Origin: Candidatus Aenigmatarchaeota archaeon
Lineage (GTDB): Archaea > Aenigmatarchaeota > Aenigmatarchaeia > PWEA01 > JACQIF01
Direction: 5' to 3'
Assembly: GCA_016432325.1 (NCBI GenBank)
Contig: CP066684.1
Coordinates: 160,001-224,000 of the forward strand
Length of the DNA stretch: 64,000 nt
In this document: piece by piece, positions 1 through 64,000 of the stretch
Layout of the letters: each line of letters opens with the position of its first letter
Position numbering within the stretch: the first letter of the stretch is position 1
Position numbers and translations under genes: made by a program
The notes under the pieces: model-generated
Seen by the model: only the letters and a program-made list of their open reading frames with translations
Databases searched by the model: none
Told to the model about the DNA's origin: nothing

Positions 1-403
1 CTTTGAGTTCCTCGTTTTCCTCTCCCGAACTCCTTCTGTTCACGCGTTCAAATACGTCCTTGTAAGCGTTGCGTGCGATAAGTGCCGCGGCAAGGGCGTC
101 GCGTTCATGGAGATTATGCGTTGCATATGAGGACGTCGACTCTTCCTTTGAGCGTCTCGTTGCGTCAGTCTCCGGAGAATGCACGGGCGCGCCGAAACTC
201 GTCGCTATCTTTGAGACGAGCGCAGGCGGTCTGGCCCTGTCCGTGGCGACAATGCTGGGATGCCCGACGGACATGATGGTTTTTATTATTTCCTTCGCCG
301 AGAAGTTTTTCCTGCTCGTCAGCAACAGCACGTTCCCATAGAAGTCCAGAGCGCACAGCCCCGTTTTTGTCCCTGGGTCTATTCCCACTATGAACCTTTT
401 CAA
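1..403 (-). CDS. DUF460 family protein (RNase H-like fold, COG2433-like), truncated at window edge
   Basis: Manual translation from TTG at 403: MKRFIVGIDPGTKTG...PSIVATD...HERDALAAA; absent from the ORF track because it runs off the left end. Confidence 0.8.
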   Translation of the reverse strand, partial: MKRFIVGIDPGTKTGLCALDFYGNVLLLTSRKNFSAKEIIKTIMSVGHPSIVATDRARPPALVSKIATSFGAPVHSPETDATRRSKEESTSSYATHNLHERDALAAALIARNAYKDVFERVNRRSSGEENEELK

Positions 404-413
404 GGTATCGCCC

Positions 414-1061
414 CTAGCCTACGGCGGCCAGCTTCTTTTCCAGGAGCAGATTCGCTATTTCCGATGGAACGTCAACGACGTCTCCCGGAGCAACGGGTCC
501 GTATACCTTGCCGTCAGTGCCGAGGAAGCGTTCAAGTTCGCTCAGCATCCTGACTCTCAGATAAGGGTTCGCGGTTTGTACGGGAGGTTCAGGACGGACC
601 TCTTTCTTAGTCTCCGCGGCCGTTGAACTAAATGTTTTTTCTATGGGAGGTTCCTGGACGGGCGCGGCTGACTGGGGCGGCGCTGCCTGCGTATGCGCGC
701 CGCGTATTCTTTCGAGGCTCGCCTTTCTTACGCGTTCAAGTTCCGAGACGACGACGTCGAAGCACGTCTTCTCCGCCGGCAGGAGATTCTGAGGTGCGGT
801 CCCTCCGCGGATGTAATTTATGGCGAGCTTCACGAGCTTGTGTTCGCGCCTGTCCATCACGTCGCGGATGACCTGCATGACGTTTTCTATTTCGCGCACC
901 AGGCTCGGTTCCTTGGTCTTCTCGAAAAGAAGCTCCTTGCGTTTTATCCAGTCGCGGCACAGATCGTAGAAGTCTTCGGGGAGTTTCTGCAGGGCGTCGT
1001 TCTCCTTCTCAAGCCTCTGAAACCTGCGGAACGTTTCGTAAGTTATGACGTTTTCGTTCAT
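414..1061 (-). CDS. GINS complex subunit (Gins51-type, A domain then B domain)
   Basis: N-term ITYETFRRFQRLEKENDALQKLPEDFY, DRREHKLV; C-term ERFLGTDGKVYGP..PGDVVDVP..IANLL; start placed at MNENV. Confidence 0.8.
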   Translation of the reverse strand: MNENVITYETFRRFQRLEKENDALQKLPEDFYDLCRDWIKRKELLFEKTKEPSLVREIENVMQVIRDVMDRREHKLVKLAINYIRGGTAPQNLLPAEKTCFDVVVSELERVRKASLERIRGAHTQAAPPQSAAPVQEPPIEKTFSSTAAETKKEVRPEPPVQTANPYLRVRMLSELERFLGTDGKVYGPVAPGDVVDVPSEIANLLLEKKLAAVG

Positions 1062-1136
1062 CACCAGACCCCACGGGTTTTGTTCAGCGACCGAAGATAA
1101 ATATGCGATTCCACCACACCTGTCCGTGGTAAGAGT

Positions 1137-1655
1137 ATGAGGCTTTACGCGTTGCTGCTTGTCGTTCTCGCCGCGGGTTGCGTAGGAAGCACGGCCCAGA
1201 CGGGGTCGCAAACGGAACAGCCGGCGGAGACTTGGGCCGACGCGACGCTCACAAACGCACTCACAGGAGAGACTTTCGCCATATCGGACTATCGTGGTCA
1301 GATAGTCCTTCTGGAGGCCATGGCCGTCTGGTGTCCTGTGTGCGCAGAGCAGCAGGCGGAGATTGAACGCGCGCACGCGCTCGCTCCCGGTGAGTTCGTT
1401 TCCATATCCGTCGACGTCGACAATACGGAGACCGCGGAAAAGCTCAGTTCATACGTAGCGGGCAAAGGATTCGACTGGGCCTTCGCGACAGACGCGGGAG
1501 GGTTCGGCTCTTCTCTTGAAAGGCAGTTCGGTTTCCAGGTTCTGAGCGTTCCAAGCGCGCCCATAATACTGATAGACCGTGAAGGAAACGCCCGCCTGCT
1601 GCCGGGAGGCGTCAAGAACGCAGATGCGCTGGTCGCGTACGTGAGGTCTTCCTGA
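1137..1655 (+). CDS. TlpA/ResA-like thioredoxin-fold lipoprotein
   Basis: Lipobox-like LAAGC, WCPVC active site, cis-Pro region. Confidence 0.85.
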   Translation: MRLYALLLVVLAAGCVGSTAQTGSQTEQPAETWADATLTNALTGETFAISDYRGQIVLLEAMAVWCPVCAEQQAEIERAHALAPGEFVSISVDVDNTETAEKLSSYVAGKGFDWAFATDAGGFGSSLERQFGFQVLSVPSAPIILIDREGNARLLPGGVKNADALVAYVRSS

Positions 1656-2350
1656 TGGCGCTGGCGGACTTGGCGCTGGCCTTCACGCTGGGAACGTTTG
1701 CTTCTGCCAACCCGTGCGTTCTGCCTCTCTATCCGGGTTTCCTCGCGTACATGGCTTCGCGTTCGCGGGAAATGGGCAAAACGCCGCACGAAGGTCTGAT
1801 GGGACTCCTCGTGCTCGCGGGCGTCCTGACGATGATGCTCTTGCTGGGTCTCGCAATCTCCCTTATCGGCGTGTCGACCTCTGACGTTCTCAAAATCGTG
1901 ACGCCTGTGGCTGACGTAATGCTGATTCTAATCGGTCTCGTCCTCTTGCTCAACATCGACATCGGCTCGCGCATCCCGCAGCTGCGCGCGCCTTTGACGA
2001 AGGACCCGCTCAGAGGCTCTTTCGTCTACGGACTGCTCTACGGTCCGATCGTGCTGCCGTGCAACGCTCCGCTGTTTCTGGCGGTCTTTACGCGTTCCGT
2101 CGGCGTGGAGGACTTCTTCGGGCGGCTCGGCATCGTGCTCGCTTTCGGCTTGGGCTTCGGCCTGCCTCTATTGTTGATATCGCTGCTCGGCAAGGCGCGG
2201 CAGGGCTGGCTCGTCAGGATGTTCGCGGAGAACCATTCAAATATCAACAGGGTTGCCGGCGTAATACTGATAGCCGTCGGCCTCTACGACCTCTATCTGA
2301 CGACATTCTACCTGTCTGTGCTGCTGGCCAACCCGGCCATGCCAACCTAG
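1655..2350 (+). CDS. ccdA: CcdA/DsbD transmembrane-domain protein
   Basis: NPCVLPLYP and LPCNAP cysteine motifs, about 6 TM helices, coupled to the upstream thioredoxin. Confidence 0.85.
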   Translation: MALADLALAFTLGTFASANPCVLPLYPGFLAYMASRSREMGKTPHEGLMGLLVLAGVLTMMLLLGLAISLIGVSTSDVLKIVTPVADVMLILIGLVLLLNIDIGSRIPQLRAPLTKDPLRGSFVYGLLYGPIVLPCNAPLFLAVFTRSVGVEDFFGRLGIVLAFGLGFGLPLLLISLLGKARQGWLVRMFAENHSNINRVAGVILIAVGLYDLYLTTFYLSVLLANPAMPT

Positions 2351-2943
2351 AACTTCCCTTCTGTAACGCTTATTACAGTCTGCAAATAGGTTTTTGACTT
2401 GAAATCGCGTGATACCGCTTTGTTGTAGAATACGATGTTGCCGTACAGGCAGGGGGCGACCATCGTGTCCAGCGCAGACGTGCGGTTGTAGAAGCCCCTG
2501 CACTCGCTCGTCTGCGAGAGGCTGTCGAATACGACATCATGCGTCCCTGACGCGAGGTCTCCTTCGAGCGTGCTGTAGAACGACTCGGCGTTCGCGAACG
2601 AATCAAAAACGTACAGCTTCTGCGTGACCTGGTCTATCTGCAGGACGCTGTTGGTCACGTTGTCCACGTATCTCCTGCCGTAGACGATCGTGAGGCCGTC
2701 TGTTATTCCAGGGGCTTCGTCGCTGCCGACGGCTATTTTGAGCATGGTCTTCCAGTTGAGCGGAGACCTGTACTTTGGCAGTTCGTGTGTCTGGAGCAGC
2801 AGCTCGTCGGCCGTCTTGTTGACGAAATGAGCCTCCGGTCTGGGCATCTCAATCTGTTGGGTCGGAAGAAGAAAAAAGACTGTCAGCACGGCTACCGGGA
2901 TGAGAAATATCGCGGCCGCGTACGTTATGGAAAGCGCTTTCAT
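2347..2943 (-). CDS. hypothetical membrane-anchored/secreted protein
   Basis: N-terminal hydrophobic helix from MKALSITY; no recognised family. Confidence 0.6.
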   Translation of the reverse strand: MKALSITYAAAIFLIPVAVLTVFFLLPTQQIEMPRPEAHFVNKTADELLLQTHELPKYRSPLNWKTMLKIAVGSDEAPGITDGLTIVYGRRYVDNVTNSVLQIDQVTQKLYVFDSFANAESFYSTLEGDLASGTHDVVFDSLSQTSECRGFYNRTSALDTMVAPCLYGNIVFYNKAVSRDFKSKTYLQTVISVTEGKF

Positions 2944-2957
2944 AGCCCAACAGGCAC

Positions 2958-4241
2958 TCATCCTTTTATAAGCTTTCTGGAAACCCCTGCGAATGGGTAG
3001 GACACGGGATTCTTTATCTGTATCGTTTCGGTGCCGCGCTTGCACCTCTCGTCCGGTTGGCAGATGTTATACCCTGTGTAAAACGCGTCGTTTGCGCAGT
3101 TGGGCGGCAGCAGGCTCCTTCCGGTTTCTGCGCTGCGCCTGAACCAGTTCAGTTGCGTGTTCACGTACGTATCGGAGAGCGGCGGCTTGTTCTTCGCGTT
3201 CGCCTCTCGCACCGCGGCGTCTATCTTTTCCCATGGCCAGTTCATCTGCTGCAGGAAGTTAACGAGCACGAGCACGGAACGCTTGCGTCCGTCTGCGAGA
3301 CCGCCCATTATGAGTTTTATGCACGGCGGGAACACGGACTCCGGAACCTCTTTCGTGCGTTTGACGTGCTTCGTCGTTTCCTTCCTTTCCTCCTTTACCC
3401 GCGACGCGTGCCAGTCCATGGCCGCGACGACGAGGGAGTCTGCGTCGCCGCCGGGCGCGAGGAATCCTTGGGGCTTGTATTTGACGGCCCGTTCTGGAGA
3501 CGCGTATTCGATTTTGAACGAGTCTAGTTCCGTCCTGGCGAGCGGCACGCTCGCAAGCCACGTTTTCTCATTGAGCGAGTACGGAAGGCGGAACAGGTGG
3601 CGCTCGCCCCAGTTGCTCTCTATGTCCACGAACAGATACGGCGAGAGCGTGGTCGCCTGGACGTCTCCGAGCTCCTCCATCAGTTCGTGCAGCGAGCCCT
3701 TGCTCTTCTTCAGGTCTGCGAACAGCCGGTCCTTGACGGTCTCCTTGATGTACGACGCCACGATGCGCGGCACCTTGGGGAACTGATGCGTGGCGGGCTC
3801 GTAGTCTATCGTTTTGGGGAGGGACTCCCACGGGACCCCTATGTGGAAACCGCGGTTGCCCGAGAACTTCACCGTCGCCTCGACGCCGTACGAACGCAGG
3901 AGGTCGAGGACCCGCAGAGCCGCGAGCTTCGACGCATCCAGTCCTATCGAAGAGTCTATGTCTATTATCATGTCCCATCCGGTCCGCAAATCCTTCATAT
4001 CCGCGGAGCTTATCCCCGTTCGCAGCAGCAGAGGGTTCTTCCAGTGCTCCACCGTTCCGTGGAAAGAAGTGGCGCCCTTCCTCACCAGTTCCAGAATGTC
4101 GCGTTCATACACGAGCACGTTGGGGCGCGTCATGTGACCGCCGTTTTCAAGGGCGACCGATACTTCGCGGTTCTTCGCGTGAGAGAGTATCTGCTCCAGA
4201 ACAACGGGATTCGAATAGTACGTGAGCAGGTTCGTGAACAC
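2958..4241 (-). CDS. fused DNA primase (PriS catalytic domain plus PriL C-terminal Fe-S domain)
   Basis: GWDMIIDID, KFSGNRGFH, HLFRLPYSLNEK (PriS), then FPPCI..GRKR..PPNC..C..C..KNP (PriL-CTD). Confidence 0.9.
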   Translation of the reverse strand: MFTNLLTYYSNPVVLEQILSHAKNREVSVALENGGHMTRPNVLVYERDILELVRKGATSFHGTVEHWKNPLLLRTGISSADMKDLRTGWDMIIDIDSSIGLDASKLAALRVLDLLRSYGVEATVKFSGNRGFHIGVPWESLPKTIDYEPATHQFPKVPRIVASYIKETVKDRLFADLKKSKGSLHELMEELGDVQATTLSPYLFVDIESNWGERHLFRLPYSLNEKTWLASVPLARTELDSFKIEYASPERAVKYKPQGFLAPGGDADSLVVAAMDWHASRVKEERKETTKHVKRTKEVPESVFPPCIKLIMGGLADGRKRSVLVLVNFLQQMNWPWEKIDAAVREANAKNKPPLSDTYVNTQLNWFRRSAETGRSLLPPNCANDAFYTGYNICQPDERCKRGTETIQIKNPVSYPFAGVSRKLIKG

Positions 4242-4308
4242 ACCCCGCGACCTATTGCGCCGCCGTTTATTTATAGCGTTTAAATAGGCGTTCGGCTTCC
4301 GTCATGTC

Positions 4309-5061
4309 ATGGACGTCGTGACATACGCGATAGCCAGCGTGATTCTCGTGAGCGCCGTATCCTTCGTCGGTGTGGCCGCGCTCGCGATAAGCAGGAAGAG
4401 ATTGCAGAGGATGCTTCTATACATGGTCGCGTTCTCCGCGGGCGCGCTTCTGGGCGACGTCTTCTTCCATCTCCTGCCTGAGACCGTGGAGACCGTCGGC
4501 TTCACCTCGCAGGTGTCGCTTTACGTGTTGTCCGGCATAGCCGTCTTTTTCGTCGTCGAGAAGGTCGTCCTCCGGACGCACGCTTCGAACGCCGCGCGTT
4601 CAAAGCGCGAATCCGTTCACTCGTTCGCGGTCATGAACCTTCTGGGCGACGGCATCCATAACTTCATCGACGGCCTCATCATAGGGGCAAGCTACATCGT
4701 GGCGACGCCGATAGGCATCGCCACAACGCTTGCCGTGGTTTTGCACGAGATTCCCCAGGAGATTGGGGACTTCGGTGTCCTGATGCGCGGCGGTTTCTCG
4801 AGAAAGAAGGCGCTTCTGTTCAATTTCATCACGGCCCTGACGGCCGTGGCAGGCGCAGGCGTCGCGCTCGCGCTGAACTCTTACGTGGGAGGCCTGACGG
4901 ATTTCCTCATCCCGTTCGCCGCCGGCGGATTCATATACATCGCGGGAGCCGACCTTATACCCGAACTTCACAAGGAATCGGGCGCGTTGCAGTCGTTGTT
5001 GCAGACGGCGGCTCTTATGCTCGGCTTGTTTGTGATGCTGTTGCTTAAAACCGCGGGTTAG
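4309..5061 (+). CDS. ZIP family divalent metal transporter
   Basis: HLLPE, GDGIHNFIDG, LHEIPQEIGDF, DLIPELH. Confidence 0.92.
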   Translation: MDVVTYAIASVILVSAVSFVGVAALAISRKRLQRMLLYMVAFSAGALLGDVFFHLLPETVETVGFTSQVSLYVLSGIAVFFVVEKVVLRTHASNAARSKRESVHSFAVMNLLGDGIHNFIDGLIIGASYIVATPIGIATTLAVVLHEIPQEIGDFGVLMRGGFSRKKALLFNFITALTAVAGAGVALALNSYVGGLTDFLIPFAAGGFIYIAGADLIPELHKESGALQSLLQTAALMLGLFVMLLLKTAG

Positions 5062-5192
5062 CGTTCGAGAAGCTTGAGAAGACCGACCAATACGAGGAAC
5101 GCCCCTGCGAGTATGGAGAGAAGCTCGGGTTTCCACAGTATGAGCGCTCCGCTGACCAACGCCAGCGCACCGAGCACGCGTTCGTCTTTCAA
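5058..5192 (-). CDS. small two-TM membrane protein (DUF3096-like), 44 aa
   Basis: TTG start after GGAGGGG RBS: MKDERVLGALALVSGALILWKPELLSILAGAFLVLVGLLKLLER. Confidence 0.7.
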   Translation of the reverse strand: MKDERVLGALALVSGALILWKPELLSILAGAFLVLVGLLKLLER

Positions 5193-5271
5193 CGTATCCC
5201 CTCCATTGGAATTAGACCCCGGCGGGTGGTCACATCAGGCATAAATATTGGCTTCCCCATTATATAAGTCA

Positions 5272-5440
5272 CCTAGTGGGGTGGTTTTTCGGTCTCAGGC
5301 GTTTGCCGGGCCGAAGCGTTGGGGCGCATTCGCACTGCCTTCAGACGCGCAGGCGTTTGAAGTCAATACCTTCTGGTGCAAGGTGCCGTGTCCTCGACAC
5401 TCAACCCGAAGTGGTGTCGAATGCCCTCACGGCCACTAGG
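5272..5440. other. structured intergenic element closed by an 8-bp inverted repeat (candidate ncRNA or MITE-like)
   Basis: CCTAGTGG 5272-5279 pairs with CCACTAGG 5433-5440; several internal hairpins. Confidence 0.4.
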
Positions 5441-5452
5441 ATTTTCGTTTTC

Positions 5453-5581
5453 TCATGCCAGCTGACTGACGAGCCCTATCTGGCTGTGAATGAGGATAAA
5501 GAGGACAATAAGAAACAGTATGAGAAAGACGGAGGCGCACGCGTACAAAGGCGTCTGGTCGAATCCCCTGTCGCCGAGCAT
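5453..5581 (-). CDS. small membrane protein, 42 aa
   Basis: MLGDRGFDQTPLYACASVFLILFLIVLFILIHSQIGLVSQLA; one strong TM helix, directly downstream of the ATPase. Confidence 0.45.
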   Translation of the reverse strand: MLGDRGFDQTPLYACASVFLILFLIVLFILIHSQIGLVSQLA

Positions 5582-5619
5582 GTCCAGTGGTTGGCGACGC
5601 CGCATAAAAACCTTTGCTG

Positions 5620-8286
5620 TCAGTCGATTATCCTGTAGCCGAGCAATCTTTTCGCAATCTCCGTCGTCGCCAGCACCGTCAGCGACACGGCTACCACGGC
5701 GACCCAGTCTCCGAAAGTCAGGGGCACGACTTCGAACACGGCGGCCAGCGGCGTGTAGAGCAGAACGAACTGAAGCGCGACAGAGAGAGCCACTGCCGCG
5801 AGGAGATACTTGTTGCGCAGGATTCCCTCTTTCAGCAGCGAGTCGTTCGTCCTGCAGCAGAACACGTTCACAATCTCGTACATCACGATAGTCGTGAAGG
5901 CAACGGTCTGCGCGTAGGCCGCGCCCTTCGGAAGATATGCGTAGAAGAGGGCGAGAGTGCCGACGGCCATTGTCGCGCCGACAGAGAGCAGGAACGCAGC
6001 GGTGTTCCAGTCCAGGATGGCCTTGTTCTTGGCGACGGGCTTCCTCCTCATCGCGTCCTTGGAGATGGGGTCCGCGCCAAGCGCTATCGCAGGCAGCCCG
6101 TCGGTGGCTATGTTTATCCACAGCAGCTGCAGCGCCTGAAGCGGCAGCACGGGGAACAGAAGGACGCCGAAGAAGAGTACGAAAACCTCCCCTATGTTTG
6201 AACTCAGGAGGTAGTTGACGAACTTCTGCACGTTGTCGTATACGCCGCGGCCTTCTTCGATAGCTGCGACGATGGACGAATAGTTGTCATCCACGAGAAC
6301 CATGTCGCTCGCTTCCTTGGCGACGTCCGTGCCTGTGACGCCCATCGCGACACCGACGTCGGATTTCTTGAGAGCAGGCGCGTCGTTGACGCCGTCGCCT
6401 GTCATCGCGACCACGTGGCCGTGTTTTTTGAGGGCGTCCACAATGCGCACCTTGTGCTCCGGATCGACGCGCGCAAAAACGGAAACGGTGCGTATCTTCT
6501 CCGCAAGCGCGTCATCGCCCATCTTGTCGAGTTCCTTGCCTTCGACGACATCGCTGCCGTCAAGCTCTACCAGCTGCGCTATCGCCCGCGCGGTGAGGGC
6601 GTTGTCTCCGGTGACCATGATAGTGCGGATGCCGGCTTCTCGCGCTTTCGCTATCGACGACTTTATCTCTTCCCTCGGCGGGTCCATCATGCCGGCGATT
6701 CCGAGGAAAACCAGTTCGCGTTCCGTTTGTTCGGGCGTGTATTCGCTCCGTTTCTCGATTTCCCTGTACGCGAACGCGAGGACGCGCAGCGCTTCGGAGC
6801 CCATGTGCCCGACCTCGGATAAGATGCGCACGCGATCTTTCTGGGTGATTGTACGGATGCGTCCGTCCGCCAGTATGCGGTCGCAGCGCTCCAGAATCTC
6901 CTCAGGAGCGCCTTTGGTGTGCACGACGAGCCCGCGCCCGACGGCGTTCACGGTGCTCATCATCTTGCGTTCCGCGTCGAAGGGTATCTCGGCCATGCGC
7001 GGATGTCTCTTCTCCTGTTCGGCTTTCTGCAAACCGGCCTTGCCGGTCAGCGTCAGAAGACATCCTTCGGTCGGGTCTCCAAGAACGTCCCAGCCGTTTT
7101 TCTGCACAATCTCCGCGTTGTTGGCCAGCACAGCCGTTCTTAACATGAGCATGAGGGTGTCGTTCTTTATCGCGTCTGTTTGTCTGCCGGCCTTCGTGAA
7201 TGCGCCTTCTGGCTTGTATCCTATGCCCGTAACGTCATAGACATTTTCATCGCAATAGACGCGCGTGACGGTCATCCTGTTCTGCGTCAACGTCCCTGTC
7301 TTGTCCGTGCAGATGACGGATATGGAGCCGAGCGTCTCGACGGCAGGCAGTTTTCTTATTATTGCGTTTCTTTTCACCATTCTTTGCACGCCGAGCGCAA
7401 GGGATACCGTGACTACGGCGGGCAATCCCTCGGGTATCGCGGCGACGGCCAGAGCAACGCCCACTATGAACATCTGCCTCACGATGTCGAGCGTTATCAG
7501 AGGGCTCTTCAGGACTCCTGCGAGGGCGACGACCGCGACTATTACCAGCGTTGCCAGGCCGAGTTTCTTGCTTATCTCCTCCATCTTTATTTCCAGCGGC
7601 AGCTTCTCTTTGCCCTCCTGTACGAGAGACGCTATCCTTCCCAGCTCGGTCTGCATACCAGTGCTTACGACGATCGCTCTGGCGACGCCGTAGGAGACAT
7701 CCGTGCCCATGAAAACCATGTTGGTTCGCTGCACGACAGTCGCGTCATCCTTCAGGACTCCAGAGAATTTTTTGACAGGAACAGATTCGCCGGTGAGCGA
7801 CGCCTCCTGCATCTTCAGGTTGCTGGATTCGACAATCCTCGCATCCGCGGGTACTTTGTCCCCGGGTTCCAGTGTGACGATGTCTCCAGGCACAAGCTCA
7901 GACGTAACCACTTCTGTCTTCCTGCCGTCCCTGATAACAGTGCACGTATTCTTGACCATCTTCCTGAGCGCCTCGAGCGCGCGCTCGGCCTTGTACTCCT
8001 GGAAGAATCCCAGCGCGGCGTTTAGTACGAGTATCGCTAGTATCGCTATCGCGTCAAGCCCCTCGCCTATGGCAGCAGACACGAGGGCCGCGATGAGCAG
8101 CAGGATGACCAGGAAGTTCTTGAACTGGTCAAAGAACATCACTATCGGGTTTACGCCGCCTACGCGCTTGAGCTCGTTGCGGCCGTATCTTTCCAGCCGC
8201 GACGGCGCTTCTGCAGACGAGAGGCCCGACGCCGATGAGTTGAGCTCCTTATAGACGGCGTCTATAGGCGACGAGTGCCAGAGCAT
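5620..8286 (-). CDS. P-type ATPase, P2A (Ca2+-transporting) type
   Basis: [40 protein letters not shown]. Confidence 0.95.
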
Positions 8287-8318
8287 AAGCGTATTGGAAA
8301 GAGCCCGTTCTTAAATCA

Positions 8319-8507
8319 TCATTCGCCCTTCTTCTTGAGAACGATATCGCAGTTGGGGCACATGCCCTTCTCCTTGTACATGGTGCTGCAAATCTCGCAG
8401 ACGTAACGGGCCCTTTTCTCCTCTTTTTTCTCTTCGTCGCCCTCTTCTTCGCTTTCCTCGTCTCCTGTGTCAGCGGACTCGTATTTCTCGTCTTCTTCGT
8501 CTGGCAT
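8319..8507 (-). CDS. small acidic zinc-finger protein
   Basis: Acidic N-term, CEIC...CPNC; RBS-like GAGGTG upstream. Confidence 0.7.
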   Translation of the reverse strand: MPDEEDEKYESADTGDEESEEEGDEEKKEEKRARYVCEICSTMYKEKGMCPNCDIVLKKKGE

Positions 8508-8516
8508 CGTTACACC

Positions 8517-8669
8517 TCATTGGCTCGCGGGCGGGTTGAAAGCGCCCAGTACGTTCAGCAGGAACAGCAGCAATTCCGTGGGCGTGGGCAGCCCGAGCAG
8601 TTTCAATCCTACGTGGACGGCCACATATATTACAATCAACCACAGCAGATGCTTGAGCTTCATACCCAT
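8517..8669 (-). CDS. small membrane protein, 50 aa
   Basis: MGMKLKHLLWLIVIYVAVHVGLKLLGLPTPTELLLFLLNVLGAFNPPASQ; overlaps the antiporter stop and fills the operon gap. Confidence 0.6.
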   Translation of the reverse strand: MGMKLKHLLWLIVIYVAVHVGLKLLGLPTPTELLLFLLNVLGAFNPPASQ

Positions 8670-10348
8670 GCGCCTTTCCTGTACCTGTCTTTCAGGTGCC
8701 GTACGTGATGCTTCCTCATGGTTATTATATCTTTTCCCCTGCCCAGCGTGAACTCGCTGACCATCTTGGCCGCGGTTTCGCTGCCCAGGAAATGCGGCAT
8801 CACCACATAGTCGGCTCCCATGCCGTACAACTCTTGCGCGTCTTTGACCGTTCCTGCCGTAACGAAGATAATGGATCCCGTCTTTTTGAAGCCGTCTATC
8901 ACAGACGCGCTGTCGTCAAACCCCGGCATCGTGGACACGACGAGTTTCGGCTTCAGCCGCAACAGTCCTTCCTGCACGTACGCGTCTGTGGCGTCTCCGT
9001 AGAGGCAGTTGTATCCCTTTGCGCGCAGCTCTTTGACAACCGCGGGGTTGAAGTCTATGACCGACAACTTTTTCTTGGCCGTTTTCATGTGCGACAGGAA
9101 GACGCGGCCCATCCTGTCGCATCCTATCAGTATGGTGTCGGCGCGGTATTTGCGCATGTTCGGTTTCAGCTCTTTGATGTTCTTGCGCTCGAACACGCCG
9201 AGGTACGGGGCGAGCAGGCGGAACAGCCTCTCGCCGTGCGCCATCATGTAGACAGAGCCGGCTATCGTCACGGCGCCTACCAGAGTGACAAGCGTGACGG
9301 CCGTCTGCGTCACGTGGCCGAATGCAAGGCCGAGGGCCATCAGTATCAGCGAAAATTCGCTTATCTGGGCGATTGTCAGACCGGTCATGAAACCCGTCCG
9401 CTTCGTGTAGCCGAGCGCTCCCATCAGGACCATCACTATCAGTGGGTTTCCGACGAGCACGAAAAGAGACAGCGCGAGCGCCGGATAGAGGATCGTTCCT
9501 ATCAGCGCGGGAGTCATCTGCGTTCCCAGAGCGATGAAGAACAGGACGACGAAGAAATCGCGGAGCGGCCGGATGCGCGAGCCGAGGTCATACGTATACG
9601 GAAGGGAAGCCATGCTGACGCCGGCGAGGAAGGCGCCTGCCTCTATGGACAGCTCGGCGGCAGCCGCTATTCCGGCAAAGAGGAACATCCACGCGATGCC
9701 TGCGAGGAAGAGCAGCTCCTGCGAGCGCGCGATATATCCCATGACAGGCGGCAGGAAGTAGCGGCTTGATAAATATACGAGCGCCAGGAACAGCAACGTC
9801 TTTCCGGCGGTGAGTCCCACGAGAACGGGCAACGGAACTCCCGAAGCGAAGCCTGTTATCAGTATCAAAACGACGATAGACACGAAGTCCTGCACAAGGA
9901 GCAAACCGACGGACACCTTGCCGTAGAGAGCATCCAGATCCCCCTTGTCCGAGAGTACCTTCACGACTATGACGGTCGACGAGAACGTGAGCGCGGCGCT
10001 GATGTACAATGCTTCGACCATTTCGAAACCCATGGCGCGGACGATGAAGTAGCCTATAAGCGAGGTGAAGAGCACCTGTCCCAGTCCTGTCACGAAAGAG
10101 ATGCTTCCGACCTCTCTCAGCACGCGGGGCTTGAGGTTAAGGCCTATCAGGTATAACAGGAATGCAACGCCGATCGCGGAGAACGCTTCGAGGGTTCCGG
10201 ACGGTTTCACGAATCCGAGCACAGGGCCGACGAGCAGGCCGGCGATTATGTAGGCGATGATGGGCGGCTGTCTCAGCGCGTGCGCCAGTAATGCGACGAG
10301 CGCCGATGCGACTACGACGAGCCCGATGTCAAAGAAGACCGACGACAT
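8660..10348 (-). CDS. Kef-type CPA2 cation/H+ antiporter with C-terminal TrkA-N (KTN) domain
   Basis: FSSTVIV, LLVQD, AQISEFS; C-term IGCDRMG, YGDATD, GADYVV. Confidence 0.92.
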   Translation of the reverse strand: MSSVFFDIGLVVVASALVALLAHALRQPPIIAYIIAGLLVGPVLGFVKPSGTLEAFSAIGVAFLLYLIGLNLKPRVLREVGSISFVTGLGQVLFTSLIGYFIVRAMGFEMVEALYISAALTFSSTVIVVKVLSDKGDLDALYGKVSVGLLLVQDFVSIVVLILITGFASGVPLPVLVGLTAGKTLLFLALVYLSSRYFLPPVMGYIARSQELLFLAGIAWMFLFAGIAAAAELSIEAGAFLAGVSMASLPYTYDLGSRIRPLRDFFVVLFFIALGTQMTPALIGTILYPALALSLFVLVGNPLIVMVLMGALGYTKRTGFMTGLTIAQISEFSLILMALGLAFGHVTQTAVTLVTLVGAVTIAGSVYMMAHGERLFRLLAPYLGVFERKNIKELKPNMRKYRADTILIGCDRMGRVFLSHMKTAKKKLSVIDFNPAVVKELRAKGYNCLYGDATDAYVQEGLLRLKPKLVVSTMPGFDDSASVIDGFKKTGSIIFVTAGTVKDAQELYGMGADYVVMPHFLGSETAAKMVSEFTLGRGKDIITMRKHHVRHLKDRYRKGAWV

Positions 10349-10386
10349 ACGCGTGGTGGCGCACCGGAGAATAAAAGCGTTTTGTC

Positions 10387-11199
10387 TCACGAGCCTCTAA
10401 GCGTTCGCCGGCTTTCTTCCAGCTCGTCGTCCACGTCCTTTATTTTGTTGAGAGCGTCGACAGCCTGCGCGGCTGCGGATGCGATATCGCCTCTTTGCAG
10501 AGTCTCCTTGGCTTCTTCGAGGATGCTCTTCGCTTCGTCTATCCTGCCCTGCGCGTCGACTATCGCGTTGTGCATGTCAGGGTCGCGCTCCGTTTCTATT
10601 TTTTCCACGGTCTCTGTCGCCGCGTTTATAATTTGCGTGACGCGTTCCGCGGACTCTTCCAGCGCTTTTTCCATGGCCGGCCGCGTCAGCTTGACGGCTT
10701 GCACGGGATCGTCTTTTTTCAGAGCCTCCACGGCCTTGTTTCCGGCCTCCTCGTCTTTTTTCGTATCAAGCCCGAGAGATTCCTTGAGAGCGGAGGCTGT
10801 TTCCAAAGACGAGATGTTTTCCTTGGCTGCCCCGAACTTGTTGAAGAACATACGGCTGAGCGTAACCGCGGGGAAGAAGCCCAGAGCGATTTCCAGGGTG
10901 TCGCCCACGACAGGTATGAAGCTCAGCGGTATAAGGTTTGCGGCTTCCCACGCCAGAAAGAGACCGACTCCTGTGCCTGATATCTTCTTCTCCTTGTTGA
11001 ATATCATCATCGCCGCAATCCAGTCTCCGATGTCTATTCCGATGAGGCCCAGTCCGAAGACGAAGTTGTCCGCGAACGAGAACAGGCCGTCGACCAGAAA
11101 GTCATAAGCCAGAGTCTCGATGTACCTGCGGAACACGAGGGCCAGCGCCACGAAAAGGACGATGCCTGCGCCAAGAACGATTGTCGCATCCAGTGCCAT
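10387..11199 (-). CDS. hypothetical membrane protein with C-terminal coiled coil
   Basis: Hydrophobic N-terminal half, E/K/A-rich helical C-terminal half. Confidence 0.7.
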   Translation of the reverse strand: MALDATIVLGAGIVLFVALALVFRRYIETLAYDFLVDGLFSFADNFVFGLGLIGIDIGDWIAAMMIFNKEKKISGTGVGLFLAWEAANLIPLSFIPVVGDTLEIALGFFPAVTLSRMFFNKFGAAKENISSLETASALKESLGLDTKKDEEAGNKAVEALKKDDPVQAVKLTRPAMEKALEESAERVTQIINAATETVEKIETERDPDMHNAIVDAQGRIDEAKSILEEAKETLQRGDIASAAAQAVDALNKIKDVDDELEESRRTLRGS

Positions 11200-11200
11200 G

Positions 11201-12091
11201 TTACGGCGCCTCCGGCAGGCGGATTCTTATATAGTCGGTTTCCGTTTTCTCTCCTGCAGCGTCGACCACGATTCCCACGCTTCCTTCCGTGTATTGGCTG
11301 TCAATAAGGAACGCATCCCATTCGTCCGGCTCTTGCGTTCCCTCGGCCCACGCCTTTCCGAAATAGGTGCCGTCGCCTTCCGACGACACTTCAAAGAGAT
11401 ACCATTTCTGCGGGTCCCATTTCCATTCGTACGTGGCACTGCCTTTCTTCACGTCTCCCTTCCAGAACGCGATCTCTGTGGTTGCGGCGTTGCGGTCCGA
11501 CACTCCAAAAGCATATCCTCCGTCATTTTGAAGAAACGCCACCTGCGGCGAGTCGCCCTTCATCTTTGTTGCGAGAATCCATGCGCCTCTTTTCATAATC
11601 GTTCTGTCCAGCGCGAGTCCGGTTCCCATATTCCTGACCACAGCGTTCCCGTTGGATATGTTCAACGTCACGCCTTCTGTTTGCCAATCCGGCTGCTCGT
11701 TAAACTCTTCATTGTAGACGCACAGTTCCGCTTCAGCCGACGTTATTGAAAAAGAGCTGACGCCTTCTATCTTTACACGGCACGGTCCGGGCACAAGTTG
11801 CAGAACGAGTTCCCCTGTCCTGCCGGGCGCTATGGGTTCGGCCTGTTCGTATGCGAACGCGCGGCCGTTGACGAGCAGGCGCACGCTTCCGGGCCTGATT
11901 TCCTCTGTTCCGTCGTTGCGCACCAGGACCGTGCTGTCCCTTACGCTCTGTATGGTAAAGCTGGTCGCCAGCGGGCCTGTCAGGTCCGCCTCGTGCGGCG
12001 CGCCCGCTAGCGCATATGCGGCTATGGCCAATACTACGAGAATGATGACAAACATCGCGGCTATCGAAGTCGTGGGGTTCACGCCTTTCAT
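11201..12091 (-). CDS. secreted protein with class III (pilin-like) signal peptide and beta-rich domains
   Basis: MKG|VNP followed by a hydrophobic helix; VRNDG..I Ig-like motif; lectin-like C-term. Confidence 0.6.
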   Translation of the reverse strand: MKGVNPTTSIAAMFVIILVVLAIAAYALAGAPHEADLTGPLATSFTIQSVRDSTVLVRNDGTEEIRPGSVRLLVNGRAFAYEQAEPIAPGRTGELVLQLVPGPCRVKIEGVSSFSITSAEAELCVYNEEFNEQPDWQTEGVTLNISNGNAVVRNMGTGLALDRTIMKRGAWILATKMKGDSPQVAFLQNDGGYAFGVSDRNAATTEIAFWKGDVKKGSATYEWKWDPQKWYLFEVSSEGDGTYFGKAWAEGTQEPDEWDAFLIDSQYTEGSVGIVVDAAGEKTETDYIRIRLPEAP

Positions 12092-12114
12092 GTGCGTATA
12101 TCGTTCGGGTAGGC

Positions 12115-12852
12115 TTAAAAGGCTTTGTTTTCAAGCATCTCGCGTTCTATATCGTTCAGCTCTGCGGGGATTATCAACACGGCAGGCGTAGGCATGGCCG
12201 TTCGTTTGAGCTCCGCCAGCGTCGCGTAAGATATCACGTCGGTTTCTCCGAAAGACGCGGCCACGGCCTTCCTCGTTTCTCCTATCATGCCTTTTCTCTT
12301 TTCCTTCTCCGCCGCCTCCAGCAGTTCGACGGCTTCCTTCACAGTCATCGGCCTGTCGCCCACGTCGAGAAGACACAGCGTGTGCGCTCCGACGCGCAGG
12401 TTCTCCAGAATGACGTCGTAGAAGCTTAGCGGCGCGAAGCCCTCCTGCGGTCGCGGAAGCGTGCACGTCTTGCCGAACTTGTATATTGAGAGGCCGGTTG
12501 AAGCGACGGCGGATATGACGGACGGCGCATGGATAACGCGCACGTCAACTCCCAGCCTCTTCGCTTCCAGAAACAGCGCGACGTGTGTGGTCGCTACCAG
12601 AGGGTCCCCGGGAACTAGAACGGCCACGTCGCGCGTGCGCGAATCCTCGAGAAGCTTTCCCATTCCCTCTTCCATGTCGCCGCGTTTCAGTTCCGTTATA
12701 GTCTTGCGCAGCCTCTCTTCCAGCGCCTCTTTCCCTTTCCATTTGGACGTGTAGAGCTCTATGCAGATGCGCTCGCACGCTTGCATAGTTTCGAGACCTT
12801 TCAGCGTGATGTCTCGTTCGTCGTGCAGTCCTACTCCTATGAGATAGAGCAT
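12115..12852 (-). CDS. dph5: diphthine synthase
   Basis: MLYLIGVGL..DITLKG, ELYTS, GDPLVATTH, YKFGKT, HTLCLLD. Confidence 0.95.
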   Translation of the reverse strand: MLYLIGVGLHDERDITLKGLETMQACERICIELYTSKWKGKEALEERLRKTITELKRGDMEEGMGKLLEDSRTRDVAVLVPGDPLVATTHVALFLEAKRLGVDVRVIHAPSVISAVASTGLSIYKFGKTCTLPRPQEGFAPLSFYDVILENLRVGAHTLCLLDVGDRPMTVKEAVELLEAAEKEKRKGMIGETRKAVAASFGETDVISYATLAELKRTAMPTPAVLIIPAELNDIEREMLENKAF

Positions 12853-12904
12853 GGAATCAGGTTCGTGCAACACACTATAAATATAGGGCCGAAACAGTCC
12901 GCAT

Positions 12905-13276
12905 ATGGACTGGACGAAAGCGCTGACGCTCGGCATCGCCGACTACATCATGGTGTTCATGCTTCTGATGGCCGCCGATCTGGCGTACCTGTCCCGAAGC
13001 TCCATGGAGATAGTGGCTGTAGTCCTGAACCTTTTCCTTGTTCTGTTTCTGGCCTACTACTATTTCCGCTGGGTGGGCGTCCGCACGAAAAACGACGGCA
13101 TTTTCCTCGGCGGCTCGTGGGTTGTCGTCGCGTTCGTGCTTGAGGCCGCCCTAGGCGCGACGGGCTTTTCCAGAGGGCCGTTCGTGGGCGACGTCTCCTT
13201 TTGGCTGTACAGTTTCGAACGTCTGGCGCTACCGATGGTTTTCAGCAGCGGGCTGATAGAAATCAAGGGTGCCTAA
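12905..13276 (+). CDS. hypothetical 4-TM membrane protein
   Basis: Four hydrophobic segments; TATA-like ATAAATAT upstream. Confidence 0.65.
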   Translation: MDWTKALTLGIADYIMVFMLLMAADLAYLSRSSMEIVAVVLNLFLVLFLAYYYFRWVGVRTKNDGIFLGGSWVVVAFVLEAALGATGFSRGPFVGDVSFWLYSFERLALPMVFSSGLIEIKGA

Positions 13277-13317
13277 CAGTTGTACTATTTATAAAAGTTC
13301 GGGGCTAGGGAAAGCGT

Positions 13318-14220
13318 ATGGACAAATCCAAACCGATGGAGCGAGAAGAGGTTATCGGTGTCAGAAAGGATTTGGAAATGTTGGGTTTGACGATGCATGG
13401 GGCGTCGATAGTGCTGAGTCTTGCAGAGGCGCCAGCTGAGGGAATCACGGCGGCTGAGATATGCGATCTCTCGAGGAGGGCGGGCGCGAATATATTCAGA
13501 ACGAAGGTCTACAGCGAAATAAGCAAACTTGAGGAAAAAGGACTGGTGCTGCAGACAGGGGGGAACGCAGAATACGCGAAGCGATTTTGTCTCGCCCACG
13601 ATTACTCGGAGACAATCGGCATCCTCGCGGGGAGACTCTCGGAACCCGTAGAGACGGCGCGGACGAGACTTCTCGCGTCTTCAAGGCAGATTCAGAACGG
13701 ATACGCGACAGACACTACGGGAGGAATAGGAACCATAACATCGGATAGAGTTATAACGAGAATAAAACACGAAACTCTCGACGGGGCCGAAGAAGAGATA
13801 TTGCTGATGATCGGGCAATCGCCAACATCTTTGTTGGATAGAAGGTCAGGGGACATTGTGAGGAGTAGGGCGCGGAGCATTGGCGTGAAATGTCTCTTGG
13901 CCGAACCCGGTACGATTAAGGACGCCGTTAACAGAAGGAGATGCGGTCTCCTAGAAAAGTCACTGGAAACGGCTGGCGTGGACACCGGATATCACGAACC
14001 GCGGTCCCTTGAAATGATCGTTGCCGATTCGGAGGAAGCTTTGGTGTTCGTATACCCTTCGGGCATGATGGAATCGATGAGCCCGGCAAAGGTTCTGTTC
14101 TCCACAGGAACCGAATTCGCCCGCGATATGCGAGACCTTTTCCTCTCCAAGTTCCCGAAGGCCGGGGTCGCGAAGGAGTCACCACCCATAATACAGCCTC
14201 TCGGCGAGGGAACTGGGTAG
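13318..14220 (+). CDS. TrmB family transcriptional regulator
   Basis: LEMLGLT..wHTH with RTKVY..L..KGLV; C-term AEEEI..IVAD..EAL domain. Confidence 0.8.
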   Translation: MDKSKPMEREEVIGVRKDLEMLGLTMHGASIVLSLAEAPAEGITAAEICDLSRRAGANIFRTKVYSEISKLEEKGLVLQTGGNAEYAKRFCLAHDYSETIGILAGRLSEPVETARTRLLASSRQIQNGYATDTTGGIGTITSDRVITRIKHETLDGAEEEILLMIGQSPTSLLDRRSGDIVRSRARSIGVKCLLAEPGTIKDAVNRRRCGLLEKSLETAGVDTGYHEPRSLEMIVADSEEALVFVYPSGMMESMSPAKVLFSTGTEFARDMRDLFLSKFPKAGVAKESPPIIQPLGEGTG

Positions 14221-14880
14221 GCCGGCGCGCTTCATCGAATCGACCACCATGTTTATGTTGTACGGGACGCGGTGAAAGTTGAGCTGGCGCGTTTCGGTGT
14301 CGAGGAACACATAGCATGCCCGCGCGTCCTTGTCTCTAGGCGCACCGACAGAGCCGACGTTCACCAGCAGTTTGTCTTCCCACTGGCGCACGAAAGGCAT
14401 GTGCGTGTGGCACGTAAGGATTATGTCCGCGCGCGTGCGCTCGAACATAGTCTGCATCTGCGCGGACGTGACGTTTGCATAGACCTCCCCCGTCTTCAGG
14501 TTTTCCGGAGAGCCGTGCACGAGCAGTACTTCCAGTCCGTCGCTCTTCAGGCCGACGTATTCTTCCATCTTCTCCAAGAAGCGCCTGTTTTCCGGTGTAA
14601 GCGTGCGTGACGTCCATTCGAGAGTCTGGGCGGCCTCGGTATCCATGTTTGCGACGTCGTTTTCAATGATCGCGCGGTCGTGATCGCCTTTGACGGCAAG
14701 CAGTTTCCGCATGCTTCTCAAAATCGTGCAGACATCGTTCGGGTTGGGTCCTATTCCGACGGCGTCCCCTCCGAAGAGGTAGAAGTTAATCGCCGGCCCG
14801 TAGGTGATGTTTGCGTGGTCCATTACGGCGCGGAGCGCGGCGTGGTTGGCGTGGACGTCGGCGAAAGCAATGTATTTCAT
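14179..14880 (-). CDS. calcineurin-like metallophosphoesterase
   Basis: DVHAN, GDAVG, GDHD, HGSP, HTH, NVGSVG. Confidence 0.9.
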   Translation of the reverse strand: MKYIAFADVHANHAALRAVMDHANITYGPAINFYLFGGDAVGIGPNPNDVCTILRSMRKLLAVKGDHDRAIIENDVANMDTEAAQTLEWTSRTLTPENRRFLEKMEEYVGLKSDGLEVLLVHGSPENLKTGEVYANVTSAQMQTMFERTRADIILTCHTHMPFVRQWEDKLLVNVGSVGAPRDKDARACYVFLDTETRQLNFHRVPYNINMVVDSMKRAGLPSSLAERLYYGW

Positions 14881-14929
14881 GGTTTAAGTTAAGGAATGCG
14901 GATAAAAATACGTTTAGCGGTGTGATTGT

Positions 14930-15715
14930 ATGGAGCAGCGTGTGAAGATTCCGGGTTCGTATGACGTCGTGGGAGACATAGCAATAATTGAGCTGTCTGA
15001 CGCGGCTATGCCCCAGCGCCGCAAGATAGCGAACGCTCTGATGGAGAGGCACAAGAACATACGCACGGTTCTTCTGAAACTTGCGGGGCGCAAAGGAACG
15101 TACCGCGTGCGCGGTTACGAGCATCTGGCCGGGCAAAGGAAGACGCGTACGACGCACGCGGAGAGCGGTTGCAGGTTCGCCGTGGACGTCGCGCGTGCGT
15201 ATTTTTCCGTGCGCGAAGGCTCCGAACGTTTGCGCATCGCGCGTTACGTTAAAGACAAGGAACGCGTTCTTGTGATGTTCGCCGGCGTCGGCCCGTATGC
15301 CATAATAATAGCCAAGCAGAAGGACGCCGAGGTCTGCGCGATAGAGATGAATCCCGTGGCCTGTTCATCGATGCAGGCGAACGTGAGAACGAACAAGGTC
15401 ATGCACCGCGTCTTCCCGTATTGCGGCGACGTCCGTACGATAGCGCCGAAGCTCGGCCTCTTCGACCGCGTGGTGATGCCTCTTCCGAAAGAGGGCTACA
15501 TGTATCTGGATGTCGCGCTGCGCGTGCTCAAGAAAGGCGGTATCGTCCACTTCTATTCCGTCGAGCCGAAAGAAGACCTGTGGAAGAATCCGTTGGAGCA
15601 GTTGACGCGCGCGGCCCAGAAGGCGACGCGCCGCGTTCACATTCTGGACAAGCACATCGTTCTTCCTTACGCGCCGCGCGTGTACAAGGTGTGTGTGGAC
15701 GCGAGGGTGGACTAA
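14930..15715 (+). CDS. Trm5/Taw2 (Met-10+) family tRNA methyltransferase
   Basis: SYDVVGDIAI, E.G..F..D...YFS.R...ER, MFAGVGPY, FDRVVMPLP. Confidence 0.88.
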   Translation: MEQRVKIPGSYDVVGDIAIIELSDAAMPQRRKIANALMERHKNIRTVLLKLAGRKGTYRVRGYEHLAGQRKTRTTHAESGCRFAVDVARAYFSVREGSERLRIARYVKDKERVLVMFAGVGPYAIIIAKQKDAEVCAIEMNPVACSSMQANVRTNKVMHRVFPYCGDVRTIAPKLGLFDRVVMPLPKEGYMYLDVALRVLKKGGIVHFYSVEPKEDLWKNPLEQLTRAAQKATRRVHILDKHIVLPYAPRVYKVCVDARVD

Positions 15716-15718
15716 ACC

Positions 15719-15726
15719 TATTTAAG
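15719..15726 (+). promoter_or_regulatory. TATA box of SRP RNA gene
   Basis: TATTTAAG starting 27 nt before the predicted 5' end. Confidence 0.65.
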
Positions 15727-15745
15727 GATAATCGGAGTTCCTTCT

Positions 15746-16013
15746 GTGGGATAGGCCGGGGGAGCTAGGGGTCCCTTGCAAGCGCAAACCCTCTACAGCG
15801 CGGCCGAAAAGCCTGGAGAGGTCCGGTTGTACGGCAGGCCTCAGGAACTGACTGAGAAGTCCTGTCCTTCTGGAGCGCTTCAGGCGCGAACCTGGTCAGG
15901 CCCGGAAGGGAGCAGCCATAAGCGTCTGCAACGCTGTTAGAAGGGTAGCAGGATGGAGAAGGCTTCTGGGACAACCTTCCGTGTGACCAAAGATCCATCC
16001 AGGCGAATCCCAT
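15746..16013 (+). ncRNA. ffs: archaeal SRP (7S) RNA
   Basis: Helix 1 GTGGGAT/ATCCCAT; Alu-type 5' region TAGGCCGGGGG..GGGGTCCC..AAGCGC; helix 8 CAGG-CCC-GGAA-GGG-AGCA at 15893-15918. Confidence 0.92.
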
Positions 16014-16034
16014 CAATCTATACGTTGGATTATC

Positions 16035-16565
16035 TTATCGCTTCCTAAGTCGATACGCTGTGTAAATCGTTATCGCCAATCCGGCACCAATACCGGCGGC
16101 GACAAGCCCGCGGGACCACCACTCGTCCGGCAACCCATCGGCCAGCTTGTTCATCAGATCCGGATACCGATCGTGGAAGTCAGTAAGGGCCTGTTTAGAA
16201 CCTTCTATTACCCCGTCCACATCGAAAAGATCGGGCCTTATATACCGTTCAACGCCGTGCACAATAGACTCTGCGAACTCACCGGTCTCGGCGTCCGTCA
16301 GGACTCCGTCGGCCAACTTGCGTTCCACGAGGTCTCCTTCAAACTCTGGCGTATTATAAACCGCAACACGTGCACCGAGATGTGTCAGAGGGCTGTTGCC
16401 TACCACAACGTCCGCAACCCTGATTCTCAAATCATCGTTGACCGCGTCGCCGAGGACGCTTGCGTCGGTAGGAAAGACGGTCGGAGATGCGATGCCACCA
16501 ACCGCTCCGAGTATTGCACCAGAGACGGTCGAATTTCGCAGGGCATTCTTCTCTATTTTGGCCAT
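16035..16565 (-). CDS. hypothetical protein with terminal hydrophobic segments
   Basis: Start uncertain (16565 or 16658); C-terminal TM plus basic tail. Confidence 0.55.
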   Translation of the reverse strand: MAKIEKNALRNSTVSGAILGAVGGIASPTVFPTDASVLGDAVNDDLRIRVADVVVGNSPLTHLGARVAVYNTPEFEGDLVERKLADGVLTDAETGEFAESIVHGVERYIRPDLFDVDGVIEGSKQALTDFHDRYPDLMNKLADGLPDEWWSRGLVAAGIGAGLAITIYTAYRLRKR

Positions 16566-16673
16566 ACGCACTATAGGAACCGCAATCTTTAAATTCGCAT
16601 TTCGACTTCTCTTGCGCAGATACAACAGTATCCCATTTATTAATCTGGTTCTATACACGGTATGCGTGGTCCA

Positions 16674-17423
16674 ATGAACATCAAATCTTCCGAAGTGCTC
16701 GGCCTTCTCGTGCTCGTGCTGGCCATAGGAATCGCTTCCGGGTACTCGATGGCTCAGCCCCAGTTCGCCCAGCTTGCGCCCTTTCAGGCAGACGGTGCCG
16801 GCACGATCTCAGAGGCCCATACGAGTCTCGTGGCCGTTGACAAGGCGGGACACGGCGTCGTCACAGGACTGGACGTGAAGACCGTTCCAGGCAGCGGACG
16901 CATACTCGTTGACATAGACAGCCTCATATTCTTCGTCGATACGCAGCAGTCGATACAGACGGCGCGCGAAGTCGCAGAGGACTATCTGAACACAAACGTC
17001 ACGGACCGCGACATAGTATACACTATTAAAATAGAAAACAGCAGCATCGTCGGCGGAGAGAGCGCTGGCGGAGCGCTGACCGTTGCGACCATCGCCGCGC
17101 TTACTGGGAAACCTCTCAGAGGCGATACTGTCATGACAGGCACCGTAAACCAGGACGGAACAATCGGCAAGATAGGAGGGTTGGAGGAAAAGGCCAGAGC
17201 GGCGAAAGAGGCCGGCTACTCGGTTCTCCTTGTGCCTGCAGGGCAGGGAGCGCAGACGACTGTCGAGAAGATGAGAACGTGCGAGAGGGTCGGCAGGTCG
17301 ACCGTTTGCACCGTTGCGTTCAAACAGAACAACGTGAGCATCGGGGAAGACATAGGCATCACGGTGGTAGAGGTCGCGAACATACAGGATGTCGTTGACC
17401 ACTTCTTGAGCGAGGGAATATGA
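16674..17423 (+). CDS. Lon-like (S16) serine protease domain protein, membrane anchored
   Basis: GGESAGGALT and GGLEEK Ser-Lys dyad, MTGTV..DGTIG. Confidence 0.88.
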   Translation: MNIKSSEVLGLLVLVLAIGIASGYSMAQPQFAQLAPFQADGAGTISEAHTSLVAVDKAGHGVVTGLDVKTVPGSGRILVDIDSLIFFVDTQQSIQTAREVAEDYLNTNVTDRDIVYTIKIENSSIVGGESAGGALTVATIAALTGKPLRGDTVMTGTVNQDGTIGKIGGLEEKARAAKEAGYSVLLVPAGQGAQTTVEKMRTCERVGRSTVCTVAFKQNNVSIGEDIGITVVEVANIQDVVDHFLSEGI

Positions 17424-18028
17424 TAACCATTGTGGGAACGTCACACGTCTCTCCGGAGAGCGGGAAGGCCGTATCAAAGTCAATGAAGAACAAGGACTGC
17501 GTGTGCGTCGAACTGGACGCCCTGAGATACCACGCGATTACGACGAACGAGAAAAGGCAGCCTCCCGGAATCTTTCTGAAAGTCCTGCACTTCATACAGC
17601 AGCGCCTCGGCAAGGCTACGGGAACGGCTCCCGGGGATGACATGATATCTGCGGTAAAGGCGGGGCAGGAGGCGGGGATACCGGTCTATCTTATAGACCA
17701 GGACTTCCGGGTTACCCTTTCAAAGCTCAGGGGCGTGCCGCTTATGGAAAAACTGGCCGTGTTCGTTCCTATCTTCCTGACGCCCTTGAAGTTCGACCTG
17801 TCCAAGATACCCGAAAAGCGCGTTGTCGATTCGGCGCTTGGCATGTTGCGCAAAACCGCGCCTCGCATGCATAACGTGCTCGTCACCGAAAGAAACGCAT
17901 ACATGGCCGCGCAGATAACGCGCATCGCGCAGAAACACAAGAACGTCCTTGTCGTCGTCGGCGCGGGCCACGCGGCGGGTCTCCAAAAGCTATTAAAGTC
18001 GGCGGGCCTCAGGGTTAGAGTGGTATAA
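17420..18028 (+). CDS. TraB family protein
   Basis: IVGTSHVS, VCVELD..R, LID, ERNAYM, VVVGAGH. Confidence 0.9.
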   Translation: MITIVGTSHVSPESGKAVSKSMKNKDCVCVELDALRYHAITTNEKRQPPGIFLKVLHFIQQRLGKATGTAPGDDMISAVKAGQEAGIPVYLIDQDFRVTLSKLRGVPLMEKLAVFVPIFLTPLKFDLSKIPEKRVVDSALGMLRKTAPRMHNVLVTERNAYMAAQITRIAQKHKNVLVVVGAGHAAGLQKLLKSAGLRVRVV

Positions 18029-18615
18029 TGAGTTTTTCCCAAACGGAGATCAGGGACATTGCAGTATCTACCATAGTCCTGGCAATGGCATTTGGTTACG
18101 GTCTGATACAGGAGCTCGGGCCTTATGCAGGGCTTTCCATAGCTTTTGTCGTTGTCGGCATCGGGTTTCTCGCGCACGAGCTGATGCACCGCGCTGCCGC
18201 GCACCGCTTCGGCGCGGTCGCCGAGTATCGCGCCTACCCGTTCGGACTTTTGCTGGCGCTCGTCCTTTCCGTGGCGTCAGGCGGCGGCTTCGTCTTCGCG
18301 GCTCCGGGAGCCGTATACATCTCGCACCACAAAACCGGTCGCTGGCACCGCTCGATGGACGAGAGAATAAGCGTTGAAGAGAGCGGCGTCATCTCTCTCG
18401 CAGGGCCCTTGACGAACATCGCGCTGGCCGTTGCATTCCTGGCGCTCAACGCGCTTGTTCCCTTCTCAATCTTCAAGATAGCCGCGCAGGTTAACGCGTT
18501 CCTGGCGCTGTTCAATCTCCTGCCTTTCCATCCGCTGGACGGCGGGAAGATATTCCTATGGGACAGGAAGGTATGGGCATTCGCGTTTATCGCGGCCGCG
18601 ATAGGGTGGCTCTAA
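18028..18615 (+). CDS. M50 (site-2) family membrane metalloprotease
   Basis: HELMH, FAAPGAV, AGPLTN, FNLLP..LDGG. Confidence 0.9.
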   Translation: MSFSQTEIRDIAVSTIVLAMAFGYGLIQELGPYAGLSIAFVVVGIGFLAHELMHRAAAHRFGAVAEYRAYPFGLLLALVLSVASGGGFVFAAPGAVYISHHKTGRWHRSMDERISVEESGVISLAGPLTNIALAVAFLALNALVPFSIFKIAAQVNAFLALFNLLPFHPLDGGKIFLWDRKVWAFAFIAAAIGWL

Positions 18616-18688
18616 CTTTATATCGCGCCTCACCCATTTCTTCGCATGAAGTTTACCGCTCAGAGAGCCAAGAGGGACCGGTAAATGC

Positions 18689-18706
18689 ATGAAACTGCGG
18701 TTTCAT
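18689..18706 (+). repeat. dispersed palindrome TGAAACTGCGGTTTCA, copy 1
   Basis: Identical 16-mer at 54104-54119; sits inside a longer hairpin GTAAAT...ATTTAC. Confidence 0.75.
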
Positions 18707-18741
18707 ATTTACTTCGCAGAGATATGGGAGGTGCTCGGTAA

Positions 18742-20034
18742 ATGCCCGTCCGTCCAATAGTCATCGGCAGAGACGAAGAGGACGCGAAGCGTTTTGGCGA
18801 ACTGGGCACGATCACCCTCGGCAAGCACATCGTCGGCACAGGCGAGGACGCGCATCTCACGAACACGATAGTGATGGACGTCGCGCGTCCGCACGTGATG
18901 CTCGTTCTGGGCAAGCGCGGCCAGGGCAAGTCCTACACGCTCGCGACCATAGCAGAAGGCGTAACAGAGCTGCCTAAGGATATCCGCTCGAACCTCTCTG
19001 TCGTGATAATCGATACCATGGGAATCTTCTGGTCCATGAAAAATCCGAACGAAAAACAGGTCGAACTCCTCGCCGCGTGGGGTCTTCAACCCAAGGCTTT
19101 CGACGTTACGGTTTACGTGCCGCACGGCCACAAGGATTTCTTCCATAAGGAGGGCATCCCTTACGACGGGACGTACGCTTTGAATCCGTCTGACCTTACT
19201 CCAGAGGACTGGGCGCTGTCTTTCGAACTGTCTCTGATAGACCCGACTGGCATACTTCTCGATCGTGTCGTGCGCAAGCTGAAAGAGAGCGGCAGCTATG
19301 GAATCGACGACATCATAGAAGCCGTAGACGCGGACAGGCGGGCCGAGCCGAAAGTCAAGGAAGCCCTGCAGAACCGCCTGCTTTCGGCAAAGGAGTGGGG
19401 TCTCTTCTCGTCGCGCGGCACGCCGATAGAGGAGCTCCTGCAGCCCGGCAAGGTTTCTATAATCGACACGTCGCTCTTCAGCCAGCTCGGGGAAGGATGG
19501 AGCGTGCGCTCGCTTCTTGTGGGTTTGGTGGCTCGTCGCATATACGAAGCCCGCATCGCCGCCCGCAGGCGCGAGGAGACAGAACTGATCACCGGTACGG
19601 TCGCCAAGAAGAAGATTCCTTTGACGTGGTTGATGATAGACGAGGCGCACCAGTTCCTGCCGGCGGACGGACGTACAGCGGCCACTGAAGCGCTGCTCTC
19701 TCTCGTGAAGCAGGGCCGCCAGCCCGGCATTTCCTGCGTGTTCGCCACTCAACGCCCGAACAAGCTTCACGAGGACGCGATATCGCAGGCCGACCTCGTG
19801 CTCACGCACCGCCTGACAGTAAAGGCGGACATCGATGCGCTGCGCAGCATCATGCAGACGTACGTTCTTTTCGACATCACGAAATATCTCAATGAACTGC
19901 CTCGCGAGAAAGGTGTGGCGCTTGTGCTGGACGACAATTCGGAACGCCTGTTTACGTTGAAGGTAAAACCGCGCCAGTCATGGCATGCAGGCGACACGCC
20001 GATAGCGCTGAGAGTGAAGGAAGGGCTGGTTTAG
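18742..20034 (+). CDS. HerA-like (DUF87) ATPase
   Basis: GKRGQGKS Walker A, LMIDEAH Walker B, GRQPG, ATQRP. Confidence 0.88.
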   Translation: MPVRPIVIGRDEEDAKRFGELGTITLGKHIVGTGEDAHLTNTIVMDVARPHVMLVLGKRGQGKSYTLATIAEGVTELPKDIRSNLSVVIIDTMGIFWSMKNPNEKQVELLAAWGLQPKAFDVTVYVPHGHKDFFHKEGIPYDGTYALNPSDLTPEDWALSFELSLIDPTGILLDRVVRKLKESGSYGIDDIIEAVDADRRAEPKVKEALQNRLLSAKEWGLFSSRGTPIEELLQPGKVSIIDTSLFSQLGEGWSVRSLLVGLVARRIYEARIAARRREETELITGTVAKKKIPLTWLMIDEAHQFLPADGRTAATEALLSLVKQGRQPGISCVFATQRPNKLHEDAISQADLVLTHRLTVKADIDALRSIMQTYVLFDITKYLNELPREKGVALVLDDNSERLFTLKVKPRQSWHAGDTPIALRVKEGLV

Positions 20035-21410
20035 CATTGGTACTTCGCTAATTTCGCGGCGAGTCCGGTGTAATTGCGCGGGGTTATCGCGTGCATCTTC
20101 GCCTTGGCCTCTTTTGAAATGTCAAGACCTTCTATGAAGTTGTGAATATCAACAGCCGTTATCTCCTTGCCGCGCGACATTCCCTTGAGCAGGTCGTACG
20201 CGTCGTCCCTTCCCTCCCTGCGAAGAATTGTTTGAAGGGCTTCCGTAACTACTTCAGGATGCGCGTCCAGTTCAGCCAATATCTTTGGTTCGTTGATGGT
20301 TATCTTCCCGAGGCCTTCCAGCATAGAGTCCCAGCCCAACCCTGTAGCACCGAGAGCTGGCCCGGCAAATCTCATGGTGACGCTGTCGGACAGGTCACGC
20401 TGGAGGCGCGATATCTGGAGTTTTTCACTGAGCCCTTTAAGAATCCAATTCGACGCGGTGAAAGCGCCCTCCGCCCTCTCGAATCTAATCGGATTTACCT
20501 TGTGAGGCATTGTGGAGGATCCGGTCTCTCCTTCTTTCGACTTCAATCCTACCCAATGGTCGCTGATGTAGCGCCACATGTCCTGCGCGTAGTTTATGCC
20601 GACGCGGTTGAGTCTGGCTACGTTGTCGAACACGCCTGCGAGGTTGTCGTGGGGCTCTATTTGGGTTGTCACGTAGTTCGGCACGAACTTGATCTTTTTG
20701 CCAGTCCCCAGTTCGTCCACGAAGTTGCGCGTGAAGCCCATCCAGTCCACATTCGGGTACGCTGCGACGTGCGCGTCGTAGCCCCCTGTCGCGCCGTTGA
20801 GCTTTACGGAAAGACGCGTCTCCTCGAGTTGCTTTAACTCGCTCTCCATGCGCCTGGCGAACACGTTGAACTCCTTGCCGACCGTCGTTGGTGAAGCAGG
20901 TTGGCCGTGCGTGCGCGCAAGCATCGGAAGGTCGGCGTACCTAACAGCAAACGATTCGGTTTCTTTTAGAACGTTGTGGGCCGCGGGAATTATGGCCTTC
21001 TCCAGAGCATCGCCGACCATGAGAGCGTAAGACGTGTTATTCACGTCTTCGGATGTCAGGCCGAAATGAAGCCAGCTCGTTACATCGGCCAAGGACGTCT
21101 TCTTGAGCCGCTCGCGCATGAACGTTTCGACGGCCTTGACGTCGTGGTCTGACACGGCTTCCAGTTCCTTGATTCTTCTGGAGTCGTCCAACGAGAGCTC
21201 TGCCAACGACATGAGCCGCTCGCACTCTTCTGGTGAGAATTCCCTCAAATCGGTCTGCGGGTGCTCGGATAGCCTTATCAAATATTCGGCTTCAACGCGT
21301 GTTCTGTAGCTTTGCAAACCCTTCTCGGAGAATATATTCCTCACTTTGGCGACAGTAGGTTTGTCAGCGTAGCGGCCGTCGAGAGGATCGAGCATTTCCA
21401 AAGAATGCAT
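20031..21410 (-). CDS. purB: adenylosuccinate lyase
   Basis: PLDGRY, HDVKAVE, HFGLTSED, RTHGQPA, GSSTMPHKVNP, SRLQRDL. Confidence 0.95.
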   Translation of the reverse strand: MHSLEMLDPLDGRYADKPTVAKVRNIFSEKGLQSYRTRVEAEYLIRLSEHPQTDLREFSPEECERLMSLAELSLDDSRRIKELEAVSDHDVKAVETFMRERLKKTSLADVTSWLHFGLTSEDVNNTSYALMVGDALEKAIIPAAHNVLKETESFAVRYADLPMLARTHGQPASPTTVGKEFNVFARRMESELKQLEETRLSVKLNGATGGYDAHVAAYPNVDWMGFTRNFVDELGTGKKIKFVPNYVTTQIEPHDNLAGVFDNVARLNRVGINYAQDMWRYISDHWVGLKSKEGETGSSTMPHKVNPIRFERAEGAFTASNWILKGLSEKLQISRLQRDLSDSVTMRFAGPALGATGLGWDSMLEGLGKITINEPKILAELDAHPEVVTEALQTILRREGRDDAYDLLKGMSRGKEITAVDIHNFIEGLDISKEAKAKMHAITPRNYTGLAAKLAKYQC

Positions 21411-21537
21411 GAGTCCTTACTGCTCACAAAAACTATAAATAAGCCTCAAGCGCGCGTACTTCGGTAAACAATTGTAAGCCCGAACAGCAAAACACAAGCT
21501 TAAAAGCGTGTGTTGCGTTATTCGCACAGGTAATTTC

Positions 21538-22062
21538 ATGTCAATAGCGGCTTCAGCGTACCAAGGAGATAAGAACATCGGACTCTGCGCAGACGTCGTG
21601 CGCGCGATGCAGAACACTCTTGATAACTATCTGGCGCAGCCTGTTGCGACCGTTGAATATGACACTATAGAGAAAGGAGGACCTGTGCACAAGACGCACG
21701 ATATAGAAACCCGCAGGGACGCCCTCATCTATGACCTTCAGACAGAGAATTTTGAGAACGATATGCCGCAAACTGAGTTCGGATGGAGATACGGTCTTGT
21801 GGCCGCGGACGTCATCGGCAAGATGTTCACCGAAGCGACAGGCGGCGTGCATAGAAATCCCTACGCGGTATTGAGACACTCGATGGCAGGTCAATGCAGG
21901 GAAGCTTTGTTGGAAACGGCCGGCCACGTGGGATTGCACTTCCGCGAGGCCATGGAAAACGTTCTCGAAAATCAGGATGCGTACGCTCACGTCGTGGACG
22001 TCTACCGAGACTCGTTGAGACCAAAACACTCGCGGCATCCCATAAAGGATAAGGGTAAATAG
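21538..22062 (+). CDS. hypothetical protein
   Basis: Long ORF filling the gap; no motif recognised. Confidence 0.55.
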   Translation: MSIAASAYQGDKNIGLCADVVRAMQNTLDNYLAQPVATVEYDTIEKGGPVHKTHDIETRRDALIYDLQTENFENDMPQTEFGWRYGLVAADVIGKMFTEATGGVHRNPYAVLRHSMAGQCREALLETAGHVGLHFREAMENVLENQDAYAHVVDVYRDSLRPKHSRHPIKDKGK

Positions 22063-22082
22063 TACACTTGTCCAATCTTTCC

Positions 22083-23630
22083 ATGTTCGTGACTCATCCT
22101 CTGATTAAGCCCGAATCCGTCGAGCAGAGGCTCTATCAGGAGAACGTGCTCGCCACGGCCGTTTCCGCCAACACGCTGGTCGTGCTTCCGACAGGGCTCG
22201 GCAAAACGGCAGTAGCCGCGCTGCTCGCGGCGCACAGAATCAGCAAGAACGGCGGCAAGATTCTCGTACTCGCGCCGACGCGTCCGCTAGTCGAACAGCA
22301 CAAGCGTTCGTTCGCGCAGATCATGGAAGTCGCGGAAGGAGACATGGCCGTTTACACGGGGAAGATAGGACCCAAAGAGCGCAGGGAAGGCTACAAGAAT
22401 CACGTCATGATTTTCGCGACGCCGCAGGTTGTGCAGAACGATCTGATCGCAGGACGCCTCGACCTTTCGCAGTACACGCTTCTCGTGCTGGACGAATGCC
22501 ACCGCGGCATAGGAGACTACCCATATCCTTTCATAGCAGAGCTTTACATGCGTCGTGCGCACGCGCCGCGCATCCTCGGCCTTACGGCGTCTCCGGGCGC
22601 GACCAAGGAAAAGGTTGACGCAATATGCAAAGGCTTGCACATCGAGCGCGTTGAGATACGGACGGAAAGCGACGAGGATGTGCTTCCGTACGTGCAGAGC
22701 GTCCATACGCAGTGGATAGGCGTTGACCTGCCAAAGGAGTTTATCGAGGTGCAGGTGCTTCTCGACGAAGCACTCAAGCAGCGTTACGCGAAGCTGCGCG
22801 AGTGGGACTATCTCACAGGACCGTATGTGCGCAAGACCGACCTGCTTCGCCTGCAGATTCAGCTGAGAAAGGCCGCCGGCGGGCGGAAACCAGCGGCGTA
22901 TATTTTCTCCGCGATATCGCTCGTCGCCGAGGCGCTGAAGATAGAGCATGCGTTAGTTCTCCTGGAAACGCAGGGCGTGTCGCCGCTCCTGGAGTACTTC
23001 AAGCGCATGCGCGAGGCTGCGGAGAAGGGGAAAACAAAGGCCGTCAAACGCGTGATGCACGACGCGCGCATGGAAGCCGCGTTCCTGAAGACCTACGACC
23101 TCGTCGGTCGGCGCGTCGAGCATCCGAAACTGGCGGAGCTGCAGAAGATAGTCGAAAAGAAACTGAACGAGAATGATGGAACGAAGATAATCGTCTTCAC
23201 GCACTACCGCGATTCTGTCAAACAAGTTCTCAACACCCTGCGCGCTGTCAAGGGCTGCAAGCCTGTGGGTTTCGTCGGTCAGGCCGGGGACGGGGGTCTA
23301 GACCAGAGGACTCAGGTTGCAATTCTGCAGAAGTTCCGCGAGCTGCATTACAACGTTCTCGTTTGCACGTCAGTGGGAGAGGAAGGGCTGGACGTGCCGG
23401 CCGTCGATACGGTCGTCTTCTACGAGCCCGTGCCGTCGGAGATACGCTCGATTCAGAGGCGCGGTCGCACAGGCCGCCAGAAGGCCGGAGAGGTCGTGAT
23501 TCTGATGGCGCGCGACACCAGAGACGAAGGAATCTTCTGGTCCGCGCAGCACAAGGAGAAGAAGATGAAAGCGCTGCTCAAGAATATGCAGGGTCGTTCG
23601 GTGCAGACGAGTTTGACGGAGCTATTTTAG
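22083..23630 (+). CDS. Hef/FANCM-type SF2 helicase (helicase half only)
   Basis: HPLIK..RLYQ, PTGLGKT, DECH, LTASPG, HPKL, EEGLD, QRRGRTGR. Confidence 0.93.
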   Translation: MFVTHPLIKPESVEQRLYQENVLATAVSANTLVVLPTGLGKTAVAALLAAHRISKNGGKILVLAPTRPLVEQHKRSFAQIMEVAEGDMAVYTGKIGPKERREGYKNHVMIFATPQVVQNDLIAGRLDLSQYTLLVLDECHRGIGDYPYPFIAELYMRRAHAPRILGLTASPGATKEKVDAICKGLHIERVEIRTESDEDVLPYVQSVHTQWIGVDLPKEFIEVQVLLDEALKQRYAKLREWDYLTGPYVRKTDLLRLQIQLRKAAGGRKPAAYIFSAISLVAEALKIEHALVLLETQGVSPLLEYFKRMREAAEKGKTKAVKRVMHDARMEAAFLKTYDLVGRRVEHPKLAELQKIVEKKLNENDGTKIIVFTHYRDSVKQVLNTLRAVKGCKPVGFVGQAGDGGLDQRTQVAILQKFRELHYNVLVCTSVGEEGLDVPAVDTVVFYEPVPSEIRSIQRRGRTGRQKAGEVVILMARDTRDEGIFWSAQHKEKKMKALLKNMQGRSVQTSLTELF

Positions 23631-23663
23631 TTTGTAGAGCTGTACCGGGAAAACCGCCAATAT

Positions 23664-23795
23664 TCAATCCGCCGCTTCCATCTCTGTCCCGCATCTGGGG
23701 CACTTGCCGGATGCGTGCTCAAGATGGCCGCATTTGGGACACTCGTAATGTCCTTTGTGATCGCCGGGCGTCTCGTCGATGAAGTCATCGGGCAT
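23664..23795 (-). CDS. zinc-finger microprotein, 43 aa
   Basis: MPDDFIDETPGDHKGHYECPKCGHLEHASGKCPRCGTEMEAAD; two CPxCG motifs. Confidence 0.75.
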   Translation of the reverse strand: MPDDFIDETPGDHKGHYECPKCGHLEHASGKCPRCGTEMEAAD

Positions 23796-23801
23796 ACGCG
23801 T

Positions 23802-23936
23802 CTACTCTTCGCCTTCGAAGACTTCCTCTTCTGTATCTTCTTCCATGGTCTCTTCGTCCTTCTGCTCTACCATGGGCTTGCCGCAGTGCTTGCCCGTTTT
23901 CTCCGACTCGTATCCGCATTCGTTGCAGACGTACAT
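23802..23936 (-). CDS. zinc-finger microprotein with acidic tail, 44 aa
   Basis: RBS AGGTGA; MYVCNECGYESEKTGKHCGKPMVEQKDEETMEEDTEEEVFEGEE. Confidence 0.75.
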   Translation of the reverse strand: MYVCNECGYESEKTGKHCGKPMVEQKDEETMEEDTEEEVFEGEE

Positions 23937-24006
23937 CGCATCACCTACGGCGTAAAGGGAGAACCAGAATATAAGGCTTTATAACGATTGGCGGGCGTCT
24001 ATCGTC

Positions 24007-24702
24007 ATGCCATCCCAGTCCATTCTCAAACCGGAAAACAAAGTGCTGATCTTCGCAGACAACCGTGAGTTCGCCTCCAAGGTAGTCCGTGAGCTCGCCC
24101 TTATGGACTGCATCGTGCAGCCGCAGCAGCTCGCTGTCGCGGACTTCATACTATCCGACCGCGTCGGCGTGGAACGCAAGACGACCGCCGACTTCGTTTC
24201 CTCCGTTTTTGACCAGCGCCTGTTCGAGCAGATAAGGAACCTGAAGAACTCGTACGAAAAACCCATCCTGATAATCGAGGGAGTGGACGTCTACGGCGAG
24301 CGCAACGTGCATCCGAACAGCATACGCGGCGCGCTTGCGTCGATAGCGATAGACTACGCCGTTCCCATACTGTGGACGCAGGATGAGGCCGAGACGGCAG
24401 GGATGCTTTTCTGGATAGCCAAGCGCGAACAGCTGGACCTTGGACGGCCTGTGGCGATACGCGCAGAGAAGAGGCGCACGACGCTTTCAGAGCACCAGGA
24501 GTTCCTCGTGGCCGGGCTGCCTGACGTGAACCGCGTTCGCGCGCGTGCGCTGCTCGAGCACCTCAGGACTCCGGAGAAGCTGTTCCGCGCCTCTGAGGAG
24601 CGTTTGCAGAAGGTCGGGGGCATAGGCCCGGTTCTCGCTAGGCGCATAAGAGAGGTCCTGACATCCGAATACGCGCCTGCTGAAGGCTCGAAAAAGGCTT
24701 AA
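24007..24702 (+). CDS. ERCC4/XPF structure-specific nuclease with HhH motifs
   Basis: ADNRE, ADF, VERKTTADF, RLFEQ, LIIEG, C-terminal HhH (GGIGP). Confidence 0.92.
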   Translation: MPSQSILKPENKVLIFADNREFASKVVRELALMDCIVQPQQLAVADFILSDRVGVERKTTADFVSSVFDQRLFEQIRNLKNSYEKPILIIEGVDVYGERNVHPNSIRGALASIAIDYAVPILWTQDEAETAGMLFWIAKREQLDLGRPVAIRAEKRRTTLSEHQEFLVAGLPDVNRVRARALLEHLRTPEKLFRASEERLQKVGGIGPVLARRIREVLTSEYAPAEGSKKA

Positions 24703-24737
24703 ATAAAGAGAGGGCGGATTAGAAGCCGAGTGTACAT

Positions 24738-25316
24738 ATGGACGCCAAGATTATGTTCGCCCAGGCCTTCGGGACGGGCAACGAGATAAGCACGCTCGTC
24801 CAGAGCGAGTTCTTCGCGTACGCGCTGCCGTTCCTGTTCGCTTTTGCGGTGGTTTACGGTCTGCTGAGCCACGTCGGCGAGAAGGGTCTGCCGGAGGACA
24901 AGCACTCGCGCGTGGTTATTGCTCTTGCTTCTGGATTCCTTGTATTGCCGATTGCGCCCAGCTTGGTAGGAATACTCAGCACGGTGTCGAGCGGGCTTGT
25001 GGTTGGCGTTGGAGCACTCCTGATTCTCGTAATACTATTCGAACTACTTGGTGTACGCTCAAGTAAGAAGGTGCCTGTCCTCGAGGGAGGCAAGCACGTT
25101 GGATACCAAGACATCCCAATGTCTATCTTCGAAGCACACAATAAGATGTTCTTGGCGCTCCTTGCTATAATAGCCGTTTTGATATTCGCAAACGCCGGAT
25201 GGTTCTCGGCTCTGGGTCTGCCCACACCAGACTTCCTGTTTAACTCGCCGCTAATCCTTTTCGTTATATTCATGATTGCGATAGTAGCGTGGGTTAGCCG
25301 AGGGGAGCAAACATGA
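24738..25316 (+). CDS. hypothetical membrane protein (paralog 1)
   Basis: SEFFAYALPFLFAFAVVYGLL; about 5 TM. Confidence 0.75.
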   Translation: MDAKIMFAQAFGTGNEISTLVQSEFFAYALPFLFAFAVVYGLLSHVGEKGLPEDKHSRVVIALASGFLVLPIAPSLVGILSTVSSGLVVGVGALLILVILFELLGVRSSKKVPVLEGGKHVGYQDIPMSIFEAHNKMFLALLAIIAVLIFANAGWFSALGLPTPDFLFNSPLILFVIFMIAIVAWVSRGEQT

Positions 25317-25879
25317 TAGGAGCTTTGTTGCTTCAGATACCTGTCGGGGTTGGAAGCGAGATAAGACAATTTACGCAGAGCGAGTTCTTCGTCTTTGTAA
25401 TCCCGTTCCTTCTCTCTTTCGCTATTGTCTACGGCTTTCTGGGCCACGCGAAGGTTCCCAAGGACCCGCAGATACGGGCGGTAATATCTCTGCTTGTCGG
25501 ATTGCTTACCCTGCCGGCGGCACCTATCCTTGTTGGATTCCTCACGCCTCTCTCTGGAAGCCTGCTCGTGCTGATAGGAGGACTGCTCGTTTTAATAATC
25601 ATGCTGGAGATGCTCGGCCTCGGCTCTAAAGGGAAGTCTTACATAGAAAAAACCAAGGAAGGCGTCAGTCTTAAATCCTTGCCAGGCAGCGGTCTGTTCC
25701 AGCGTCATGGCACAGGATTCGCAATTATAATGATTGCCGCGGCATTGCTAATCTTCTTCAACGCCGGCGGCCTGAACCTGCTGGGCTTCCAGACGCCTGG
25801 CGTGTTCCTCAACGCCCCTCTGATATTCTTCCTGATAGTAATCTTCCTGGTAGTCTACTTCGTTTCTCTGAAAGAATGA
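25313..25879 (+). CDS. hypothetical membrane protein (paralog 2)
   Basis: SEFFVFVIPFLLSFAIVYGFL; colinear with paralog 1. Confidence 0.75.
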   Translation: MIGALLLQIPVGVGSEIRQFTQSEFFVFVIPFLLSFAIVYGFLGHAKVPKDPQIRAVISLLVGLLTLPAAPILVGFLTPLSGSLLVLIGGLLVLIIMLEMLGLGSKGKSYIEKTKEGVSLKSLPGSGLFQRHGTGFAIIMIAAALLIFFNAGGLNLLGFQTPGVFLNAPLIFFLIVIFLVVYFVSLKE

Positions 25880-25883
25880 GCGC

Positions 25884-26672
25884 CTAGCCCATCGCATATC
25901 CGTTCCTGTTCCAGTGGTTGTCTATCCACAGGCGGGCTCTCTGTTGTTTGTCGTAGTCCAGTGAAACATGACCTTCTGAAATGAGTTCGACTGCTTTGAC
26001 GAACGCAGGAACGTCGCACAGGCGTTTCATCTTCTCCTGGTGAGCCGCGGCGAACGCTTCCAGACTCGATTCGTGGTTGAATATCTCTTCTGTCATTCCT
26101 TCCACAGGCAGCGCTTTCGAGCGCACGAGTATCGGGCCCTGGTCGGGCTCCTCGCTCATCAGATGAATCGTTGAGCGCGTCTCGTTTTCGCCTGCTCTCA
26201 GAGCCTTCAGCACAGCACGGTCTCCTGTGTACTTCCTACTGCCGTGTTCGTCCGTAGAGGCCAAGTCGGCCGGATGCACGTTGAAGACAGGGAAGCGTTT
26301 TATTACCGGCGCCGTCAGCTTCTTCATGTAACCGGACGCGATGATTATGTCTGTTTTGAACCGCTCAACTTCCATCAAGTCATCGAGAAGTAGTGTGCCC
26401 GCCCTGTCGAACAGACGCCGCGTATCCATATCCTTCAGGTTCGGCTGGTCGCTGTTGGCGTAGAACTTTTCCATGTCATTGACGATAACGGGTATTTCGT
26501 GCGATTCGAACCATCCGAGCGCTCCGGCCTTCGAATTGTCTGTATAGCCCGCTTTCAGAGGCCAGCGTTCGTGGATTGCTTTAGCGCTCGACGCGCCTCC
26601 GCTGAAAAAGGCGACGATGCCTATGTCTTCAGGTTTTCCAGAATAGATTGCGTGCTGCTCGTGAGCCTGCAT
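25884..26672 (-). CDS. purN: phosphoribosylglycinamide formyltransferase-like protein
   Basis: FFSGGAS, SGYMK, NVHPADL, STIH..DQGPI; adjacent to purL. Confidence 0.8.
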   Translation of the reverse strand: MQAHEQHAIYSGKPEDIGIVAFFSGGASSAKAIHERWPLKAGYTDNSKAGALGWFESHEIPVIVNDMEKFYANSDQPNLKDMDTRRLFDRAGTLLLDDLMEVERFKTDIIIASGYMKKLTAPVIKRFPVFNVHPADLASTDEHGSRKYTGDRAVLKALRAGENETRSTIHLMSEEPDQGPILVRSKALPVEGMTEEIFNHESSLEAFAAAHQEKMKRLCDVPAFVKAVELISEGHVSLDYDKQQRARLWIDNHWNRNGYAMG

Positions 26673-26725
26673 GCAGATACGAACGAGTCGAAAGTATATA
26701 TCCTTTCGGTGCGCACGTGCGTTCG

Positions 26726-29700
26726 ATGGCCGTTTCTGTCATACAAGTGGGGTACAAGGCAGACCAGCGCGACCCTGACGGGGAAAAGACGCTGCGCGAG
26801 TTGCGCAACGCGGGTTTGCGTGTCGAAGACGTCCGCGTGCTCAAGAACTATCGAATCGAGTCAGACCTGCTACAGGACGAACTCGAGCGCCTCACGCGTG
26901 GACTGTTCTTGGATCCTATAGCACAGCAGGTCTCTCTCAACGAACCTCTTGACGTGCCCGCTGACGCAGCCGTAGAGGTCGCATTCAAGGGGGGTGTGAC
27001 GGATAGGGAAGGCCGCACGGCGCAAGAAGCCATCTCGGACTTTCTCGGCAGGTCGTTTGAAGGGAAGGTATACACATCAGCAGAATATCTTCTCAGAGGA
27101 GGTTTAACAGACGCTGAACTCGAACGCGCCTCCTCGATGCTGCACAATTCGCGGATAAAGGATGCCACGGTAACGCGCACACGGGAACTGAGAACCGCCG
27201 TGCCGCATGTTGACGGCGCCCATGAGATACGCGTGGATACAGTAGACCTCAACGTATCAGACGAACAGTTATTGTCCATAAGCAAACGCGGCACCCTCTC
27301 TCTTGATTTGAAAGAAATGAAAACAATGCAGGAGCACTTCGTGAGACCAGCAATCGTCCAGGAGCGCGTCTCCATGGGCTTCCCTGTCGCGCCCACTGCC
27401 GCAGAAATCGAGATACTCGCGCAGACGTGGTCCGAACACTGCAAACACAAGATATTCAACGCCGTGGTCGATTACACGAATCTGGATACGGGCGAATCAC
27501 GTACCATAGACAGCCTCTTTGAGACATGCATCAAAGGGCCGACAGAACGCGCGATGAAGCGCGGACGCACGCCGATAGTCGTCGCATTCAAGGACAACGC
27601 AGGCATCGCAACGTTCAACAAGGGCTGGAACTACTGCGAAAAATTTGAGTCGCACAACCACCCGTCCGGCTTGGACGGGTACGGTGGCTCGATGACAGGG
27701 CTTAACGGAGTTCAGAGAGACATATTAGGAGCCGGTCTAGGCGCTAAGCTGATAAGCGGACATTTTGCCTACCATTTGGGCCCCCTGGACTACGAAGGCC
27801 CACTCAAATCGAGGTTCCACCCAAGGGATCTTCTGTCCGCCATCCATAAAGGAGTCGTGGACGCCGGAAACCAGACGGGCATCCCAACCACGAACGGTTC
27901 TGTCCGCACGGACCTCGGTTGGCTCGGTAAACCGGGCGTTCTTGTCGGCGCCAGAGGAATAATGCCTGCAGAGATAAACGGCCGACCGAGCCACCTTAAG
28001 GAAATCAGACCGGGTTACGCTGCTATCATGATTGGTGGTCGCGTCGGCAGGGACGGCATACACGGCGCGACAGCGTCCAGCGGTGGTCTGCATAAGGAGT
28101 CGCCGACATCGTCTGTCCAGCTCGGGGATCCGATAGTGCAGAAGAGGGAAATGGACCTCCAGATGGAAGCCCGTGATAGAGGCTACTATACGGGTGTCAC
28201 AGACTGCGGTGCTGGCGGTCTTAGCTCGAGCATTGGCGAGACAGCGCAGCTTAGCGGAGGAGCAGAAGTTGACACAAGTGTCGTGCCCCTAAAGCACGGG
28301 TTCCTTCAGCCAGATGAGACTATCGTTTCTGAATCCCAAGAACGCATGGTGGTAGCTGCTCCTCGGGAGAATGTGCCGGCCTTCCTCGAACTCTCGCGAA
28401 AGAGACATGTCGAATCCACGGTGGTCGGCAAATACACAAACACAGGCAAGTTCCACGTCCACCATGGAGGCAGGCCTGTCGCGTATCTGGACATGGAGTT
28501 CCTGCACAACGGCGCGCCGCGCAAGCGACTTGAGGCAGAATGGAGAAAGCCAGTCAACCCGGAGCCGAGGTTCGCCCGTTCTTCGGGGAGGCGGCTTGAC
28601 GAGGAACTATTGATGCTCATGTCAAGACCCAATCTCGCCAGCATAGAGGTGCTCATGCGTCAGTACGATCACGAGGTTCAGGGCGGCAGCGTCATCAAAC
28701 CCTTCGTTGGTAAGAATCGAGACGTCGCGAGCGACGCTGTCGTGCAGAGGCCTCTTCTGGATTCGATGGAGGGTCTTGCTTTCAGTCAGGGAAGCAACCC
28801 AGACCTGAGCCGTATCGACACGTATCACATGGCTACGAACGCGATGGACGAGGCTGTACGGCGCGTCGTGGCCGTGGGCGCTCCTCTCAGGCGGCGCGAC
28901 GGCAAGGATAATATTCTGGTCAACGACAACTTCTTCTGGCCTTCGCCACTCTTCGACGCCAAGAATAACCCGGATGGTAAGTACAAGATGGCCCAACTCG
29001 TCAGGGCGAACGAAGGTCTCGCCGCTTATGCGCAGTCAATGGGCGTTTGGCCATTTTCAGGAAAGGACAGCATGTCAATGGATAGCGAACACGACGACGG
29101 AACAGGAAAGATAACAAAGGTTTCGGGCTTGCCAATGCTCCTCATCTCAGCCAGCGCCAAGGTCGAGGACGTGCGCGACTGCGTGACAATGGACTTCAAA
29201 CAGAAAGGCGATGTGGTTTACATTGTCGGCAAGACAGACGGCCGGATGGGCGCGTCAGAGTTTGCGTTGATGAACAGCGAGAATGCTATAGGCAACGATG
29301 TTCCAGAGGTTAACTTCCGCACGTCCAGGCGCACTTACGCGCGAACGCACGACGCGATAGCTCGCGGGCTCGTAAGCTCTGTTCACGGCTGTTACAAAGG
29401 AGGTTTGGCTGCTGCGCTCGCGCAGAGCGCAATTGGCGGCGATTGCGGCGTGTCGGTAGATATCGGTTCCTATGCGGATGTCTGCGGTACCACAGATGTC
29501 GAGACGCTCTTTGCAGAGACGCCTTCGCGTTTCGTGGTCAGCGTCTCGCAGGAGCGTGCCAGAGCGTTCGAGCGTCTCATGGGACCCGTTACGGCTGCGA
29601 AGATAGGGCATGTGAATGGAGGGGCCAGATCGGTGGACGTGAGCTTCTATGGGCGTCATATCATAGAAACGGAGACGCAAGAGTTGCGAGACGCATCCAA

Positions 29701-29740
29701 ATCGACATTCAAGAGTTGGGAGTATGAACCGAAAGCCTAG
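26726..29740 (+). CDS. purL: FGAM synthase synthetase subunit with N-terminal PurS-like region
   Basis: QTWSEHCKHK, DNAG, ESHNHPS, DGIHGAT, DCGAGGL, SESQER, QYDHEV, SGKDS. Confidence 0.93.
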   Translation: MAVSVIQVGYKADQRDPDGEKTLRELRNAGLRVEDVRVLKNYRIESDLLQDELERLTRGLFLDPIAQQVSLNEPLDVPADAAVEVAFKGGVTDREGRTAQEAISDFLGRSFEGKVYTSAEYLLRGGLTDAELERASSMLHNSRIKDATVTRTRELRTAVPHVDGAHEIRVDTVDLNVSDEQLLSISKRGTLSLDLKEMKTMQEHFVRPAIVQERVSMGFPVAPTAAEIEILAQTWSEHCKHKIFNAVVDYTNLDTGESRTIDSLFETCIKGPTERAMKRGRTPIVVAFKDNAGIATFNKGWNYCEKFESHNHPSGLDGYGGSMTGLNGVQRDILGAGLGAKLISGHFAYHLGPLDYEGPLKSRFHPRDLLSAIHKGVVDAGNQTGIPTTNGSVRTDLGWLGKPGVLVGARGIMPAEINGRPSHLKEIRPGYAAIMIGGRVGRDGIHGATASSGGLHKESPTSSVQLGDPIVQKREMDLQMEARDRGYYTGVTDCGAGGLSSSIGETAQLSGGAEVDTSVVPLKHGFLQPDETIVSESQERMVVAAPRENVPAFLELSRKRHVESTVVGKYTNTGKFHVHHGGRPVAYLDMEFLHNGAPRKRLEAEWRKPVNPEPRFARSSGRRLDEELLMLMSRPNLASIEVLMRQYDHEVQGGSVIKPFVGKNRDVASDAVVQRPLLDSMEGLAFSQGSNPDLSRIDTYHMATNAMDEAVRRVVAVGAPLRRRDGKDNILVNDNFFWPSPLFDAKNNPDGKYKMAQLVRANEGLAAYAQSMGVWPFSGKDSMSMDSEHDDGTGKITKVSGLPMLLISASAKVEDVRDCVTMDFKQKGDVVYIVGKTDGRMGASEFALMNSENAIGNDVPEVNFRTSRRTYARTHDAIARGLVSSVHGCYKGGLAAALAQSAIGGDCGVSVDIGSYADVCGTTDVETLFAETPSRFVVSVSQERARAFERLMGPVTAAKIGHVNGGARSVDVSFYGRHIIETETQELRDASKSTFKSWEYEPKA

Positions 29741-30584
29741 GGTTGCCGTGCTGACAGGAGACGGGATAAACTGCGAGGTCGAGATGGCCTACGCCTTCCG
29801 ACTTGCGGGCGCGCAAGCCGACATCATACACCTGACAGACCTGTTCAACGGGGACAGGACGCTCGAACCGTACCAGATGCTTGGGCTTCCCGGAGGCTTC
29901 CATGCGGGTGATGATCTCTGTTCTGGCAAGGTTCTGGCCAACCAACTGCGCACGAAGCTGCGCGAACCTCTCGCGGAGTTCGTTGAAGACGGAAAGCTCA
30001 TGATCGGAATATGCAACGGTTTCCAGGCTCTCGTGCGCGCGGGGATGCTGCCTGCAACGGACGGCATAGACTGGAAGAGCGACGACCCGCAGGTTTACCA
30101 GCAGGCGACGCTCGCGGCGAACGACTCCGGCCGTTTCGAAGACAGGTGGGTTACTGTACGAACTCCCACTATGCTGGAAGAGCTCATCGATACAGATGGT
30201 CCTGTCACGCCCTTCACAAAGTACGTGCGCCAGATCGATTTGCCCGTTCGCCATGGAGAGGGCAAGTTCGTATCTTCCAGAAAAATGATGGATAAGATGT
30301 GGAGCAACAGGCAGATATCATACCTATACGCCAACCCATGCAGTGGAGAAAGGACGGCCGGCTATCCGTGCAACCCCAACGGAGCGATGGACGACATCGC
30401 TGCGATTTCAGACCCCACAGGACGCATCTTCGGCATGATGCCGCATCCCGAGGCTTACAACCACCCCACAAACCACCCCGACTACACGCGCTGGCCCAGA
30501 GAGAAGAGGCGGGCCATGAAGGAAGGCGAAGGCATAGCCATTCTGCGCGGCGGAGTGGAATATGCGCGAGAGCGGCTGCTTTAG
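29724..30584 (+). CDS. purQ: FGAM synthase glutaminase subunit
   Basis: GINC, PGGF..GD, GICNGFQ, HGEG, NPNG, MPHPE. Confidence 0.95.
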   Translation: MNRKPRVAVLTGDGINCEVEMAYAFRLAGAQADIIHLTDLFNGDRTLEPYQMLGLPGGFHAGDDLCSGKVLANQLRTKLREPLAEFVEDGKLMIGICNGFQALVRAGMLPATDGIDWKSDDPQVYQQATLAANDSGRFEDRWVTVRTPTMLEELIDTDGPVTPFTKYVRQIDLPVRHGEGKFVSSRKMMDKMWSNRQISYLYANPCSGERTAGYPCNPNGAMDDIAAISDPTGRIFGMMPHPEAYNHPTNHPDYTRWPREKRRAMKEGEGIAILRGGVEYARERLL

Positions 30585-30591
30585 AAATTAT

Positions 30592-30700
30592 TGGAGCGGG
30601 GGTTGGGAATTGCACCCAAGTAGATCCGCTTTCCGGCATGTCGGAAAATCGCGTTTCCGCACGCCTGCAGGCGGACGCATAGCTGCTCTGCCACCCCCGC
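30592..30700 (-). tRNA. tRNA-Cys(GCA) with 34-nt intron at 37/38 (30631-30664); encoded CCA
   Basis: Acceptor GCGGGGG/CCCCCGC, U73, anticodon stem TCCGC/GCGGA, T stem TTGGG/CCCAA; 75 nt after intron removal. Confidence 0.92.
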
Positions 30701-30701
30701 G

Positions 30702-32177
30702 TCACTTGATGAAACGCCACCTCGGGCCTTCCGACGTATCTTGGACTTCAATTCCGTACTGGTCCAAGAGCCTCTTCCGCAGCTCGTCCGCGGCCGTGAA
30801 GTCCTTCTGCTTCCTCATCTCTTCCCTCTGTTCGATAAGCTTCTTAACCTCGGCGGGTAGAGGGCGTTCCTCTTTTCTGAGTACGGCAAGGACACTGTCA
30901 AAGTCGTGCATTGTGTCGAGTACTCGCTGCGCGTCGCGGGAAGCCATCGCCTTCGTTTCGAGCAGCTTGTTGATGGAACCCACGAAGTGATGCAGAGATG
31001 CCCACATCTCCGGCACGTTAAGGTCATCGTCCATCGTGCGCTCGAACTCTTTGCGCACCTCGGCGACCAGCTTGCGTACGGCTGTACTGCTCTTCCCGTT
31101 CTTGTGACGTGCGAGCCGATCCATGAACTCGTCGAGCTTGTCGAGCGTGTTCGCGGCGTTCTTCAGCGACTCCCAGCTGAAAAGCTGCTGCGTGCGATAG
31201 TGCGCGGTCAGGTAAAAAAACCTCAGCTGGCGCGGCGTGAACGTTTCGTCGATAACGCTCTGCAACCGCAGGAAGTTCCCTTTGGATTTTGCCATCTTCA
31301 AAGGCCGGGCCTTTGAAGTTTCCGACCAATTGTCGGAAATTTTTGTGTCGCTCACGTTCAGGAATTCGCAGTGGAACCAGTACTTGGCGAAAGGACGGCC
31401 TGTGGCCGCCTCGCTCTGCGCGATTTCATTCGTGTGGTGTACGGGTATGTGGTCTATGCCTCCGGCATGTACGTCGAGCGTGCGTCCCAGATACTTCATT
31501 GCCATCGCAGAGCACTCGATGTGCCAGCCGGGGAATCCTCGGCCCCAGGGCGAGTCCCATTCCATGTGGCGTAGCGTGCCCGCAGGAGTGAGTTTCCACA
31601 GCGCGAAGTCCGTGGCGTTGCGCTTGCCTGCCGTGACCTCGACGCGCGCGCCTGCCTTCAATCCTTCGATGTTCAGGCGCGCCAGCTTCCCGTAATCCTT
31701 GAGCCTGGACGTATCAAAGTAGACTCCATCGCGTATCTTGTATGTGTAACCCTTGCGTTCGAGAGTTCTGACGAGAGTAATCTGTTCACTTATGTGGTCT
31801 GTCGCGCGGCACCAGATGTCAGGCATGAGTGCGCCCAGAAGCTCCAAGTCGTTCTTGAAGACCTTCTCGTAAAACGCAGCAATATCCCAGGCGCTCTTAT
31901 GCTCGCGCTGCTCGGCGACTACCATCTTGTCCTCTCCCTGATCGGCGTCATCGGTCAGGTGCCCGACGTCCGTGACGTTCGTGACGTGCTTGACGCGGAA
32001 GCCCTTCCATAGCAAGTAGCGCTTCAGAAGGTCTTCGTTGACGTACGTTCGTAAATTCCCTATGTGCGCGTAGTCGTAGACCGTCGGACCGCACGTGTAC
32101 ATGCGCACGGTCTTCCCCTTCAACGGTTTGAAAATCTCTTTCTTGCGGGAGAGCGTGTTGTAAATCTTGAAAGCCAT
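30702..32177 (-). CDS. cysS: cysteine-tRNA ligase
   Basis: CGPTVY, HIGN, DFALWK, PGWHIECS, HHTNE, KMAKS. Confidence 0.96.
   Translation of the reverse strand: MAFKIYNTLSRKKEIFKPLKGKTVRMYTCGPTVYDYAHIGNLRTYVNEDLLKRYLLWKGFRVKHVTNVTDVGHLTDDADQGEDKMVVAEQREHKSAWDIAAFYEKVFKNDLELLGALMPDIWCRATDHISEQITLVRTLERKGYTYKIRDGVYFDTSRLKDYGKLARLNIEGLKAGARVEVTAGKRNATDFALWKLTPAGTLRHMEWDSPWGRGFPGWHIECSAMAMKYLGRTLDVHAGGIDHIPVHHTNEIAQSEAATGRPFAKYWFHCEFLNVSDTKISDNWSETSKARPLKMAKSKGNFLRLQSVIDETFTPRQLRFFYLTAHYRTQQLFSWESLKNAANTLDKLDEFMDRLARHKNGKSSTAVRKLVAEVRKEFERTMDDDLNVPEMWASLHHFVGSINKLLETKAMASRDAQRVLDTMHDFDSVLAVLRKEERPLPAEVKKLIEQREEMRKQKDFTAADELRKRLLDQYGIEVQDTSEGPRWRFIK
31296..31343 (-). repeat. 45-nt in-frame double-hairpin insertion within cysS
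   Basis: Stems TTTCCGAC/GTCGGAAA (31319-31339) and CTTCAAAGGC/GCCTTTGAAG (31296-31318); 15 extra codons before KMAKS. Confidence 0.75.
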
Positions 32178-32399
32178 GGCTACCCACCTCGTTGCGTTAA
32201 GAACCGAGATATGGGAGAGGCTAAATAAAAGGCGTTACTTTCCGGCGTGCGTGCAAAGGCCCTCACCGAGCATCTCCATCACGGGACTAGATGCGACGAG
32301 CGATTATTTAAACGCAGTCCTGACCGTTTAATCCTCGAATACAACCATTTCACCAAGCCCTCCAAAACGCATAAATAAGTGTCGGGCGCACCTTTTACG

Positions 32400-33104
32400 A
32401 TGGCCATGGTTCCCATAGAAGCGATTGTCACGGAGAAGACGCTTGTAACGCCGTACCTCGGGTTGTTCAAGATAGCGCCAGAAGGTGCTATTCCAAAGTT
32501 CGAGCCGGGCCAGTTCATGATGGTGGGCACGGACGTCGACGGCAAGTATCAGAAGCGCGCCTATTCTATCGTGTCGCCGCCGTACGCAATAGGACACGTC
32601 GAATTCTGCATAAAGGCCTACGAGGAAGGGAAGGTCGCGAAGCACTTGCTTGCGCTACCAAACGGCGCTCGCGTAAAACTCGAAGGCCCTTACGGCAAGT
32701 TCGTCCTGAACGGTTCGCCCAAGGACAAGCTCTTCATCGCGGCCGGCACAGGCATAGCCCCCGTTCTCTCAATGATAAAGACGCTCTTCCACAGGGGCTT
32801 TGGCGGACGCGTGCGTCTGTTCTACGGCGCAAGCTATCCGCACACTCTCGTTTACGCGGACGAGCTGCATGCGCACACGAAGAAGCACGATAACTTTACT
32901 TTTGTGCCGACGGTAAGCAGGGACGTCCAGGGTTGGGCAGGCGAAAAGGGTCGCGTAGAAACCGTATTGCCGAAACACATAAAAGACGCCGAGAACTTCG
33001 AGGCCTTCATCTGCGGACCTCCTCCGATGGTGCAGAATTCCGCAGCGTACCTGAAGTCAGTGGGCTTCGCCGACGCCGACGTGCACATGGAACAGTACTG
33101 GTAG
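32400..33104 (+). CDS. FNR-family FAD/NAD(P)-binding oxidoreductase
   Basis: PGQF, RAYSI, GPYG, AAGTGIAP, CGPPPM, EQYW. Confidence 0.9.
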   Translation: MAMVPIEAIVTEKTLVTPYLGLFKIAPEGAIPKFEPGQFMMVGTDVDGKYQKRAYSIVSPPYAIGHVEFCIKAYEEGKVAKHLLALPNGARVKLEGPYGKFVLNGSPKDKLFIAAGTGIAPVLSMIKTLFHRGFGGRVRLFYGASYPHTLVYADELHAHTKKHDNFTFVPTVSRDVQGWAGEKGRVETVLPKHIKDAENFEAFICGPPPMVQNSAAYLKSVGFADADVHMEQYW

Positions 33105-33815
33105 CTATGCCTTCGCGGGCTGTTTCATCGCATTCCGTATCCTTGCTTTCGTGTCATCTGTGCAACACGCGGCGAAAGCGTTGCGTTCTTCGGTAACAGA
33201 CGCGCCTGCGACGAGTCGCTTGATGTCGCGAACGGCAGGCGGCGCGCGTATCAAGGAGGAAGCCATCTTCGCCGCGCGCTCCATGGGATTCTGCACAACT
33301 TCGTCCACGAGGCCAAGCCACTGCGCCTCTTCTGCGTGCAGTAGGCTTCCCGATACGAGCAGTTTCTTGCCCTTGCTGCTGCCCAAGAGACCGGGGAGCC
33401 TTTTTGTAGTACCAAACGCCGTTGACAGACCGATCCTTACTTCAGGGAAGCCGAATATGGCCGTGTCCGCCGCGATGCGGAAGTCGCACGCCAGCGCGAG
33501 TTCAAGTCCCGGACCCAAAGAATATCCTGTAAGGACTGCGAGCGAAACCTTGTTCGAATTCTCCAGCAGAGAGCATACCTCCTGGCCTAAAGTCGAAATG
33601 TCATAGAAGCCCTGCTTGTCCGCATGGAACAGTTCGTCGGTATCGTATCCAAGAGAAAAGTTCTCCTTGGCCGCGAGCACGATTACGGAACCCTGCGCCT
33701 TGTTGAGGGCGTCTCGCAGTTCGATTAGCAGGCCTGCCGCGATTCTGTTGGAAGGCGATGCGAACGTTATTGTCGTAACTCCGTCGCTCTCAGAGACGAG
33801 AACGTTATCCCCCAT
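33105..33815 (-). CDS. enoyl-CoA hydratase/isomerase family protein
   Basis: FSLGYD, GLELALACD, FGFPEV. Confidence 0.88.
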   Translation of the reverse strand: MGDNVLVSESDGVTTITFASPSNRIAAGLLIELRDALNKAQGSVIVLAAKENFSLGYDTDELFHADKQGFYDISTLGQEVCSLLENSNKVSLAVLTGYSLGPGLELALACDFRIAADTAIFGFPEVRIGLSTAFGTTKRLPGLLGSSKGKKLLVSGSLLHAEEAQWLGLVDEVVQNPMERAAKMASSLIRAPPAVRDIKRLVAGASVTEERNAFAACCTDDTKARIRNAMKQPAKA

Positions 33816-33845
33816 ACGACGGTTTTGTGCGTTCTGGTATAAAAA

Positions 33846-34688
33846 TCATTCGCCGGCCAGTTTCCTCGCATACGCTATGTTCGCGGCGTGGTCGCGTTTA
33901 TCGTCTTCTGGCGTTTCGAGGATGAACGGAAGCTTGCGCAGCTTCTGATGCGTCAGCACGCCGCGCATGCCGTCGTGGCCTATTTTTCCCAAGCCGATGT
34001 GCTCGTGACGGTCCAGCTTCCCACCGAGCGGTCCTTTTGAGTCGTTCAGGTGTATCGCATGCAAACGATTCAGCCCGATGAGTTCGTCGAACGTTCCCAG
34101 CGTTTCATCAAGCCCTTTCTTCTCTGCGATATTGTAGCCTGCAGCGAACGTGTGGCACGTGTCCAGCAAGATGCCCGTACGCTTGAACTTCGTGTTGTTG
34201 AGTATGTACGCCAGATGCTCAAACTTGTAGCATGTCCACGAACCCATCCCGGCCGTGTTCTCAAGAAGCAAGCCAGCGTGCTTCGACGCGTCGGCGAGAG
34301 CGTCCAGCGCGCGCACGATGTTTTTCAGAGCGGCCTCCTCGCCTGCGCCGCCGTGCGAACCCGGATGCACGCACACCCAAGGAAGGCCCAGACGTTCGGC
34401 CGCTTCGAGCTCCTTCCTCATCATCGCGACAGACGCGTGCCAGAGCTTCGCGTCAGACGAACCGAGATTTACCAGATACGTCGCGTGGGAGATCATCGGA
34501 TATTTCAGAAGCGATTCGACGTTCTTCCTGTACGCGGCCGCGTCTGCGTCCGTGAACCGCGGCGAATCCCACATGCGGGGAGAGTGCGTGAATATCTGGC
34601 CGCAGTTGCCGCCTATATCCTGCTCGCGCTTGGGAGCCTCTGTTATAGAGCCGGCGATGCTCACGTGCGCGCCTATTGGTCGGCTCAT
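33846..34688 (-). CDS. nfo: endonuclease IV
   Basis: GAHVSIAG, HATYLVN, HPGS, ENTAG, DTCH, HLNDS, DRH, ETP. Confidence 0.95.
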   Translation of the reverse strand: MSRPIGAHVSIAGSITEAPKREQDIGGNCGQIFTHSPRMWDSPRFTDADAAAYRKNVESLLKYPMISHATYLVNLGSSDAKLWHASVAMMRKELEAAERLGLPWVCVHPGSHGGAGEEAALKNIVRALDALADASKHAGLLLENTAGMGSWTCYKFEHLAYILNNTKFKRTGILLDTCHTFAAGYNIAEKKGLDETLGTFDELIGLNRLHAIHLNDSKGPLGGKLDRHEHIGLGKIGHDGMRGVLTHQKLRKLPFILETPEDDKRDHAANIAYARKLAGE

Positions 34689-35914
34689 CGGGTAGCCTCC
34701 GGGCGTTTCTTCCCTTTGTCGGACTCTATTTTGAAGATTGCAAGGCTGGCGACAACGTTCGAGATGAATATGACAAGGAACGCCACCTGCAGGAAGACGT
34801 CCTCCCCGCCGAACGTAATTCCAAACGCGGCCGGGTACGCGGCCATCGCGGCCGCGGCAAGACCGTTGGGAAGCATGGCCGTTATGATTTTTCTGTCAGT
34901 GGCGACAGGCGCGAACCTCTCCAGAATCCCGGCAGAGCCATAACGGGCCGCCGCCTTGGAAGCTACTACGAGAAGAGCCATGGCGACGGTGGCGATTGTC
35001 AGCGTGGCTATCTCGAGTATGACGCCCATGAAGACGAAGAAGAAGGTGCGCACGAAGAACGTTATCTCCTCCTGCGCGACCTGCAGCTCCGGTTTTAAGA
35101 TTGCTCGTTCCCCTGTGCCCAACATTCCTTTGAAAAGATAGGAGTTGCCCAGCACGATGCCGAAGACGAGAGCGGCAAACGCGCCGTTGCTGCCCGCGCC
35201 CTCGGTGAAGACGTACAGCAACAGACCCGCGGCGAGAGTCAGGAGATAGTTGTACTTCTCCGTCTTTAGGATGTCCAACGTTTTCAGCCAGAGCGCGCCG
35301 GCGAGCAGCGCGAACAGCGACGATATCGTGAACGCTCCGAAGAAGTCCTGCGCCGCTTCGCTGATTGGCAAGGCGTCGCCTGTGGCTATGAGCTGCAGCA
35401 GAAAGATGGACGATATTATGGTCAGCGAGTCATTGATGGACGATTCAAGGCTCAGTATCGTCCGCGTCTCCTCCCCGATATTTATTCGTCGAACAAGAGA
35501 CATCACTACCGAAGAACTCGTTCCGCCGAGGATTGAACCGAGGAGCAAGCCGTGCAGAAGAGGCCAGCCGAACAGGACGGCCACGCCGGAAACCAGCAGG
35601 ACGCTGCCGACGAACGAGGCGAGCGCGAATAACGTCGCAGGAGCCGCTTCCTGAAGGACCTTCTTGTAGTAGAGGGACATGCCGCCCTCTATCAGCAGTA
35701 TTATCAGGACGAGCGTCCCGAAGAACGGCCCCAAAGCCTTCATGCCGGCCAGCGCGGTCGGACCAAATACGCCGAACACAGGGCCTATCATGAGGCCCAG
35801 CAGCATCAGGATGAGGATGTCCGGTATCTTGTACCGCTCGAAGATTTTAGAGGCGAGGAAACCGACGAATATTATCGCGGCTATGAGGGTAAGAGCCGTG
35901 TTGACGTCGACCAT
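34685..35914 (-). CDS. CPA1 (NhaP-type) cation/H+ antiporter
   Basis: LESSIND, FFFVFMG; about 12 TM. Confidence 0.88.
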   Translation of the reverse strand: MVDVNTALTLIAAIIFVGFLASKIFERYKIPDILILMLLGLMIGPVFGVFGPTALAGMKALGPFFGTLVLIILLIEGGMSLYYKKVLQEAAPATLFALASFVGSVLLVSGVAVLFGWPLLHGLLLGSILGGTSSSVVMSLVRRINIGEETRTILSLESSINDSLTIISSIFLLQLIATGDALPISEAAQDFFGAFTISSLFALLAGALWLKTLDILKTEKYNYLLTLAAGLLLYVFTEGAGSNGAFAALVFGIVLGNSYLFKGMLGTGERAILKPELQVAQEEITFFVRTFFFVFMGVILEIATLTIATVAMALLVVASKAAARYGSAGILERFAPVATDRKIITAMLPNGLAAAAMAAYPAAFGITFGGEDVFLQVAFLVIFISNVVASLAIFKIESDKGKKRPEATR

Positions 35915-35947
35915 GCCTTGTAGAAGGGGCCCATGCTATAAAAACGC

Positions 35948-36580
35948 TCAGTACTGCTCCTGCTTGACGACTTCTTCCTTCTGCTCGAGCCAGCGAGTCC
36001 ATTTATCATAGAATCGCTTTGCTATCTCCCTGCCTTTCTTTGACTTTATCTGCTTGTATTCGGCCTCGACCTTCTCGCGGCTCGTGTCTATCAGCATCTC
36101 CTTGGACTGTCCCATCCACAGGCCGACCTCGAACCATATGGGCAGGGTGTTTTCGAGGAACGCGATGCCGTCGGCTTCTACCAGAATCTGGACTTCCTTG
36201 GTGCCGCCTTTCTCGTGCAACTTGATGAACTTCTTCACCCTGTTTATGACGTCCGGCTTTACCTTCTGTTTCCTGAGGAAGTCGGCTGCGATTTCAGCGC
36301 TTTTGTCCGCGAGCGCGAGCTTGTCGAACTGCGGATAACGGTTGTTCTTTATGTACGCGCGGCCGATGTTGTGCAGGAGCGCCGCGACTTCAAGGGCCTC
36401 AGCGTCCATTCCCTTTTCCACGAGTTCTTTCACATGCTCCCTGCATTGCAGGTTGTGGCGGACCATGCCTTCTCCTATGACACGCGGTATCTTGGAGCGG
36501 AAGTCCGAGAACGAGTCGAGCATGAAGTTCTCTGCCTTCTGGACGAGCGCGCTGGACTTGACTACCGGCTTTGGAGGCAT
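35948..36580 (-). CDS. HD-domain-like protein (HD replaced by HN)
   Basis: H..., AALLHNIGR, HE, EADGIAF. Confidence 0.65.
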   Translation of the reverse strand: MPPKPVVKSSALVQKAENFMLDSFSDFRSKIPRVIGEGMVRHNLQCREHVKELVEKGMDAEALEVAALLHNIGRAYIKNNRYPQFDKLALADKSAEIAADFLRKQKVKPDVINRVKKFIKLHEKGGTKEVQILVEADGIAFLENTLPIWFEVGLWMGQSKEMLIDTSREKVEAEYKQIKSKKGREIAKRFYDKWTRWLEQKEEVVKQEQY

Positions 36581-36642
36581 TATAACACCGTTACATTGAA
36601 ATGTGCGGGAGACTATTTAAACCCTACGTCAGTAGACGTACC

Positions 36643-37221
36643 ATGCGAACGTTCGTCCTTTACAGCCAGGGCTCCACAGGGACCTTCAATCTCAACGACC
36701 TGCCTTCGTCTGGGCACAGGATTGACACGGTCGCCCGCTGCGTGAACGCCTCGCTGTGGCTGTCGTATGCGCTGCGCCACGACACGCGTTTTTATGTCGT
36801 GCTCAACGGCCCGCCTGACCCGCCGAAGACGCTGCTCTTCGAAGGAGGCGGCCTTGAAGGAGTGACGCCTGACGAACGCAACATAGGCGCGTGGATACTC
36901 AAGGCCAACGCGGTGCCCGTGCGCGGCAAGGATTGGGCGCGCGCGCAGAAAGGCCTGCATGTCTCGAAGAAGAGCTTCCACGAACTCATGCGGGAATTCA
37001 AAGGGTCGCTCTGCTTGCTGAGCGAGAAAGGCAAGGACATACGCACGGTAGAACTGCCTGCGAACCCGGTTTTTGTCCTCGGCGACAGCCTCGACATTCC
37101 GAAAGGCGAATTGAAACTTCTGGACAAATACAAGCCGCTGCGCGTCTCGCTGGGCAAGCGTTCTTATCTCGCGTCGCACTGCATAACGCTCGTCAACAAC
37201 GAGATGGACAGGCGCGGCTAG
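36643..37221 (+). CDS. trmY: tRNA (pseudouridine54-N1)-methyltransferase
   Basis: LNDLP..RID..ARC, GPPDP, PDER, FVLGD, SLG..Y.ASHCI. Confidence 0.92.
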   Translation: MRTFVLYSQGSTGTFNLNDLPSSGHRIDTVARCVNASLWLSYALRHDTRFYVVLNGPPDPPKTLLFEGGGLEGVTPDERNIGAWILKANAVPVRGKDWARAQKGLHVSKKSFHELMREFKGSLCLLSEKGKDIRTVELPANPVFVLGDSLDIPKGELKLLDKYKPLRVSLGKRSYLASHCITLVNNEMDRRG

Positions 37222-37916
37222 GCGTATCGTTTGGATTCGGTTACCGCGTCCTCGGCGATTATCTGTAATGCATCGAAAAGTTTTGTTTCCGTGTCGTCCT
37301 GTCTCAAGATAACAGACAGCTCGGTGCAGCCAACTATGACGGCTTCGGCACCCTTTTCTACCATGCTGCCAACGATCTTAAGAAGCGTCTTCTTGTCCTT
37401 TGCCGATTCGTTGCCTCCCATTACGTTGAGTATGACCGCGGTCAGAGCCTTGATATCTTCTTTCGTCGGTGTCATGCAAAAAACCCCTTGTTCCTTCAAA
37501 GCGCTGTCGTACATCTTTGATGCGTAGGCGCTCTCAGACGCGAGGAGGCCTACCTTCTTCAATCCTGCGCGCGATACCCTCTTCGCAGTCTCTTCTGTCA
37601 TATCCAGCACAGGAATGGCTAGATGTTGGCGCAGTTTCATGATAAACGTATGAAGCGTATTGCAGGGGATTATAATGAAGTCTGCGCCCCCTCTCTGCAG
37701 TTTTGTGATGCCCTCGATAAACTCTTTGTAGGCGAGGTCTGCGTCTGTTATTCCTGTCTCGTCTGTTCCTTCGAGGGCCTTAGAGTACAAGACTATATCC
37801 GGGTAGTCGGCGTCTTGGATCGCGTTGTATTCGCGCTGGCATCGTTGTATTATGCGCCTGTAAAGTTCTTCGGTGGCTACGGGTCCCATTCCACCCATTA
37901 TGCCTATGACCTTCAT
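37218..37916 (-). CDS. aspartate/glutamate racemase family protein
   Basis: GIMGGMGP.AT, PCNT.H, GCTEL (both catalytic Cys); alternative start 37934. Confidence 0.9.
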   Translation of the reverse strand: MKVIGIMGGMGPVATEELYRRIIQRCQREYNAIQDADYPDIVLYSKALEGTDETGITDADLAYKEFIEGITKLQRGGADFIIIPCNTLHTFIMKLRQHLAIPVLDMTEETAKRVSRAGLKKVGLLASESAYASKMYDSALKEQGVFCMTPTKEDIKALTAVILNVMGGNESAKDKKTLLKIVGSMVEKGAEAVIVGCTELSVILRQDDTETKLFDALQIIAEDAVTESKRYA

Positions 37917-37977
37917 GGAGTGAATTGGGAACATTCCTTATTTAAGTCCTGCGCTTCGCATTACAGGCAGTGATTAA

Positions 37978-39213
37978 ATGCAAGATCGTGTCTTACAAAA
38001 GGCAGTTCGCATTCTCGAGCGTCCGGTCTGCGACCACTGTTTGGGACGCCAGTTCGCCCAGCTGCTGAGCGGGCGCACGAACGTCGAGCGCGGCCGCGCG
38101 ATCCGCGACGCCGTGGCGATGGCTCTGGATTCGGAAGAGAACCTGAAGGTCGACATGAGCAACTTCGCCGGATACAGGTTCCACCACAGCGAGCTGAAGA
38201 CTCCCGAAGCGCGCGTCGCGTGCTCTGCCTGCGCGGACGTTTTTGAAGACGTGGAGACGTATGTCAAAAAGGTCGCGCGCGTCCTGACGAAGCTGGATTT
38301 CAACACCTTTTTGGTTGGCACGCAGGTCAGCGAAGAGCTTATAGGCGCCGAGGAAGAGCTCTGGGAGCGCTCTGGAATAGAGTGGTGCGAACCCATCAAG
38401 GGCGAGCTCAACAGAGAAGTGGGTTCGCGCGTCGAGAAGGTCGTCAAAAAGAAGGTGGACTTCAAGAAACCCGACGTGCTCGTGCTCCTGAATCTCGCCA
38501 AGCGGCGCGTCAGCGTCGAGATAAACCCGCTGTGCATCTACGGCGAGTACAACAAACTGAAGCGCGGCATTCCGCAAACAAAATGGCCGTCGGGAAAATA
38601 CAAGATTTCAGTCGAACAGATTATCGCAAAGCCTTTCATGCGCGCTACAGGAGGGACTAACCACAAACTCCACGGCATGGGCCGCGAGGATATCGACGCG
38701 CGATGCCTCGGCTGGAGGCCGTTCATCCTGGAGATTCTAGAACCGAACAAGCGCAACGTGCGCGTCGCGCAGCTCCAGAAAGCCGCCAACAAGGACAAGC
38801 GCATTCGCGTCAGAAACATGGCTTTCATCGATTCGTCGGCGATAGAGCGCCTGAAGCGCGCGCAGCCCGACAAGAGCTATCGCGCGCTGGTCATACTGAA
38901 CAAAACAGTAGCGCCGGCCCGGCTGAAGAAGCTCGCCGTTCTGAACAACAAGGAAATCTACCAGGAGACGCCCACGCGCGTGATGCACAGGCGCGCAGAC
39001 AAGGTCCGCCGACGCGTGGTCAAGGAAGTCAAGTGGCGCCGTCTCGGCCCCAGAAAAATAGAGATACGTGTCCGCGCGCAGGCCGGCACGTACATCAAGG
39101 AACTGATTTCAGGGGACGGCGGGCGCACGTATCCGTCCGTTTCGGAGCTGCTCGGAGTGAAGGCGCGCGTCAAGGAGCTGGACGTTATAGAGATCCACGG
39201 GAAGAAGTTCTAG
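37978..39213 (+). CDS. pus10: tRNA pseudouridine(54/55) synthase
   Basis: CDHCLGR, PQTKW, HGMGREDID, QETPTRV, GTYIKE..GDGGRT.PS. Confidence 0.95.
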   Translation: MQDRVLQKAVRILERPVCDHCLGRQFAQLLSGRTNVERGRAIRDAVAMALDSEENLKVDMSNFAGYRFHHSELKTPEARVACSACADVFEDVETYVKKVARVLTKLDFNTFLVGTQVSEELIGAEEELWERSGIEWCEPIKGELNREVGSRVEKVVKKKVDFKKPDVLVLLNLAKRRVSVEINPLCIYGEYNKLKRGIPQTKWPSGKYKISVEQIIAKPFMRATGGTNHKLHGMGREDIDARCLGWRPFILEILEPNKRNVRVAQLQKAANKDKRIRVRNMAFIDSSAIERLKRAQPDKSYRALVILNKTVAPARLKKLAVLNNKEIYQETPTRVMHRRADKVRRRVVKEVKWRRLGPRKIEIRVRAQAGTYIKELISGDGGRTYPSVSELLGVKARVKELDVIEIHGKKF

Positions 39214-39246
39214 GCATCTAGCTTCCGCTATTCGTGGTTAACGTGC

Positions 39247-39387
39247 CTAGCCGCCTATCCTGTACATTCCTGTGCCGCAGACGGGGCAGACGCCCTTCGT
39301 GGCCTTCTTGCCGTTCTTCATCGTCACGGCCTTGGCGTCCTTCATTTCGCGCTTCTGCTTGCACTTTACGCAATACGCTTCTGTCAT
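39247..39387 (-). CDS. DUF5679-like zinc-ribbon microprotein, 46 aa
   Basis: MTEAYCVKCKQKREMKDAKAVTMKNGKKATKGVCPVCGTGMYRIGG; TATA upstream. Confidence 0.85.
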   Translation of the reverse strand: MTEAYCVKCKQKREMKDAKAVTMKNGKKATKGVCPVCGTGMYRIGG

Positions 39388-39496
39388 GGGAAGGGCTTCG
39401 CCGTGGCGGATATAAAGGCGTGAAAAACGACGCTTTTAAATACCTTTTAAATAGGCGACTGTCCATTAGCAAGGCCGTAGTAGGAGTGCTGACGTT

Positions 39497-39778
39497 ATGT
39501 TGAAGACAAAAGGACCGAGACAGGGCACGCGCAACGCTTTCAGGAAGAACATACGGGAGAAAACAACGGTGAACCAGTTCCTGCGCGCGTTCGCGATAGG
39601 CGACCGCGTGGCCATCGGCGTCGAGCCTGCTTCGCACAGGGCCCTGCCGCACAGGCGCTTCTTGGGCAAGGTCGGCATAGTGATAGGCAAGCGCGGAGAC
39701 GCGTATCTTGTTGAAACGAAGACAGGGGACAAGACGAAGAGAATATTCATAACTCCCGAGCACATCAAGAAATGTTAG
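39497..39778 (+). CDS. rpl21e: 50S ribosomal protein L21e
   Basis: GPRQGTR, GDRV, PHRRFLG, PEHI; pus10-rpl21e-rpo4-DUF655 synteny. Confidence 0.93.
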   Translation: MLKTKGPRQGTRNAFRKNIREKTTVNQFLRAFAIGDRVAIGVEPASHRALPHRRFLGKVGIVIGKRGDAYLVETKTGDKTKRIFITPEHIKKC

Positions 39779-39791
39779 GCGGTGCATTCTA

Positions 39792-40115
39792 ATGGCAGTC
39801 CTATCTGAGCGAGCAGTTTCCGCGCCTGAAGCGCGCGCAGTTCTCGAGAAGAAAGCGTCTTCCGAAGGCGCCACGTACGAGCAGAAGATAGCGCTCGAAC
39901 ACCTGAAGAAGCACGTCAAGTTGTCAGCAGAAGACGCGAAAAAGATGTGGGTAGAGCTTGAAAGTGCCGGACGGCTGACGCCCGAACAGATAGCACAGGT
40001 CATAAACGTCCTTCCCCAGAAACCCGAGGAGGTCAAAGCGTTGTTCTCCAAGGACCGCAGCCTCACAGACGAAGAGATTGCCAGGATAATCGAGGCCGTC
40101 AAGAAGTTTGTTTAG
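39792..40115 (+). CDS. rpo4: RNA polymerase subunit Rpo4 (F)
   Basis: TYEQKIALEH, INVLP...EV; synteny. Confidence 0.9.
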   Translation: MAVLSERAVSAPEARAVLEKKASSEGATYEQKIALEHLKKHVKLSAEDAKKMWVELESAGRLTPEQIAQVINVLPQKPEEVKALFSKDRSLTDEEIARIIEAVKKFV

Positions 40116-40124
40116 GGGTTGTGT

Positions 40125-40688
40125 ATGATGAACGAAAAAGACGAGTGGGCCATAGTTCTTGACTTTCTGCCGCACGGGCACTCGGGGTACGGCAGGCCAG
40201 AGCCTGTTGCAGAGGTTGTGGGAGAGAGGTTCTTCTCGCTCCTCGAAATCGTGCCCAGAGAAGGCGTCGTTCTTACTCTCGGCGACCGCGTGTACATAGG
40301 AGACGGTCCCAGGGACAAGGTGAAGTACGTCAAGCGCGCCCTCAAGCACAGCGACCTGTCGACATCCGCGTCTTCAGAGCTGGAAGAGGTCATCAAGGAC
40401 ATTGTGCGCGAGGCCGAGGAGCGCTTCATTGAATTCTTCAACAACGCGGGCCCTCTCTCCATACGTATGCACTCCCTTGAACTGCTCCCGGGAATGGGCA
40501 AGAAGCACACGTGGGAAGTTCTCGAGGCGCGCAAGGAGAAGCCCTTCGCGTCTTACGAGGACATGAAAGCGCGATGCCCGGCGCTGCCGGAACCGAAGAA
40601 GATGCTGGAAAAAAGGATAATAAAAGAGGTGCGCGGAGAAGACCCTCACCACGCCCTGTTCGTGCGCGCACACGAGATGGAACGATAG
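40125..40688 (+). CDS. DUF655 family protein
   Basis: VLDFLPHG, FSLLE, YIGDGPRDK, FFNNAGP..RMHSLELLPG. Confidence 0.92.
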   Translation: MMNEKDEWAIVLDFLPHGHSGYGRPEPVAEVVGERFFSLLEIVPREGVVLTLGDRVYIGDGPRDKVKYVKRALKHSDLSTSASSELEEVIKDIVREAEERFIEFFNNAGPLSIRMHSLELLPGMGKKHTWEVLEARKEKPFASYEDMKARCPALPEPKKMLEKRIIKEVRGEDPHHALFVRAHEMER

Positions 40689-40689
40689 T

Positions 40690-40788
40690 TCAGCAGCATC
40701 CGCCTGAGCCGCAATTACAGCTCCCGCCGCATCCCTTGGCTTCGTTCGATTCTTCGGCCTGCTTCTTCTTCTGTTTTTGCGTAGCCAT
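40690..40788 (-). CDS. Cys/Gly-rich micropeptide, 32 aa
   Basis: MATQKQKKKQAEESNEAKGCGGSCNCGSGGCC; GGAGGAG RBS and TTATTTAA TATA upstream. Confidence 0.7.
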   Translation of the reverse strand: MATQKQKKKQAEESNEAKGCGGSCNCGSGGCC

Positions 40789-40822
40789 ACGTCTCCTCCC
40801 CATCCGCTTCCTTAAATAACCA

Positions 40823-41443
40823 TTAGCGCACGACGCGCGCTTTCTTCAGGCTTTTTTCTATCAGCGCATCAACGCCGATCTTTTCCTCCTCTTCCAGCAC
40901 GTCGTCCAGCTCGGCCTTGGTGTTCGGATGCTCAGGCCCCAGCGCGTCGCAGTGCTCCGGTCCTGCGGAGATTTCGAACGTCCCTATCTCGCGCGCGACG
41001 CGCACGATGTCGTTCTTCTCGTTCGTCAGCAACGGACGCAGAACCGGCATCGAGACGGCCTGCTCTATGACGCTGAGATTGTATAGCGTCTGGGAAGAGA
41101 CCTGTCCGAGGTTTTCGCCCGTAACAAGAAACGTGCACTTCTCCTTCGCGGCCAAACGCTCGGCCACGCGCAGCATGAGTCTCTTCTGCAATACGAAATA
41201 CAGGCTGTGTTGCGCTTCAGACGCGAGCTTGGCGAAGGCGTCGTTGACGTCTACGACGTACAGGCGGACGCCGAGTTTCTTTGCAAGGCGTTTCGTCTTG
41301 TCCGTGGGCTCTTTGGACGTGAACGCTTCGTGAGCGAAATGAACGGCCGTGAGCGCGTAGCCCTTTCTCAGCATCGCGTGCGCGGCCACAGGAGAGTCTA
41401 TTCCGCCGCTCAGGAGGACGAGTCCGCGGTCTTTCTTTTGCAT
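40823..41443 (-). CDS. ThiI-like PP-loop protein lacking the THUMP domain
   Basis: LLSGGIDSPVA, TGENLGQVSSQT, LRPL, IGTFE; only 206 aa. Confidence 0.85.
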   Translation of the reverse strand: MQKKDRGLVLLSGGIDSPVAAHAMLRKGYALTAVHFAHEAFTSKEPTDKTKRLAKKLGVRLYVVDVNDAFAKLASEAQHSLYFVLQKRLMLRVAERLAAKEKCTFLVTGENLGQVSSQTLYNLSVIEQAVSMPVLRPLLTNEKNDIVRVAREIGTFEISAGPEHCDALGPEHPNTKAELDDVLEEEEKIGVDALIEKSLKKARVVR

Positions 41444-41467
41444 AGGAAGAACTGTCAGGAGGCCTTC

Positions 41468-42328
41468 TTAAACCTGCGCTAGCTGAGGGTCTATCTCTGC
41501 CCTGTACGTGACAGCCCTGCCTGCCTCGAGGAGTATGTAACCCGGTCTTTCCGACAGTTCGCCGTCGTGTTCAGAACTCGACAGAGCAGTGACAGGCTCA
41601 ATGCATACCTGCTTCTGCCCTTCGGGGGCCCATACCATCGTGTTGCCGAAGTCCGAGGATATCTCGACTGTTCTATCGACTCCCTTGTACAAGGCGCTAT
41701 TACTTCCCGGGAACTTGATGCATCCATTGGCTGCAGTCTTGCGCCTCGTATTGAGAAGAGTCCAAGGACCCGTTCCTGCGTCTATGGTCTCTTGCAAGTC
41801 GCGTCCTGACGTTCGGAACGCAGGATGCCAGCCCGCGGCGTAGGGCATCGGTTCTCTCGATGTGTTCGTTATCTGCAATTTCATCGAGAGCTCTCCACTA
41901 CGCAGGGCGTACTTCTTAGTCGCCGCGAAGCTGAAAGGGAAGATCGAGTGCACGTTAGGATTCTTCCTGCTCGGTACAGGCGTGCCGGCATCGTAGTGCG
42001 CCGCGAATATTGCATAATCGTCTCCTGTGTCGTCCGTGTCAGGTATCCAGTCCAAATCCCTCAAAAGGCCGTGCTGCTGCATCGGGTAGCGCGTGCCGCC
42101 TATCGTTATTGCGTCGTCGCGGCTCGGCCCGACTGTCGGACCCATGAGAACCTCGCTGTTTTGCCATCCCGTGCGCTCTTCGGCGGTCGGGTCCGGAGAG
42201 CCTCCGCCCCACATGAACTCGACGGGTTTGCCGTCTGCGTTCCTGCGCGCAAGGCTGTACAACTGCGCGTTCAGCTCGTTAATCTCCGCCGCCAGGTCGC
42301 CCTTTTCCAATCTAATCGCACTTAGCAT
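41468..42328 (-). CDS. aldose 1-epimerase family protein
   Basis: QHGLLR, FPFSF, GWHPAF, VCIEP. Confidence 0.8.
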   Translation of the reverse strand: MLSAIRLEKGDLAAEINELNAQLYSLARRNADGKPVEFMWGGGSPDPTAEERTGWQNSEVLMGPTVGPSRDDAITIGGTRYPMQQHGLLRDLDWIPDTDDTGDDYAIFAAHYDAGTPVPSRKNPNVHSIFPFSFAATKKYALRSGELSMKLQITNTSREPMPYAAGWHPAFRTSGRDLQETIDAGTGPWTLLNTRRKTAANGCIKFPGSNSALYKGVDRTVEISSDFGNTMVWAPEGQKQVCIEPVTALSSSEHDGELSERPGYILLEAGRAVTYRAEIDPQLAQV

Positions 42329-42444
42329 ACCCGCACCCGTTACTGTTACATGGTGACTAATAACTATATAAACCCCTGCCGGGTCCAGGCGGCCTCGTCG
42401 CGGGCTTTTGCAACCTTTATAAAACCCTTCCTGCATGAGACTGC

Positions 42445-42912
42445 ATGGGACGCGTAAAGGACAACAAATACGTCGAGATGATGATGCGGGACATCACGAC
42501 GTTCGGCGGCGGCTTCTTCACGTTCTTCCTCGCTGTTCTGCTGTTCATAGTGGGCAAGGGCACGGTGGCAGAGCGGCTCGTGCTTGGATTCCCCTTAATC
42601 TATCCTATTACGGCGCTGATACGGCTCGTCTACTACAAGAAGAGGCCCAAGCCGGAAACGCACACGAACTTTATAGAATGGATAGATTCGTCGTCCTTCC
42701 CGAGCATCCACGCGGCCAACTCGTTCTACATGGCTTTCGTGCTGCACAGCGCGTTCGCCTCGAACCCAGCCTCGCTGTTCCTGTTCTTTTTGGCCGCGTT
42801 TGTGGGATACACGCGCATCTACTTCAAAAAGCACTATCCCGTCGACGTCGCGGGCGGAGCCGTTCTCGGCTTGGCGCTGTCGTATTTAACCGTCAACTAC
42901 GTAGTCCTCTAG
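42445..42912 (+). CDS. PAP2 family phosphatase
   Basis: KKRP, SFPSIH, TRIYFKKHYPVDV. Confidence 0.9.
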   Translation: MGRVKDNKYVEMMMRDITTFGGGFFTFFLAVLLFIVGKGTVAERLVLGFPLIYPITALIRLVYYKKRPKPETHTNFIEWIDSSSFPSIHAANSFYMAFVLHSAFASNPASLFLFFLAAFVGYTRIYFKKHYPVDVAGGAVLGLALSYLTVNYVVL

Positions 42913-42915
42913 GGT

Positions 42916-43395
42916 GTGGCCATGGAGATAGAACTCAGGAGAAGAATCTATGCTACGTTTGCCAATACGGCCGCCGGGCTGGGCTACTCTGAAGTCCACG
43001 GCAAGATAATCGGATGCTTGCTGATAACCCCGAATCCCGTTTCGCTGGCCACGCTCGCGAAGGAAACGGGCTACTCGGCCTCGATGATATCTCTGAGCCT
43101 TGATTTTCTGGAAAATCTCGGCATGATAGAACGCGTAAAGCACCACGGAGACCGTCGTTTGTTCGTCCGCACGAAGGGCGACCTCATGCAGGCCGTGAAG
43201 CGGGCCGTACAGGTCAAGCTCGAACGTTCTATAACAGACAGCCGGAAGGAGTTTGAAGCCTACAGGCGCGAGATAAAGGGACTGCCGGATTCTGAACAGA
43301 AAGGCCTGATGCTCGAGCGCGTGAGCGTTCTGGAAAAAGAAATGAAAAGGTTCGAGAGGTATGTCCGCCTCGTGGGCAAGATACGCCCTCCGTGA
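42916..43395 (+). CDS. GbsR/MarR-type transcriptional regulator
   Basis: GKIIGCL..P.SL..LA..TGYS..IS wHTH, GDRR. Confidence 0.85.
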   Translation: MAMEIELRRRIYATFANTAAGLGYSEVHGKIIGCLLITPNPVSLATLAKETGYSASMISLSLDFLENLGMIERVKHHGDRRLFVRTKGDLMQAVKRAVQVKLERSITDSRKEFEAYRREIKGLPDSEQKGLMLERVSVLEKEMKRFERYVRLVGKIRPP

Positions 43396-43399
43396 CGTA

Positions 43400-43816
43400 T
43401 CAAAGAACCGCGGGTGCCCAGACGAGTATGTAGCCCATCAGGAGCAGCGCAACCAGATGGAAGGCCACGTCCAGCGCGTACAGCTGAAGAGGCTTGCCCT
43501 CCCATAGGACTTTGCCCAGCTGCACAGGCGCGATGAAACCGAGCCATGCCCACGCGCCTATCATCATGCCGCCGGCCGCGCTCGTGACGCCGGTAAGAGT
43601 GATGAACAGGCCGAGAACGAATGCCATCACGACAGAGCCTAAAATGGACGCCACGTACGCGGGGCTCATGTTTTTCTTCTTGGCGACCTTTACTTGCTTA
43701 TTCGTTATGCCGCTGAGTTTCATCCAGATCTTGCCGAAGAGCGGTCCGTACCACAGCATGCCAAGAACGAAGCTTGCCAGAGCGGCTATCGCAACCGCCA
43801 CGTATGTTATTGCCAT
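43400..43816 (-). CDS. DUF1761 family membrane protein
   Basis: LGMLWYGPLFGKIW, WLGF..P, WEGKP. Confidence 0.88.
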   Translation of the reverse strand: MAITYVAVAIAALASFVLGMLWYGPLFGKIWMKLSGITNKQVKVAKKKNMSPAYVASILGSVVMAFVLGLFITLTGVTSAAGGMMIGAWAWLGFIAPVQLGKVLWEGKPLQLYALDVAFHLVALLLMGYILVWAPAVL

Positions 43817-43876
43817 GGCCTAGGTGCGGAAGGGCGGTATATAAATATCATTAACGGCAATCTCATCTGTGATATT

Positions 43877-44173
43877 ATGGCAATTCTGGACCCTGCAAAG
43901 GCTCTGATAGAGCTGAAAGAGAAAACCATGAATGATATAGAACGCGCCACAGCGACGACGTGGGGAGGTCGTGCCCTTGCGAGCTTCAAGCTCGTTGCCG
44001 AACAGGCGAGCCTCATGGAAAAATTCAGGCACTTCTACGAAGCAGAGAACTATCGTCAAGAGGCCCTCGAACACGCGTCGATGACAGAAGACCGCGGCGC
44101 GCTGCTCGTCCAGATACACGATGAAATCGAAGAGGAGCGCCAGAAGGCCTTGAAGCTTCTGAAAGGCGAGTAA
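43877..44173 (+). CDS. hypothetical helical protein
   Basis: MAILDP..WGGRALA..EALEHA; TATA at about 43838-43846. Confidence 0.7.
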   Translation: MAILDPAKALIELKEKTMNDIERATATTWGGRALASFKLVAEQASLMEKFRHFYEAENYRQEALEHASMTEDRGALLVQIHDEIEEERQKALKLLKGE

Positions 44174-44187
44174 GCGTCCCCCAAAGG

Positions 44188-44195
44188 TATTTAAG
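44188..44195 (+). promoter_or_regulatory. TATA box of tRNA-Trp
   Basis: TATTTAAG, same sequence as the SRP RNA promoter. Confidence 0.6.
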
Positions 44196-44220
44196 TCATA
44201 TTCACGTTCTCGGGTTTGGA

Positions 44221-44404
44221 GGGGCCATAGGATAACCCGGCAGTCCTGCCGGCTCCAGTTGGCGCAACTGGCGCGCTGAGTCTCCGGACGATGACAAGGA
44301 AGATACCGGCTAGTCCCGGTTCAAACCGGGCTTTCTTTAAAAAGAAAGCACGGGTGCAAAGAAACTCCGCTTTCCAGCACATGAGAATCCGGGTGGCCCC
44401 ACCA
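44221..44404 (+). tRNA. tRNA-Trp(CCA) with introns at 37/38 (44259-44304) and 59/60 (44326-44387)
   Basis: Acceptor GGGGCCA/TGGCCCC+ACCA, anticodon stem GCCGG/CCGGC, T stem CCCGG/CCGGG; 76 nt after removing 46+62 nt. Confidence 0.9.
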
Positions 44405-44471
44405 AAACGACGGGATATAGATATCTGCATGTTTTTGAACGCTTTTATTTTCTCACTGATCTGATTTAGAT

Positions 44472-44906
44472 ATGTATATTTTTGTGAGTTATTCAAAAGA
44501 AGGACTGAATTATGCTTCTATAGTAAAAAATAAACTAGCAGGAAAACAGCATATCACATTCCTATCTCATGATGAATCTTATGGAGGGTCTGAAGCATGG
44601 ACGCAAATTAGCGAAGCGTTGTACAATGCTAGGGTTGTTATATTCGTTGTGACAGAGAGTAGTCAAACATCCGATGGTCAAACGGCTGAATTCAATGCTA
44701 CAATGAATAACGCCAAACCCTACATTCCATTTATCAAGGACGGTATTGTGTTAAAACAGTTCTATATTATGACAGCTCGAAATCATATTAAATTCAATGA
44801 TTCCAACATTTCTGACAAAACGGACGAGCTTACTAGTTCTATAGAACGAATGAATATCTCCGAAGGCGATGCAATGGCAGTAAAACTTTCAAATGGTGAT
44901 AACTAA
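44472..44906 (+). CDS. TIR-domain protein
   Basis: IFVSYS, W..I.EAL..ARVVIFVVT..S..S....E (Glu73 at the usual catalytic position), YIPF. Confidence 0.85.
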   Translation: MYIFVSYSKEGLNYASIVKNKLAGKQHITFLSHDESYGGSEAWTQISEALYNARVVIFVVTESSQTSDGQTAEFNATMNNAKPYIPFIKDGIVLKQFYIMTARNHIKFNDSNISDKTDELTSSIERMNISEGDAMAVKLSNGDN

Positions 44907-45661
44907 TGGATTCTGTTGATGTTGGCAAGATAGAAACTTTTGTACATCAGATGTTGCAAGCGTACAATCACACTGCATTGTTGGATAGTATCGCCTCTGT
45001 CATAAGTTTTAATCCGGAAATACATGAGCAACTTGAATTGTCTCAAATAGGTAAGCGAACAGGTATACCGCGTAGATTCTTTTTTACTAATGACAACGTC
45101 GATAACAGTATGGTAGCAGCAGATTTTGCCCGTGCTATTGTTGCAGGAGAAAGAAACTTCTTTTTACACGAAATAGAAAAAAGCTCAGTTGTTGTTAATA
45201 TTTCAGGTTTCACCTACGAATCGATATTAAATGTAATGAGAACAATAGATAATCCAACGGATATGTTCATTCCCATAGAACCATTTTTTAACAACTTCTA
45301 CACGTGGAATAAACCCAACCATGAAAGAATACGTTTCGAATATATGAAAGAGCCAATACTACTAGCCGGTAATCAAGAAATAAGAGTACATTGGCTAACA
45401 ACAGACACTGGATTTACAGAGATTTTTATTACGAATCGCAAAGGTATTTCTTTGGCACGTAAGGAGTTCAAAGACGCCTCAACTCCGAAGGATTTTGATA
45501 TTATACCCGAGATGAATTATATCTCTCCTAAGGAGAAGTTGATGGTTTACTTCGGTAAGTCTAAGAAAACCGCAGATGACTTTGACCTAGTGATAAGAAC
45601 GATTGTCTCAAATCCCGTTGTTAATCCCAACGCCGCACTGAAAATAAGTGTTGATTCTTAA
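44906..45661 (+). CDS. hypothetical protein with HK97 capsid/encapsulin-like sequence pattern
   Basis: Spine-helix-like DFARAIVAGERNFFL, PTDMFIP, C-term FDLVIRTIVSNPVVNPNAALKISV; TAATG overlap with TIR gene; fold is inference. Confidence 0.55.
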   Translation: MDSVDVGKIETFVHQMLQAYNHTALLDSIASVISFNPEIHEQLELSQIGKRTGIPRRFFFTNDNVDNSMVAADFARAIVAGERNFFLHEIEKSSVVVNISGFTYESILNVMRTIDNPTDMFIPIEPFFNNFYTWNKPNHERIRFEYMKEPILLAGNQEIRVHWLTTDTGFTEIFITNRKGISLARKEFKDASTPKDFDIIPEMNYISPKEKLMVYFGKSKKTADDFDLVIRTIVSNPVVNPNAALKISVDS

Positions 45662-45784
45662 CATCTTCTTCCAATACCAAAGCTTACTCCTAGAGATCCC
45701 TAGTGCCCGCGCCTCTGAGGACAAATAAATACCTTACTCTAGGGTGGGGTAACCTTTATATATTCCAAAGTTCGTTTAACCGGT

Positions 45785-46171
45785 ATGAAGTTAGAGCTGA
45801 TCATACCGGAGATATACAAAAACTCGACTGAGATACATGAACTCCAACAACTGTCGGATGACGTCAAATCCAACAAAATTAAGGTGTCCGTTAAGATCGT
45901 GGATGTCCCCGAAGCGGAGACTATTAAAATGCAACGAATGATGACTCCATCCATTCTACATAAAATTGGGATTAAACAAACGCAGAAAACAAAGAACCTT
46001 TATCCTACCCTTCTCGTTTGTGACGACGATGGAAAAGTGATCACGTTCTATCCGCAGAAAAGAAGAGGACGAGATGGCGGCGAGATAAGCATCAAAGAAT
46101 TTCTTAGGAGCTTCGTTAAAGGTAGGATTGTTGCGTTGCATGAGAAAAATACGTTAGAATCGTTGATGTGA
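45785..46171 (+). CDS. hypothetical protein (possible thioredoxin-like fold)
   Basis: TATA CTTTATATA upstream; YPTLLV..DGKVITFYP. Confidence 0.6.
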   Translation: MKLELIIPEIYKNSTEIHELQQLSDDVKSNKIKVSVKIVDVPEAETIKMQRMMTPSILHKIGIKQTQKTKNLYPTLLVCDDDGKVITFYPQKRRGRDGGEISIKEFLRSFVKGRIVALHEKNTLESLM

Positions 46172-46172
46172 T

Positions 46173-46799
46173 ATGACTTGGAATTCCATAATTGAAGCTA
46201 CGGTTAGCGGGGTTGCCGCTGCGCTAATCTCTGCCATAATCATATTTGTAGCTAAAGCTACTCTGGGAAGAAAGTTAAAAGAAAGGTCAATTAAAACAGA
46301 GGTTCCCGACGTCTCTGGTTCTGTGTTAAACAATCCATTTTTAATATCTTTGTCCCTTACATCATTCGCTGTTGTACTAACCTTTTTTAGCATGGTCTAT
46401 TCGTGGCAAACTTTTAGTTATATTTATCTAACTGTTGCAGATTTTGTGCTTGGTATTGTAACTTATTGGATATACAATAACCAATGTCCGAACTGCAATA
46501 GAATTTTTACAAAGCGGTTACTTAACAAGGAAATATTGAAAGAAGAAAGAAGACCATATACATATAGAGATTATACGATTTATCTGTATGCAGATGGTTC
46601 CGAAAAAGACCGAAAATATCATGGCGCAGAAAAAACTAAAATGGAAACATGGAGAACCGAGAGAGAGTTTTATGAATGCTATGGGTGTACTCACGAATGG
46701 GAACGCTTATTCGAAAGAAACTTAGATCTCAGCAATAGGCCTAGACCGAATCTCATTAGAACTAAATACAATCAGCCAACCATCTTTGACAATTATTGA
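46173..46799 (+). CDS. membrane protein with C-terminal zinc ribbon
   Basis: 3 TM, then CPNC...CYGCTHEW. Confidence 0.7.
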   Translation: MTWNSIIEATVSGVAAALISAIIIFVAKATLGRKLKERSIKTEVPDVSGSVLNNPFLISLSLTSFAVVLTFFSMVYSWQTFSYIYLTVADFVLGIVTYWIYNNQCPNCNRIFTKRLLNKEILKEERRPYTYRDYTIYLYADGSEKDRKYHGAEKTKMETWRTEREFYECYGCTHEWERLFERNLDLSNRPRPNLIRTKYNQPTIFDNY

Positions 46800-46811
46800 G
46801 TTTCGGCAGTT

Positions 46812-47189
46812 TTATTTGAAAGGCAACTCCTTTACATTATTGCCGTAAACCATTCCATCATTATCAATAAACGTGGCATTGATTAATATCGTGGACCCCT
46901 TAAACTTTTTCAAGTTACTGCAGGGAAACACGCCATTGGGACTTTCCATTACATTCAACTCGCCAGAACAGACAATCACAGATTCGGAAGTGGCCTCGAC
47001 ATTAACTTTACATATGGGGGTTTGTGCAATCGCTGCTAGCGGGGGCGGTACTTTACTAAACCCCATTATCATTTTGTCTGAACAGGAAATGGCTATACCG
47101 GGCGTTGTGAATAAGATTGTGTATGAAATTCCCAATAAGGTCACCAGTGCAAATAGCACCACCAATCTCATTTCAGATTTTTTAGCCAT
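46812..47189 (-). CDS. hypothetical membrane-anchored protein
   Basis: AAGGAG RBS, N-terminal TM, four Cys. Confidence 0.6.
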   Translation of the reverse strand: MAKKSEMRLVVLFALVTLLGISYTILFTTPGIAISCSDKMIMGFSKVPPPLAAIAQTPICKVNVEATSESVIVCSGELNVMESPNGVFPCSNLKKFKGSTILINATFIDNDGMVYGNNVKELPFK

Positions 47190-47199
47190 AGTATCTCCT

Positions 47200-47517
47200 T
47201 TAGGTAAACGCTCCTAATATAAGAAATGTCCCGTACACGGATAAATTTAAAACAAACGCTAAAGCCGTGGATATTATACACACATCTAGCATTCTATAAT
47301 ATATGCTTAGAAGACTTTTACGATAAAGTCTTTTGCTATGGAGAATTATTTGGATGAAAATTAATAACATCCAAAGGAAAACTAAAACAAATAAACTTCC
47401 TCTGATTAGCCCGAATGAAAACAAATTCGAAGTGGCTGGCACGATTCCTAAAATTCCGATAAAAAGGCTTATCAATATGCCAAACCGTTCGGTCGGTTGT
47501 TTTTCAGCGTTGCTCAT
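47200..47517 (-). CDS. hypothetical 3-TM membrane protein
   Basis: Hydrophobic ORF; TATA-like TTTAAGTA upstream. Confidence 0.55.
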   Translation of the reverse strand: MSNAEKQPTERFGILISLFIGILGIVPATSNLFSFGLIRGSLFVLVFLWMLLIFIQIILHSKRLYRKSLLSIYYRMLDVCIISTALAFVLNLSVYGTFLILGAFT

Positions 47518-47626
47518 CTACTGATCACATATGACTAGGAATCTTATACTTAAAGAATTCAAAAACATGGAGATGTCTATATCCCCACCAATTTCCCAGC
47601 CCTCCATAGCCCCCGCTAAATCAATC

Positions 47627-47670
47627 AAAAATAAAGAAAAAGCTAGAGTCAACGCTGAGCGCAACTCTAG
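47627..47670 (-). terminator. hairpin plus U-tract terminator
   Basis: CTAGAGT/ACTCTAG stem overlapping the stop, followed by TTTTTCTTTATTTTT on the minus strand. Confidence 0.65.
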
Positions 47671-47831
47671 AAGCGCTGCCTGGGAACGAAGCACGCCTTG
47701 CAATAGACGGGCTTTCCTTCCGTTGGCTTGAAAGGCACTTCGCATTCCTGTCCGCATTTGCTGCAGACGGCCTTGTGCATTTCGCGTGGACCGCGGTCAA
47801 AGCCGCGTCCGCCACCAAAACTTCTTTCCAT
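47667..47831 (-). CDS. CxxC-x17-CxxC domain protein, 54 aa
   Basis: MERSFGGGRGFDRGPREMHKAVCSKCGQECEVPFKPTEGKPVYCKACFVPRQRF; AGGTGA RBS. Confidence 0.9.
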   Translation of the reverse strand: MERSFGGGRGFDRGPREMHKAVCSKCGQECEVPFKPTEGKPVYCKACFVPRQRF

Positions 47832-48028
47832 TTCATTTCACCTGTTTGTTTTTCTAGCGAATTAAGATCTCGAGAATTCGGAACGACACGCTCTTTCGAA
47901 ACGCTCTACTCCCACACTCTCTACTGTCTGACTTCGCTGCCCCAGATGGGGATACACACCTATTTAAGCTTCGTTTGAGGCTCTTTTGCAGGCTACTTTT
48001 AAGGGGGATGCGGCATGAAAAAGGTCTT

Positions 48029-48541
48029 ATGCGAAGGGCGTACCTATTGGCAATTCTGTTGGTGAGCGGTTGTATGGCTGTACAGGCGGCGAAGAACGGG
48101 GACACGGTGAGCGTCGACTACGTAGGAAAGCTCCAGGACGGAACGGTCTTTGACACTTCTATAGCGGCCGCGGCGAAGGCGGCAGGCGCTTACAATGCGC
48201 AGCGCGACTACGCGCCGCTCACAGTCAAACTGGGCTCAGGGGGCGTCATAAAGGGCTTCAATGACGGCATCGTCGGGATGCGCGTCGGGCAGACGAAAGA
48301 CGTCACGATACCGCCGGAAGAAGGATACGGTGAAAGCCAGGAAGAGCTCATCATTAACGTCTCTACAGAAGAGCTGCGCCAAGCCGGCATAAACGCCACA
48401 ATAGGCATGGAAGTGGGCTCCAGAAGCGGCGCCCGGGGAAAGATCATGGCCGTCGCCGACGGAAACGTGACCATAGACTTCAACCACCCTCTTGCAGGCA
48501 AGACCCTGATATTCACGATAACCCTGGTTTCGATAAAGTAG
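48029..48541 (+). CDS. FKBP-type (SlyD-like) peptidyl-prolyl isomerase with signal/lipoprotein peptide
   Basis: GDTVSVDYVG..DGTVFDTS, PEEGYG, DFNHPLAGKTL. Confidence 0.92.
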   Translation: MRRAYLLAILLVSGCMAVQAAKNGDTVSVDYVGKLQDGTVFDTSIAAAAKAAGAYNAQRDYAPLTVKLGSGGVIKGFNDGIVGMRVGQTKDVTIPPEEGYGESQEELIINVSTEELRQAGINATIGMEVGSRSGARGKIMAVADGNVTIDFNHPLAGKTLIFTITLVSIK

Positions 48542-48568
48542 TTTAATACAGGCTTGGTAAGGATTGCC

Positions 48569-49363
48569 ATGCTCGATTCCGCGTTGACGCAAATCAGGGT
48601 GCGCATTCTGGAGAAGGTGAAGTACTTCACTGTCCTGCCGCAGCTCAACGGCCAGAGGGCGAAGTATCTCAAATCCGTGATGGACTACTGGACTTCAAGG
48701 CGCGTCACATTCCCTGCAACGACTCTCAGGCTTCGCGGCTCGGTGTTCGCGACGCGCCAGAACAGCATGGACATACCGCACCTCTCGAATCTCTATGAAC
48801 CGCAGACCACCTCGTTCATTCTGGGAGCGAAGCCGAAGATGTTCGTGGACGTGGGCGCGCACGTCGGCCGTTTTACCGTCACGGCCGCGGCCGGAGGCGC
48901 GCGCGTTCTCGCGCTGGAGCCGAGCAGGGAAAATTACAGAACGCTCATGCGTAACATATCGGCGAACGGCCTTGGACGAAAAGTCAACGCGCTGAACATC
49001 GGCTGCTCGAACAGGAAAGGAACCGCGACGCTGTACTTCGTTCCTTCGCAGGAAGGCACGTCTTCCATGAAAAAACAGCGCGGCGTCGGAGAGGCGTGCC
49101 GCGTCGACAGGCTGGACAGTATAGTGCAGAAGGCGGGACTGAAAGCGGAGGACGTCGGCCTGATAAAGATAGACGTAGAAGGCCTCGAAGCGATCGTTCT
49201 GGAAGGTTCGGCAAATATTCTGAAGAGGGGGAAGCCTACGCTCGTGTTGGAGATAATGGAAGACGCGAGAAACAGGAAGATAACGGCGTTTTTGTCCAAG
49301 TTCGGCTATCGTTGCGTGAAACGTTTGGACGGCAAGAACTCCGTCTTCTCCGCGCGGTCATAG
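48569..49363 (+). CDS. FkbM family methyltransferase
   Basis: YEP, FVDVGAHVG, LEP, IKIDVEG.E. Confidence 0.9.
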   Translation: MLDSALTQIRVRILEKVKYFTVLPQLNGQRAKYLKSVMDYWTSRRVTFPATTLRLRGSVFATRQNSMDIPHLSNLYEPQTTSFILGAKPKMFVDVGAHVGRFTVTAAAGGARVLALEPSRENYRTLMRNISANGLGRKVNALNIGCSNRKGTATLYFVPSQEGTSSMKKQRGVGEACRVDRLDSIVQKAGLKAEDVGLIKIDVEGLEAIVLEGSANILKRGKPTLVLEIMEDARNRKITAFLSKFGYRCVKRLDGKNSVFSARS

Positions 49364-50479
49364 CACGAGCAGCACGCTCAACAGCGACGCCAGATAGAAA
49401 CCGAACCCCAGCGTGTCAGCGGCCAGAGCGACTACAATCAGACAGGTCAGCTTGCCCATGTTCATGAGAGTCTCGCGGAAGAGCGTGTAGCCGACGACAT
49501 CGTTTTCCTTGGCGTGGCGAATGAAACTGCGGTATACGGGCAGGTCCGCGCCCAGGGCGACGATTCCCATCGCAAGCGATGCGGCGAGCACGAGGAACTC
49601 CGTTCGGGCGAGAGGCAGCAGGTAGTAGAATGCTGCGAGAGGCACCGCCGTTATTCTCAAGACCTTCGTCGTGCCTATTCTGTCGGTGATGCGGCCGAGA
49701 TAGTTGGAAAAGAATATGGAGCCGACTATCGCGAGGGAACCGGCCACTCCGACTCCGAAGAAATCGCCAAGGACGGCGAAGATGAAGACGGGCCACAGAA
49801 TCCCCTCAATCACCGCACGGAAACCGTCCACGAAGAAACGTATCGCGTAGCGCATGTTCTCTGTCGTTGCATACGAAGACCACGACACTATCTCCGGTTT
49901 TTTGACGTCCTTCGTCGCAAGCAAAGGCAGGGTGGAGAGAGCCACCAGCGTCAGCGCGGAAAGGAAGAGGGCCGGGAAGCCGTAGGTCGTCAGGATGAGT
50001 CCTCCGAGCAAAGGTCCGAATATGGCGGCCGCGCGCACCGCGCTGAAAAGCACGCCCGACTCGGCGCCTTCCTTTCTCTTGTCCGTGGACAGGGAAAAGT
50101 CCGTGTGCAGGCCCATCCAGTAGAGGGAGAGCGCAACGCCGCCCAAGGCCGCTATGACGGACGGGTTGACAGGACTGGTGTCGTAGACGTTCAGCAACAC
50201 GAGCTGCAGCATGAGGAACGGCGCGGAAGCGGCTATGGTGTGCTTGAGACCTATCACGGGCATCAGGCGGACAGTGATGAAGTTGGCGACCATCGACGTC
50301 AGGTACATGACGCCGTAGTATTGCAGCAGCATCAGGGGCAGCGGCATTCCCTTGCCGAGGAAATACAGAGGCACGAACACTCCGACCATGGAAAGCCCGA
50401 ACGAGCGCAAAAACATGTTGGCGAATATTTCGTTCAGCTCGATGTTGAAATGCCAGTACTTCCGTATGGGTTCGAACGT
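49358..50479 (-). CDS. MFS transporter (start ambiguous: ACG 50479 or ATG 50416)
   Basis: About 12 TM, GPLLGG, GRITDRIG motif A; frame open up to 50479 behind GGAGGTGA. Confidence 0.85.
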   Translation of the reverse strand, partial: TFEPIRKYWHFNIELNEIFANMFLRSFGLSMVGVFVPLYFLGKGMPLPLMLLQYYGVMYLTSMVANFITVRLMPVIGLKHTIAASAPFLMLQLVLLNVYDTSPVNPSVIAALGGVALSLYWMGLHTDFSLSTDKRKEGAESGVLFSAVRAAAIFGPLLGGLILTTYGFPALFLSALTLVALSTLPLLATKDVKKPEIVSWSSYATTENMRYAIRFFVDGFRAVIEGILWPVFIFAVLGDFFGVGVAGSLAIVGSIFFSNYLGRITDRIGTTKVLRITAVPLAAFYYLLPLARTEFLVLAASLAMGIVALGADLPVYRSFIRHAKENDVVGYTLFRETLMNMGKLTCLIVVALAADTLGFGFYLASLLSVLLVL

Positions 50480-50543
50480 TTACACGTCACCTCCTTCGAT
50501 TCGTCGCCTAACGTATATATTCTTCGCATAAAAACGTCTTGTC

Positions 50544-51101
50544 ATGGACGGCTGTGTGTTCTGCAAGATAGCCACGAAGGAGATAGCGTCAGAGATAATC
50601 TACGAAGACGACAAGACCCTCGCGTTTCTCGACATCAATCCGATTACTCCCGGCCATACCGTGGTGATTCCCAAGGGCCACGCCTCAAGCATCGTGGATA
50701 TGGACACCAAAGGAGTGCAGGCCGTTTTTACCGCGGTGAGAAACGTCGTGCAGCAGATACAGAAGGCCATGTCTCCTGTCGGTTTCAACTACGGCGTCAA
50801 CCAAGGGCGCGCGGCGGGGCAGGCCATAGACCACCTGCACGTTCACGTGCTGCCGCGCTTTGAGAACGACGGCGGCGGCTCGATACACATGATAGTGAGA
50901 AATCCTCCGCGCAAACAGACGGTCGAAGAGATAGGGGGCACGATACGCGCGGCCTCGGGGTTTGTCCAGAAAGACGAGCCCGCGGAGGAGGCGCCGGCGA
51001 AGAAAGAGGAGCCGAAGGAAGACCTGGAAAAGAAGATGAAAGCGCTTGAAGAAGAGATGTCCAAGCATATCGCGACTCTGAAGAGGATGAGGCGGCCTTA
51101 A
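50544..51101 (+). CDS. HIT family protein with C-terminal extension
   Basis: CVFCKI, FLDINP..GH, AGQ..HLHVH. Confidence 0.92.
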   Translation: MDGCVFCKIATKEIASEIIYEDDKTLAFLDINPITPGHTVVIPKGHASSIVDMDTKGVQAVFTAVRNVVQQIQKAMSPVGFNYGVNQGRAAGQAIDHLHVHVLPRFENDGGGSIHMIVRNPPRKQTVEEIGGTIRAASGFVQKDEPAEEAPAKKEEPKEDLEKKMKALEEEMSKHIATLKRMRRP

Positions 51102-51185
51102 AGCGAAGCTTCAGATCTCCCTGCTGGGAAGGATGCGAGGAGGTCGTAATCGTGTTTTTATTCTTGTGTCGCACACTCGAACCAA

Positions 51186-51466
51186 GCGGCGATAGTCTAG
51201 TGGTTTCCGCGGCAGCTTCATGGCGTACACCGCCCCGCGGAAATTGTAGGACCTTAGCCTTCCATGGCGCCTTTTTGAGCACGTCCGCTCAAAAACCCGC
51301 GGGAATGCACGGAACAAAGTTCCGGCACATCGGGAGCACACTCCCGAATAAAATCCGCTGGCGCACGATGAAAGCTAATGACCCGGGTTCGAACAAGTGG
51401 CACGTGCGCGCGCCCCTTGAACCCCTACGACGTAGGCGTTTCATGAAAATCCCGGTCGCCGCACCA
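51186..51466 (+). tRNA. tRNA-Gly(TCC) with three introns: 20/21 (51205-51247), 37/38 (51265-51372), 59/60 (51394-51449)
   Basis: Acceptor GCGGCGA/TCGCCGC+ACCA, D stem GTCT/GGAC, anticodon stem TTAGC/GCTAA, T stem CCGGG/CCCGG; 74 nt after removal. Confidence 0.88.
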
Positions 51467-51499
51467 ACGTTTATATCCACATAATCATCTCTTTATCGC

Positions 51500-52192
51500 A
51501 TGCCCATAGAACGATGTACGCTCGGAGTGTCCGGTCTTGACCAGTGCATCGAAGGCGGCCTTCTGAGGGGAAGTTCGAACCTTGTTGCCGGAGGGCCCGG
51601 TTCGGGAAAATCCATCCTGTGCATGCAGTTCCTGGTGGACGGCGCCGTGAAAGGGGAAAACGGGATGTACGTCTCTTTCGAGGAGGACGAGACGCAGATG
51701 GCGCAGAACTTCTCCCCTTTCGGATGGGAACTGGACAAGCTGGTGAAAGGCGGCAAGATAATGCTGAAGTATTTCTCTCCGGAGCACGTGGCGACTTACC
51801 TCAAGGCGCCTGTAGACCCCCTGCTGGACACGGTTCGCCAGTACAACGTCAAGAGAATCGTGATAGACTCGGCAAGCGGCTACGAGATACTCTTCGACAG
51901 CGACTACAGCCGCCGCGTCGGCCTCCTGAAGCTCCTCGAAAGCCTGAAAAAATACGGCGCGACCATACTGATAACTTCTGAGCGCGACCTGTCCACGGAG
52001 GCCCCCAACTTCATAGAGTTCCTGGTCAACGGAGCGATAGTGCTGTACAACACCCGGCAGGGCAGCCAGCGCGGCCGCGGAATCGAGGTGCTGAAGATGC
52101 GCGCCACGAACCACACGCAGAAGATAATGCCAATGAAGATAGACAAGAAGGGGATAACGGTCTACCCGGACGAGCTGTTCTTCCAGGCATAG
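51500..52192 (+). CDS. KaiC-like RecA-superfamily ATPase (single domain)
   Basis: G..GLD..EGG, GGPGSGKS, SFEE, IVIDS, VLKMR. Confidence 0.9.
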   Translation: MPIERCTLGVSGLDQCIEGGLLRGSSNLVAGGPGSGKSILCMQFLVDGAVKGENGMYVSFEEDETQMAQNFSPFGWELDKLVKGGKIMLKYFSPEHVATYLKAPVDPLLDTVRQYNVKRIVIDSASGYEILFDSDYSRRVGLLKLLESLKKYGATILITSERDLSTEAPNFIEFLVNGAIVLYNTRQGSQRGRGIEVLKMRATNHTQKIMPMKIDKKGITVYPDELFFQA

Positions 52193-52407
52193 TTCCTTGA
52201 CGTCAACCGTGTCAGAGGACAATCGATCGTTTCGGCAGAAAATGAGACCGGCGTTCTTCCAGAAAAACATCTTCGACTGTCGAACTTTATGGGGGTTCCT
52301 AGCCTGTTGACATAGAATTTTTGAGCGACTGTCGAAACATCTGCTCGACAATACGAATTCTTTATATATCAGCGCGTTGAAAAGAGAAGCGCAAGATTTT
52401 TCTTGCG

Positions 52408-52528
52408 ATGAAAGTTGTCGAGGACAGAATGAAACCTTCGGTTTTCAAACGTCCCCGCGGGAACGCCGTTGAGGGCAAAATGAAAACCCCGGTTTTCAAA
52501 AGTCCCTGCCATAAAATTGTCGAGGACA
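52408..52528 (+). repeat. 51-bp imperfect tandem repeat (about 2.3 copies), each unit a hairpin
   Basis: GAGG(A/G)CA at 52420, 52471 and 52522; cores TGAAACCTTCGGTTTTCA and TGAAAACCCCGGTTTTCA. Confidence 0.75.
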
Positions 52529-52536
52529 CGACAAAC

Positions 52537-52974
52537 ATGGACTCCGTTGACACGAGAGGAAAAATAATAGATCTGGAAGAGCTTCACAACCAGAATGAAG
52601 GAACTGTGACGCTTCATTTCACTCCCACGACTATCGAAAGCATAGACAAGGTCTTTCTGCTGGATTTCGTTTCTGAAAAGAGGCGCGCCTCGCTCTATCT
52701 GGAGGTCGTGAAGAACGAACCGTTCCTGTCTGTGCGCGCGGAGCACGGGGACTTCGTCGAATGGAAACAGAAGGTTGAATGGAAGAACAACCAGAAGGTC
52801 TTCATCGCAGTTTCCTGGGACATGAAAGAAGGCTACCTGAAGGTTTTTGTAGACGAGCAGCCGTTCAAGGCGATAAATTTGAAGTCTCTTGGCTTTGACA
52901 ACATCGGACAGAAGTTAGTCATCGGTTCGGACTACGAGAACCACTATCCGGGCAATTTCAATATTTCTATGTAG
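52537..52974 (+). CDS. hypothetical protein, possible concanavalin A/LamG-like fold
   Basis: EGTVTL, W...FIAVSWD....KVFVD, LVIGSD; frame also open from 52408 through the repeat. Confidence 0.6.
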   Translation: MDSVDTRGKIIDLEELHNQNEGTVTLHFTPTTIESIDKVFLLDFVSEKRRASLYLEVVKNEPFLSVRAEHGDFVEWKQKVEWKNNQKVFIAVSWDMKEGYLKVFVDEQPFKAINLKSLGFDNIGQKLVIGSDYENHYPGNFNISM

Positions 52975-53023
52975 ACAGCGTGTCCTGACTGCGTCTTATA
53001 AGCAACACGCGCGTACGTAACGC

Positions 53024-53347
53024 ATGATACCTCCGCGCTGGCGCCGCATCGCCCGCGAACGCGTCTCGATACTCGTGCGTCTGGCCAGGGAAGAGGCGCG
53101 CGCCCATCCGGAACGCTCCAAACGTTACATCGAACTGGCCATGAAGATAGCGGAAAAGTACAAGGTCCGCCTGCCCAAGAGCGCGAAGAGAAAGTTCTGC
53201 AAGCGCTGCCGCGCGTATTGGATCCCCGGCGTGAGCGTAAGCGTGCGCTTGAAGAGCAGAGAACGCATCATCGCGTACATTTGTGCGTCCTGCGGCTACG
53301 AAAAGAGGTATCCTTACGCCAAAAAGGCCCGGAAAGCGCCAAATTAA
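53024..53347 (+). CDS. rnp4: RNase P protein Rpp21
   Basis: IARER..L, RY, FCKRC...PG, CASCG..RYPY. Confidence 0.93.
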   Translation: MIPPRWRRIARERVSILVRLAREEARAHPERSKRYIELAMKIAEKYKVRLPKSAKRKFCKRCRAYWIPGVSVSVRLKSRERIIAYICASCGYEKRYPYAKKARKAPN

Positions 53348-53385
53348 AGCATATAAACCTGTGAGAGCGCTTTAGGACGGGTATT

Positions 53386-53802
53386 ATGATAACAGCACAC
53401 GAAGCAAATCCGCAGAGGCTCGTCGACGCCGCAAAAGAAGAGCTGAAGAACGTCGCAGCCGTCAAGCCTCCCGCGTGGTCAGCGTACGTGAAGACCGGCG
53501 TCTCGCGCGAACGGCCGCCGCAGCAAATAGACTGGTGGTACTCTCGCGCGGCGTCCGTATTGAGAAAAATATACATCGAAGGCCCTGTAGGCACGCAACG
53601 GCTCCGGAACGTGTACGGCGGTCGCAAGAACAGAGGGGCGCGTCCCGAACATTTTTACAAAGGCAGCGGTTCGTCGGTAAGAAAGATACTCCAGCAGCTC
53701 GAAACAGCCGGCCTCGTCAAGAAAGAAGGCACGAAGGGCCGCGTTGTTACGCCGCAAGGCAAGAAGATGTTGGACATGCTCGCCAAGAAACTGGTCGGGT
53801 GA
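53386..53802 (+). CDS. rps19e: 30S ribosomal protein S19e
   Basis: VKTG..ERPP..DWWY.RAAS.LRK, YGG, RKILQQLE. Confidence 0.96.
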   Translation: MITAHEANPQRLVDAAKEELKNVAAVKPPAWSAYVKTGVSRERPPQQIDWWYSRAASVLRKIYIEGPVGTQRLRNVYGGRKNRGARPEHFYKGSGSSVRKILQQLETAGLVKKEGTKGRVVTPQGKKMLDMLAKKLVG

Positions 53803-53806
53803 GCGC

Positions 53807-54064
53807 ATGGACACGAGCGTGCAGGCAGCGCAGCTGGAAAAGATGAAGAAGGAGATGCTGCGAACGGTCCTGACGAAAGAGGCGATGGAGCGTCTCGGCC
53901 GCGTGCGGCTCGCGAACGCGCTGCTCGCGTCGCAGCTGGAGCTGACGCTTGTGCAGATGGTCCAGACGGGTCAGGCCCGCGGACAGATAACGGACGAGCA
54001 GTTGAAGCACATCTTGGATTCGCTCGCGTCGAAGAAGAAGCCGACAAGAATAACGCGGAGATAA
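53807..54064 (+). CDS. PDCD5-like DNA-binding protein
   Basis: LTKEAMERL, ITDEQLK..L; synteny with rps19e. Confidence 0.9.
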   Translation: MDTSVQAAQLEKMKKEMLRTVLTKEAMERLGRVRLANALLASQLELTLVQMVQTGQARGQITDEQLKHILDSLASKKKPTRITRR

Positions 54065-54101
54065 TGGGGAACTCAACAGGAGCCCCGGAAGAAATTGGTG
54101 T

Positions 54102-54121
54102 CCTGAAACTGCGGTTTCAGG
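54102..54121 (+). repeat. dispersed palindrome TGAAACTGCGGTTTCA, copy 2
   Basis: CCTGAAAC-TGCG-GTTTCAGG in the spacer before rpl39e. Confidence 0.75.
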
Positions 54122-54148
54122 TTTCCAAGCGCGGAAATGGTGAAGTTC

Positions 54149-54322
54149 ATGGGAACAATAAAGCATCGCGGTCTGAAGAAGAGGTTGCTTAGCCGCGCGC
54201 GCGTTACATCCGCTCCTCTCTGGGCCAATTTGCGCAAATTCGGCATCAAGCGCACGAGAACGCGCAGGATACGCGTGGTAGGCCAGAAGCACTGGAGACG
54301 CGACTCGAAGGTGAAGGCATGA
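54149..54322 (+). CDS. rpl39e: 50S ribosomal protein L39e
   Basis: KKRL, PLW, HWRR; GGTGA RBS; synteny. Confidence 0.85.
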   Translation: MGTIKHRGLKKRLLSRARVTSAPLWANLRKFGIKRTRTRRIRVVGQKHWRRDSKVKA

Positions 54323-54729
54323 GCGAACGCGTATACACGATAAACCTTAGCGCCGTCAAGGGAGTGGCGAGAATAGACCGCGCGAAGAAGGCAGTCGTTC
54401 TCATACGGCGTTTCCTCGAACGCCACATGAAGGGCACTGTCATGATAAGCCCGGCTCTCAACGAATATGTCTGGTCCAGAGGCATCAAGAAGCCTCCTGT
54501 CCGCGTGAAGGTCAAGGCAACCAAGGACGGCGAAATCGTAAAGGCCGAGCTCGTTGAAACTGAACAGAGGGTTAGGGCCACCAAGAAAACCAAGAAAGGC
54601 AAGATAGGGTCAAAGAAAGAAACAGCGAAGACAGAGGCGCCTGCAGAGACAAAGGCAGGAAAGAAAATCGAGAAAGCAAGCGACGAGAAGCCTAAAGACG
54701 CCAAGCCCGAAACAGAGAAGAAGGAGTGA
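54319..54729 (+). CDS. rpl31e: 50S ribosomal protein L31e with K/E-rich tail
   Basis: [30 protein letters not shown]. Confidence 0.93.
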
Positions 54730-54923
54730 TTGTTATTCCTAAGAAAAAGCCGTCCAAATCAAAGCACAAGCACATCCAGATATGGAAGAAGTACAAGGTG
54801 TCTGGGAGCACCGTCGAACGCCCGGTTTCGTGCCCAAGATGCGGTACCGGTACTTTCCTCGCGCAGCACAAGAACCGCTCCACATGCGGCAAATGCGGAT
54901 TTTCAGAGACCAAGAGTAAGTAG
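54726..54923 (+). CDS. rps27ae: 30S ribosomal protein S27ae
   Basis: CPRCG.GTFLAQH..R.TCGKC. Confidence 0.92.
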
Positions 54924-54932
54924 GTGTAACAA

Positions 54933-55205
54933 ATGGCAAAAGCCATTTTGAGAAAGGTCGAGTTCAGAAAGATTCCAGAGACGGATAGAGCATTAATAGA
55001 AGCCGAGCTGAATAGACACGCGCCAGGAGAAGACGAAGCTCGTTCAGGCTGGATATTCGATAAATACGGCGAGGTTTACTGGGTCGACAGGCAACACTGG
55101 AACTGGGGCCAGGGCTTCAAAGATGCCGGGGAAGTGGTGGGCTACATCGGCAAGTACTATGAACAGAACGGCGACAAGACGCCAATCAAAAAACCAAACG
55201 CTTAA
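54933..55205 (+). CDS. hypothetical protein
   Basis: AGGTG RBS; aromatic-rich. Confidence 0.65.
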   Translation: MAKAILRKVEFRKIPETDRALIEAELNRHAPGEDEARSGWIFDKYGEVYWVDRQHWNWGQGFKDAGEVVGYIGKYYEQNGDKTPIKKPNA

Positions 55206-55244
55206 ATACGAACGGACGGAACAGAAACTTCTTCCGGTGAGGAC

Positions 55245-57212
55245 ATGGCAATGATAGAAATCGGTGTTTCGTTACTCGCTCTTCTTGTCGCTGGAATATT
55301 CGCGTGGAGCATCCTCAGAATGAGTCCGGGCAACGCGAAGATGGTCGAAATCTCGCGCGCAATACAGGAAGGATCGTTCGCGTACCTCAAAAGACAGTAT
55401 ACGGTTGTTTCAATATTTGCCGTCGTGCTTGCGGCCGCCCTGTGGCTCGCTCTGGGCCCGACCATCGCCATAGGATTCGTCTTCGGCGCTTTCCTTTCCG
55501 CTCTCGCAGGTTTCGTGGGTATGAACATTTCAGTGCGCGCCAACGCGCGCACGGCGCACGCCGCGCAGAACGGCCTGAACGCCGCGCTGGGTGTCGCATT
55601 CCGCGGCGGCGCAGTCACAGGGCTTAGTGTCGTGGGCCTCGGTCTTTTCGGAGTCTCTGTAATGTATATGTGGACCGGTTCCCCGCTTGCAATGGTAGGC
55701 TTTGGTTTCGGCGCGTCGTTGATTTCTCTCTTCGCCAGAGTCGGGGGCGGCATATACACGAAAGCCGCGGACGTAGGCGCAGACCTCGTGGGAAAGGTTG
55801 AGGCAGGCATACCCGAAGACGATCCAAGAAACCCCGCAGTCATAGCAGACAACGTCGGCGACAACGTCGGAGACTGCGCGGGAATGGCCGCGGACCTTTT
55901 TGAAACATACGCCGTTACGATTCTCGCTGCCATGATACTCGGCGTCTCGAAAGGCGGCGCTTACGTGACGTACCCGCTGATGCTGGGCGCGGCCGCGATC
56001 GTGGCGTCCATAATAGGAACGTTCTTTGTCAGGGCGAGCGGCAAGAAGATAATGCGCGCGCTTTACATGGGTCTGCTCGTGTCTGCGGTGCTCTCGGCGG
56101 CTGCGTTCTATTACATAACGATGACGTATTTCGCGAACGCCTCGCTCTTCTACGCGTCGCTCGCGGGCTTGGGCGTCGCCGTAGCGCTGAACTTCATAAC
56201 GGACTACTACACGTCCAAGAACTACAGGCCCGTGATAAGCATAGCAGAAGCTTCTGAAACAGGTCCGGCGACAAATCTGATAAACGGTCTCGGAATCGGT
56301 ATGAAGGCCACGGCAGCGCCTCTTCTCGTGATTGTCGCGGGAATACTGCTCTCGTACCACTTCGGCGGCGTTTACGGAATCGCTATAGCAGGAGTCGCCA
56401 TGCTCTCGCTCACAGGAATAATAGTCGCTATCGATTCGTATGGCCCGATAACAGACAACGCAGGCGGCATAGCAGAGATGGCCGGCCTGCCCAAGCGCGT
56501 GCGCGAGATTACGGACGCGCTGGACGCTGTCGGCAACACCACAAAAGCAGTCACTAAAGGATATGCGATAGGCTCGGCCGCGCTTGCGACGCTCGCGCTG
56601 TTCGTCGCGTACGTCGAGGAGGTCTCGAAGGCAGGAGGTTCCGTAACGCTTGCGCTCACCGACCCTCTTGTCGTGGCCGGACTGTTCATCGGTGCGATGA
56701 TACCGTTCCTGTTCTCATCGTACTTGATGAACGCCGTCGGAGTCGCGGCCAAGGAAGTCGTTAAAGAGGTGCGCCGCCAGTTCAGGACGATGCCTATAAT
56801 GAAGGGCAAGGCCAAGCCCGATTACGCGAGATGCGTCTCAATCGTAACGGCGTCGGCGCAGCGTGAGCTCGTTATACCGGGTCTCATCGCAGTCGCGTCG
56901 CCGATTCTCGTGGGCTTCGTGCTGGGGCCTGTCGCGCTCGGCGGCATGCTCATAGGCTGCATAATGTCAGGACTGCTTCTTGCGATACAGATGACCACAG
57001 GCGGCGCGGCGTGGGACAACGCGAAGAAGTACATAGAAGGCGGCAAGTTCGGAGGCAAGGGTTCAAATGCGCACAAGGCCGCCGTCGTTGGAGACACCGT
57101 GGGAGACCCGCTCAAGGACACTGCAGGTCCGGCGATAAATCCGCTGATAAAAGTGATGAACATCGTGGCGCTGCTGCTTGCGTCGTCGTTCGTCATGTAC
57201 TCGCTGCTGTAA
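55245..57212 (+). CDS. hppA: membrane-bound pyrophosphatase, K+-independent type
   Basis: [51 protein letters not shown]. Confidence 0.95.
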
Positions 57213-57247
57213 AAAGGCTTTAAAAACCCCCGCGCCAAATCCGGTTC

Positions 57248-57751
57248 ATGGCGTTCGAGCGCACGAGAGCCTCTGTCGACAGAAAACTCGAAGCCTTGGG
57301 CCTGAGTGCCAAGTATAAGATGTACAGGCTTGGAAGAGGCGAGAGTTGGTGTTCTGAAAGAAGGCGCGTTTTGCACATCAACCAACGGGACGCGGATTCA
57401 AGAATGATGGCCCGGCAAAGCATCGACCATGTCGTCCTGCACGAACTCGGGCACGTATTCTCATACGAAAACAAGGCAAAACTTGGGCGCAACGCAAAGG
57501 CGCGCCGTCTGTTCGGCAACATATACAAACATTACAGGCGCAACATGAAACCGAAGCGCAACAGCCCGGACTTCATCTCCACCTACGCGCAGGTCCATCC
57601 GGCGGACAACTTCGCCGAAGTGTTCGGCGTTTACGTCCACTTCGGGGGAGACATGAAGAAGGTAGGGAAGTTCCTGCGTTCCGGGGGAAAGAGCGGCGTT
57701 GTCATGAAACAGTTCAGATGGCTTGCCGGATTCGTGAAACAGGCCGGATAA
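57248..57751 (+). CDS. putative zinc metallopeptidase
   Basis: HELGH, FISTYAQVHP.DNFAE. Confidence 0.7.
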   Translation: MAFERTRASVDRKLEALGLSAKYKMYRLGRGESWCSERRRVLHINQRDADSRMMARQSIDHVVLHELGHVFSYENKAKLGRNAKARRLFGNIYKHYRRNMKPKRNSPDFISTYAQVHPADNFAEVFGVYVHFGGDMKKVGKFLRSGGKSGVVMKQFRWLAGFVKQAG

Positions 57752-57784
57752 CATGTTTTTAAACAGGCCCGGCAAAGCTTGTTC

Positions 57785-58936
57785 ATGGCTTTCGACGTCG
57801 TCGTTCTGGGGGCCACCGGAATTCAGGGAAGGATATCCACCAGAGACCTGCTCGAGAGCGGCTACTCCGTCCTGATGTGCGGACGCGACAGGAAACGGAT
57901 TGAGCATCTGCTCAAGAAATACGGCAAGACGGCCTTCGAATACGTGGACCTGAGACTGATAAACTACACTACAAGCGTCATCAAGAAGTCCGGCGCGTCT
58001 GTCGTGCTCAACTGCGCGGAAGGGGACTGGAACCTTCATGCGCTCAAGGCTTGCATGAAGGCGAAGGCGCACTGCCTGGACCTCGGTTCTGAGATTGGGA
58101 TGACCAAGAGCCAGTTCGCTCTCCATGACAAACTCGTCAAGCTCGGCCTCGTGTCGATAACAGGCTGCGGCTCCACGCCTGGAATCAACAACGTCATGCT
58201 CCGCTACGCGGCGCAGAAGCTCGACCGCGTGCACAGCGTGGATGTCGGCTTCGCATGGTCGTCCAATATGGAAACGTTTGTCGTCCCGTTCTCGATAAGG
58301 AGCATTCTCGGAGAGTTCATCGAGCCGGCCACACTTTTAAAGAACGGCAGATTCGTGCACGTAAAGCCGAGGGACGTCTTCATCGAACAGAACTGCAGGG
58401 ACGTTGGCGTGCAGAAATCCTTCTTCGTCAAACACCCCGAGGTATACACGTTCTACAGGTTCCTCAAGAGCCGCGGCCTGAGAAACTCGCGCGTGTTCGC
58501 GGGCTTCCCAGAACATTCCTACAGGAAGATAATGGATTTGATAGAGCTGGGCATCGAATCCAAGAAGAAGATCGTCGTTGAAGGCAAGGACATCAAAACG
58601 GCTGACTTCCTGGCTGAGCTTCTGAAGGAACTCAAGATACCCAAGGGCTACAGAGAGAAGGAGAACCTCTGGCTCAAGGTTACGGGCACTCATAGAGGCA
58701 AGGAGAAAACAATACACATGGAGTGCGTCGTCTCCACGCTCAAGGGGTGGGAGGACGCCACGTGCAACGTCGACACAGGAATGCCCGCTTCTGTAATGGC
58801 GCAGATGGTCCTTGACGGAACGATAAAGGAAAGGGGTTCGTACGCCCCTGAAATGGTAGTGCCTCCGAAACCTTTCTTCAGGGAGCTGGCCAAGCGCAAG
58901 ATGGCGGTCTACGAGAACGGCAAGCGGATAAACTGA
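57785..58936 (+). CDS. saccharopine dehydrogenase family protein
   Basis: VLGATGIQG, DLG, GCGSTPG..N, HPE, APE. Confidence 0.85.
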   Translation: MAFDVVVLGATGIQGRISTRDLLESGYSVLMCGRDRKRIEHLLKKYGKTAFEYVDLRLINYTTSVIKKSGASVVLNCAEGDWNLHALKACMKAKAHCLDLGSEIGMTKSQFALHDKLVKLGLVSITGCGSTPGINNVMLRYAAQKLDRVHSVDVGFAWSSNMETFVVPFSIRSILGEFIEPATLLKNGRFVHVKPRDVFIEQNCRDVGVQKSFFVKHPEVYTFYRFLKSRGLRNSRVFAGFPEHSYRKIMDLIELGIESKKKIVVEGKDIKTADFLAELLKELKIPKGYREKENLWLKVTGTHRGKEKTIHMECVVSTLKGWEDATCNVDTGMPASVMAQMVLDGTIKERGSYAPEMVVPPKPFFRELAKRKMAVYENGKRIN

Positions 58937-58969
58937 ATCTTAATATAGATTGCTCCTGCCGATACAATC

Positions 58970-59986
58970 ATGCTCTGCCTCGGTATCGAATCAACGGCCC
59001 ACACGTTTGGAGTCGGCTTTGTCAGCGAACGCAAAGGCAAGTCCGAAATCCTCGGCGGCCACAAGGAGATGTACGTCCCCCCGAAAGGCAGCGGAATCCA
59101 TCCTCGCGAAGCCGCAGACCACCACGCGGAGCTGTGTGCGGACGTGCTGCAAAGGGCTCTGGAAAATGCAAACGTGCGTCTGGATGACGTCAACGTAGTT
59201 GCGTACAGCCAAGGACCCGGACTGCCTCCGTGCCTGCGCGTTGGCGCCACTTTCGCGCGCATGCTCGCCGCGCGTTTGAAGAAACCGTTAGTCGGAGCGA
59301 ACCACTGCATTGCGCACATTGAGATTGGCAAGCTCACGACAGGCGCAGAAGACGCCGTGGTCGTGTACGTCTCCGGAGGCAACACGCAAGTCATCGCTTA
59401 CGCAGAAGGAAGATACCGCATCTTCGGGGAAACGGAAGACGTTGCGATAGGCAACGCGCTGGACACGTTCGCGCGCGCGGCCGGGCTGCAGGAACCAGGC
59501 GGCCCAAAGATAGAGGCTCTCGCGAAAGGCGGGGCGTACATAGAGCTTCCGTACGTCGTCAAGGGCATGGACCTGTCTTTCGCAGGGCTGATAACCGAGG
59601 CAGAGAAAAGATTGAAGCGCGGCGCCCGTCTGGAAGACCTCTGCTTCTCTTTGCAGGAAACGTGCTTTGCGATGCTCACGGAAGTAACTGAACGCGCTCT
59701 CGCCCATACAGGGAAGAACGAAGTGTTGCTTACCGGAGGAGTCGCGTCGAACAGGCGCCTTATAGAGATGTTGCAAACAATGTGCGGCGAGAGAGGCGCA
59801 ACTCTTCGCGTAGTCGAACGCGCTTATTCTGGAGACAACGGAGTAATGATAGCGTACGCCGGACTGCTCGCGTACAAGGCAAGGCAGATTCTCAAACCGA
59901 AAAACAGCAAGATAATACAGATGTGGCGCACGGACGAAGTCGAGTGCGGATGGCTATCAGAAAAGGCCAAGAGCGAGCACGATTAG
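58970..59986 (+). CDS. kae1: KEOPS t6A transferase Kae1
   Basis: GIESTAHT, GIHPRE, HCIAHIE, SGGNT, GGV..N, DNG.MI. Confidence 0.96.
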   Translation: MLCLGIESTAHTFGVGFVSERKGKSEILGGHKEMYVPPKGSGIHPREAADHHAELCADVLQRALENANVRLDDVNVVAYSQGPGLPPCLRVGATFARMLAARLKKPLVGANHCIAHIEIGKLTTGAEDAVVVYVSGGNTQVIAYAEGRYRIFGETEDVAIGNALDTFARAAGLQEPGGPKIEALAKGGAYIELPYVVKGMDLSFAGLITEAEKRLKRGARLEDLCFSLQETCFAMLTEVTERALAHTGKNEVLLTGGVASNRRLIEMLQTMCGERGATLRVVERAYSGDNGVMIAYAGLLAYKARQILKPKNSKIIQMWRTDEVECGWLSEKAKSEHD

Positions 59987-60223
59987 AAGCACAACGACAA
60001 TGAATGCCGCCACGTACACCAATGCGTCTATATGCGCGGGCACGGAGACCGGCTTCTGCGGAACTCCGATGGGTTTTCTTACAGGCATCTTTGAAGCTTC
60101 CTTCTCGTCGAGAAACATGAACGGCCCTGTTGAACCGCAGTTCTTGCATTTCATCGTTTCGTTATCGACGGCGACGTCGCTGCTGTGGCAAGAACCGCAG
60201 ACGTTCACTCGAGCCATGCCCAT
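59957..60223 (-). CDS. zinc-ribbon protein with C-terminal TM helix
   Basis: CGSC...CKNCG; hydrophobic C-term; TATA-like upstream. Confidence 0.7.
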   Translation of the reverse strand: MGMARVNVCGSCHSSDVAVDNETMKCKNCGSTGPFMFLDEKEASKMPVRKPIGVPQKPVSVPAHIDALVYVAAFIVVVLLIVLALGLF

Positions 60224-60367
60224 AGGTTGTGTTTCGAAAGGCTTTAAGGTCGCGTCGATGAGGATTATATCGATTGTTACGAAATAAACAAATGAGCTAA
60301 ACGTATGTTCAACAGATGACGACGAAAGGTATTTATTCGTCCACTTGCATAATGTGCATAGGAACTG

Positions 60368-60733
60368 GTGAGCAAAACGAGGACACGGGTACCATTGACG
60401 AACGGACAAGCCTGCGCAGAGGTTTTTGCATTCACGGCCAACGAGGGCAAGCTGCGCGAGAGCGTCGGGCTTGAACGCTACGGAGAACTCGACAGAAACG
60501 GTTACGTTGAATTCATGAACACAGGCCGCATCGCCTGGTATATGGAAAGGTTTGAAGGCGGCATGTATGCGGTCTACGCCGTGAGTTCTCTTCACACTTC
60601 TGACGACGACTCGTGCGAAGACACCAAGCTGTCTATGGAACTGGACGACGGCTTCAAGGCGATGCGAACGAAACTAACGCCGTTCGCATCCAACATGGCG
60701 TCGTGGCGCGTCAAGGGAGGCGTCAAGAGATGA
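60368..60733 (+). CDS. hypothetical protein
   Basis: GTG-start ORF; TATTTA upstream. Confidence 0.55.
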   Translation: MSKTRTRVPLTNGQACAEVFAFTANEGKLRESVGLERYGELDRNGYVEFMNTGRIAWYMERFEGGMYAVYAVSSLHTSDDDSCEDTKLSMELDDGFKAMRTKLTPFASNMASWRVKGGVKR

Positions 60734-60993
60734 GCGGGTTCAAACGGCATGAGAACGCATACCCGCGCGTGCCTTTGGTGGATGACGAGATCGACAGGAT
60801 GAGGCACGAGGAACTGTTCGAGCCAATCGGTCCCGATGACGAGGTTACAGAAATGATGGCGATCGAAATGGAGTCTCTGAAAGACATGAAAAGGACCATG
60901 GATAAAATAAGACACAACGTCAGAGCGTACGAACTGCAACAGCGGGATTACACTACTATCGGGGGCGAAGAAGGCGAGCGCGCGTCTACTTGA
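60730..60993 (+). CDS. hypothetical acidic protein
   Basis: ATGA overlap with the previous ORF. Confidence 0.5.
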   Translation: MSGFKRHENAYPRVPLVDDEIDRMRHEELFEPIGPDDEVTEMMAIEMESLKDMKRTMDKIRHNVRAYELQQRDYTTIGGEEGERAST

Positions 60994-61432
60994 TATCTAT
61001 CTTCGGCGAGTCCTTGTAGACGTTCGTGACGACCTGCGTTATCGTTTTCGTGACGAAGTTCTTTGCTAGCAAGCGCTCCTTGACGAACGACTGCATCTCC
61101 TTCATGTCGCGGAACGCTCCTATCAGCACGACGTCCGTATCGCCCGTAACTTCGTAAACAAGCTTGATGTTATCGAACTTGGAAACGTCTTCCTCCAGTC
61201 GCTTGAGACCCGCGCCTTCTGCGATGACTCCTATGATCGCCGTGATTCCATAACCGAGCTTCTCGTAGTTGATGTCCGCGCAGTAGCCCTTAAGAATTCC
61301 CGCTTTTTCCATGTTGCGCACGCGGTTTATGACCGTGACGGGCGTCGCGCCCACTTCCTTCGAAATCTCGCGGAAGGAGCGGCGACAGTCCTTCTGCATT
61401 ACTCTCAGAATCTTCTTGTCCAACTCGTCCAC
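60986..61432 (-). CDS. Lrp/AsnC family transcriptional regulator
   Basis: MDELDKKIL..D.R.S..EI, RV..ME..GI, YEVTG..D. Confidence 0.93.
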   Translation of the reverse strand: MDELDKKILRVMQKDCRRSFREISKEVGATPVTVINRVRNMEKAGILKGYCADINYEKLGYGITAIIGVIAEGAGLKRLEEDVSKFDNIKLVYEVTGDTDVVLIGAFRDMKEMQSFVKERLLAKNFVTKTITQVVTNVYKDSPKIDIK

Positions 61433-61598
61433 ACCAACACCCCGCGATTAAACGATTGTTTGACCGTACGAAATACGAATGAACAGGTATTTAAAAGCTA
61501 CGTTGCAGTGGACCTAATGATTTGGGGGTACTATAAATAACTTGGCGCGTACGGATGGACGTTTTAAGTAAGGAGCGCGTATTCTAAGCGGTGTGCGA

Positions 61599-62210
61599 AT
61601 GGAGCAGATAGCAAGAGGCGCGGAGGCCGTTCTTTACAGAAAAGATAACGAATTGGTCAAGGCGCGCATCGAAAAGGGCTACAGGCTGCGCGAACTGGAC
61701 GCGAAGTTGCGAACCGAGCGCACGAAGACAGAGGCGCGCCTGATGGACGCGGCGCGACGCGCTGGCGTTCCCGTTCCCATGATACGCGAGGTGCGCGAGT
61801 CCACGCTGAAGATGGACTTTCTGGAAGGCGAACGCCTGAGGGACGCGATAGACCTCGTGGATTCAAAACAACGCATCATCATTGCCAACACGATAGGCCG
61901 GCACGTGGGCAGGCTTCACAGAAACGGAATAGTCCACGGGGACCTGACGACAAGCAACATGATAATGCACGAAGGCCGCGTCTACTTCATCGATTTCGGG
62001 CTGGGAACGTTCTCCACGTCCGTGGAAGACCGTGCCGTTGATTTGTACCTTCTTCACAACGCTTTGAAGAGCACTCACTACAAAAATCTGAAACCGTTGT
62101 GGGCCAACATAACAAAAGGCTACAAGAAGGAATTCAATGAAGGCGCGCGCGTGCTGGACAGACTGAAGAAGGTCGAGGTGCGCGGCAGATACGCGAGGCG
62201 GCTGGGATGA
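61599..62210 (+). CDS. bud32: KEOPS kinase Bud32
   Basis: GAEA, K.YR..LD, HGDLTTSN, IDFGL, EDRAVD, RGRY. Confidence 0.95.
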   Translation: MEQIARGAEAVLYRKDNELVKARIEKGYRLRELDAKLRTERTKTEARLMDAARRAGVPVPMIREVRESTLKMDFLEGERLRDAIDLVDSKQRIIIANTIGRHVGRLHRNGIVHGDLTTSNMIMHEGRVYFIDFGLGTFSTSVEDRAVDLYLLHNALKSTHYKNLKPLWANITKGYKKEFNEGARVLDRLKKVEVRGRYARRLG

Positions 62211-62536
62211 AGGCTAACGCAACCGTTGGATTGATAGTATTCGGGGTCTTGTTTCTCATCGTAGGCTATCTTGTCGTTGGCCAGGCCCTCGTCAACCTCG
62301 GGGCAGGAGGCGACCCGAAGTACTGCACGACAGACGAAGACTGCGTGCCGGACGGATGCTGCCATCCGACAGACGCGGTGAACAAGGCGTACGCGCCCGA
62401 TTGCTCTGGAACGTACTGCACTGCCGTATGCGCGCCCGGTACGCTCGACTGCAACCAAGGACGCATCGCGTGCGTTGCGAACCGCTGCACGGCGATTATA
62501 AATAACCCGATAGACCAGCAGGAAGTGGTTTCATGA
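62207..62536 (+). CDS. membrane-anchored Cys-rich (8-Cys) protein
   Basis: TM, then CTTDEDCVPDGCCHP..C...CT..C....C....C....C. Confidence 0.75.
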   Translation: MKANATVGLIVFGVLFLIVGYLVVGQALVNLGAGGDPKYCTTDEDCVPDGCCHPTDAVNKAYAPDCSGTYCTAVCAPGTLDCNQGRIACVANRCTAIINNPIDQQEVVS

Positions 62537-62919
62537 AGAACTGGTTCAGGATAAAAGGAGAGACGCTGGCCGACACCATTGAAAACGTTTCCTCCCTGCT
62601 TATTGCAGTGTCTGCAATTTTCATCTTCTTCGGCATCGCTGTCGGAACGTTCGTACCGGGCATCCCTGTCGCCGTGGCCATAACAGGAGCTCTCACCGCG
62701 ATTCTCGGCGTAGGGCTGTACGTATTGGGAGAACTGTCCCGCGTGGAAGGCTCTTACCTTATATTATCCGCGGCAGGGGGATTGACGATATTCGTGTCCA
62801 TCCTCCAACTGCTGGGAGTCGTCGCGCTCTTCCCCGGATTCGTCAGGGAAGCCATCGCCATCGGGGCCATACTCCTGCTTTCTGGAGCAGTTGCGCGTGC
62901 GGCGGAGAACCGCAAGTGA
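62533..62919 (+). CDS. hypothetical 4-TM membrane protein
   Basis: ATGA overlap; hydrophobic. Confidence 0.65.
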   Translation: MKNWFRIKGETLADTIENVSSLLIAVSAIFIFFGIAVGTFVPGIPVAVAITGALTAILGVGLYVLGELSRVEGSYLILSAAGGLTIFVSILQLLGVVALFPGFVREAIAIGAILLLSGAVARAAENRK

Positions 62920-64000
62920 TCAACGCCAGTCAGACCATGCGTTCGTCGCCTTCTCTGACTTGCCGCCGCCTTTGTATGTTTTCCATTCCCTGTCCAGACC
63001 TTCAGGCGCGCACGTCCTGCACTTCGCAATGACGCGTTCCTTTGCGATGCGCAACGCCGCCGCGCGCGGATCGATGCGCAGCTCGTGCGCGTCATCAAGA
63101 ACGAGCTTGGCGTTCTTCACTATCGTGTTTTCAACGCGCCTGAACATCTCCTTGTCCGTGCCTCCTATGTACTCAATATACGAAGAGATGACGCCGCCTG
63201 CATTCGCAACGAAGTCAGGGACGAACAAGACGCCGCGCTTGAACAACGCGAGTTCCGTTTCGTAGGTCATCGGAATATTCGAGCCTTCAACGATGAGCTT
63301 TGCTTTTACTTTGCCAGCGTTCTTCTTGTTGATTAGGTCGGGGATGGCCGCAGTGACGAGGATATCGACATCCGCCCCGACAATATTTTGCGCGGGCAGT
63401 GTCTTGCATTTCGGGTAGGCCGTGACAGTACCTTTGGTTTTCTTTATGTCTGCCAGGCGTGCGAAGTCCATTCCCCCTTTCAGGTATGCAACGCCTTTCG
63501 AGTCTGAAACCGCGACGAGCTTTGCGCCGGCCTCTGCGGCGAACTTTGCCACGAACCAGCCGACGTTGCCGAAGCCTTCTATCGCTATGGTAGCGCCTTT
63601 CAGGTCCAGCCTCATGTCCTTTGCCGCAACGCGAAGCGCGTGAAAAACCCCGAAACCCGTGCTGCCCAGTTCGTGGGGTATTCCGCCCATCTCCCTCGGC
63701 TTGCCTGTGCACGCGCGGGGCGTTCCGACTGCCTCGGCGAGCTGGCCCATCTCTCGTTCCGTGGTGTTGATGTCAGGCCCGGCGACGTACATGGAAGGGC
63801 ATATCGGCTTTATCGCCTCGCCGAACGCGCGTATCAACGCCTCCTTTTTCTGCGGCGTCATGCCAACGGGCATCTGTATGCCTGCTTTCCCGCCGCCGAA
63901 AGGCAGTTCGGCCATCGCGTTTTTCCATGTCATCGTCCGCGCGAGTTTGGAAACCTCCTCCACGCTGACCGTGGGCGTCATGCGTATGCCGCCTTTTGCC
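62920..64000 (-). CDS. Glu/Leu/Phe/Val dehydrogenase, 5' end outside window
   Basis: KGGIR, GGGK, GPD, GFGNVG, EGSN, PDFVANAGGV. Confidence 0.92.
   Translation of the reverse strand, partial: AKGGIRMTPTVSVEEVSKLARTMTWKNAMAELPFGGGKAGIQMPVGMTPQKKEALIRAFGEAIKPICPSMYVAGPDINTTEREMGQLAEAVGTPRACTGKPREMGGIPHELGSTGFGVFHALRVAAKDMRLDLKGATIAIEGFGNVGWFVAKFAAEAGAKLVAVSDSKGVAYLKGGMDFARLADIKKTKGTVTAYPKCKTLPAQNIVGADVDILVTAAIPDLINKKNAGKVKAKLIVEGSNIPMTYETELALFKRGVLFVPDFVANAGGVISSYIEYIGGTDKEMFRRVENTIVKNAKLVLDDAHELRIDPRAAALRIAKERVIAKCRTCAPEGLDREWKTYKGGGKSEKATNAWSDWR

Follow-up and report, generated by a model that had tools for sequence, protein, structure and literature searches.

Six tRNA introns and families of short palindromic elements in an archaeal genome are probably the products of two superimposed processes

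Results

The window, that is, the whole stretch of 64,000 nt that was analysed, contains three tRNA genes that are interrupted by six segments (Table 1), and excision of these segments in silico restores cloverleaves. In the window as it stands, no tRNA was returned by ARAGORN or Rfam; with the six segments cut out, ARAGORN returned Cys(GCA), Trp(CCA) and Gly(TCC) tRNAs of 75, 76 and 74 nt. The original prediction of three interrupted tRNAs with six introns is thereby confirmed, the spliced forms being clean Cys, Trp and Gly cloverleaves. An insert in cysS and two gene leaders with hairpins were analysed together with the introns.

Table 1. Features of the window (positions are those of the window).
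Feature	Position	Strand	Description
HerA-like gene leader	18646..18745	+	F1 hairpin 18689-18706 between two diverged copies of one RBS-bearing leader cassette
tRNA-Cys(GCA) gene	30592..30700	-	One intron; ARAGORN with intron; spliced form a 75-nt cloverleaf
Cys intron	30631..30664	-	34 nt; position 37/38; central helix 3/4, outer helix 6 bp
cysS insert	31296..31340	-	Double hairpin; 45 nt (15 codons); just before KMSKS motif; fold z = -5.8
tRNA-Trp(CCA) gene	44221..44404	+	Two introns; spliced form a 76-nt cloverleaf
Trp intron 1	44259..44304	+	46 nt; position 37/38; central helix 3/4, outer helix 5 bp
Trp intron 2	44326..44387	+	62 nt; T-loop 59/60; central helix 4/4, outer helix 5 bp
tRNA-Gly(TCC) gene	51186..51466	+	Three introns; spliced form a 74-nt cloverleaf
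Gly intron 1	51204..51246	+	43 nt; D-loop; boundary ambiguous by 1 nt; fold z = -3.0
Gly intron 2	51265..51372	+	108 nt; position 37/38; family member by sequence match
F3 element nested in Gly intron 2	51310..51346	+	CGGAAC hairpin, GCACAT linker, CGGGAG hairpin; from doublet census
Gly intron 3	51394..51449	+	56 nt; T-loop 59/60; central helix 4/4, outer helix 5 bp
Leader insert	54066..54150	+	85 nt; between upstream stop and start of small basic-protein gene

All six junction pairs fit a relaxed bulge-helix-bulge (BHB) motif in the 3-nt-bulge register, with 3-4 of 4 pairs in the central helix and an outer helix of 4-6 bp, a fit that occurs in only 0.18% of arbitrary junction pairs. Because the tRNA itself provides the stem that forms the outer helix, the central helix alone counts as independent evidence of a BHB. 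It has 3 of 4 pairs at four junctions and 4 of 4 at two, and the inner helix has 0-7 bp, so that the motifs are relaxed; a strict hBHBh' scan (two 3-nt bulges and a 4-bp helix) found no motif at the proper place. The genome has a single EndA gene for the splicing endonuclease (201 aa, with N-terminal and catalytic domains), and a PF01974 search of the genome found no second EndA subunit. Judged from sequence, the six segments are predicted BHB tRNA introns that are spliced by this type of endonuclease. Standard tools recover about 12 of the roughly 44 tRNA genes of this genome, and a genome of this kind would appear tRNA-poor if multi-intron genes are not modelled.

Whole introns recur in other tRNA genes. 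The family of Trp intron 2 is common to six tRNA genes with different acceptor stems, always at position 59/60, and its copies, which are 91-100% identical, lie in the tRNA genes at genome positions 25883, 545418, 629854, 740977 and 829729, each after TTCAAA. Gly introns 2 and 3 are each common to three to five tRNA genes. Gly intron 2 matches the tRNA gene at 743370 over 94 nt (91% identity) and that at 830562 over 69 nt (96%), with shorter copies at 258221 and 292773; the family occupies position 37/38 in tRNA-Gly but the D-loop in these other four genes. Gly intron 3 represents a second T-loop family, with copies at the equal position in the tRNA genes at 258221, 290316 and 292773. The intron matches to other loci cover 44-94 nt at 91-100% identity, with E-values of 1e-10 to 1e-29, and genome-wide the long intron families are confined to tRNA genes.

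Trp intron 1 is unique, having no relatives in the genome except chance 14-mers, and is weakly structured. Gly intron 1, which has a 9-bp stem (TTTCCGCGG/CCGCGGAAA), has no paralogs anywhere in the genome; a homologous intron with compensatory stem changes is present at the equal position in the same-genus genome G001. Exons and intron positions of the Gly and Trp tRNA genes are kept in the G001 orthologs, and the intron modules differ. Clear relatives elsewhere in the genome were found for five of the nine inserts, while the relatives of the Cys intron and the cysS insert are short or at the level of pattern only. Six of the nine fold with a z of -2.3 or below relative to dinucleotide shuffles; the other three stay above this level, with a z of -0.3 for Trp intron 1, of -1.4 for Gly intron 3 and of -1.7 for the leader insert at 54066.

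The original prediction rested in part on recurring GAAAC-N4-NTTTC cores. Such strings are indeed present in the window: GAAAC-N5-TTTC lies at 18691, 30644, 38813, 44361, 54105 and 55257, giving 8 strand-counts versus 0.83 expected. This excess is carried by the perfect palindrome GAAAC-N4-GTTTC alone. Genome-wide, this palindrome, designated F1, reaches 64 strand-counts versus 4.5 expected (32 sites versus about 2), a 14-fold enrichment, whereas imperfect cores of the Cys and Trp intron type number 8 versus about 9.6 expected, which is the level of chance. The imperfect form is also not conserved across the Trp intron 2 family, where none of the other five members retains the 3' arm (CCTTCC in three, different in the rest) and the GAAACTCCG half is missing in two of the five. 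None of the 32 F1 sites lies inside a tRNA gene of this genome. Within the window, the words shared between introns and other inserts did not exceed shuffles (P 0.10-0.17), nor did those shared among the nine inserts when the leader-leader pair was set aside (k = 8, 7 versus 5.5, P 0.33). The insertions of the window therefore have a hairpin structure in common beyond the shuffled expectation, but not a motif.

F1 takes the form of a single hairpin, GAAAC-NGCN-GTTTC. Next to it there is typically a copy of the target, and often an inverted copy too. Exact direct repeats of at least 9 nt flank 10 of the 32 sites (4% of controls), most pairs being 49-57 nt apart, and long repeats (at least 19 of 32 nt) are present at 5 of the 32 (1% of controls). 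All four F1 copies that lie next to tRNA genes carry 9 nt copied exactly from the tRNA 3' end, ending at CCA. The direct repeats around F1 range in length from 9 to 27 nt while their spacing is constant at 49-57 nt, a pattern for which a simple staggered-cut model does not account. In a leader subfamily, compensatory changes pair an arm with the start-codon region, and these could reflect selection for an RNA fold.

Both of the leaders analysed contain F1. In the leader of the HerA-like gene, CGGTAAATGC occurs twice, 57 nt apart, and the orthologous leader in G001 holds a related hairpin. Besides its F1 hairpin at 54102-54121, the insert at 54066 has a further hairpin (TTTCC/GGAAA) and a new ribosome-binding site, GGTGA, and is flanked on both sides by the start-codon word ATGGG(G)AAC; its F1 16-mer recurs at window position 18690 and at about 10 other sites. 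This insert is missing at the orthologous stop/start joint of G001. Since stop and start overlap there, the spacer and the new ribosome-binding site at 54066 are inserted DNA.

The elements of a second family, F3, are twin hairpins set between fixed linkers, GTGYA-hairpin-RCATGY-hairpin-TRCAC, and neither hairpin is an inverted copy of the other. The genome has about 24 copies with conserved linkers and covarying stems; seven are in tRNA introns, and the others are intergenic, at gene junctions or in called ORFs. Among 151 genomes of the class, the F3 half-unit pattern gave 16 true hairpins in this genome, 2 in G001 and 5 in one distant genus. One F3 element is nested in Gly intron 2; the members of this intron family at 258221 and 292773 are without it. 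The Cys intron reads as half an F3 element (GTG-CGGAAA-loop-TTTCCG-ACATGC-CGGAA), a link that rests on short matches, namely 14-nt exact matches to the F3 copies at genome positions 467558, 516017, 607704 and 851760. F1 and F3 adjoin within one 18-nt direct repeat at 467541, and in the T-loop intron of the G001 tRNA-Gly the F1 14-mer lies inside an F3 doublet.

The cysS insert is in frame and lineage-specific, being missing from 8 orthologs. No BHB able to excise it was found, and it is most likely translated. Its hairpin 2 has one sibling in the genome, at 582366, which has identical 9+9-nt arms and adjoins an F3-type hairpin; by such short matches the insert is a putative member of a small twin-hairpin family. 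The absence of the cysS insert and the 54066 insert from relatives, the difference in intron content from G001 and the relatives of five inserts elsewhere in the genome support the earlier view that short hairpin units were inserted where they are tolerated, be it in spliced-out introns, in non-coding leaders or, in frame, within a protein gene.

No mobilising enzyme had been seen in the window, and for the families covered this extends to the whole genome, where no Y1/RAYT, TnpB, reverse transcriptase, DDE_Tnp_1 or Cas1 was found at the family cut-offs. The best PF01797 match for a Y1 (HUH) RAYT/TnpA (E 0.15, 11.6 bits) was below the cut-off, no PF07282 match for TnpB exceeded it, and there was no match in the genome to PF01609, the sole DDE transposase family covered. 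Three candidate origins were not supported: REP/REPIN sequences with RAYT, as no Y1 (HUH) RAYT gene was over the cut-off; palindrome-associated elements derived from IS200/IS605, as neither TnpA (PF01797) nor TnpB (PF07282) was; and DDE-derived MITEs, as there was no PF01609 match and the length of the direct repeats is not fixed but ranges between 9 and 27 nt.

Discussion

Our data are probably best explained by two superimposed processes rather than by one class of modules, namely the copying of introns between tRNA genes and the spreading of palindromic elements. Whole introns with relaxed BHB junctions would be copied from tRNA gene to tRNA gene, usually arriving at the equal structural position, as in the two separate families at T-loop 59/60, and sometimes reaching a new one, as in the Gly intron 2 family (D-loops elsewhere, 37/38 here). 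Several short, gene-less palindromic families (F1, F3 and the small twin-hairpin family with the cysS insert) would spread at the DNA level and survive only where they are harmless. Within introns, the splicing endonuclease would take out anything between the junctions. Where an element lies in a leader or a tRNA trailer, duplication of the target would preserve the gene end, and a ribosome-binding site can come with the insert; survival in frame in a tolerant protein loop would be rare. As elements nest in introns, introns would grow and turn over, and the Cys intron may consist almost entirely of a single palindromic element.

On the observed anatomy, family memberships, presence or absence between genomes and target duplications, we infer the direction of events, mobility at the DNA level and an enzyme. 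The only close relative, G001, has about 65-79% DNA identity, so that insertion and deletion are indistinguishable at most sites, and there is no clean empty/filled pair at high identity. A more tentative idea, which we regard as possible but doubtful, is that selfish hairpin micro-elements integrate by an undescribed route that copies the target directly and inverted around a fixed hairpin, and that in a tRNA loop capable of a relaxed BHB this yields a new intron such as the Cys intron. If true, the DNA from which archaeal tRNA introns arise would become visible.

The hairpins could instead be selected RNA or DNA signals (translational switches, tRNA processing or termination signals, or aids to intron folding) and not selfish. 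The placement of F1 at gene starts and immediately 3' of tRNA ends would suit such a role, as would the order of decoy target, hairpin, anti-target and real target, which could serve as a switch, the compensatory arms at five leaders (ATTTAC/GTAAAT, ACTTAC/GTAAGT and ATCTAC/GTAGAT) and the retention in G001 of the hairpin at 18691. However, the same types of element occur in frame in coding sequence and nested in one another, the 54066 insert is missing in G001 and occurrence across the class is patchy, and no Rfam family was matched. Locus-specific arms at a dozen unrelated genes would in any case require a generating mechanism, and we consider this explanation unlikely.

In the form of a single hairpin class with a GAAAC-N4-NTTTC core, brought by one machinery into each of the six introns, the leaders and cysS, the original prediction did not hold up and appears quite improbable. 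This form draws some support from the F1 14-mer, which lies inside F3-type hairpins at genome position 649175 as well as in the G001 tRNA-Gly T-loop intron, from F1 and F3 sharing the direct repeat at 467541, and from the ...AAC/GTT... apex of many enriched stems, for example TGAAAC, TCGAAC, CGGAAC and TATAAC. These links are set against the chance frequency of the imperfect cores and their loss in the Trp intron 2 family, the separation of F1, with no site in tRNA genes, from the long intron families, which are in tRNA genes only, and the word sharing between introns and other inserts at shuffled level. The last explanation, chance or composition with ordinary, unrelated BHB introns, is true of some features, namely the GAAAC...TTTC strings of the Cys and Trp introns and those located at 38813 and 55257, the word sharing within the window and the unique Trp intron 1 and Gly intron 1. 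It is highly improbable overall, and the long intron matches, the F1 enrichment, the fixed F3 linkers and the exact tRNA-end copies refute it for F1, F3, Trp intron 2 and Gly introns 2 and 3.

Copying of introns together with spreading of palindromes, the reading we favour, has partial parallels in known systems. In Thermoproteales, related tRNA intron sequences occur in different genes and at different positions (Sugahara 2008 and Fujishima 2010, summarised in PMC4090602 and bioRxiv 10.64898/2026.10.13.758758), and the intron copying proposed here agrees with that inferred for this group. Relaxed BHB motifs, removal by endonuclease (predicted here) and several introns per gene in many genes are also common to both. 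The same type of relationship was found here, with at least 80% identity across tRNAs of different identity and one family at different positions. In contrast to the Thermoproteales, the host here is a DPANN-type archaeon with a 0.87-Mb genome, and its introns hold palindromic elements that also occur outside tRNA genes. To our knowledge, palindromic elements of this sort are undescribed for Thermoproteales introns.

REP/BIME/REPIN sequences are bacterial and are mobilised by RAYT (Y1 HUH) transposases. The elements described here resemble them in being short, gene-less palindromes, often doublets, in tens of copies and mostly intergenic, but differ in that no Y1/RAYT is found here, the F3 halves are not inverted copies, F3 and F1 are also located in introns and coding sequence, and the host is archaeal rather than bacterial. 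Rickettsia palindromic elements (RPE), which Ogata and colleagues are said to have described in 2000, lie in frame in essential protein genes and in non-coding DNA, and palindromic MJRE repeats of Methanocaldococcus jannaschii were reportedly described by Suyama and colleagues in 2005; we know of no transposase for either. Palindromes in frame in protein genes and in non-coding DNA are a shared feature, the RPE analogy (cysS insert) being functional only. We claim no sequence relation, and the elements here are concentrated in tRNA introns and measure about 45 nt, as against about 100-150 nt.

Fungal mitochondrial double-hairpin elements and yeast mitochondrial GC clusters are mobile micro-elements without an enzyme of their own, and they too place twin hairpins in intergenic DNA, introns and genes. 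The likeness is in form only, since an archaeal chromosome rather than an organelle is involved and the fixed linker words are different. Among the introner-like, transposon-derived introns of eukaryotes, non-autonomous repeats persist because host splicing removes them (PMC11282704), and the repeats here would likewise persist under removal by host splicing. A protein endonuclease takes the place of the spliceosome, however, and the elements lie mostly within pre-existing introns, creation of a new intron being suggested for the Cys intron only.

This genome shows side by side the copying of introns from intron to intron and palindromic elements that are common to introns and intergenic DNA. 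The idea that archaeal tRNA introns arrive as selfish DNA sheltered by the splicing enzyme becomes testable here.

Interrupted tRNA genes and their junctions

No tRNA was detected in the unspliced sequence of the window, and an Rfam search of its 28-58 kb portion at E <= 10 returned nothing relevant. Excision of six segments resulted in clean ARAGORN cloverleaves for tRNA-Cys(GCA), tRNA-Trp(CCA) and tRNA-Gly(TCC), which bears out the original prediction that the three tRNA genes of the window are interrupted by six introns (see the table). The window also holds an archaeal SRP RNA. In the whole genome (G000; a single contig, C1, of 874,869 bp and 55.9% G+C, of which the window covers 160001-224000), only about 12 tRNA genes were found by Rfam and ARAGORN. 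A wider, loose search keyed on the acceptor stem, the T-stem and CCA gave 227 candidates, mostly false, and 44 were kept after hand curation, so that the tRNA counts are approximate. Since 41 of the roughly 44 curated candidates exceed 100 nt, with a median of about 215 nt, multi-intron tRNA genes are the rule in this genome.

The junctions were tested in a register that places the splice site between the second and third bases of a 3-nt bulge, and were compared with all junction pairs in these genes. All six true pairs combine a central helix of 3-4 out of 4 pairs with an outer helix of 4-6 bp, a combination found in 0.18% of arbitrary pairs; the outer helix is supplied by a stem of the tRNA itself, and the central helix alone is independent evidence. 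Inner helix length varied between 0 and 7 bp, and the bulge-helix-bulge (BHB) motifs are therefore relaxed; a strict scan, which demanded a 4/4 central helix flanked by helices on both sides, detected nothing at the true junctions. The sole EndA gene found codes for a 201-aa alpha-type subunit in which both the N-terminal and the catalytic domain are present. Cutting of non-canonical introns is known from enzymes of the (alpha-beta)2 or epsilon2 type (PMC5829648). The search may have overlooked a divergent partner subunit, or the enzyme of this genome may be unusually tolerant.

Positions of the features discussed (window positions unless marked otherwise)
Feature	Coordinates	Position in tRNA	Size or content
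tRNA-Cys intron		37/38	34 nt
tRNA-Trp intron 1		37/38	46 nt
tRNA-Trp intron 2		59/60	62 nt
tRNA-Gly intron 1		D-loop	43 nt
tRNA-Gly intron 2		37/38	108 nt
tRNA-Gly intron 3		59/60	56 nt
Leader cassette sites	18651-18745; genome 421873, 488100-488164, 802634-802700, 104184-104243, 843544-843600, 108677-108740
GGAAAG...CTTTCC hairpin loci	genome 314620-314680, 515900-515965
F3-type half-units in G045	C7:15509, C25:15401, C29:5885, C45:2291, C46:19506		CATGCCG-hairpin-CGTGCAC
Perfect hairpins inside called coding sequences	1286, 21029, 27660, 55533		8 bp
CysRS gene	30702-32177
EndA gene	L034:1474-2079 (genome about 849757-850362)
Tyrosine recombinases	genome 289344-289823; 783238-783720		open frames about 395 aa
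Multi-intron tRNA genes near the recombinases	genome 290316-290443; 784209-784450
Low-GC island	44405-47900		3.5 kb, about 40% G+C
TIR-domain gene of the island	44472-44906

Folding of the inserts and the proposed common core

Nine inserts of the window were considered: the six introns, an insert in cysS, and two leader inserts (18683/18691 and 54066). Relative to dinucleotide shuffles, six of the nine fold with z <= -2.3, namely the cysS insert (-5.8), Gly intron 2 (-4.9), the 18683 leader (-3.1), Trp intron 2 and Gly intron 1 (both about -3.0) and the Cys intron (-2.3). This level was not reached by Trp intron 1 (-0.3), Gly intron 3 (-1.4) and the 54066 leader (-1.7).

These inserts had been proposed to form one class of modules united by a GAAAC-N4-NTTTC core. 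By the test that had been set for it, the shared motif failed within the window. The pattern GAAAC-N5-TTTC has six sites in the window, with 8 strand-counts versus 0.83 expected; the sites at 38813 and 55257 are imperfect and lie within coding sequence. Against a second-order Markov null, the genome-wide excess is confined to the perfect palindrome GAAAC-N4-GTTTC (hereafter F1), which has 32 sites (64 strand-counts versus 4.5 expected) and reads GAAAC-TGCG-GTTTC in 11 of them, while imperfect cores of the Cys and Trp intron type numbered 8 versus about 9.6 expected. The motif is also no family feature, because the core is not conserved in the five other members of the Trp-intron-2 family: the 3' arm is CCTTCC in three and different in two, and the GAAACTCCG half is missing in two. 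Without the leader pair, the words that the nine inserts had in common were at shuffle level (7 versus 5.5 at k = 8, P 0.33), and sharing between introns and non-intron inserts gave P values of 0.10-0.17.

Whole-intron families

Family membership was directly observed for several introns. Copies of Trp intron 2 with 91-100% identity are present in five other tRNA genes, invariably after TTCAAA at 59/60, and Gly intron 3 represents a second 59/60 family with members in three other tRNA genes. For Gly intron 2, matching introns lie in the tRNA genes at genome 743370 (94 nt, 91%) and 830562 (69 nt, 96%), and shorter versions occur at genome 292773 and 258221. The position of this family is 37/38 in tRNA-Gly and the D-loop in the 743370 and 830562 genes. 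That a single family occupies two structural positions, in tRNAs with differing acceptor stems, argues for intron copying rather than whole-gene duplication. All long matches of the intron families are within tRNA genes, and Trp intron 1 and Gly intron 1 are without relatives in the genome. Intron transposition has already been described in the Thermoproteales (PMC4090602).

The F3 twin hairpin

A twin hairpin, F3, is present in about 24 copies with the layout GTGYA-[CG...hairpin...CG]-RCATGY-[CG...hairpin...CG]-TRCAC, with fixed linkers and covarying stems. Seven listed copies are within tRNA introns, including 51310-51346 in Gly intron 2, and an eighth, absent from the census listing, is in the tRNA gene at genome 743370; the remaining copies are intergenic, at gene junctions, or within called ORFs. 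The F3 doublet does not occur in two introns of the Gly-intron-2 family, which indicates that F3 is nested there. The Cys intron can be read as an F3 half-element; exact 14-nt words link it to four F3 copies. In a survey of 151 genomes of the class, half-units forming true hairpins numbered 16 in G000, 2 in its congener G001 and 5 in G045, which represents a distant genus in a different family (see the table), and there were none in 20 other sampled genomes of the order of G000, the congener excepted. The distribution is patchy.

The F1 palindrome, target duplications and gene leaders

None of the 32 F1 sites is in a tRNA gene; 24 are intergenic, and four are no more than 100 nt from a tRNA. 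Beyond the core, the arms are locus-specific yet complementary, and the left arm has a direct repeat downstream. Exact flanking repeats of at least 9 nt were observed at 10 of the 32 sites compared to 4% of controls, with pairs mostly 49-57 nt apart, and long repeats (at least 19 of 32 nt) at five sites compared to 1% of controls. Repeat length varies from 9 to 27 nt, while the spacing holds near 53 nt. In all four tRNA-adjacent copies, the tRNA 3' end is copied exactly (9 nt, ending at CCA). Fold-back priming from the hairpin is a possibility for the origin of the inverted copy of the target (the anti-target). Under fold-back run-on synthesis, the upstream flank should reappear in inverted form after the anti-target; inspection by eye of one copy (genome 395592) did not show this. 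A Cas1-like ruler for the long duplications was rejected because no Cas1 match at E <= 0.1 was found in the genome.

The target-copy layout of F1, with a different core, was also seen at two loci where a GGAAAG...CTTTCC hairpin lies behind each of two paralogous tRNA genes; on its flanks are an inverted copy of the tRNA 3' end and a direct 10-nt copy of it. At five gene starts, an F1 subfamily carries its own ribosome-binding site, and one arm covaries with the start-codon region. A leader cassette with a ribosome-binding site, TTTAC-YGCTCAGA...AAGAGGGAC..GTAAATG, precedes at least six genes with compensatory changes in its arms; the cassette at genome 488100 is a tandem triplication.

Comparison with the congener

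At the 54066-54150 locus in G001, the upstream stop codon overlaps the downstream start codon. At the same joint in G000, a decoy, ATGGGGAAC, is kept, and the real ATGGGAAC is located 85 nt onward, behind a new GGTGA. At 54066, the one locus to which this statement applies, the comparison identifies the spacer that separates the anti-target from the target as inserted DNA accompanied by a duplication of the target. The 18691 leader has a related hairpin in G001, where the hairpins next to it and the triplicated flank word are different. The tRNA-Gly and tRNA-Trp orthologs of G001 keep the exons and all five intron positions, and the modules differ. The Gly 59/60 intron of G001 is a member of the Trp-intron-2 family, so introns swap families; its nested F3 doublet carries the F1 14-mer and is the best evidence to suggest that F1-type and F3-type hairpins are related.

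The cysS insert

The cysS insert consists of 15 codons immediately upstream of KMSKS and is missing in 8 orthologs. Tested as a possible mRNA intron, the insert showed no BHB that would excise it and is therefore probably translated. A single sibling of its hairpin 2, with the same 9+9-nt arms, lies at genome 582366, and an F3-type hairpin follows it directly. Hairpin 1 has only TTTCCGACA in common with the Cys intron, a word that occurs 13 times in the genome versus 5.5 expected. The nearest named homologs of the CysRS are from Elusimicrobia, Patescibacteria and a Bathyarchaeota MAG (45-50% identity), which hints that cysS was horizontally acquired or is fast-evolving. The perfect 8-bp hairpins inside called coding sequences (see the table) may be further in-frame hairpin inserts.

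Candidate enzymes and a proposed mechanism

Genome searches gave nothing at cut-off for Y1/RAYT and TnpB, and no match at E <= 0.1 for reverse transcriptase, DDE_Tnp_1 or Cas1. Two tyrosine-recombinase genes adjoin tRNA genes; a multi-intron tRNA gene lies approximately 500 nt from each. Their products are more likely to be integrases that belong to integrated elements, and these elements may be of a kind that targets tRNA genes. Directly past the 3' end of tRNA-Trp begins an island of low G+C content (genome 56%) that contains a TIR-domain gene and five ORFs without a Pfam match; no recognisable recombinase or integrase and no att repeat of the tRNA end were found in it.

The literature searched contains no description of palindromic micro-elements building archaeal tRNA introns, which does not prove that none exists. 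The sequence comparisons show the anatomy of the elements, their membership in families, the target duplications, and presence or absence from one genome to another. From them, we infer that palindromic micro-elements insert as DNA and would persist only in introns, in tolerant protein loops, or in leaders and trailers whose gene end the duplicated target would keep intact. Whole introns would additionally be copied from tRNA gene to tRNA gene.

Follow-up and report, generated by a model that had tools for sequence, protein, structure and literature searches.

A double-hairpin element, probably translated, at the KMSKS motif of an archaeal cysteine-tRNA ligase

Main

The cysS gene of a groundwater archaeon carries, at its KMSKS motif, one copy of a non-autonomous, genus-specific double-hairpin element. 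We consider it very probable that this copy is translated and not spliced; most likely it is read through as a harmless loop of 15 residues. That the insert is a second archaeal mRNA intron is not supported.

Results

The cysS gene and its insert

The window, the 64,000-nt stretch of DNA analysed here, lies on a single 875-kb contig of a genome that is ~90% complete. The source sequencing runs are groundwater metagenomes, and the splicing endonuclease of the genome has its nearest relatives in Candidatus Aenigmatarchaeota. The gene and its insert are laid out as follows.

30702–32177, minus strand: cysS, cysteine-tRNA ligase, 491 residues, intact open reading frame, the sole copy detected in the genome.
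31295–31339, minus strand: the element, 45 nt with T...A ends, coding for residues 280–294, placed by a rule from six empty/filled site pairs and by restored ortholog spacing.
31319–31339, no strand assigned: hairpin 1, T-type module, perfect 8-bp stem and 5-nt loop, from folding.
31296–31318, no strand assigned: hairpin 2, C-type module, perfect 10-bp stem and 3-nt loop, from folding.
31284–31298, minus strand: KMAKS (the KMSKS motif), residues 294–298, with Lys294 and the first base of Met295 derived from the element.

All invariant CysRS columns are retained. Since this is the only cysS found and a search of the genome for SepCysS found none, the cell very probably depends on the gene.

A first-pass annotation had described a palindromic, in-frame insert of 45 nt (15 residues) just before KMAKS. 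This description held: the insert is absent from 29 of 29 CysRS orthologs of the same order and class, and the ortholog alignment that had been proposed as a check gave a clean gap of 15 residues, with ortholog spacing restored when 45 nt were deleted. Across 85 CysRS sequences the spacer from W.H to KMSKS is 9 residues in 79 and 10 in 5, and reaches 24 only in the cysS studied here. A natural CysRS loop at this place, which the annotation had entered as a caveat, is rejected on that count, the other 84 sequences having a spacer of 9 or 10. Contigs in four DNA assemblies (four samples, one study) bridge the insertion site with zero differences, so the insert is not an assembly artefact.

The two perfect hairpins, of 8 bp and 10 bp, were likewise confirmed, with folding z-scores of −4.0 to −4.7. 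The proposed boundaries, 31297–31341, were wrong and move to those given above under the boundary rule from empty/filled pairs. With these limits the element sits between the A and the TG of the KMSKS methionine codon, and target duplication is absent. Its end reads Lys followed by an A, which rebuilds the Lys-Met of the motif; the Lys codon now standing before Met is provided by the outer arm of hairpin 2.

No cysS ortholog above ~59% identity was found in metagenomes or genomes and the congener assembly is without cysS, which leaves this gene with no empty counterpart to compare at the nucleotide level. Separately, the cysS genes of two relatives in the class (G029:C3:25421-25530 and G042:C11:345846-345955) have an in-frame insert of ~36 codons near residue 210–213, a different site from that of the 15-residue insert; this is a candidate mini-intein or another element.

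A genome-wide family of double hairpins

The suggestion that the insert is a palindromic coding element was supported, and it extends to a genome-wide family of ~40 doublets in two genomes. Each consists of T, a C-type hairpin, a spacer of 0–3 nt, a T-type hairpin and A, for a total of 40–51 nt. A genome-wide scan for adjacent perfect hairpins returned 54 multi-hairpin clusters, against 0–3 in Markov nulls, and k-mers derived from the data recovered 195 family hairpins, where a shifted control gave 19. The 195 fall into 148 clusters. Called genes contain 26 of these clusters, a further 14 lie at the edges of genes and 108 lie outside, in a genome that is 90% coding DNA. Among the 108 outside genes, 31 lie within tRNA genes, 25 between divergent genes and 7 in a large non-coding block, taken as the rRNA region; only 5 of the non-tRNA intergenic clusters lie between convergent genes.

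Doublets of the C-type plus T-type kind, the subtype seen in cysS, number ~40 across this genome and its congener G001, which has a median protein identity of 59% and carries the family at other sites. None of 249 further genomes from the class contained the doublet pattern. In GTDB and IMG/VR it gave scattered single matches; of the matches that we checked, one was a double hairpin, and a doubtful one. Across the family the outer arms stay conserved, while the inner stem and loop vary in nearly every copy (71 distinct sequences in 76 hairpins); both stems are free of mismatches in 23 of 38 doublets. Copies occur in both orientations, in intergenic DNA, nested in long tRNA introns, and in frame in PolB, L5, L7Ae, ArgRS, Lhr and RpoE.

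The annotation had also linked the insert to the intron of the neighbouring tRNA-Cys gene through shared sequence. The shared 9-mer is real, but it is not special, as nine other family loci share 9–13 nt with the insert. We reject a particular tie to that intron; the closest copy is in the tail of rpoE.

Several other palindromes were seen in passing. Five near-identical doublets (G000 C1 13806, 273227, 370026, 448810 and 607609, in the genome studied here) all lie upstream of genes, several of them adjoining an AT-rich hairpin, and may reflect either a recent burst or a regulatory role. Single hairpins at window positions 18689–18706 and 54102–54121 belong to an abundant type (37 copies genome-wide) that often overlaps start codons and is either a family module or an operator. 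Genome G031 has one 21-nt palindrome in eight copies. Two genomes of one genus, G035 (13, against 2) and G053 (21, against 5), are enriched in the single-hairpin pattern and are without the doublet pattern.

Empty and filled sites

We took an element to start at the T before the C-type hairpin and to end at the last A after the T-type hairpin. With these bounds, the joined flanks of six copies recur verbatim elsewhere as 14-mers, where we estimate ~0.4 to be expected. One such pair is a module of tRNA D-loop introns, seen both empty and carrying the doublet; another is an abundant single hairpin with a doublet in its loop. The empty sites are loops or centres of other hairpins. As the six empty/filled pairs match exactly, insertion is precise, leaves no target duplication and is often into another palindrome. 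A 2-nt AT target duplication was considered and rejected, since left and right dinucleotides mismatch across copies and the empty sites are unduplicated. Flanks are heterogeneous, the commonest flanking 4-mer occurring in only 3–4 of 38 copies, and the element ends pair over only 1–2 bases.

Coding copies keep the reading frame

Eleven coding inserts measure 45, 48 or 51 nt, and removing them leaves an in-frame reading that equals the ortholog where aligned. The boundary rule gives these lengths in Lhr, L7Ae, RpoE, the congener PolB and others, while alignment set the limits of the inserts in L5, ArgRS and one phosphoesterase. PolB of the present genome (L196, G000) holds a related doublet of 54 nt. 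The PolB inserts of the two congeners (L196 in G000; L138:2998-3045 in G001) are independent, ~20 codons apart.

All 12 coding copies that were checked keep the frame. In ~450 comparisons with the congener and ~330 with the outgroup, based on gene calls from a dicodon caller and on partial ortholog coverage, we found no hairpin-linked stop or frameshift; further checks turned up neither a frame-breaking copy near a start codon nor an element separating two parts of a single gene. For one 44-nt copy, all start codons close by fit the reading frame solely when the copy is retained. Half of the non-coding copies are not a multiple of three in length and 17% of their frames contain a stop; were the element spliced, broken frames would thus be expected at roughly even odds. 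The argument rests on the absence of frame-breaking copies, because the length comparison under the strict boundary rule is not significant (a multiple of three in 6 of 7 coding and 16 of 31 non-coding copies; Fisher p = 0.11).

Coding copies still have perfect stems, a feature that neutral translation leaves unexplained. Residues encoded by the element resemble the displaced host residues more than planted controls do (11 inserts, p below 0.001), with an imperfect null in which loop composition is unmatched and nucleotide similarity is also slightly raised. The resemblance is clearest in L7Ae and is seen also in ArgRS, and it fits survival or tuning at the peptide level. The final five residues of the 48-nt L7Ae insert (L199:452-499) repeat the preceding five with different codons, which suggests selection on the peptide.

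Introns of the tRNA genes as a positive control

The tRNA genes, reconstructed by alignment, served as a positive control for splicing geometry. Most have long introns at D-loop, anticodon and T-loop sites, and of 43 T-loop introns compared at the fixed 59/60 register, 36 show 3 or 4 central pairs beside the T-stem. The neighbour of cysS gives a direct example.

30592–30700, minus strand: tRNA-Cys(GCA) gene, directly downstream of cysS.
30631–30664, minus strand: its 37/38 intron, 34 nt, with a hairpin of a related module inside; a real bulge-helix-bulge (BHB), used as a positive control.

This intron has a 5-bp exon helix, 3 of 4 central pairs and a 4-bp intron helix. Doublets in tRNA genes are nested inside the introns and do not form intron ends.

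EndA and RtcB are both encoded in the genome, EndA by only one gene that we found, of 201 residues. Introns at 59/60 with relaxed motifs are thought to need enzymes of the alpha-beta or epsilon type (PMC5829648), and the EndA here must be relaxed because 59/60 introns are handled.

The tRNA genes themselves commonly span 180–300 nt, with introns at several non-canonical sites (for example window 44221–44404, tRNA-Trp, and 51186–51466). T-loop introns reach ~145 nt and are built of nested hairpin modules; ARAGORN misses most such genes.

Explanations for the insert

The rival reading that bears most on function is an mRNA intron excised by EndA and RtcB, as in cbf5. Both enzymes are encoded, the widespread non-canonical tRNA introns imply a relaxed enzyme, the insert lies within the catalytic motif of a single-copy essential gene, and the same modules are found inside tRNA introns. 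The annotation had pointed to a 3-of-4 central helix at 31297–31341; this helix exists, but it has no flanking helix on either side, and no BHB, hBH or HBh' geometry was found in any register. Indeed, no register within 12 nt combines a central helix with a flanking helix of at least 2 bp. Forcing a central helix and bulges at cysS costs 12.6–16.6 kcal/mol (8–27 in the other coding copies), against a median of 2.8 kcal/mol (10–90%: 0.6–4.6) for T-loop introns, a high cost because the perfect hairpins occupy the bases needed. The sole two-step route costs 21 kcal/mol at its first step. A GAA end, proposed as a likeness to tRNA introns, does not carry over, since the GAA of T-loop introns pairs with the T-loop TTC that the cysS site lacks. 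Weak BHB-like matches turn up in the other coding copies about as often as in control doublets planted at random, all coding copies keep frame and occur in both orientations, and the nesting of tRNA doublets described above also speaks against them as introns. We regard an mRNA intron as very unlikely. The frame census, together with BHB energies set against the genome's own tRNA introns, provides a worked test of whether such an insert is a real intron.

Two further accounts leave the element unspliced. The hairpins could have formed in place, through template switching or inverted duplication of the host's own DNA, and be no mobile family at all; the nearly private inner stems and loops, the slight resemblance of insert ends to adjacent host DNA (5.5 of 15 nt, against 3.9 by chance) and the lack of a detected transposase would fit. 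Against this, ~40 loci in two species agree in outer arms, order of modules, length and T/A ends, a complete doublet is gained at a single point in the empty/filled pairs, and the cysS arms match flanking host DNA at only 3–4 of 15 nt; this origin seems slightly less probable still than an intron. Least likely of all is a cysS inactivated by the insert and now in decay. Insertion within KMSKS would fit, and LeuRS is sensitive to sequence at the linker here (PMC3643597), but the intact frame and full set of invariant columns, the status of cysS as sole copy with no SepCysS in the genome, and its identity in four samples of one study all oppose it.

A translated loop before KMSKS

For the favoured explanation, a translated copy of the double-hairpin element, the AlphaFold2 model of CysRS (mean pLDDT 89) places residues 281–289, with values below 50, between two intact strands. 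The inserted peptide is thus predicted to form a disordered loop between the pre-insert strand and the KMSKS strand. In LeuRS a whole domain is linked to KMSKS through a beta-ribbon (PMC3643597), and by analogy that linker may be the position equivalent to the cysS insert. In the translated protein the insert would then form a loop of 15 residues on the tip of the beta-ribbon that runs into KMSKS. We infer that this copy survived because its length is a multiple of three, it is free of stops and its end re-creates the Lys-Met of the motif.

More generally, copies accumulate where they are tolerated, that is, in intergenic DNA, in the interiors of tRNA introns and at stop-free, in-frame positions in proteins. 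In tRNA introns the element would be removed together with its host intron, and this removal would give it shelter.

How the element may move

Two routes of movement can be put forward. We favour insertion at the level of single-strand DNA through a trans-acting enzyme, because copies lie between divergent genes and in both orientations, and give it about an even chance. Capture of excised RNA hairpins by EndA and RtcB followed by reverse transcription is a clearly less likely alternative, kept in play by the element's connection with tRNA introns and by the absence of target duplication. In a fuller form of the RNA route, which we think somewhat more doubtful again, a mobile element is bred in tRNA introns, its hairpins are joined to RNAs by EndA and RtcB, and a passing reverse transcriptase writes them into DNA. 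This fuller form would explain precise, duplication-free insertion without a transposase and, if true, would mean that host enzymes can drive both the growth of introns and the gain of new protein loops.

Searches of the genome for a mobiliser (Y1 transposase, DDE_3, DDE_1, IS110, TnpB, Cas1 and reverse transcriptase) were negative; it does encode two tyrosine recombinases. RAYT (Y1, PF01797) was found in neither of two genomes with completeness of 90% and 73%. A single DDE_1 transposase and a single split reverse transcriptase occur in the congener, with no evident link to the elements; the latter (L301:1252-2377) is DGR-like, split over two overlapping frames and beside a rhomboid-like gene. 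A scan for a mobiliser among genus-shared proteins absent from the outgroup gave only a weak LAGLIDADG-like match. This 179-residue protein (L126:7447-7983) is present in both congeners, has no outgroup match and matches Pfam weakly (E 4e-4).

Comparison with known systems

A very short palindromic element has here landed in a catalytic signature motif and has probably been kept because its end rebuilds that motif. The system links protein invasion of the kind known from Rickettsia to extreme tRNA intron growth in a DPANN genus, and its exact empty and filled sites make the movement of short palindromes without a transposase testable. We found no paper on double-hairpin elements of DPANN in the open-access literature.

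Rickettsia palindromic elements (RPE) are stem-loops 105–146 bp long with terminal inverted repeats and a conserved peptide (PMC10969869, PMC2229807). They and the present element are lineage-specific palindromes of intergenic DNA, RNA genes and, in frame, conserved proteins, with no known mobiliser. The element here differs in its length of 40–51 nt, its two adjacent hairpins, its variable inner sequence without a conserved peptide and its shelter inside tRNA introns. Coding palindromic repeats are also described for Methanocaldococcus jannaschii (Suyama 2005, as cited in PMC2229807). Intragenic REP dimers of the GTAG and CGTC families are likewise hairpin units of ~20 nt arranged as adjacent heterodimers, some of them in frame in DNA polymerases, helicases and tRNA synthetases (PMC3733652). 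Unlike these, the element has neither the GTAG nor the CGTC tag, RAYT was not found, the host is archaeal and the non-tRNA clusters favour divergent over convergent gene pairs (25 against 5).

Haloquadratum SMR-A and PATEs (PMC3119063) share with it an archaeal host, lack of a transposase and lack of target duplication, and SMR-A, like the element here, inserts into palindromes of other elements. SMR-A, however, is ~110 bp with prominent terminal inverted repeats, whereas the ends here pair over 1–2 bases. PATE or IS200-IS605 derivatives, like the element here, have near-terminal palindromes and no target duplication, but PATEs are also marked by a conserved target oligonucleotide next to one end and by relatives in IS605, and we found neither feature here. 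From a classical MITE the element differs in being without terminal inverted repeats and target-site duplication.

The cbf5 pre-mRNA BHB intron of Crenarchaeota (PMC2738675) is of similar length (16–44 nt), structured, placed in a catalytic motif and free of target duplication. The cysS insert differs in having no BHB-like junction, in restoring rather than breaking the motif, and in being multi-copy and in both orientations. By the tests that apply to the cbf5 type, EndA and RtcB are present, but removal is unnecessary, the insert being stop-free, a multiple of three and able to re-create Lys-Met. Transposition of tRNA introns in Thermoproteales (Fujishima 2010, as summarised in PMC4090602) resembles the present case in that related introns occur among unrelated tRNA genes at non-canonical positions; going by that summary, the modules here differ in also colonising intergenic DNA and reading frames and in nesting in one another. 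Because a defining feature of each fails, we do not file the element with RPE, REP or SMR-A: it works like RPE or intragenic REP dimers and belongs to neither family.

Follow-up and report, generated by a model that had tools for sequence, protein, structure and literature searches.

A 281-nt locus in the genome of a Candidatus Aenigmatarchaeota archaeon is best explained, with a probability that we put at roughly 0.9, as a single functional tRNA-Gly(UCC) gene whose ~281-nt precursor would be spliced at BHB motifs by EndA and RtcB to a 74-nt tRNA. The locus lies in the 64,000-nt stretch of contig CP066684.1 analyzed here (positions 160,001 to 224,000, hereafter the window). Three introns of 43, 108, and 56 nt interrupt the D, anticodon, and T loops and make up 207/281 nt of the gene (Table 1). 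An earlier note on this DNA had proposed exactly this architecture from the letters alone, and when the four exons are joined, ARAGORN calls the 74-nt product tRNA-Gly(tcc).

Table 1. Features of the tRNA-Gly(UCC) locus and other features of the window (window coordinates; intron sites in tRNA numbering)
Feature	Coordinates	Strand	Description
tRNA-Gly(UCC) gene	51186-51466	+	281 nt, three introns
TATA-like element TTTTTATT (putative promoter)	51155..51162	+	centre ~27 nt 5′ of tRNA start; read from sequence
Exon 1	51186..51204	+	acceptor 5′ strand, U8 A9, D-stem 5′ strand, D-loop through U20
Intron 1	51205..51247	+	43 nt, D-loop 20/21
Exon 2	51248..51264	+	A21, D-stem 3′ strand, C26, anticodon stem 5′ strand, loop C32-A37, anticodon UCC
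Intron 2	51265..51372	+	108 nt, anticodon loop, canonical 37/38, contains three hairpins
Exon 3	51373..51393	+	A38, anticodon stem 3′ strand, 4-nt variable loop, T-stem 5′ strand, T-loop U54-A59
Intron 3	51394..51449	+	56 nt, T-loop 59/60
Exon 4	51450..51466	+	U60, T-stem 3′ strand, acceptor 3′ strand, A73, encoded CCA (51464-51466)
TTTATAT motif	51470-51476	+	right after tRNA CCA, ~27 nt before KaiC-like start codon at 51500
HIT-family gene	50544-51101		neighbor
KaiC-like gene	51500-52192		neighbor
tRNA-Trp(CCA)	44221-44404	+	introns 46 nt (37/38) and 62 nt (T-loop)
tRNA-Cys(GCA)	30592-30700	-	one 34-nt intron, T-loop TGCAATT
Archaeal SRP RNA	15744-16015	+	Rfam RF01857, 128 bits

The spliced product has the features expected of a glycine tRNA. 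ARAGORN folds it into a cloverleaf with a 7-bp acceptor stem, a 4-bp D stem containing one U.G, and 5-bp anticodon and T stems, with 21/21 stem pairs intact, and it carries U33, G53, the T-loop UUCGAAU, and discriminator A73. Its CCA end is encoded, which is common to the other tRNA genes of this genome recovered by the census described below. Glycine identity of the archaeal/eukaryal type is set by the anticodon NCC together with G1:C72, C2:G71, G3:C70, and A73; the spliced product carries this set, as do 13/13 orthologues. The predicted exon–exon junctions, marked here by a slash, are GTCTAGTGGT/AGGACC (exons 1 and 2), CCTTCCA/AGCTAA (exons 2 and 3), and GGTTCGAA/TCCCGG (exons 3 and 4).

The TATA-like element upstream of the gene probably represents an archaeal promoter. 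A 12-mer, TTTTTATTCTTG, is also found 5′ of the orthologue in a sister species, 25 nt from the tRNA start as against 23 nt here, while the spacer around it differs. The gene is flanked by a HIT-family gene on one side and a KaiC-like gene on the other; scanning contigs with the KaiC-like protein returned a sole match, to an unrelated cyanobacterial one. As a separate observation, the TTTATAT motif may have two roles, promoting a leaderless mRNA for the KaiC-like protein and, being T-rich, ending transcription of the tRNA. Other kinds of RNA element were considered for the locus. A permissive Rfam scan of 50900-51750 (E up to 10) gave just two chance-level matches, both outside the gene, and lent no support to a group I/II self-splicing intron; reading all three introns revealed no CUGA/RUGAUGA pair of a C/D-box guide RNA.

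The same gene is present in the sister species, which belongs to the same genus (G001; the genome studied here is G000). The orthologue there is 327 nt long (L002 1366-1692, -), its spliced product is likewise called tRNA-Gly(tcc), and its insertions of 44, 91, and 118 nt occupy the three sites used in G000. The two mature tRNAs show five differences, including a compensatory change at 28:42 (U-A to C-G) and a change at 13:22 from U.G to C.A. BHB geometry is equal at all three junctions in both species although intron sequence has diverged, and a G.U in the D-loop central helix of G000 is G-C in G001.

Orthologues from the wider order extend this comparison. We recovered 13, all of them colinear with the spliced product. 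Introns in this gene are absent from G010, restricted to 37/38 in six genomes of family f5, found at 37/38, 59/60, or both in members of family f4, and present at all three sites, D-loop intron included, in G000 and G001. Both-sided changes occur at seven stem pairs (acceptor pairs 4, 6, and 7; anticodon-stem pairs 1-3; T-stem pair 2), and stem pairs stay standard across the 13 orthologues save 13:22, which is C.A in three genomes. At this last pair of the D stem the other 10 genomes have U.G, a both-sided change between two wobble-type pairs. G011, and probably also G007, was left out of this set. The G011 orthologue (L003/L021, G011:C7, -) has a ~15-nt insert in the anticodon stem near 28/29 and a long T-loop intron, with no intron at 37/38, and the 5′ region of the G007 orthologue (L020) is identical to that of G011.

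A pattern running from exon 1 to exon 2, with room for as many as 61 inserted bases, found 58 metagenome contigs, and the exon 1–exon 2 junction is uninterrupted in 58/58. Among these environmental tRNA-Gly(UCC) genes, 47 are intronless, seven have anticodon-loop and T-loop introns, one has an anticodon-loop intron only, and three were unsolved. An exact pattern for the 5′ exons of the genus type, with or without a D-loop insertion, had no metagenome match. The D-loop intron is limited to this genus among the genomes and contigs searched.

We laid out each junction in the standard archaeal scheme of an outer helix, a 4-bp helix, 3-nt bulges cut after the second base, and an inner helix. At 20/21, the D stem serves as outer helix, the central helix AGUG/AAUU is paired at 3/4 positions with a G×A mismatch, the bulges are GU^U and GU^A (the caret marks the cut), and the inner helix spans 7 bp. 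At 37/38, the anticodon stem is followed by the central helix CUUC/GAUG, also 3/4 paired, bulges CA^U and AA^A, and an inner helix made up of a G-C pair, a bulged A, and 5 bp. At 59/60, the T stem is followed by a fully paired central helix (UUCG/UGAA, 4/4) and a 3′ bulge AA^U; the inner helix is not closed, and the 5′ cut site sits in a three-way junction without a closed 3-nt bulge. The predicted layout is strict at 20/21 and 37/38, each with one central-helix mismatch, and relaxed at 59/60, and in these forms it bears out the suggestion of the earlier note that a BHB-like motif exists at every junction. With one mismatch each in the D and anticodon central helices and no closed 5′ bulge in the T loop, cleavage would depend on an enzyme of broad specificity.

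The unspliced RNA itself is predicted to form a stable fold. The minimum free energy (MFE) of the 281-nt precursor is -116.6 kcal/mol, as compared with -94.1 ± 4.8 kcal/mol for 200 dinucleotide shuffles, none of which is as stable (z = -4.7). The four cloverleaf stems are all present in the MFE structure and in the centroid, and the insertions form side structures.

An unlikely alternative is that the gene is real and at least one splice site is misplaced by a base or two, for example if a 42-nt intron were removed to leave an 8-nt D-loop, AGUGGUUA. In orthologues from outside the genus the D-loop has 8 nt (AGTGGCTA and similar), as against 7 nt in the product predicted here, the central helix of the D-loop BHB contains the G×A mismatch, and sequence repeats at the junctions permit two or three equivalent registers. 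The D-loop boundary had indeed been described as ambiguous by up to 2 nt, and cut registers -1, 0, and +1 are equivalent in that they yield one identical product; read from the junctions, the 37/38 intron has two equivalent registers and the T-loop intron three. However, the rule that a 4-bp helix lies between two 3-nt bulges selects one and the same register in G000 and G001. Moreover, the uninterrupted D-loops of tRNA-Gly(GCC) and tRNA-Gly(CCC) in the same genome are 7 nt long, and the D-arm of tRNA-Gly(GCC) is identical to the predicted spliced D-arm, TAGTCTAGTGGTAGGAC.

As the earlier note had anticipated of standard annotation, common tRNA finders miss this gene. ARAGORN, with or without intron mode, makes no call on the unspliced tRNA-Gly(UCC), and the Rfam tRNA covariance model misses it at both gathering and permissive thresholds. 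When any T-loop insertion is retained ARAGORN finds nothing, and when other insertions are retained it miscalls the gene. Open frames of 63-161 aa overlap the locus. Across the whole genome, ARAGORN makes 12 calls, several of them doubtful, and Rfam reports eight matches above cut-off, against a minimum of 37 tRNA genes in this genome.

A census designed around tRNA structure recovers many more. Each locus had to show an acceptor stem of 7 bp, U8, N-CCA, a D stem, an anticodon stem of 5 bp with U33, and a T stem of 5 bp whose final G53 leads into TTCRA, while the D, anticodon, and T loops could be of any length; a more permissive search, which asked just for a UCC anticodon arm with half a T arm after it, gave hundreds of chance matches and was dropped. 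The census returned 37 loci, or 35 distinct genes once alternative 5′ ends are merged, and all 35 bear introns: 17 have three, nine have two, and nine have one, with a T-loop insertion in 26/35. Three introns are the commonest state of a tRNA gene in this genome among the 35 genes recovered, and the tRNA-Gly(UCC) gene is not the singular oddity as which it had been presented. At least two uninterrupted tRNAs fall outside the census: tRNA-Thr(UGU) (831659-831731), with its unusual T-loop, and tRNA-Leu(CAG) (582673-582757), which lacks an encoded CCA (genome coordinates).

The gene appears to be the only one of its kind in the genome. Glycine tRNA genes in the census are tRNA-Gly(UCC), tRNA-Gly(GCC) (290443-290316, -), and tRNA-Gly(CCC) (758809-758935, +; both in genome coordinates), the last two with one T-loop intron each. 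A check for another UCC gene, suggested at the outset, found neither a second gene with this anticodon nor an intact copy in the 875-kb genome (census and BLAST), and the spliced 74-mer matches only its own four exons, separately, by BLAST. Anticodons GCC and CCC cannot read GGA under standard decoding rules, and GGA accounts for 25% of the glycine codons in 546 long open reading frames, or 19 of every 1000 codons. The tRNA-Gly(UCC) gene is apparently indispensable.

These observations also bear on the possibility of a pseudogene in decay, into which mobile hairpin repeats have inserted, with GGA read by another tRNA, which we regard as highly improbable. Recurrence of the intron modules in the genome at 91-96% identity would be expected of selfish DNA, and the assembly is 90% complete by marker genes (56% GC), so another gene could in principle be absent from it. 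Yet the assembly forms a single contig (874,869 bases, just 100 N), no other UCC gene or intact copy is found in it, and the codon GGA is common. None of the 21 stem pairs is broken; G001 retains the gene with the compensatory change at 28:42 and intact BHB motifs; and the three-intron architecture, being shared by 17/35 census genes, cannot be taken as a general mark of decay. That the cloverleaf is a chance result of freely choosing three deletions from GC-rich sequence, as the many degrees of freedom of three removable segments might suggest, is refuted by the census controls (0 loci in the reversed genome and 0 in two locally shuffled copies, compared with 37 in the real one) and is also at odds with the colinear orthologues bearing zero, one, two, or three introns and with the stability of the fold.

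The genome encodes the enzymes that splicing of a functional tRNA-Gly(UCC) gene would call for. It has one EndA of 186 aa (G000:C1:849784-850344, -; L013:1474-2034), of alpha type with N-terminal and catalytic domains (PF02778 and PF01974), and Pfam and phmmer searches of the genome found no second family member or beta subunit. RtcB is also present (PF01139, 531 bits). Among solved structures this EndA is closest to the alpha4 enzyme of M. jannaschii, relative to which it has an extra Lys-rich insertion of six residues, KLKKGPKSAKEH, between the catalytic Tyr and His. The insertion aligns gap-free to the alpha subunit of N. equitans and overlaps the insertion of the ARMAN-2 enzyme. Kaneta et al. 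(PMC5829648) described an L3 loop in alpha4-type EndAs of several DPANN lineages, alongside increased tRNA gene disruption, and took the incomplete tRNA sets of DPANN genomes to indicate undetected disrupted genes. From its alignment, KLKKGPKSAKEH may correspond to this L3 loop. The annotated 186-aa form clusters at ≥90% identity with MBI4017710.1, which is labelled Candidatus Aenigmarchaeota archaeon.

Taken together, the preferred reading implies the following path. Most likely, a ~281-nt precursor would be transcribed from the TATA-like element ~27 nt upstream and would fold with acceptor, D, anticodon, and T stems formed simultaneously, each of the three loops holding a BHB-ended insertion. 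The genome's only EndA would presumably cut all six sites, and RtcB would then join the four exons into the 74-nt tRNA, which would read GGA (and GGG). Since the three motifs coexist in the predicted fold, no order of splicing would be required.

The introns differ in their relationships within and between genomes. The D-loop intron has no paralogue in the genome and is ~60% identical to its G001 counterpart, with the inner helix kept. Of the 37/38 intron, just the ends that form the BHB are common to G000 and G001, and its interior resembles introns of other tRNA genes in G000: it shares 91% identity over 94 nt with the D-loop intron of tRNA-Arg(UCG) (743521-743614) and 96% over 69 nt with that of tRNA-Met(CAU) (830599-830667), with shorter matches in introns of tRNA-Ser(GCU), tRNA-Ser(CGA), tRNA-Val(GAC), and tRNA-Lys(UUU). 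Over 39 nt, the 59/60 intron shares 95% identity with the T-loop intron of tRNA-Ser(CGA), and it partially matches those of tRNA-Gly(GCC) and tRNA-Val(GAC). The 59/60 introns of G000 and G001 are not homologous; the G001 intron opens with 44 nt that share 95-98% identity with T-loop introns of G000 tRNA-Tyr, tRNA-Trp, tRNA-Leu(UAA), and tRNA-Glu(CUC). Copies of intron hairpin modules also occur outside census coverage, at G000:C1:652755-652783, 649169-649217, and 757959-757999, the last within a probable tRNA at 758067-757699.

One possibility, to which we would give slightly less than even odds, is that this gene catches intron gain and turnover under way in a DPANN lineage, with a D-loop intron limited to the genus, a swapped 59/60 intron, and a recent three-hairpin cassette at 37/38. 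If so, the sister species would differ at 59/60 because one hairpin module of a genome-wide pool has been exchanged for another. A drive by mobile hairpin modules fits these sequence comparisons, and we offer it as a proposal. Were it true, tRNA introns would be built and rebuilt by mobile hairpin DNA that relies on a broad-specificity EndA for its harmless removal, providing a visible route to the origin of archaeal tRNA introns.

The gene belongs to a known class, the archaeal multi-intron tRNA genes spliced at BHB motifs. Caldivirga maquilingensis reportedly has tri-split tRNA-Gly(UCC)/(CCC), said to have been described by Fujishima et al. in 2009, and in both cases the same tRNA species is divided into pieces that join at BHB motifs. 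In C. maquilingensis the pieces derive from separate genes and are joined in trans, whereas here a single 281-nt stretch contains all four exons in their proper order for joining in cis, and we rejected a split or tri-split trans-spliced tRNA on this ground. Tri-split tRNAs are cited in PMC5829648, which maps categories across 46 species and predicts undetected disrupted tRNA genes in DPANN.

Multi-intron tRNA genes of Thermoproteales (Sugahara et al. 2008) and intron transposition (Fujishima et al. 2010) are reviewed in PMC4033280 and PMC4090602. As in Thermoproteales, near-identical introns are found here in different tRNAs and at different positions, a pattern termed intron transposition in that group (PMC4090602). 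Unlike Thermoproteales, the host is no crenarchaeon but a DPANN archaeon (Aenigmarchaeota) with a genome of 0.87 Mb, and, unlike the crenarchaeal (alpha-beta)2 enzyme, its EndA apparently consists of a single alpha subunit with an insertion that differs from the Crenarchaea-specific loop. With DPANN archaea that have disrupted tRNA genes and loop-bearing EndAs (ARMAN-2 epsilon2, N. equitans (alpha-beta)2, and 'L3-loop' alpha4; PMC5829648, PMC3488258), it shares the superphylum and an insertion between the catalytic Tyr and His, which can be aligned to the insertions of N. equitans alpha and ARMAN-2. The statement that triple-intron tRNAs are known mainly from Thermoproteales matches reviews of 2014 (PMC4033280) and is now dated by reports of disrupted tRNA genes in DPANN (PMC5829648) and of multi-intron tRNAs in Asgard archaea (PMC11291895). 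In Atabeyarchaeia and Freyarchaeia (Asgard), 92-95% of tRNA genes have introns, more than half have several, many introns lie at non-canonical positions, and part of the intron-bearing tRNA genes are missed by tRNAscan-SE (PMC11291895). The genome studied here resembles theirs in its intron-rich tRNA genes and differs in belonging to another superphylum, their genomes being much larger.

Our literature search found no published description of this gene or of three-intron tRNAs in Aenigmarchaeota. It adds a well-supported three-intron tRNA outside Thermoproteales, and is notable mainly for occurring in a DPANN genome with an apparently single-subunit EndA and for the graded series of zero to three introns that its relatives show for one tRNA. 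Orthologues with zero, one, two, and three introns within one order form a compact series for dating intron gain and for probing the range of a loop-bearing, single-subunit EndA. In addition, since finders miss such genes, genomes can look as if they lacked tRNAs, including the sole reader of GGA, and judgements of DPANN metabolism and completeness that rest on tRNA counts would be biased.

The archaeal SRP RNA is the only Rfam result for the window, and ARAGORN finds no tRNA in these 64 kb apart from tRNA-Cys(GCA), which has an unusual T-loop and appears in intron mode alone. Both ARAGORN and Rfam miss tRNA-Trp(CCA), whose T-loop intron begins with ~43 nt that share 95% identity with the opening of the T-loop intron in the sister species' tRNA-Gly(UCC).
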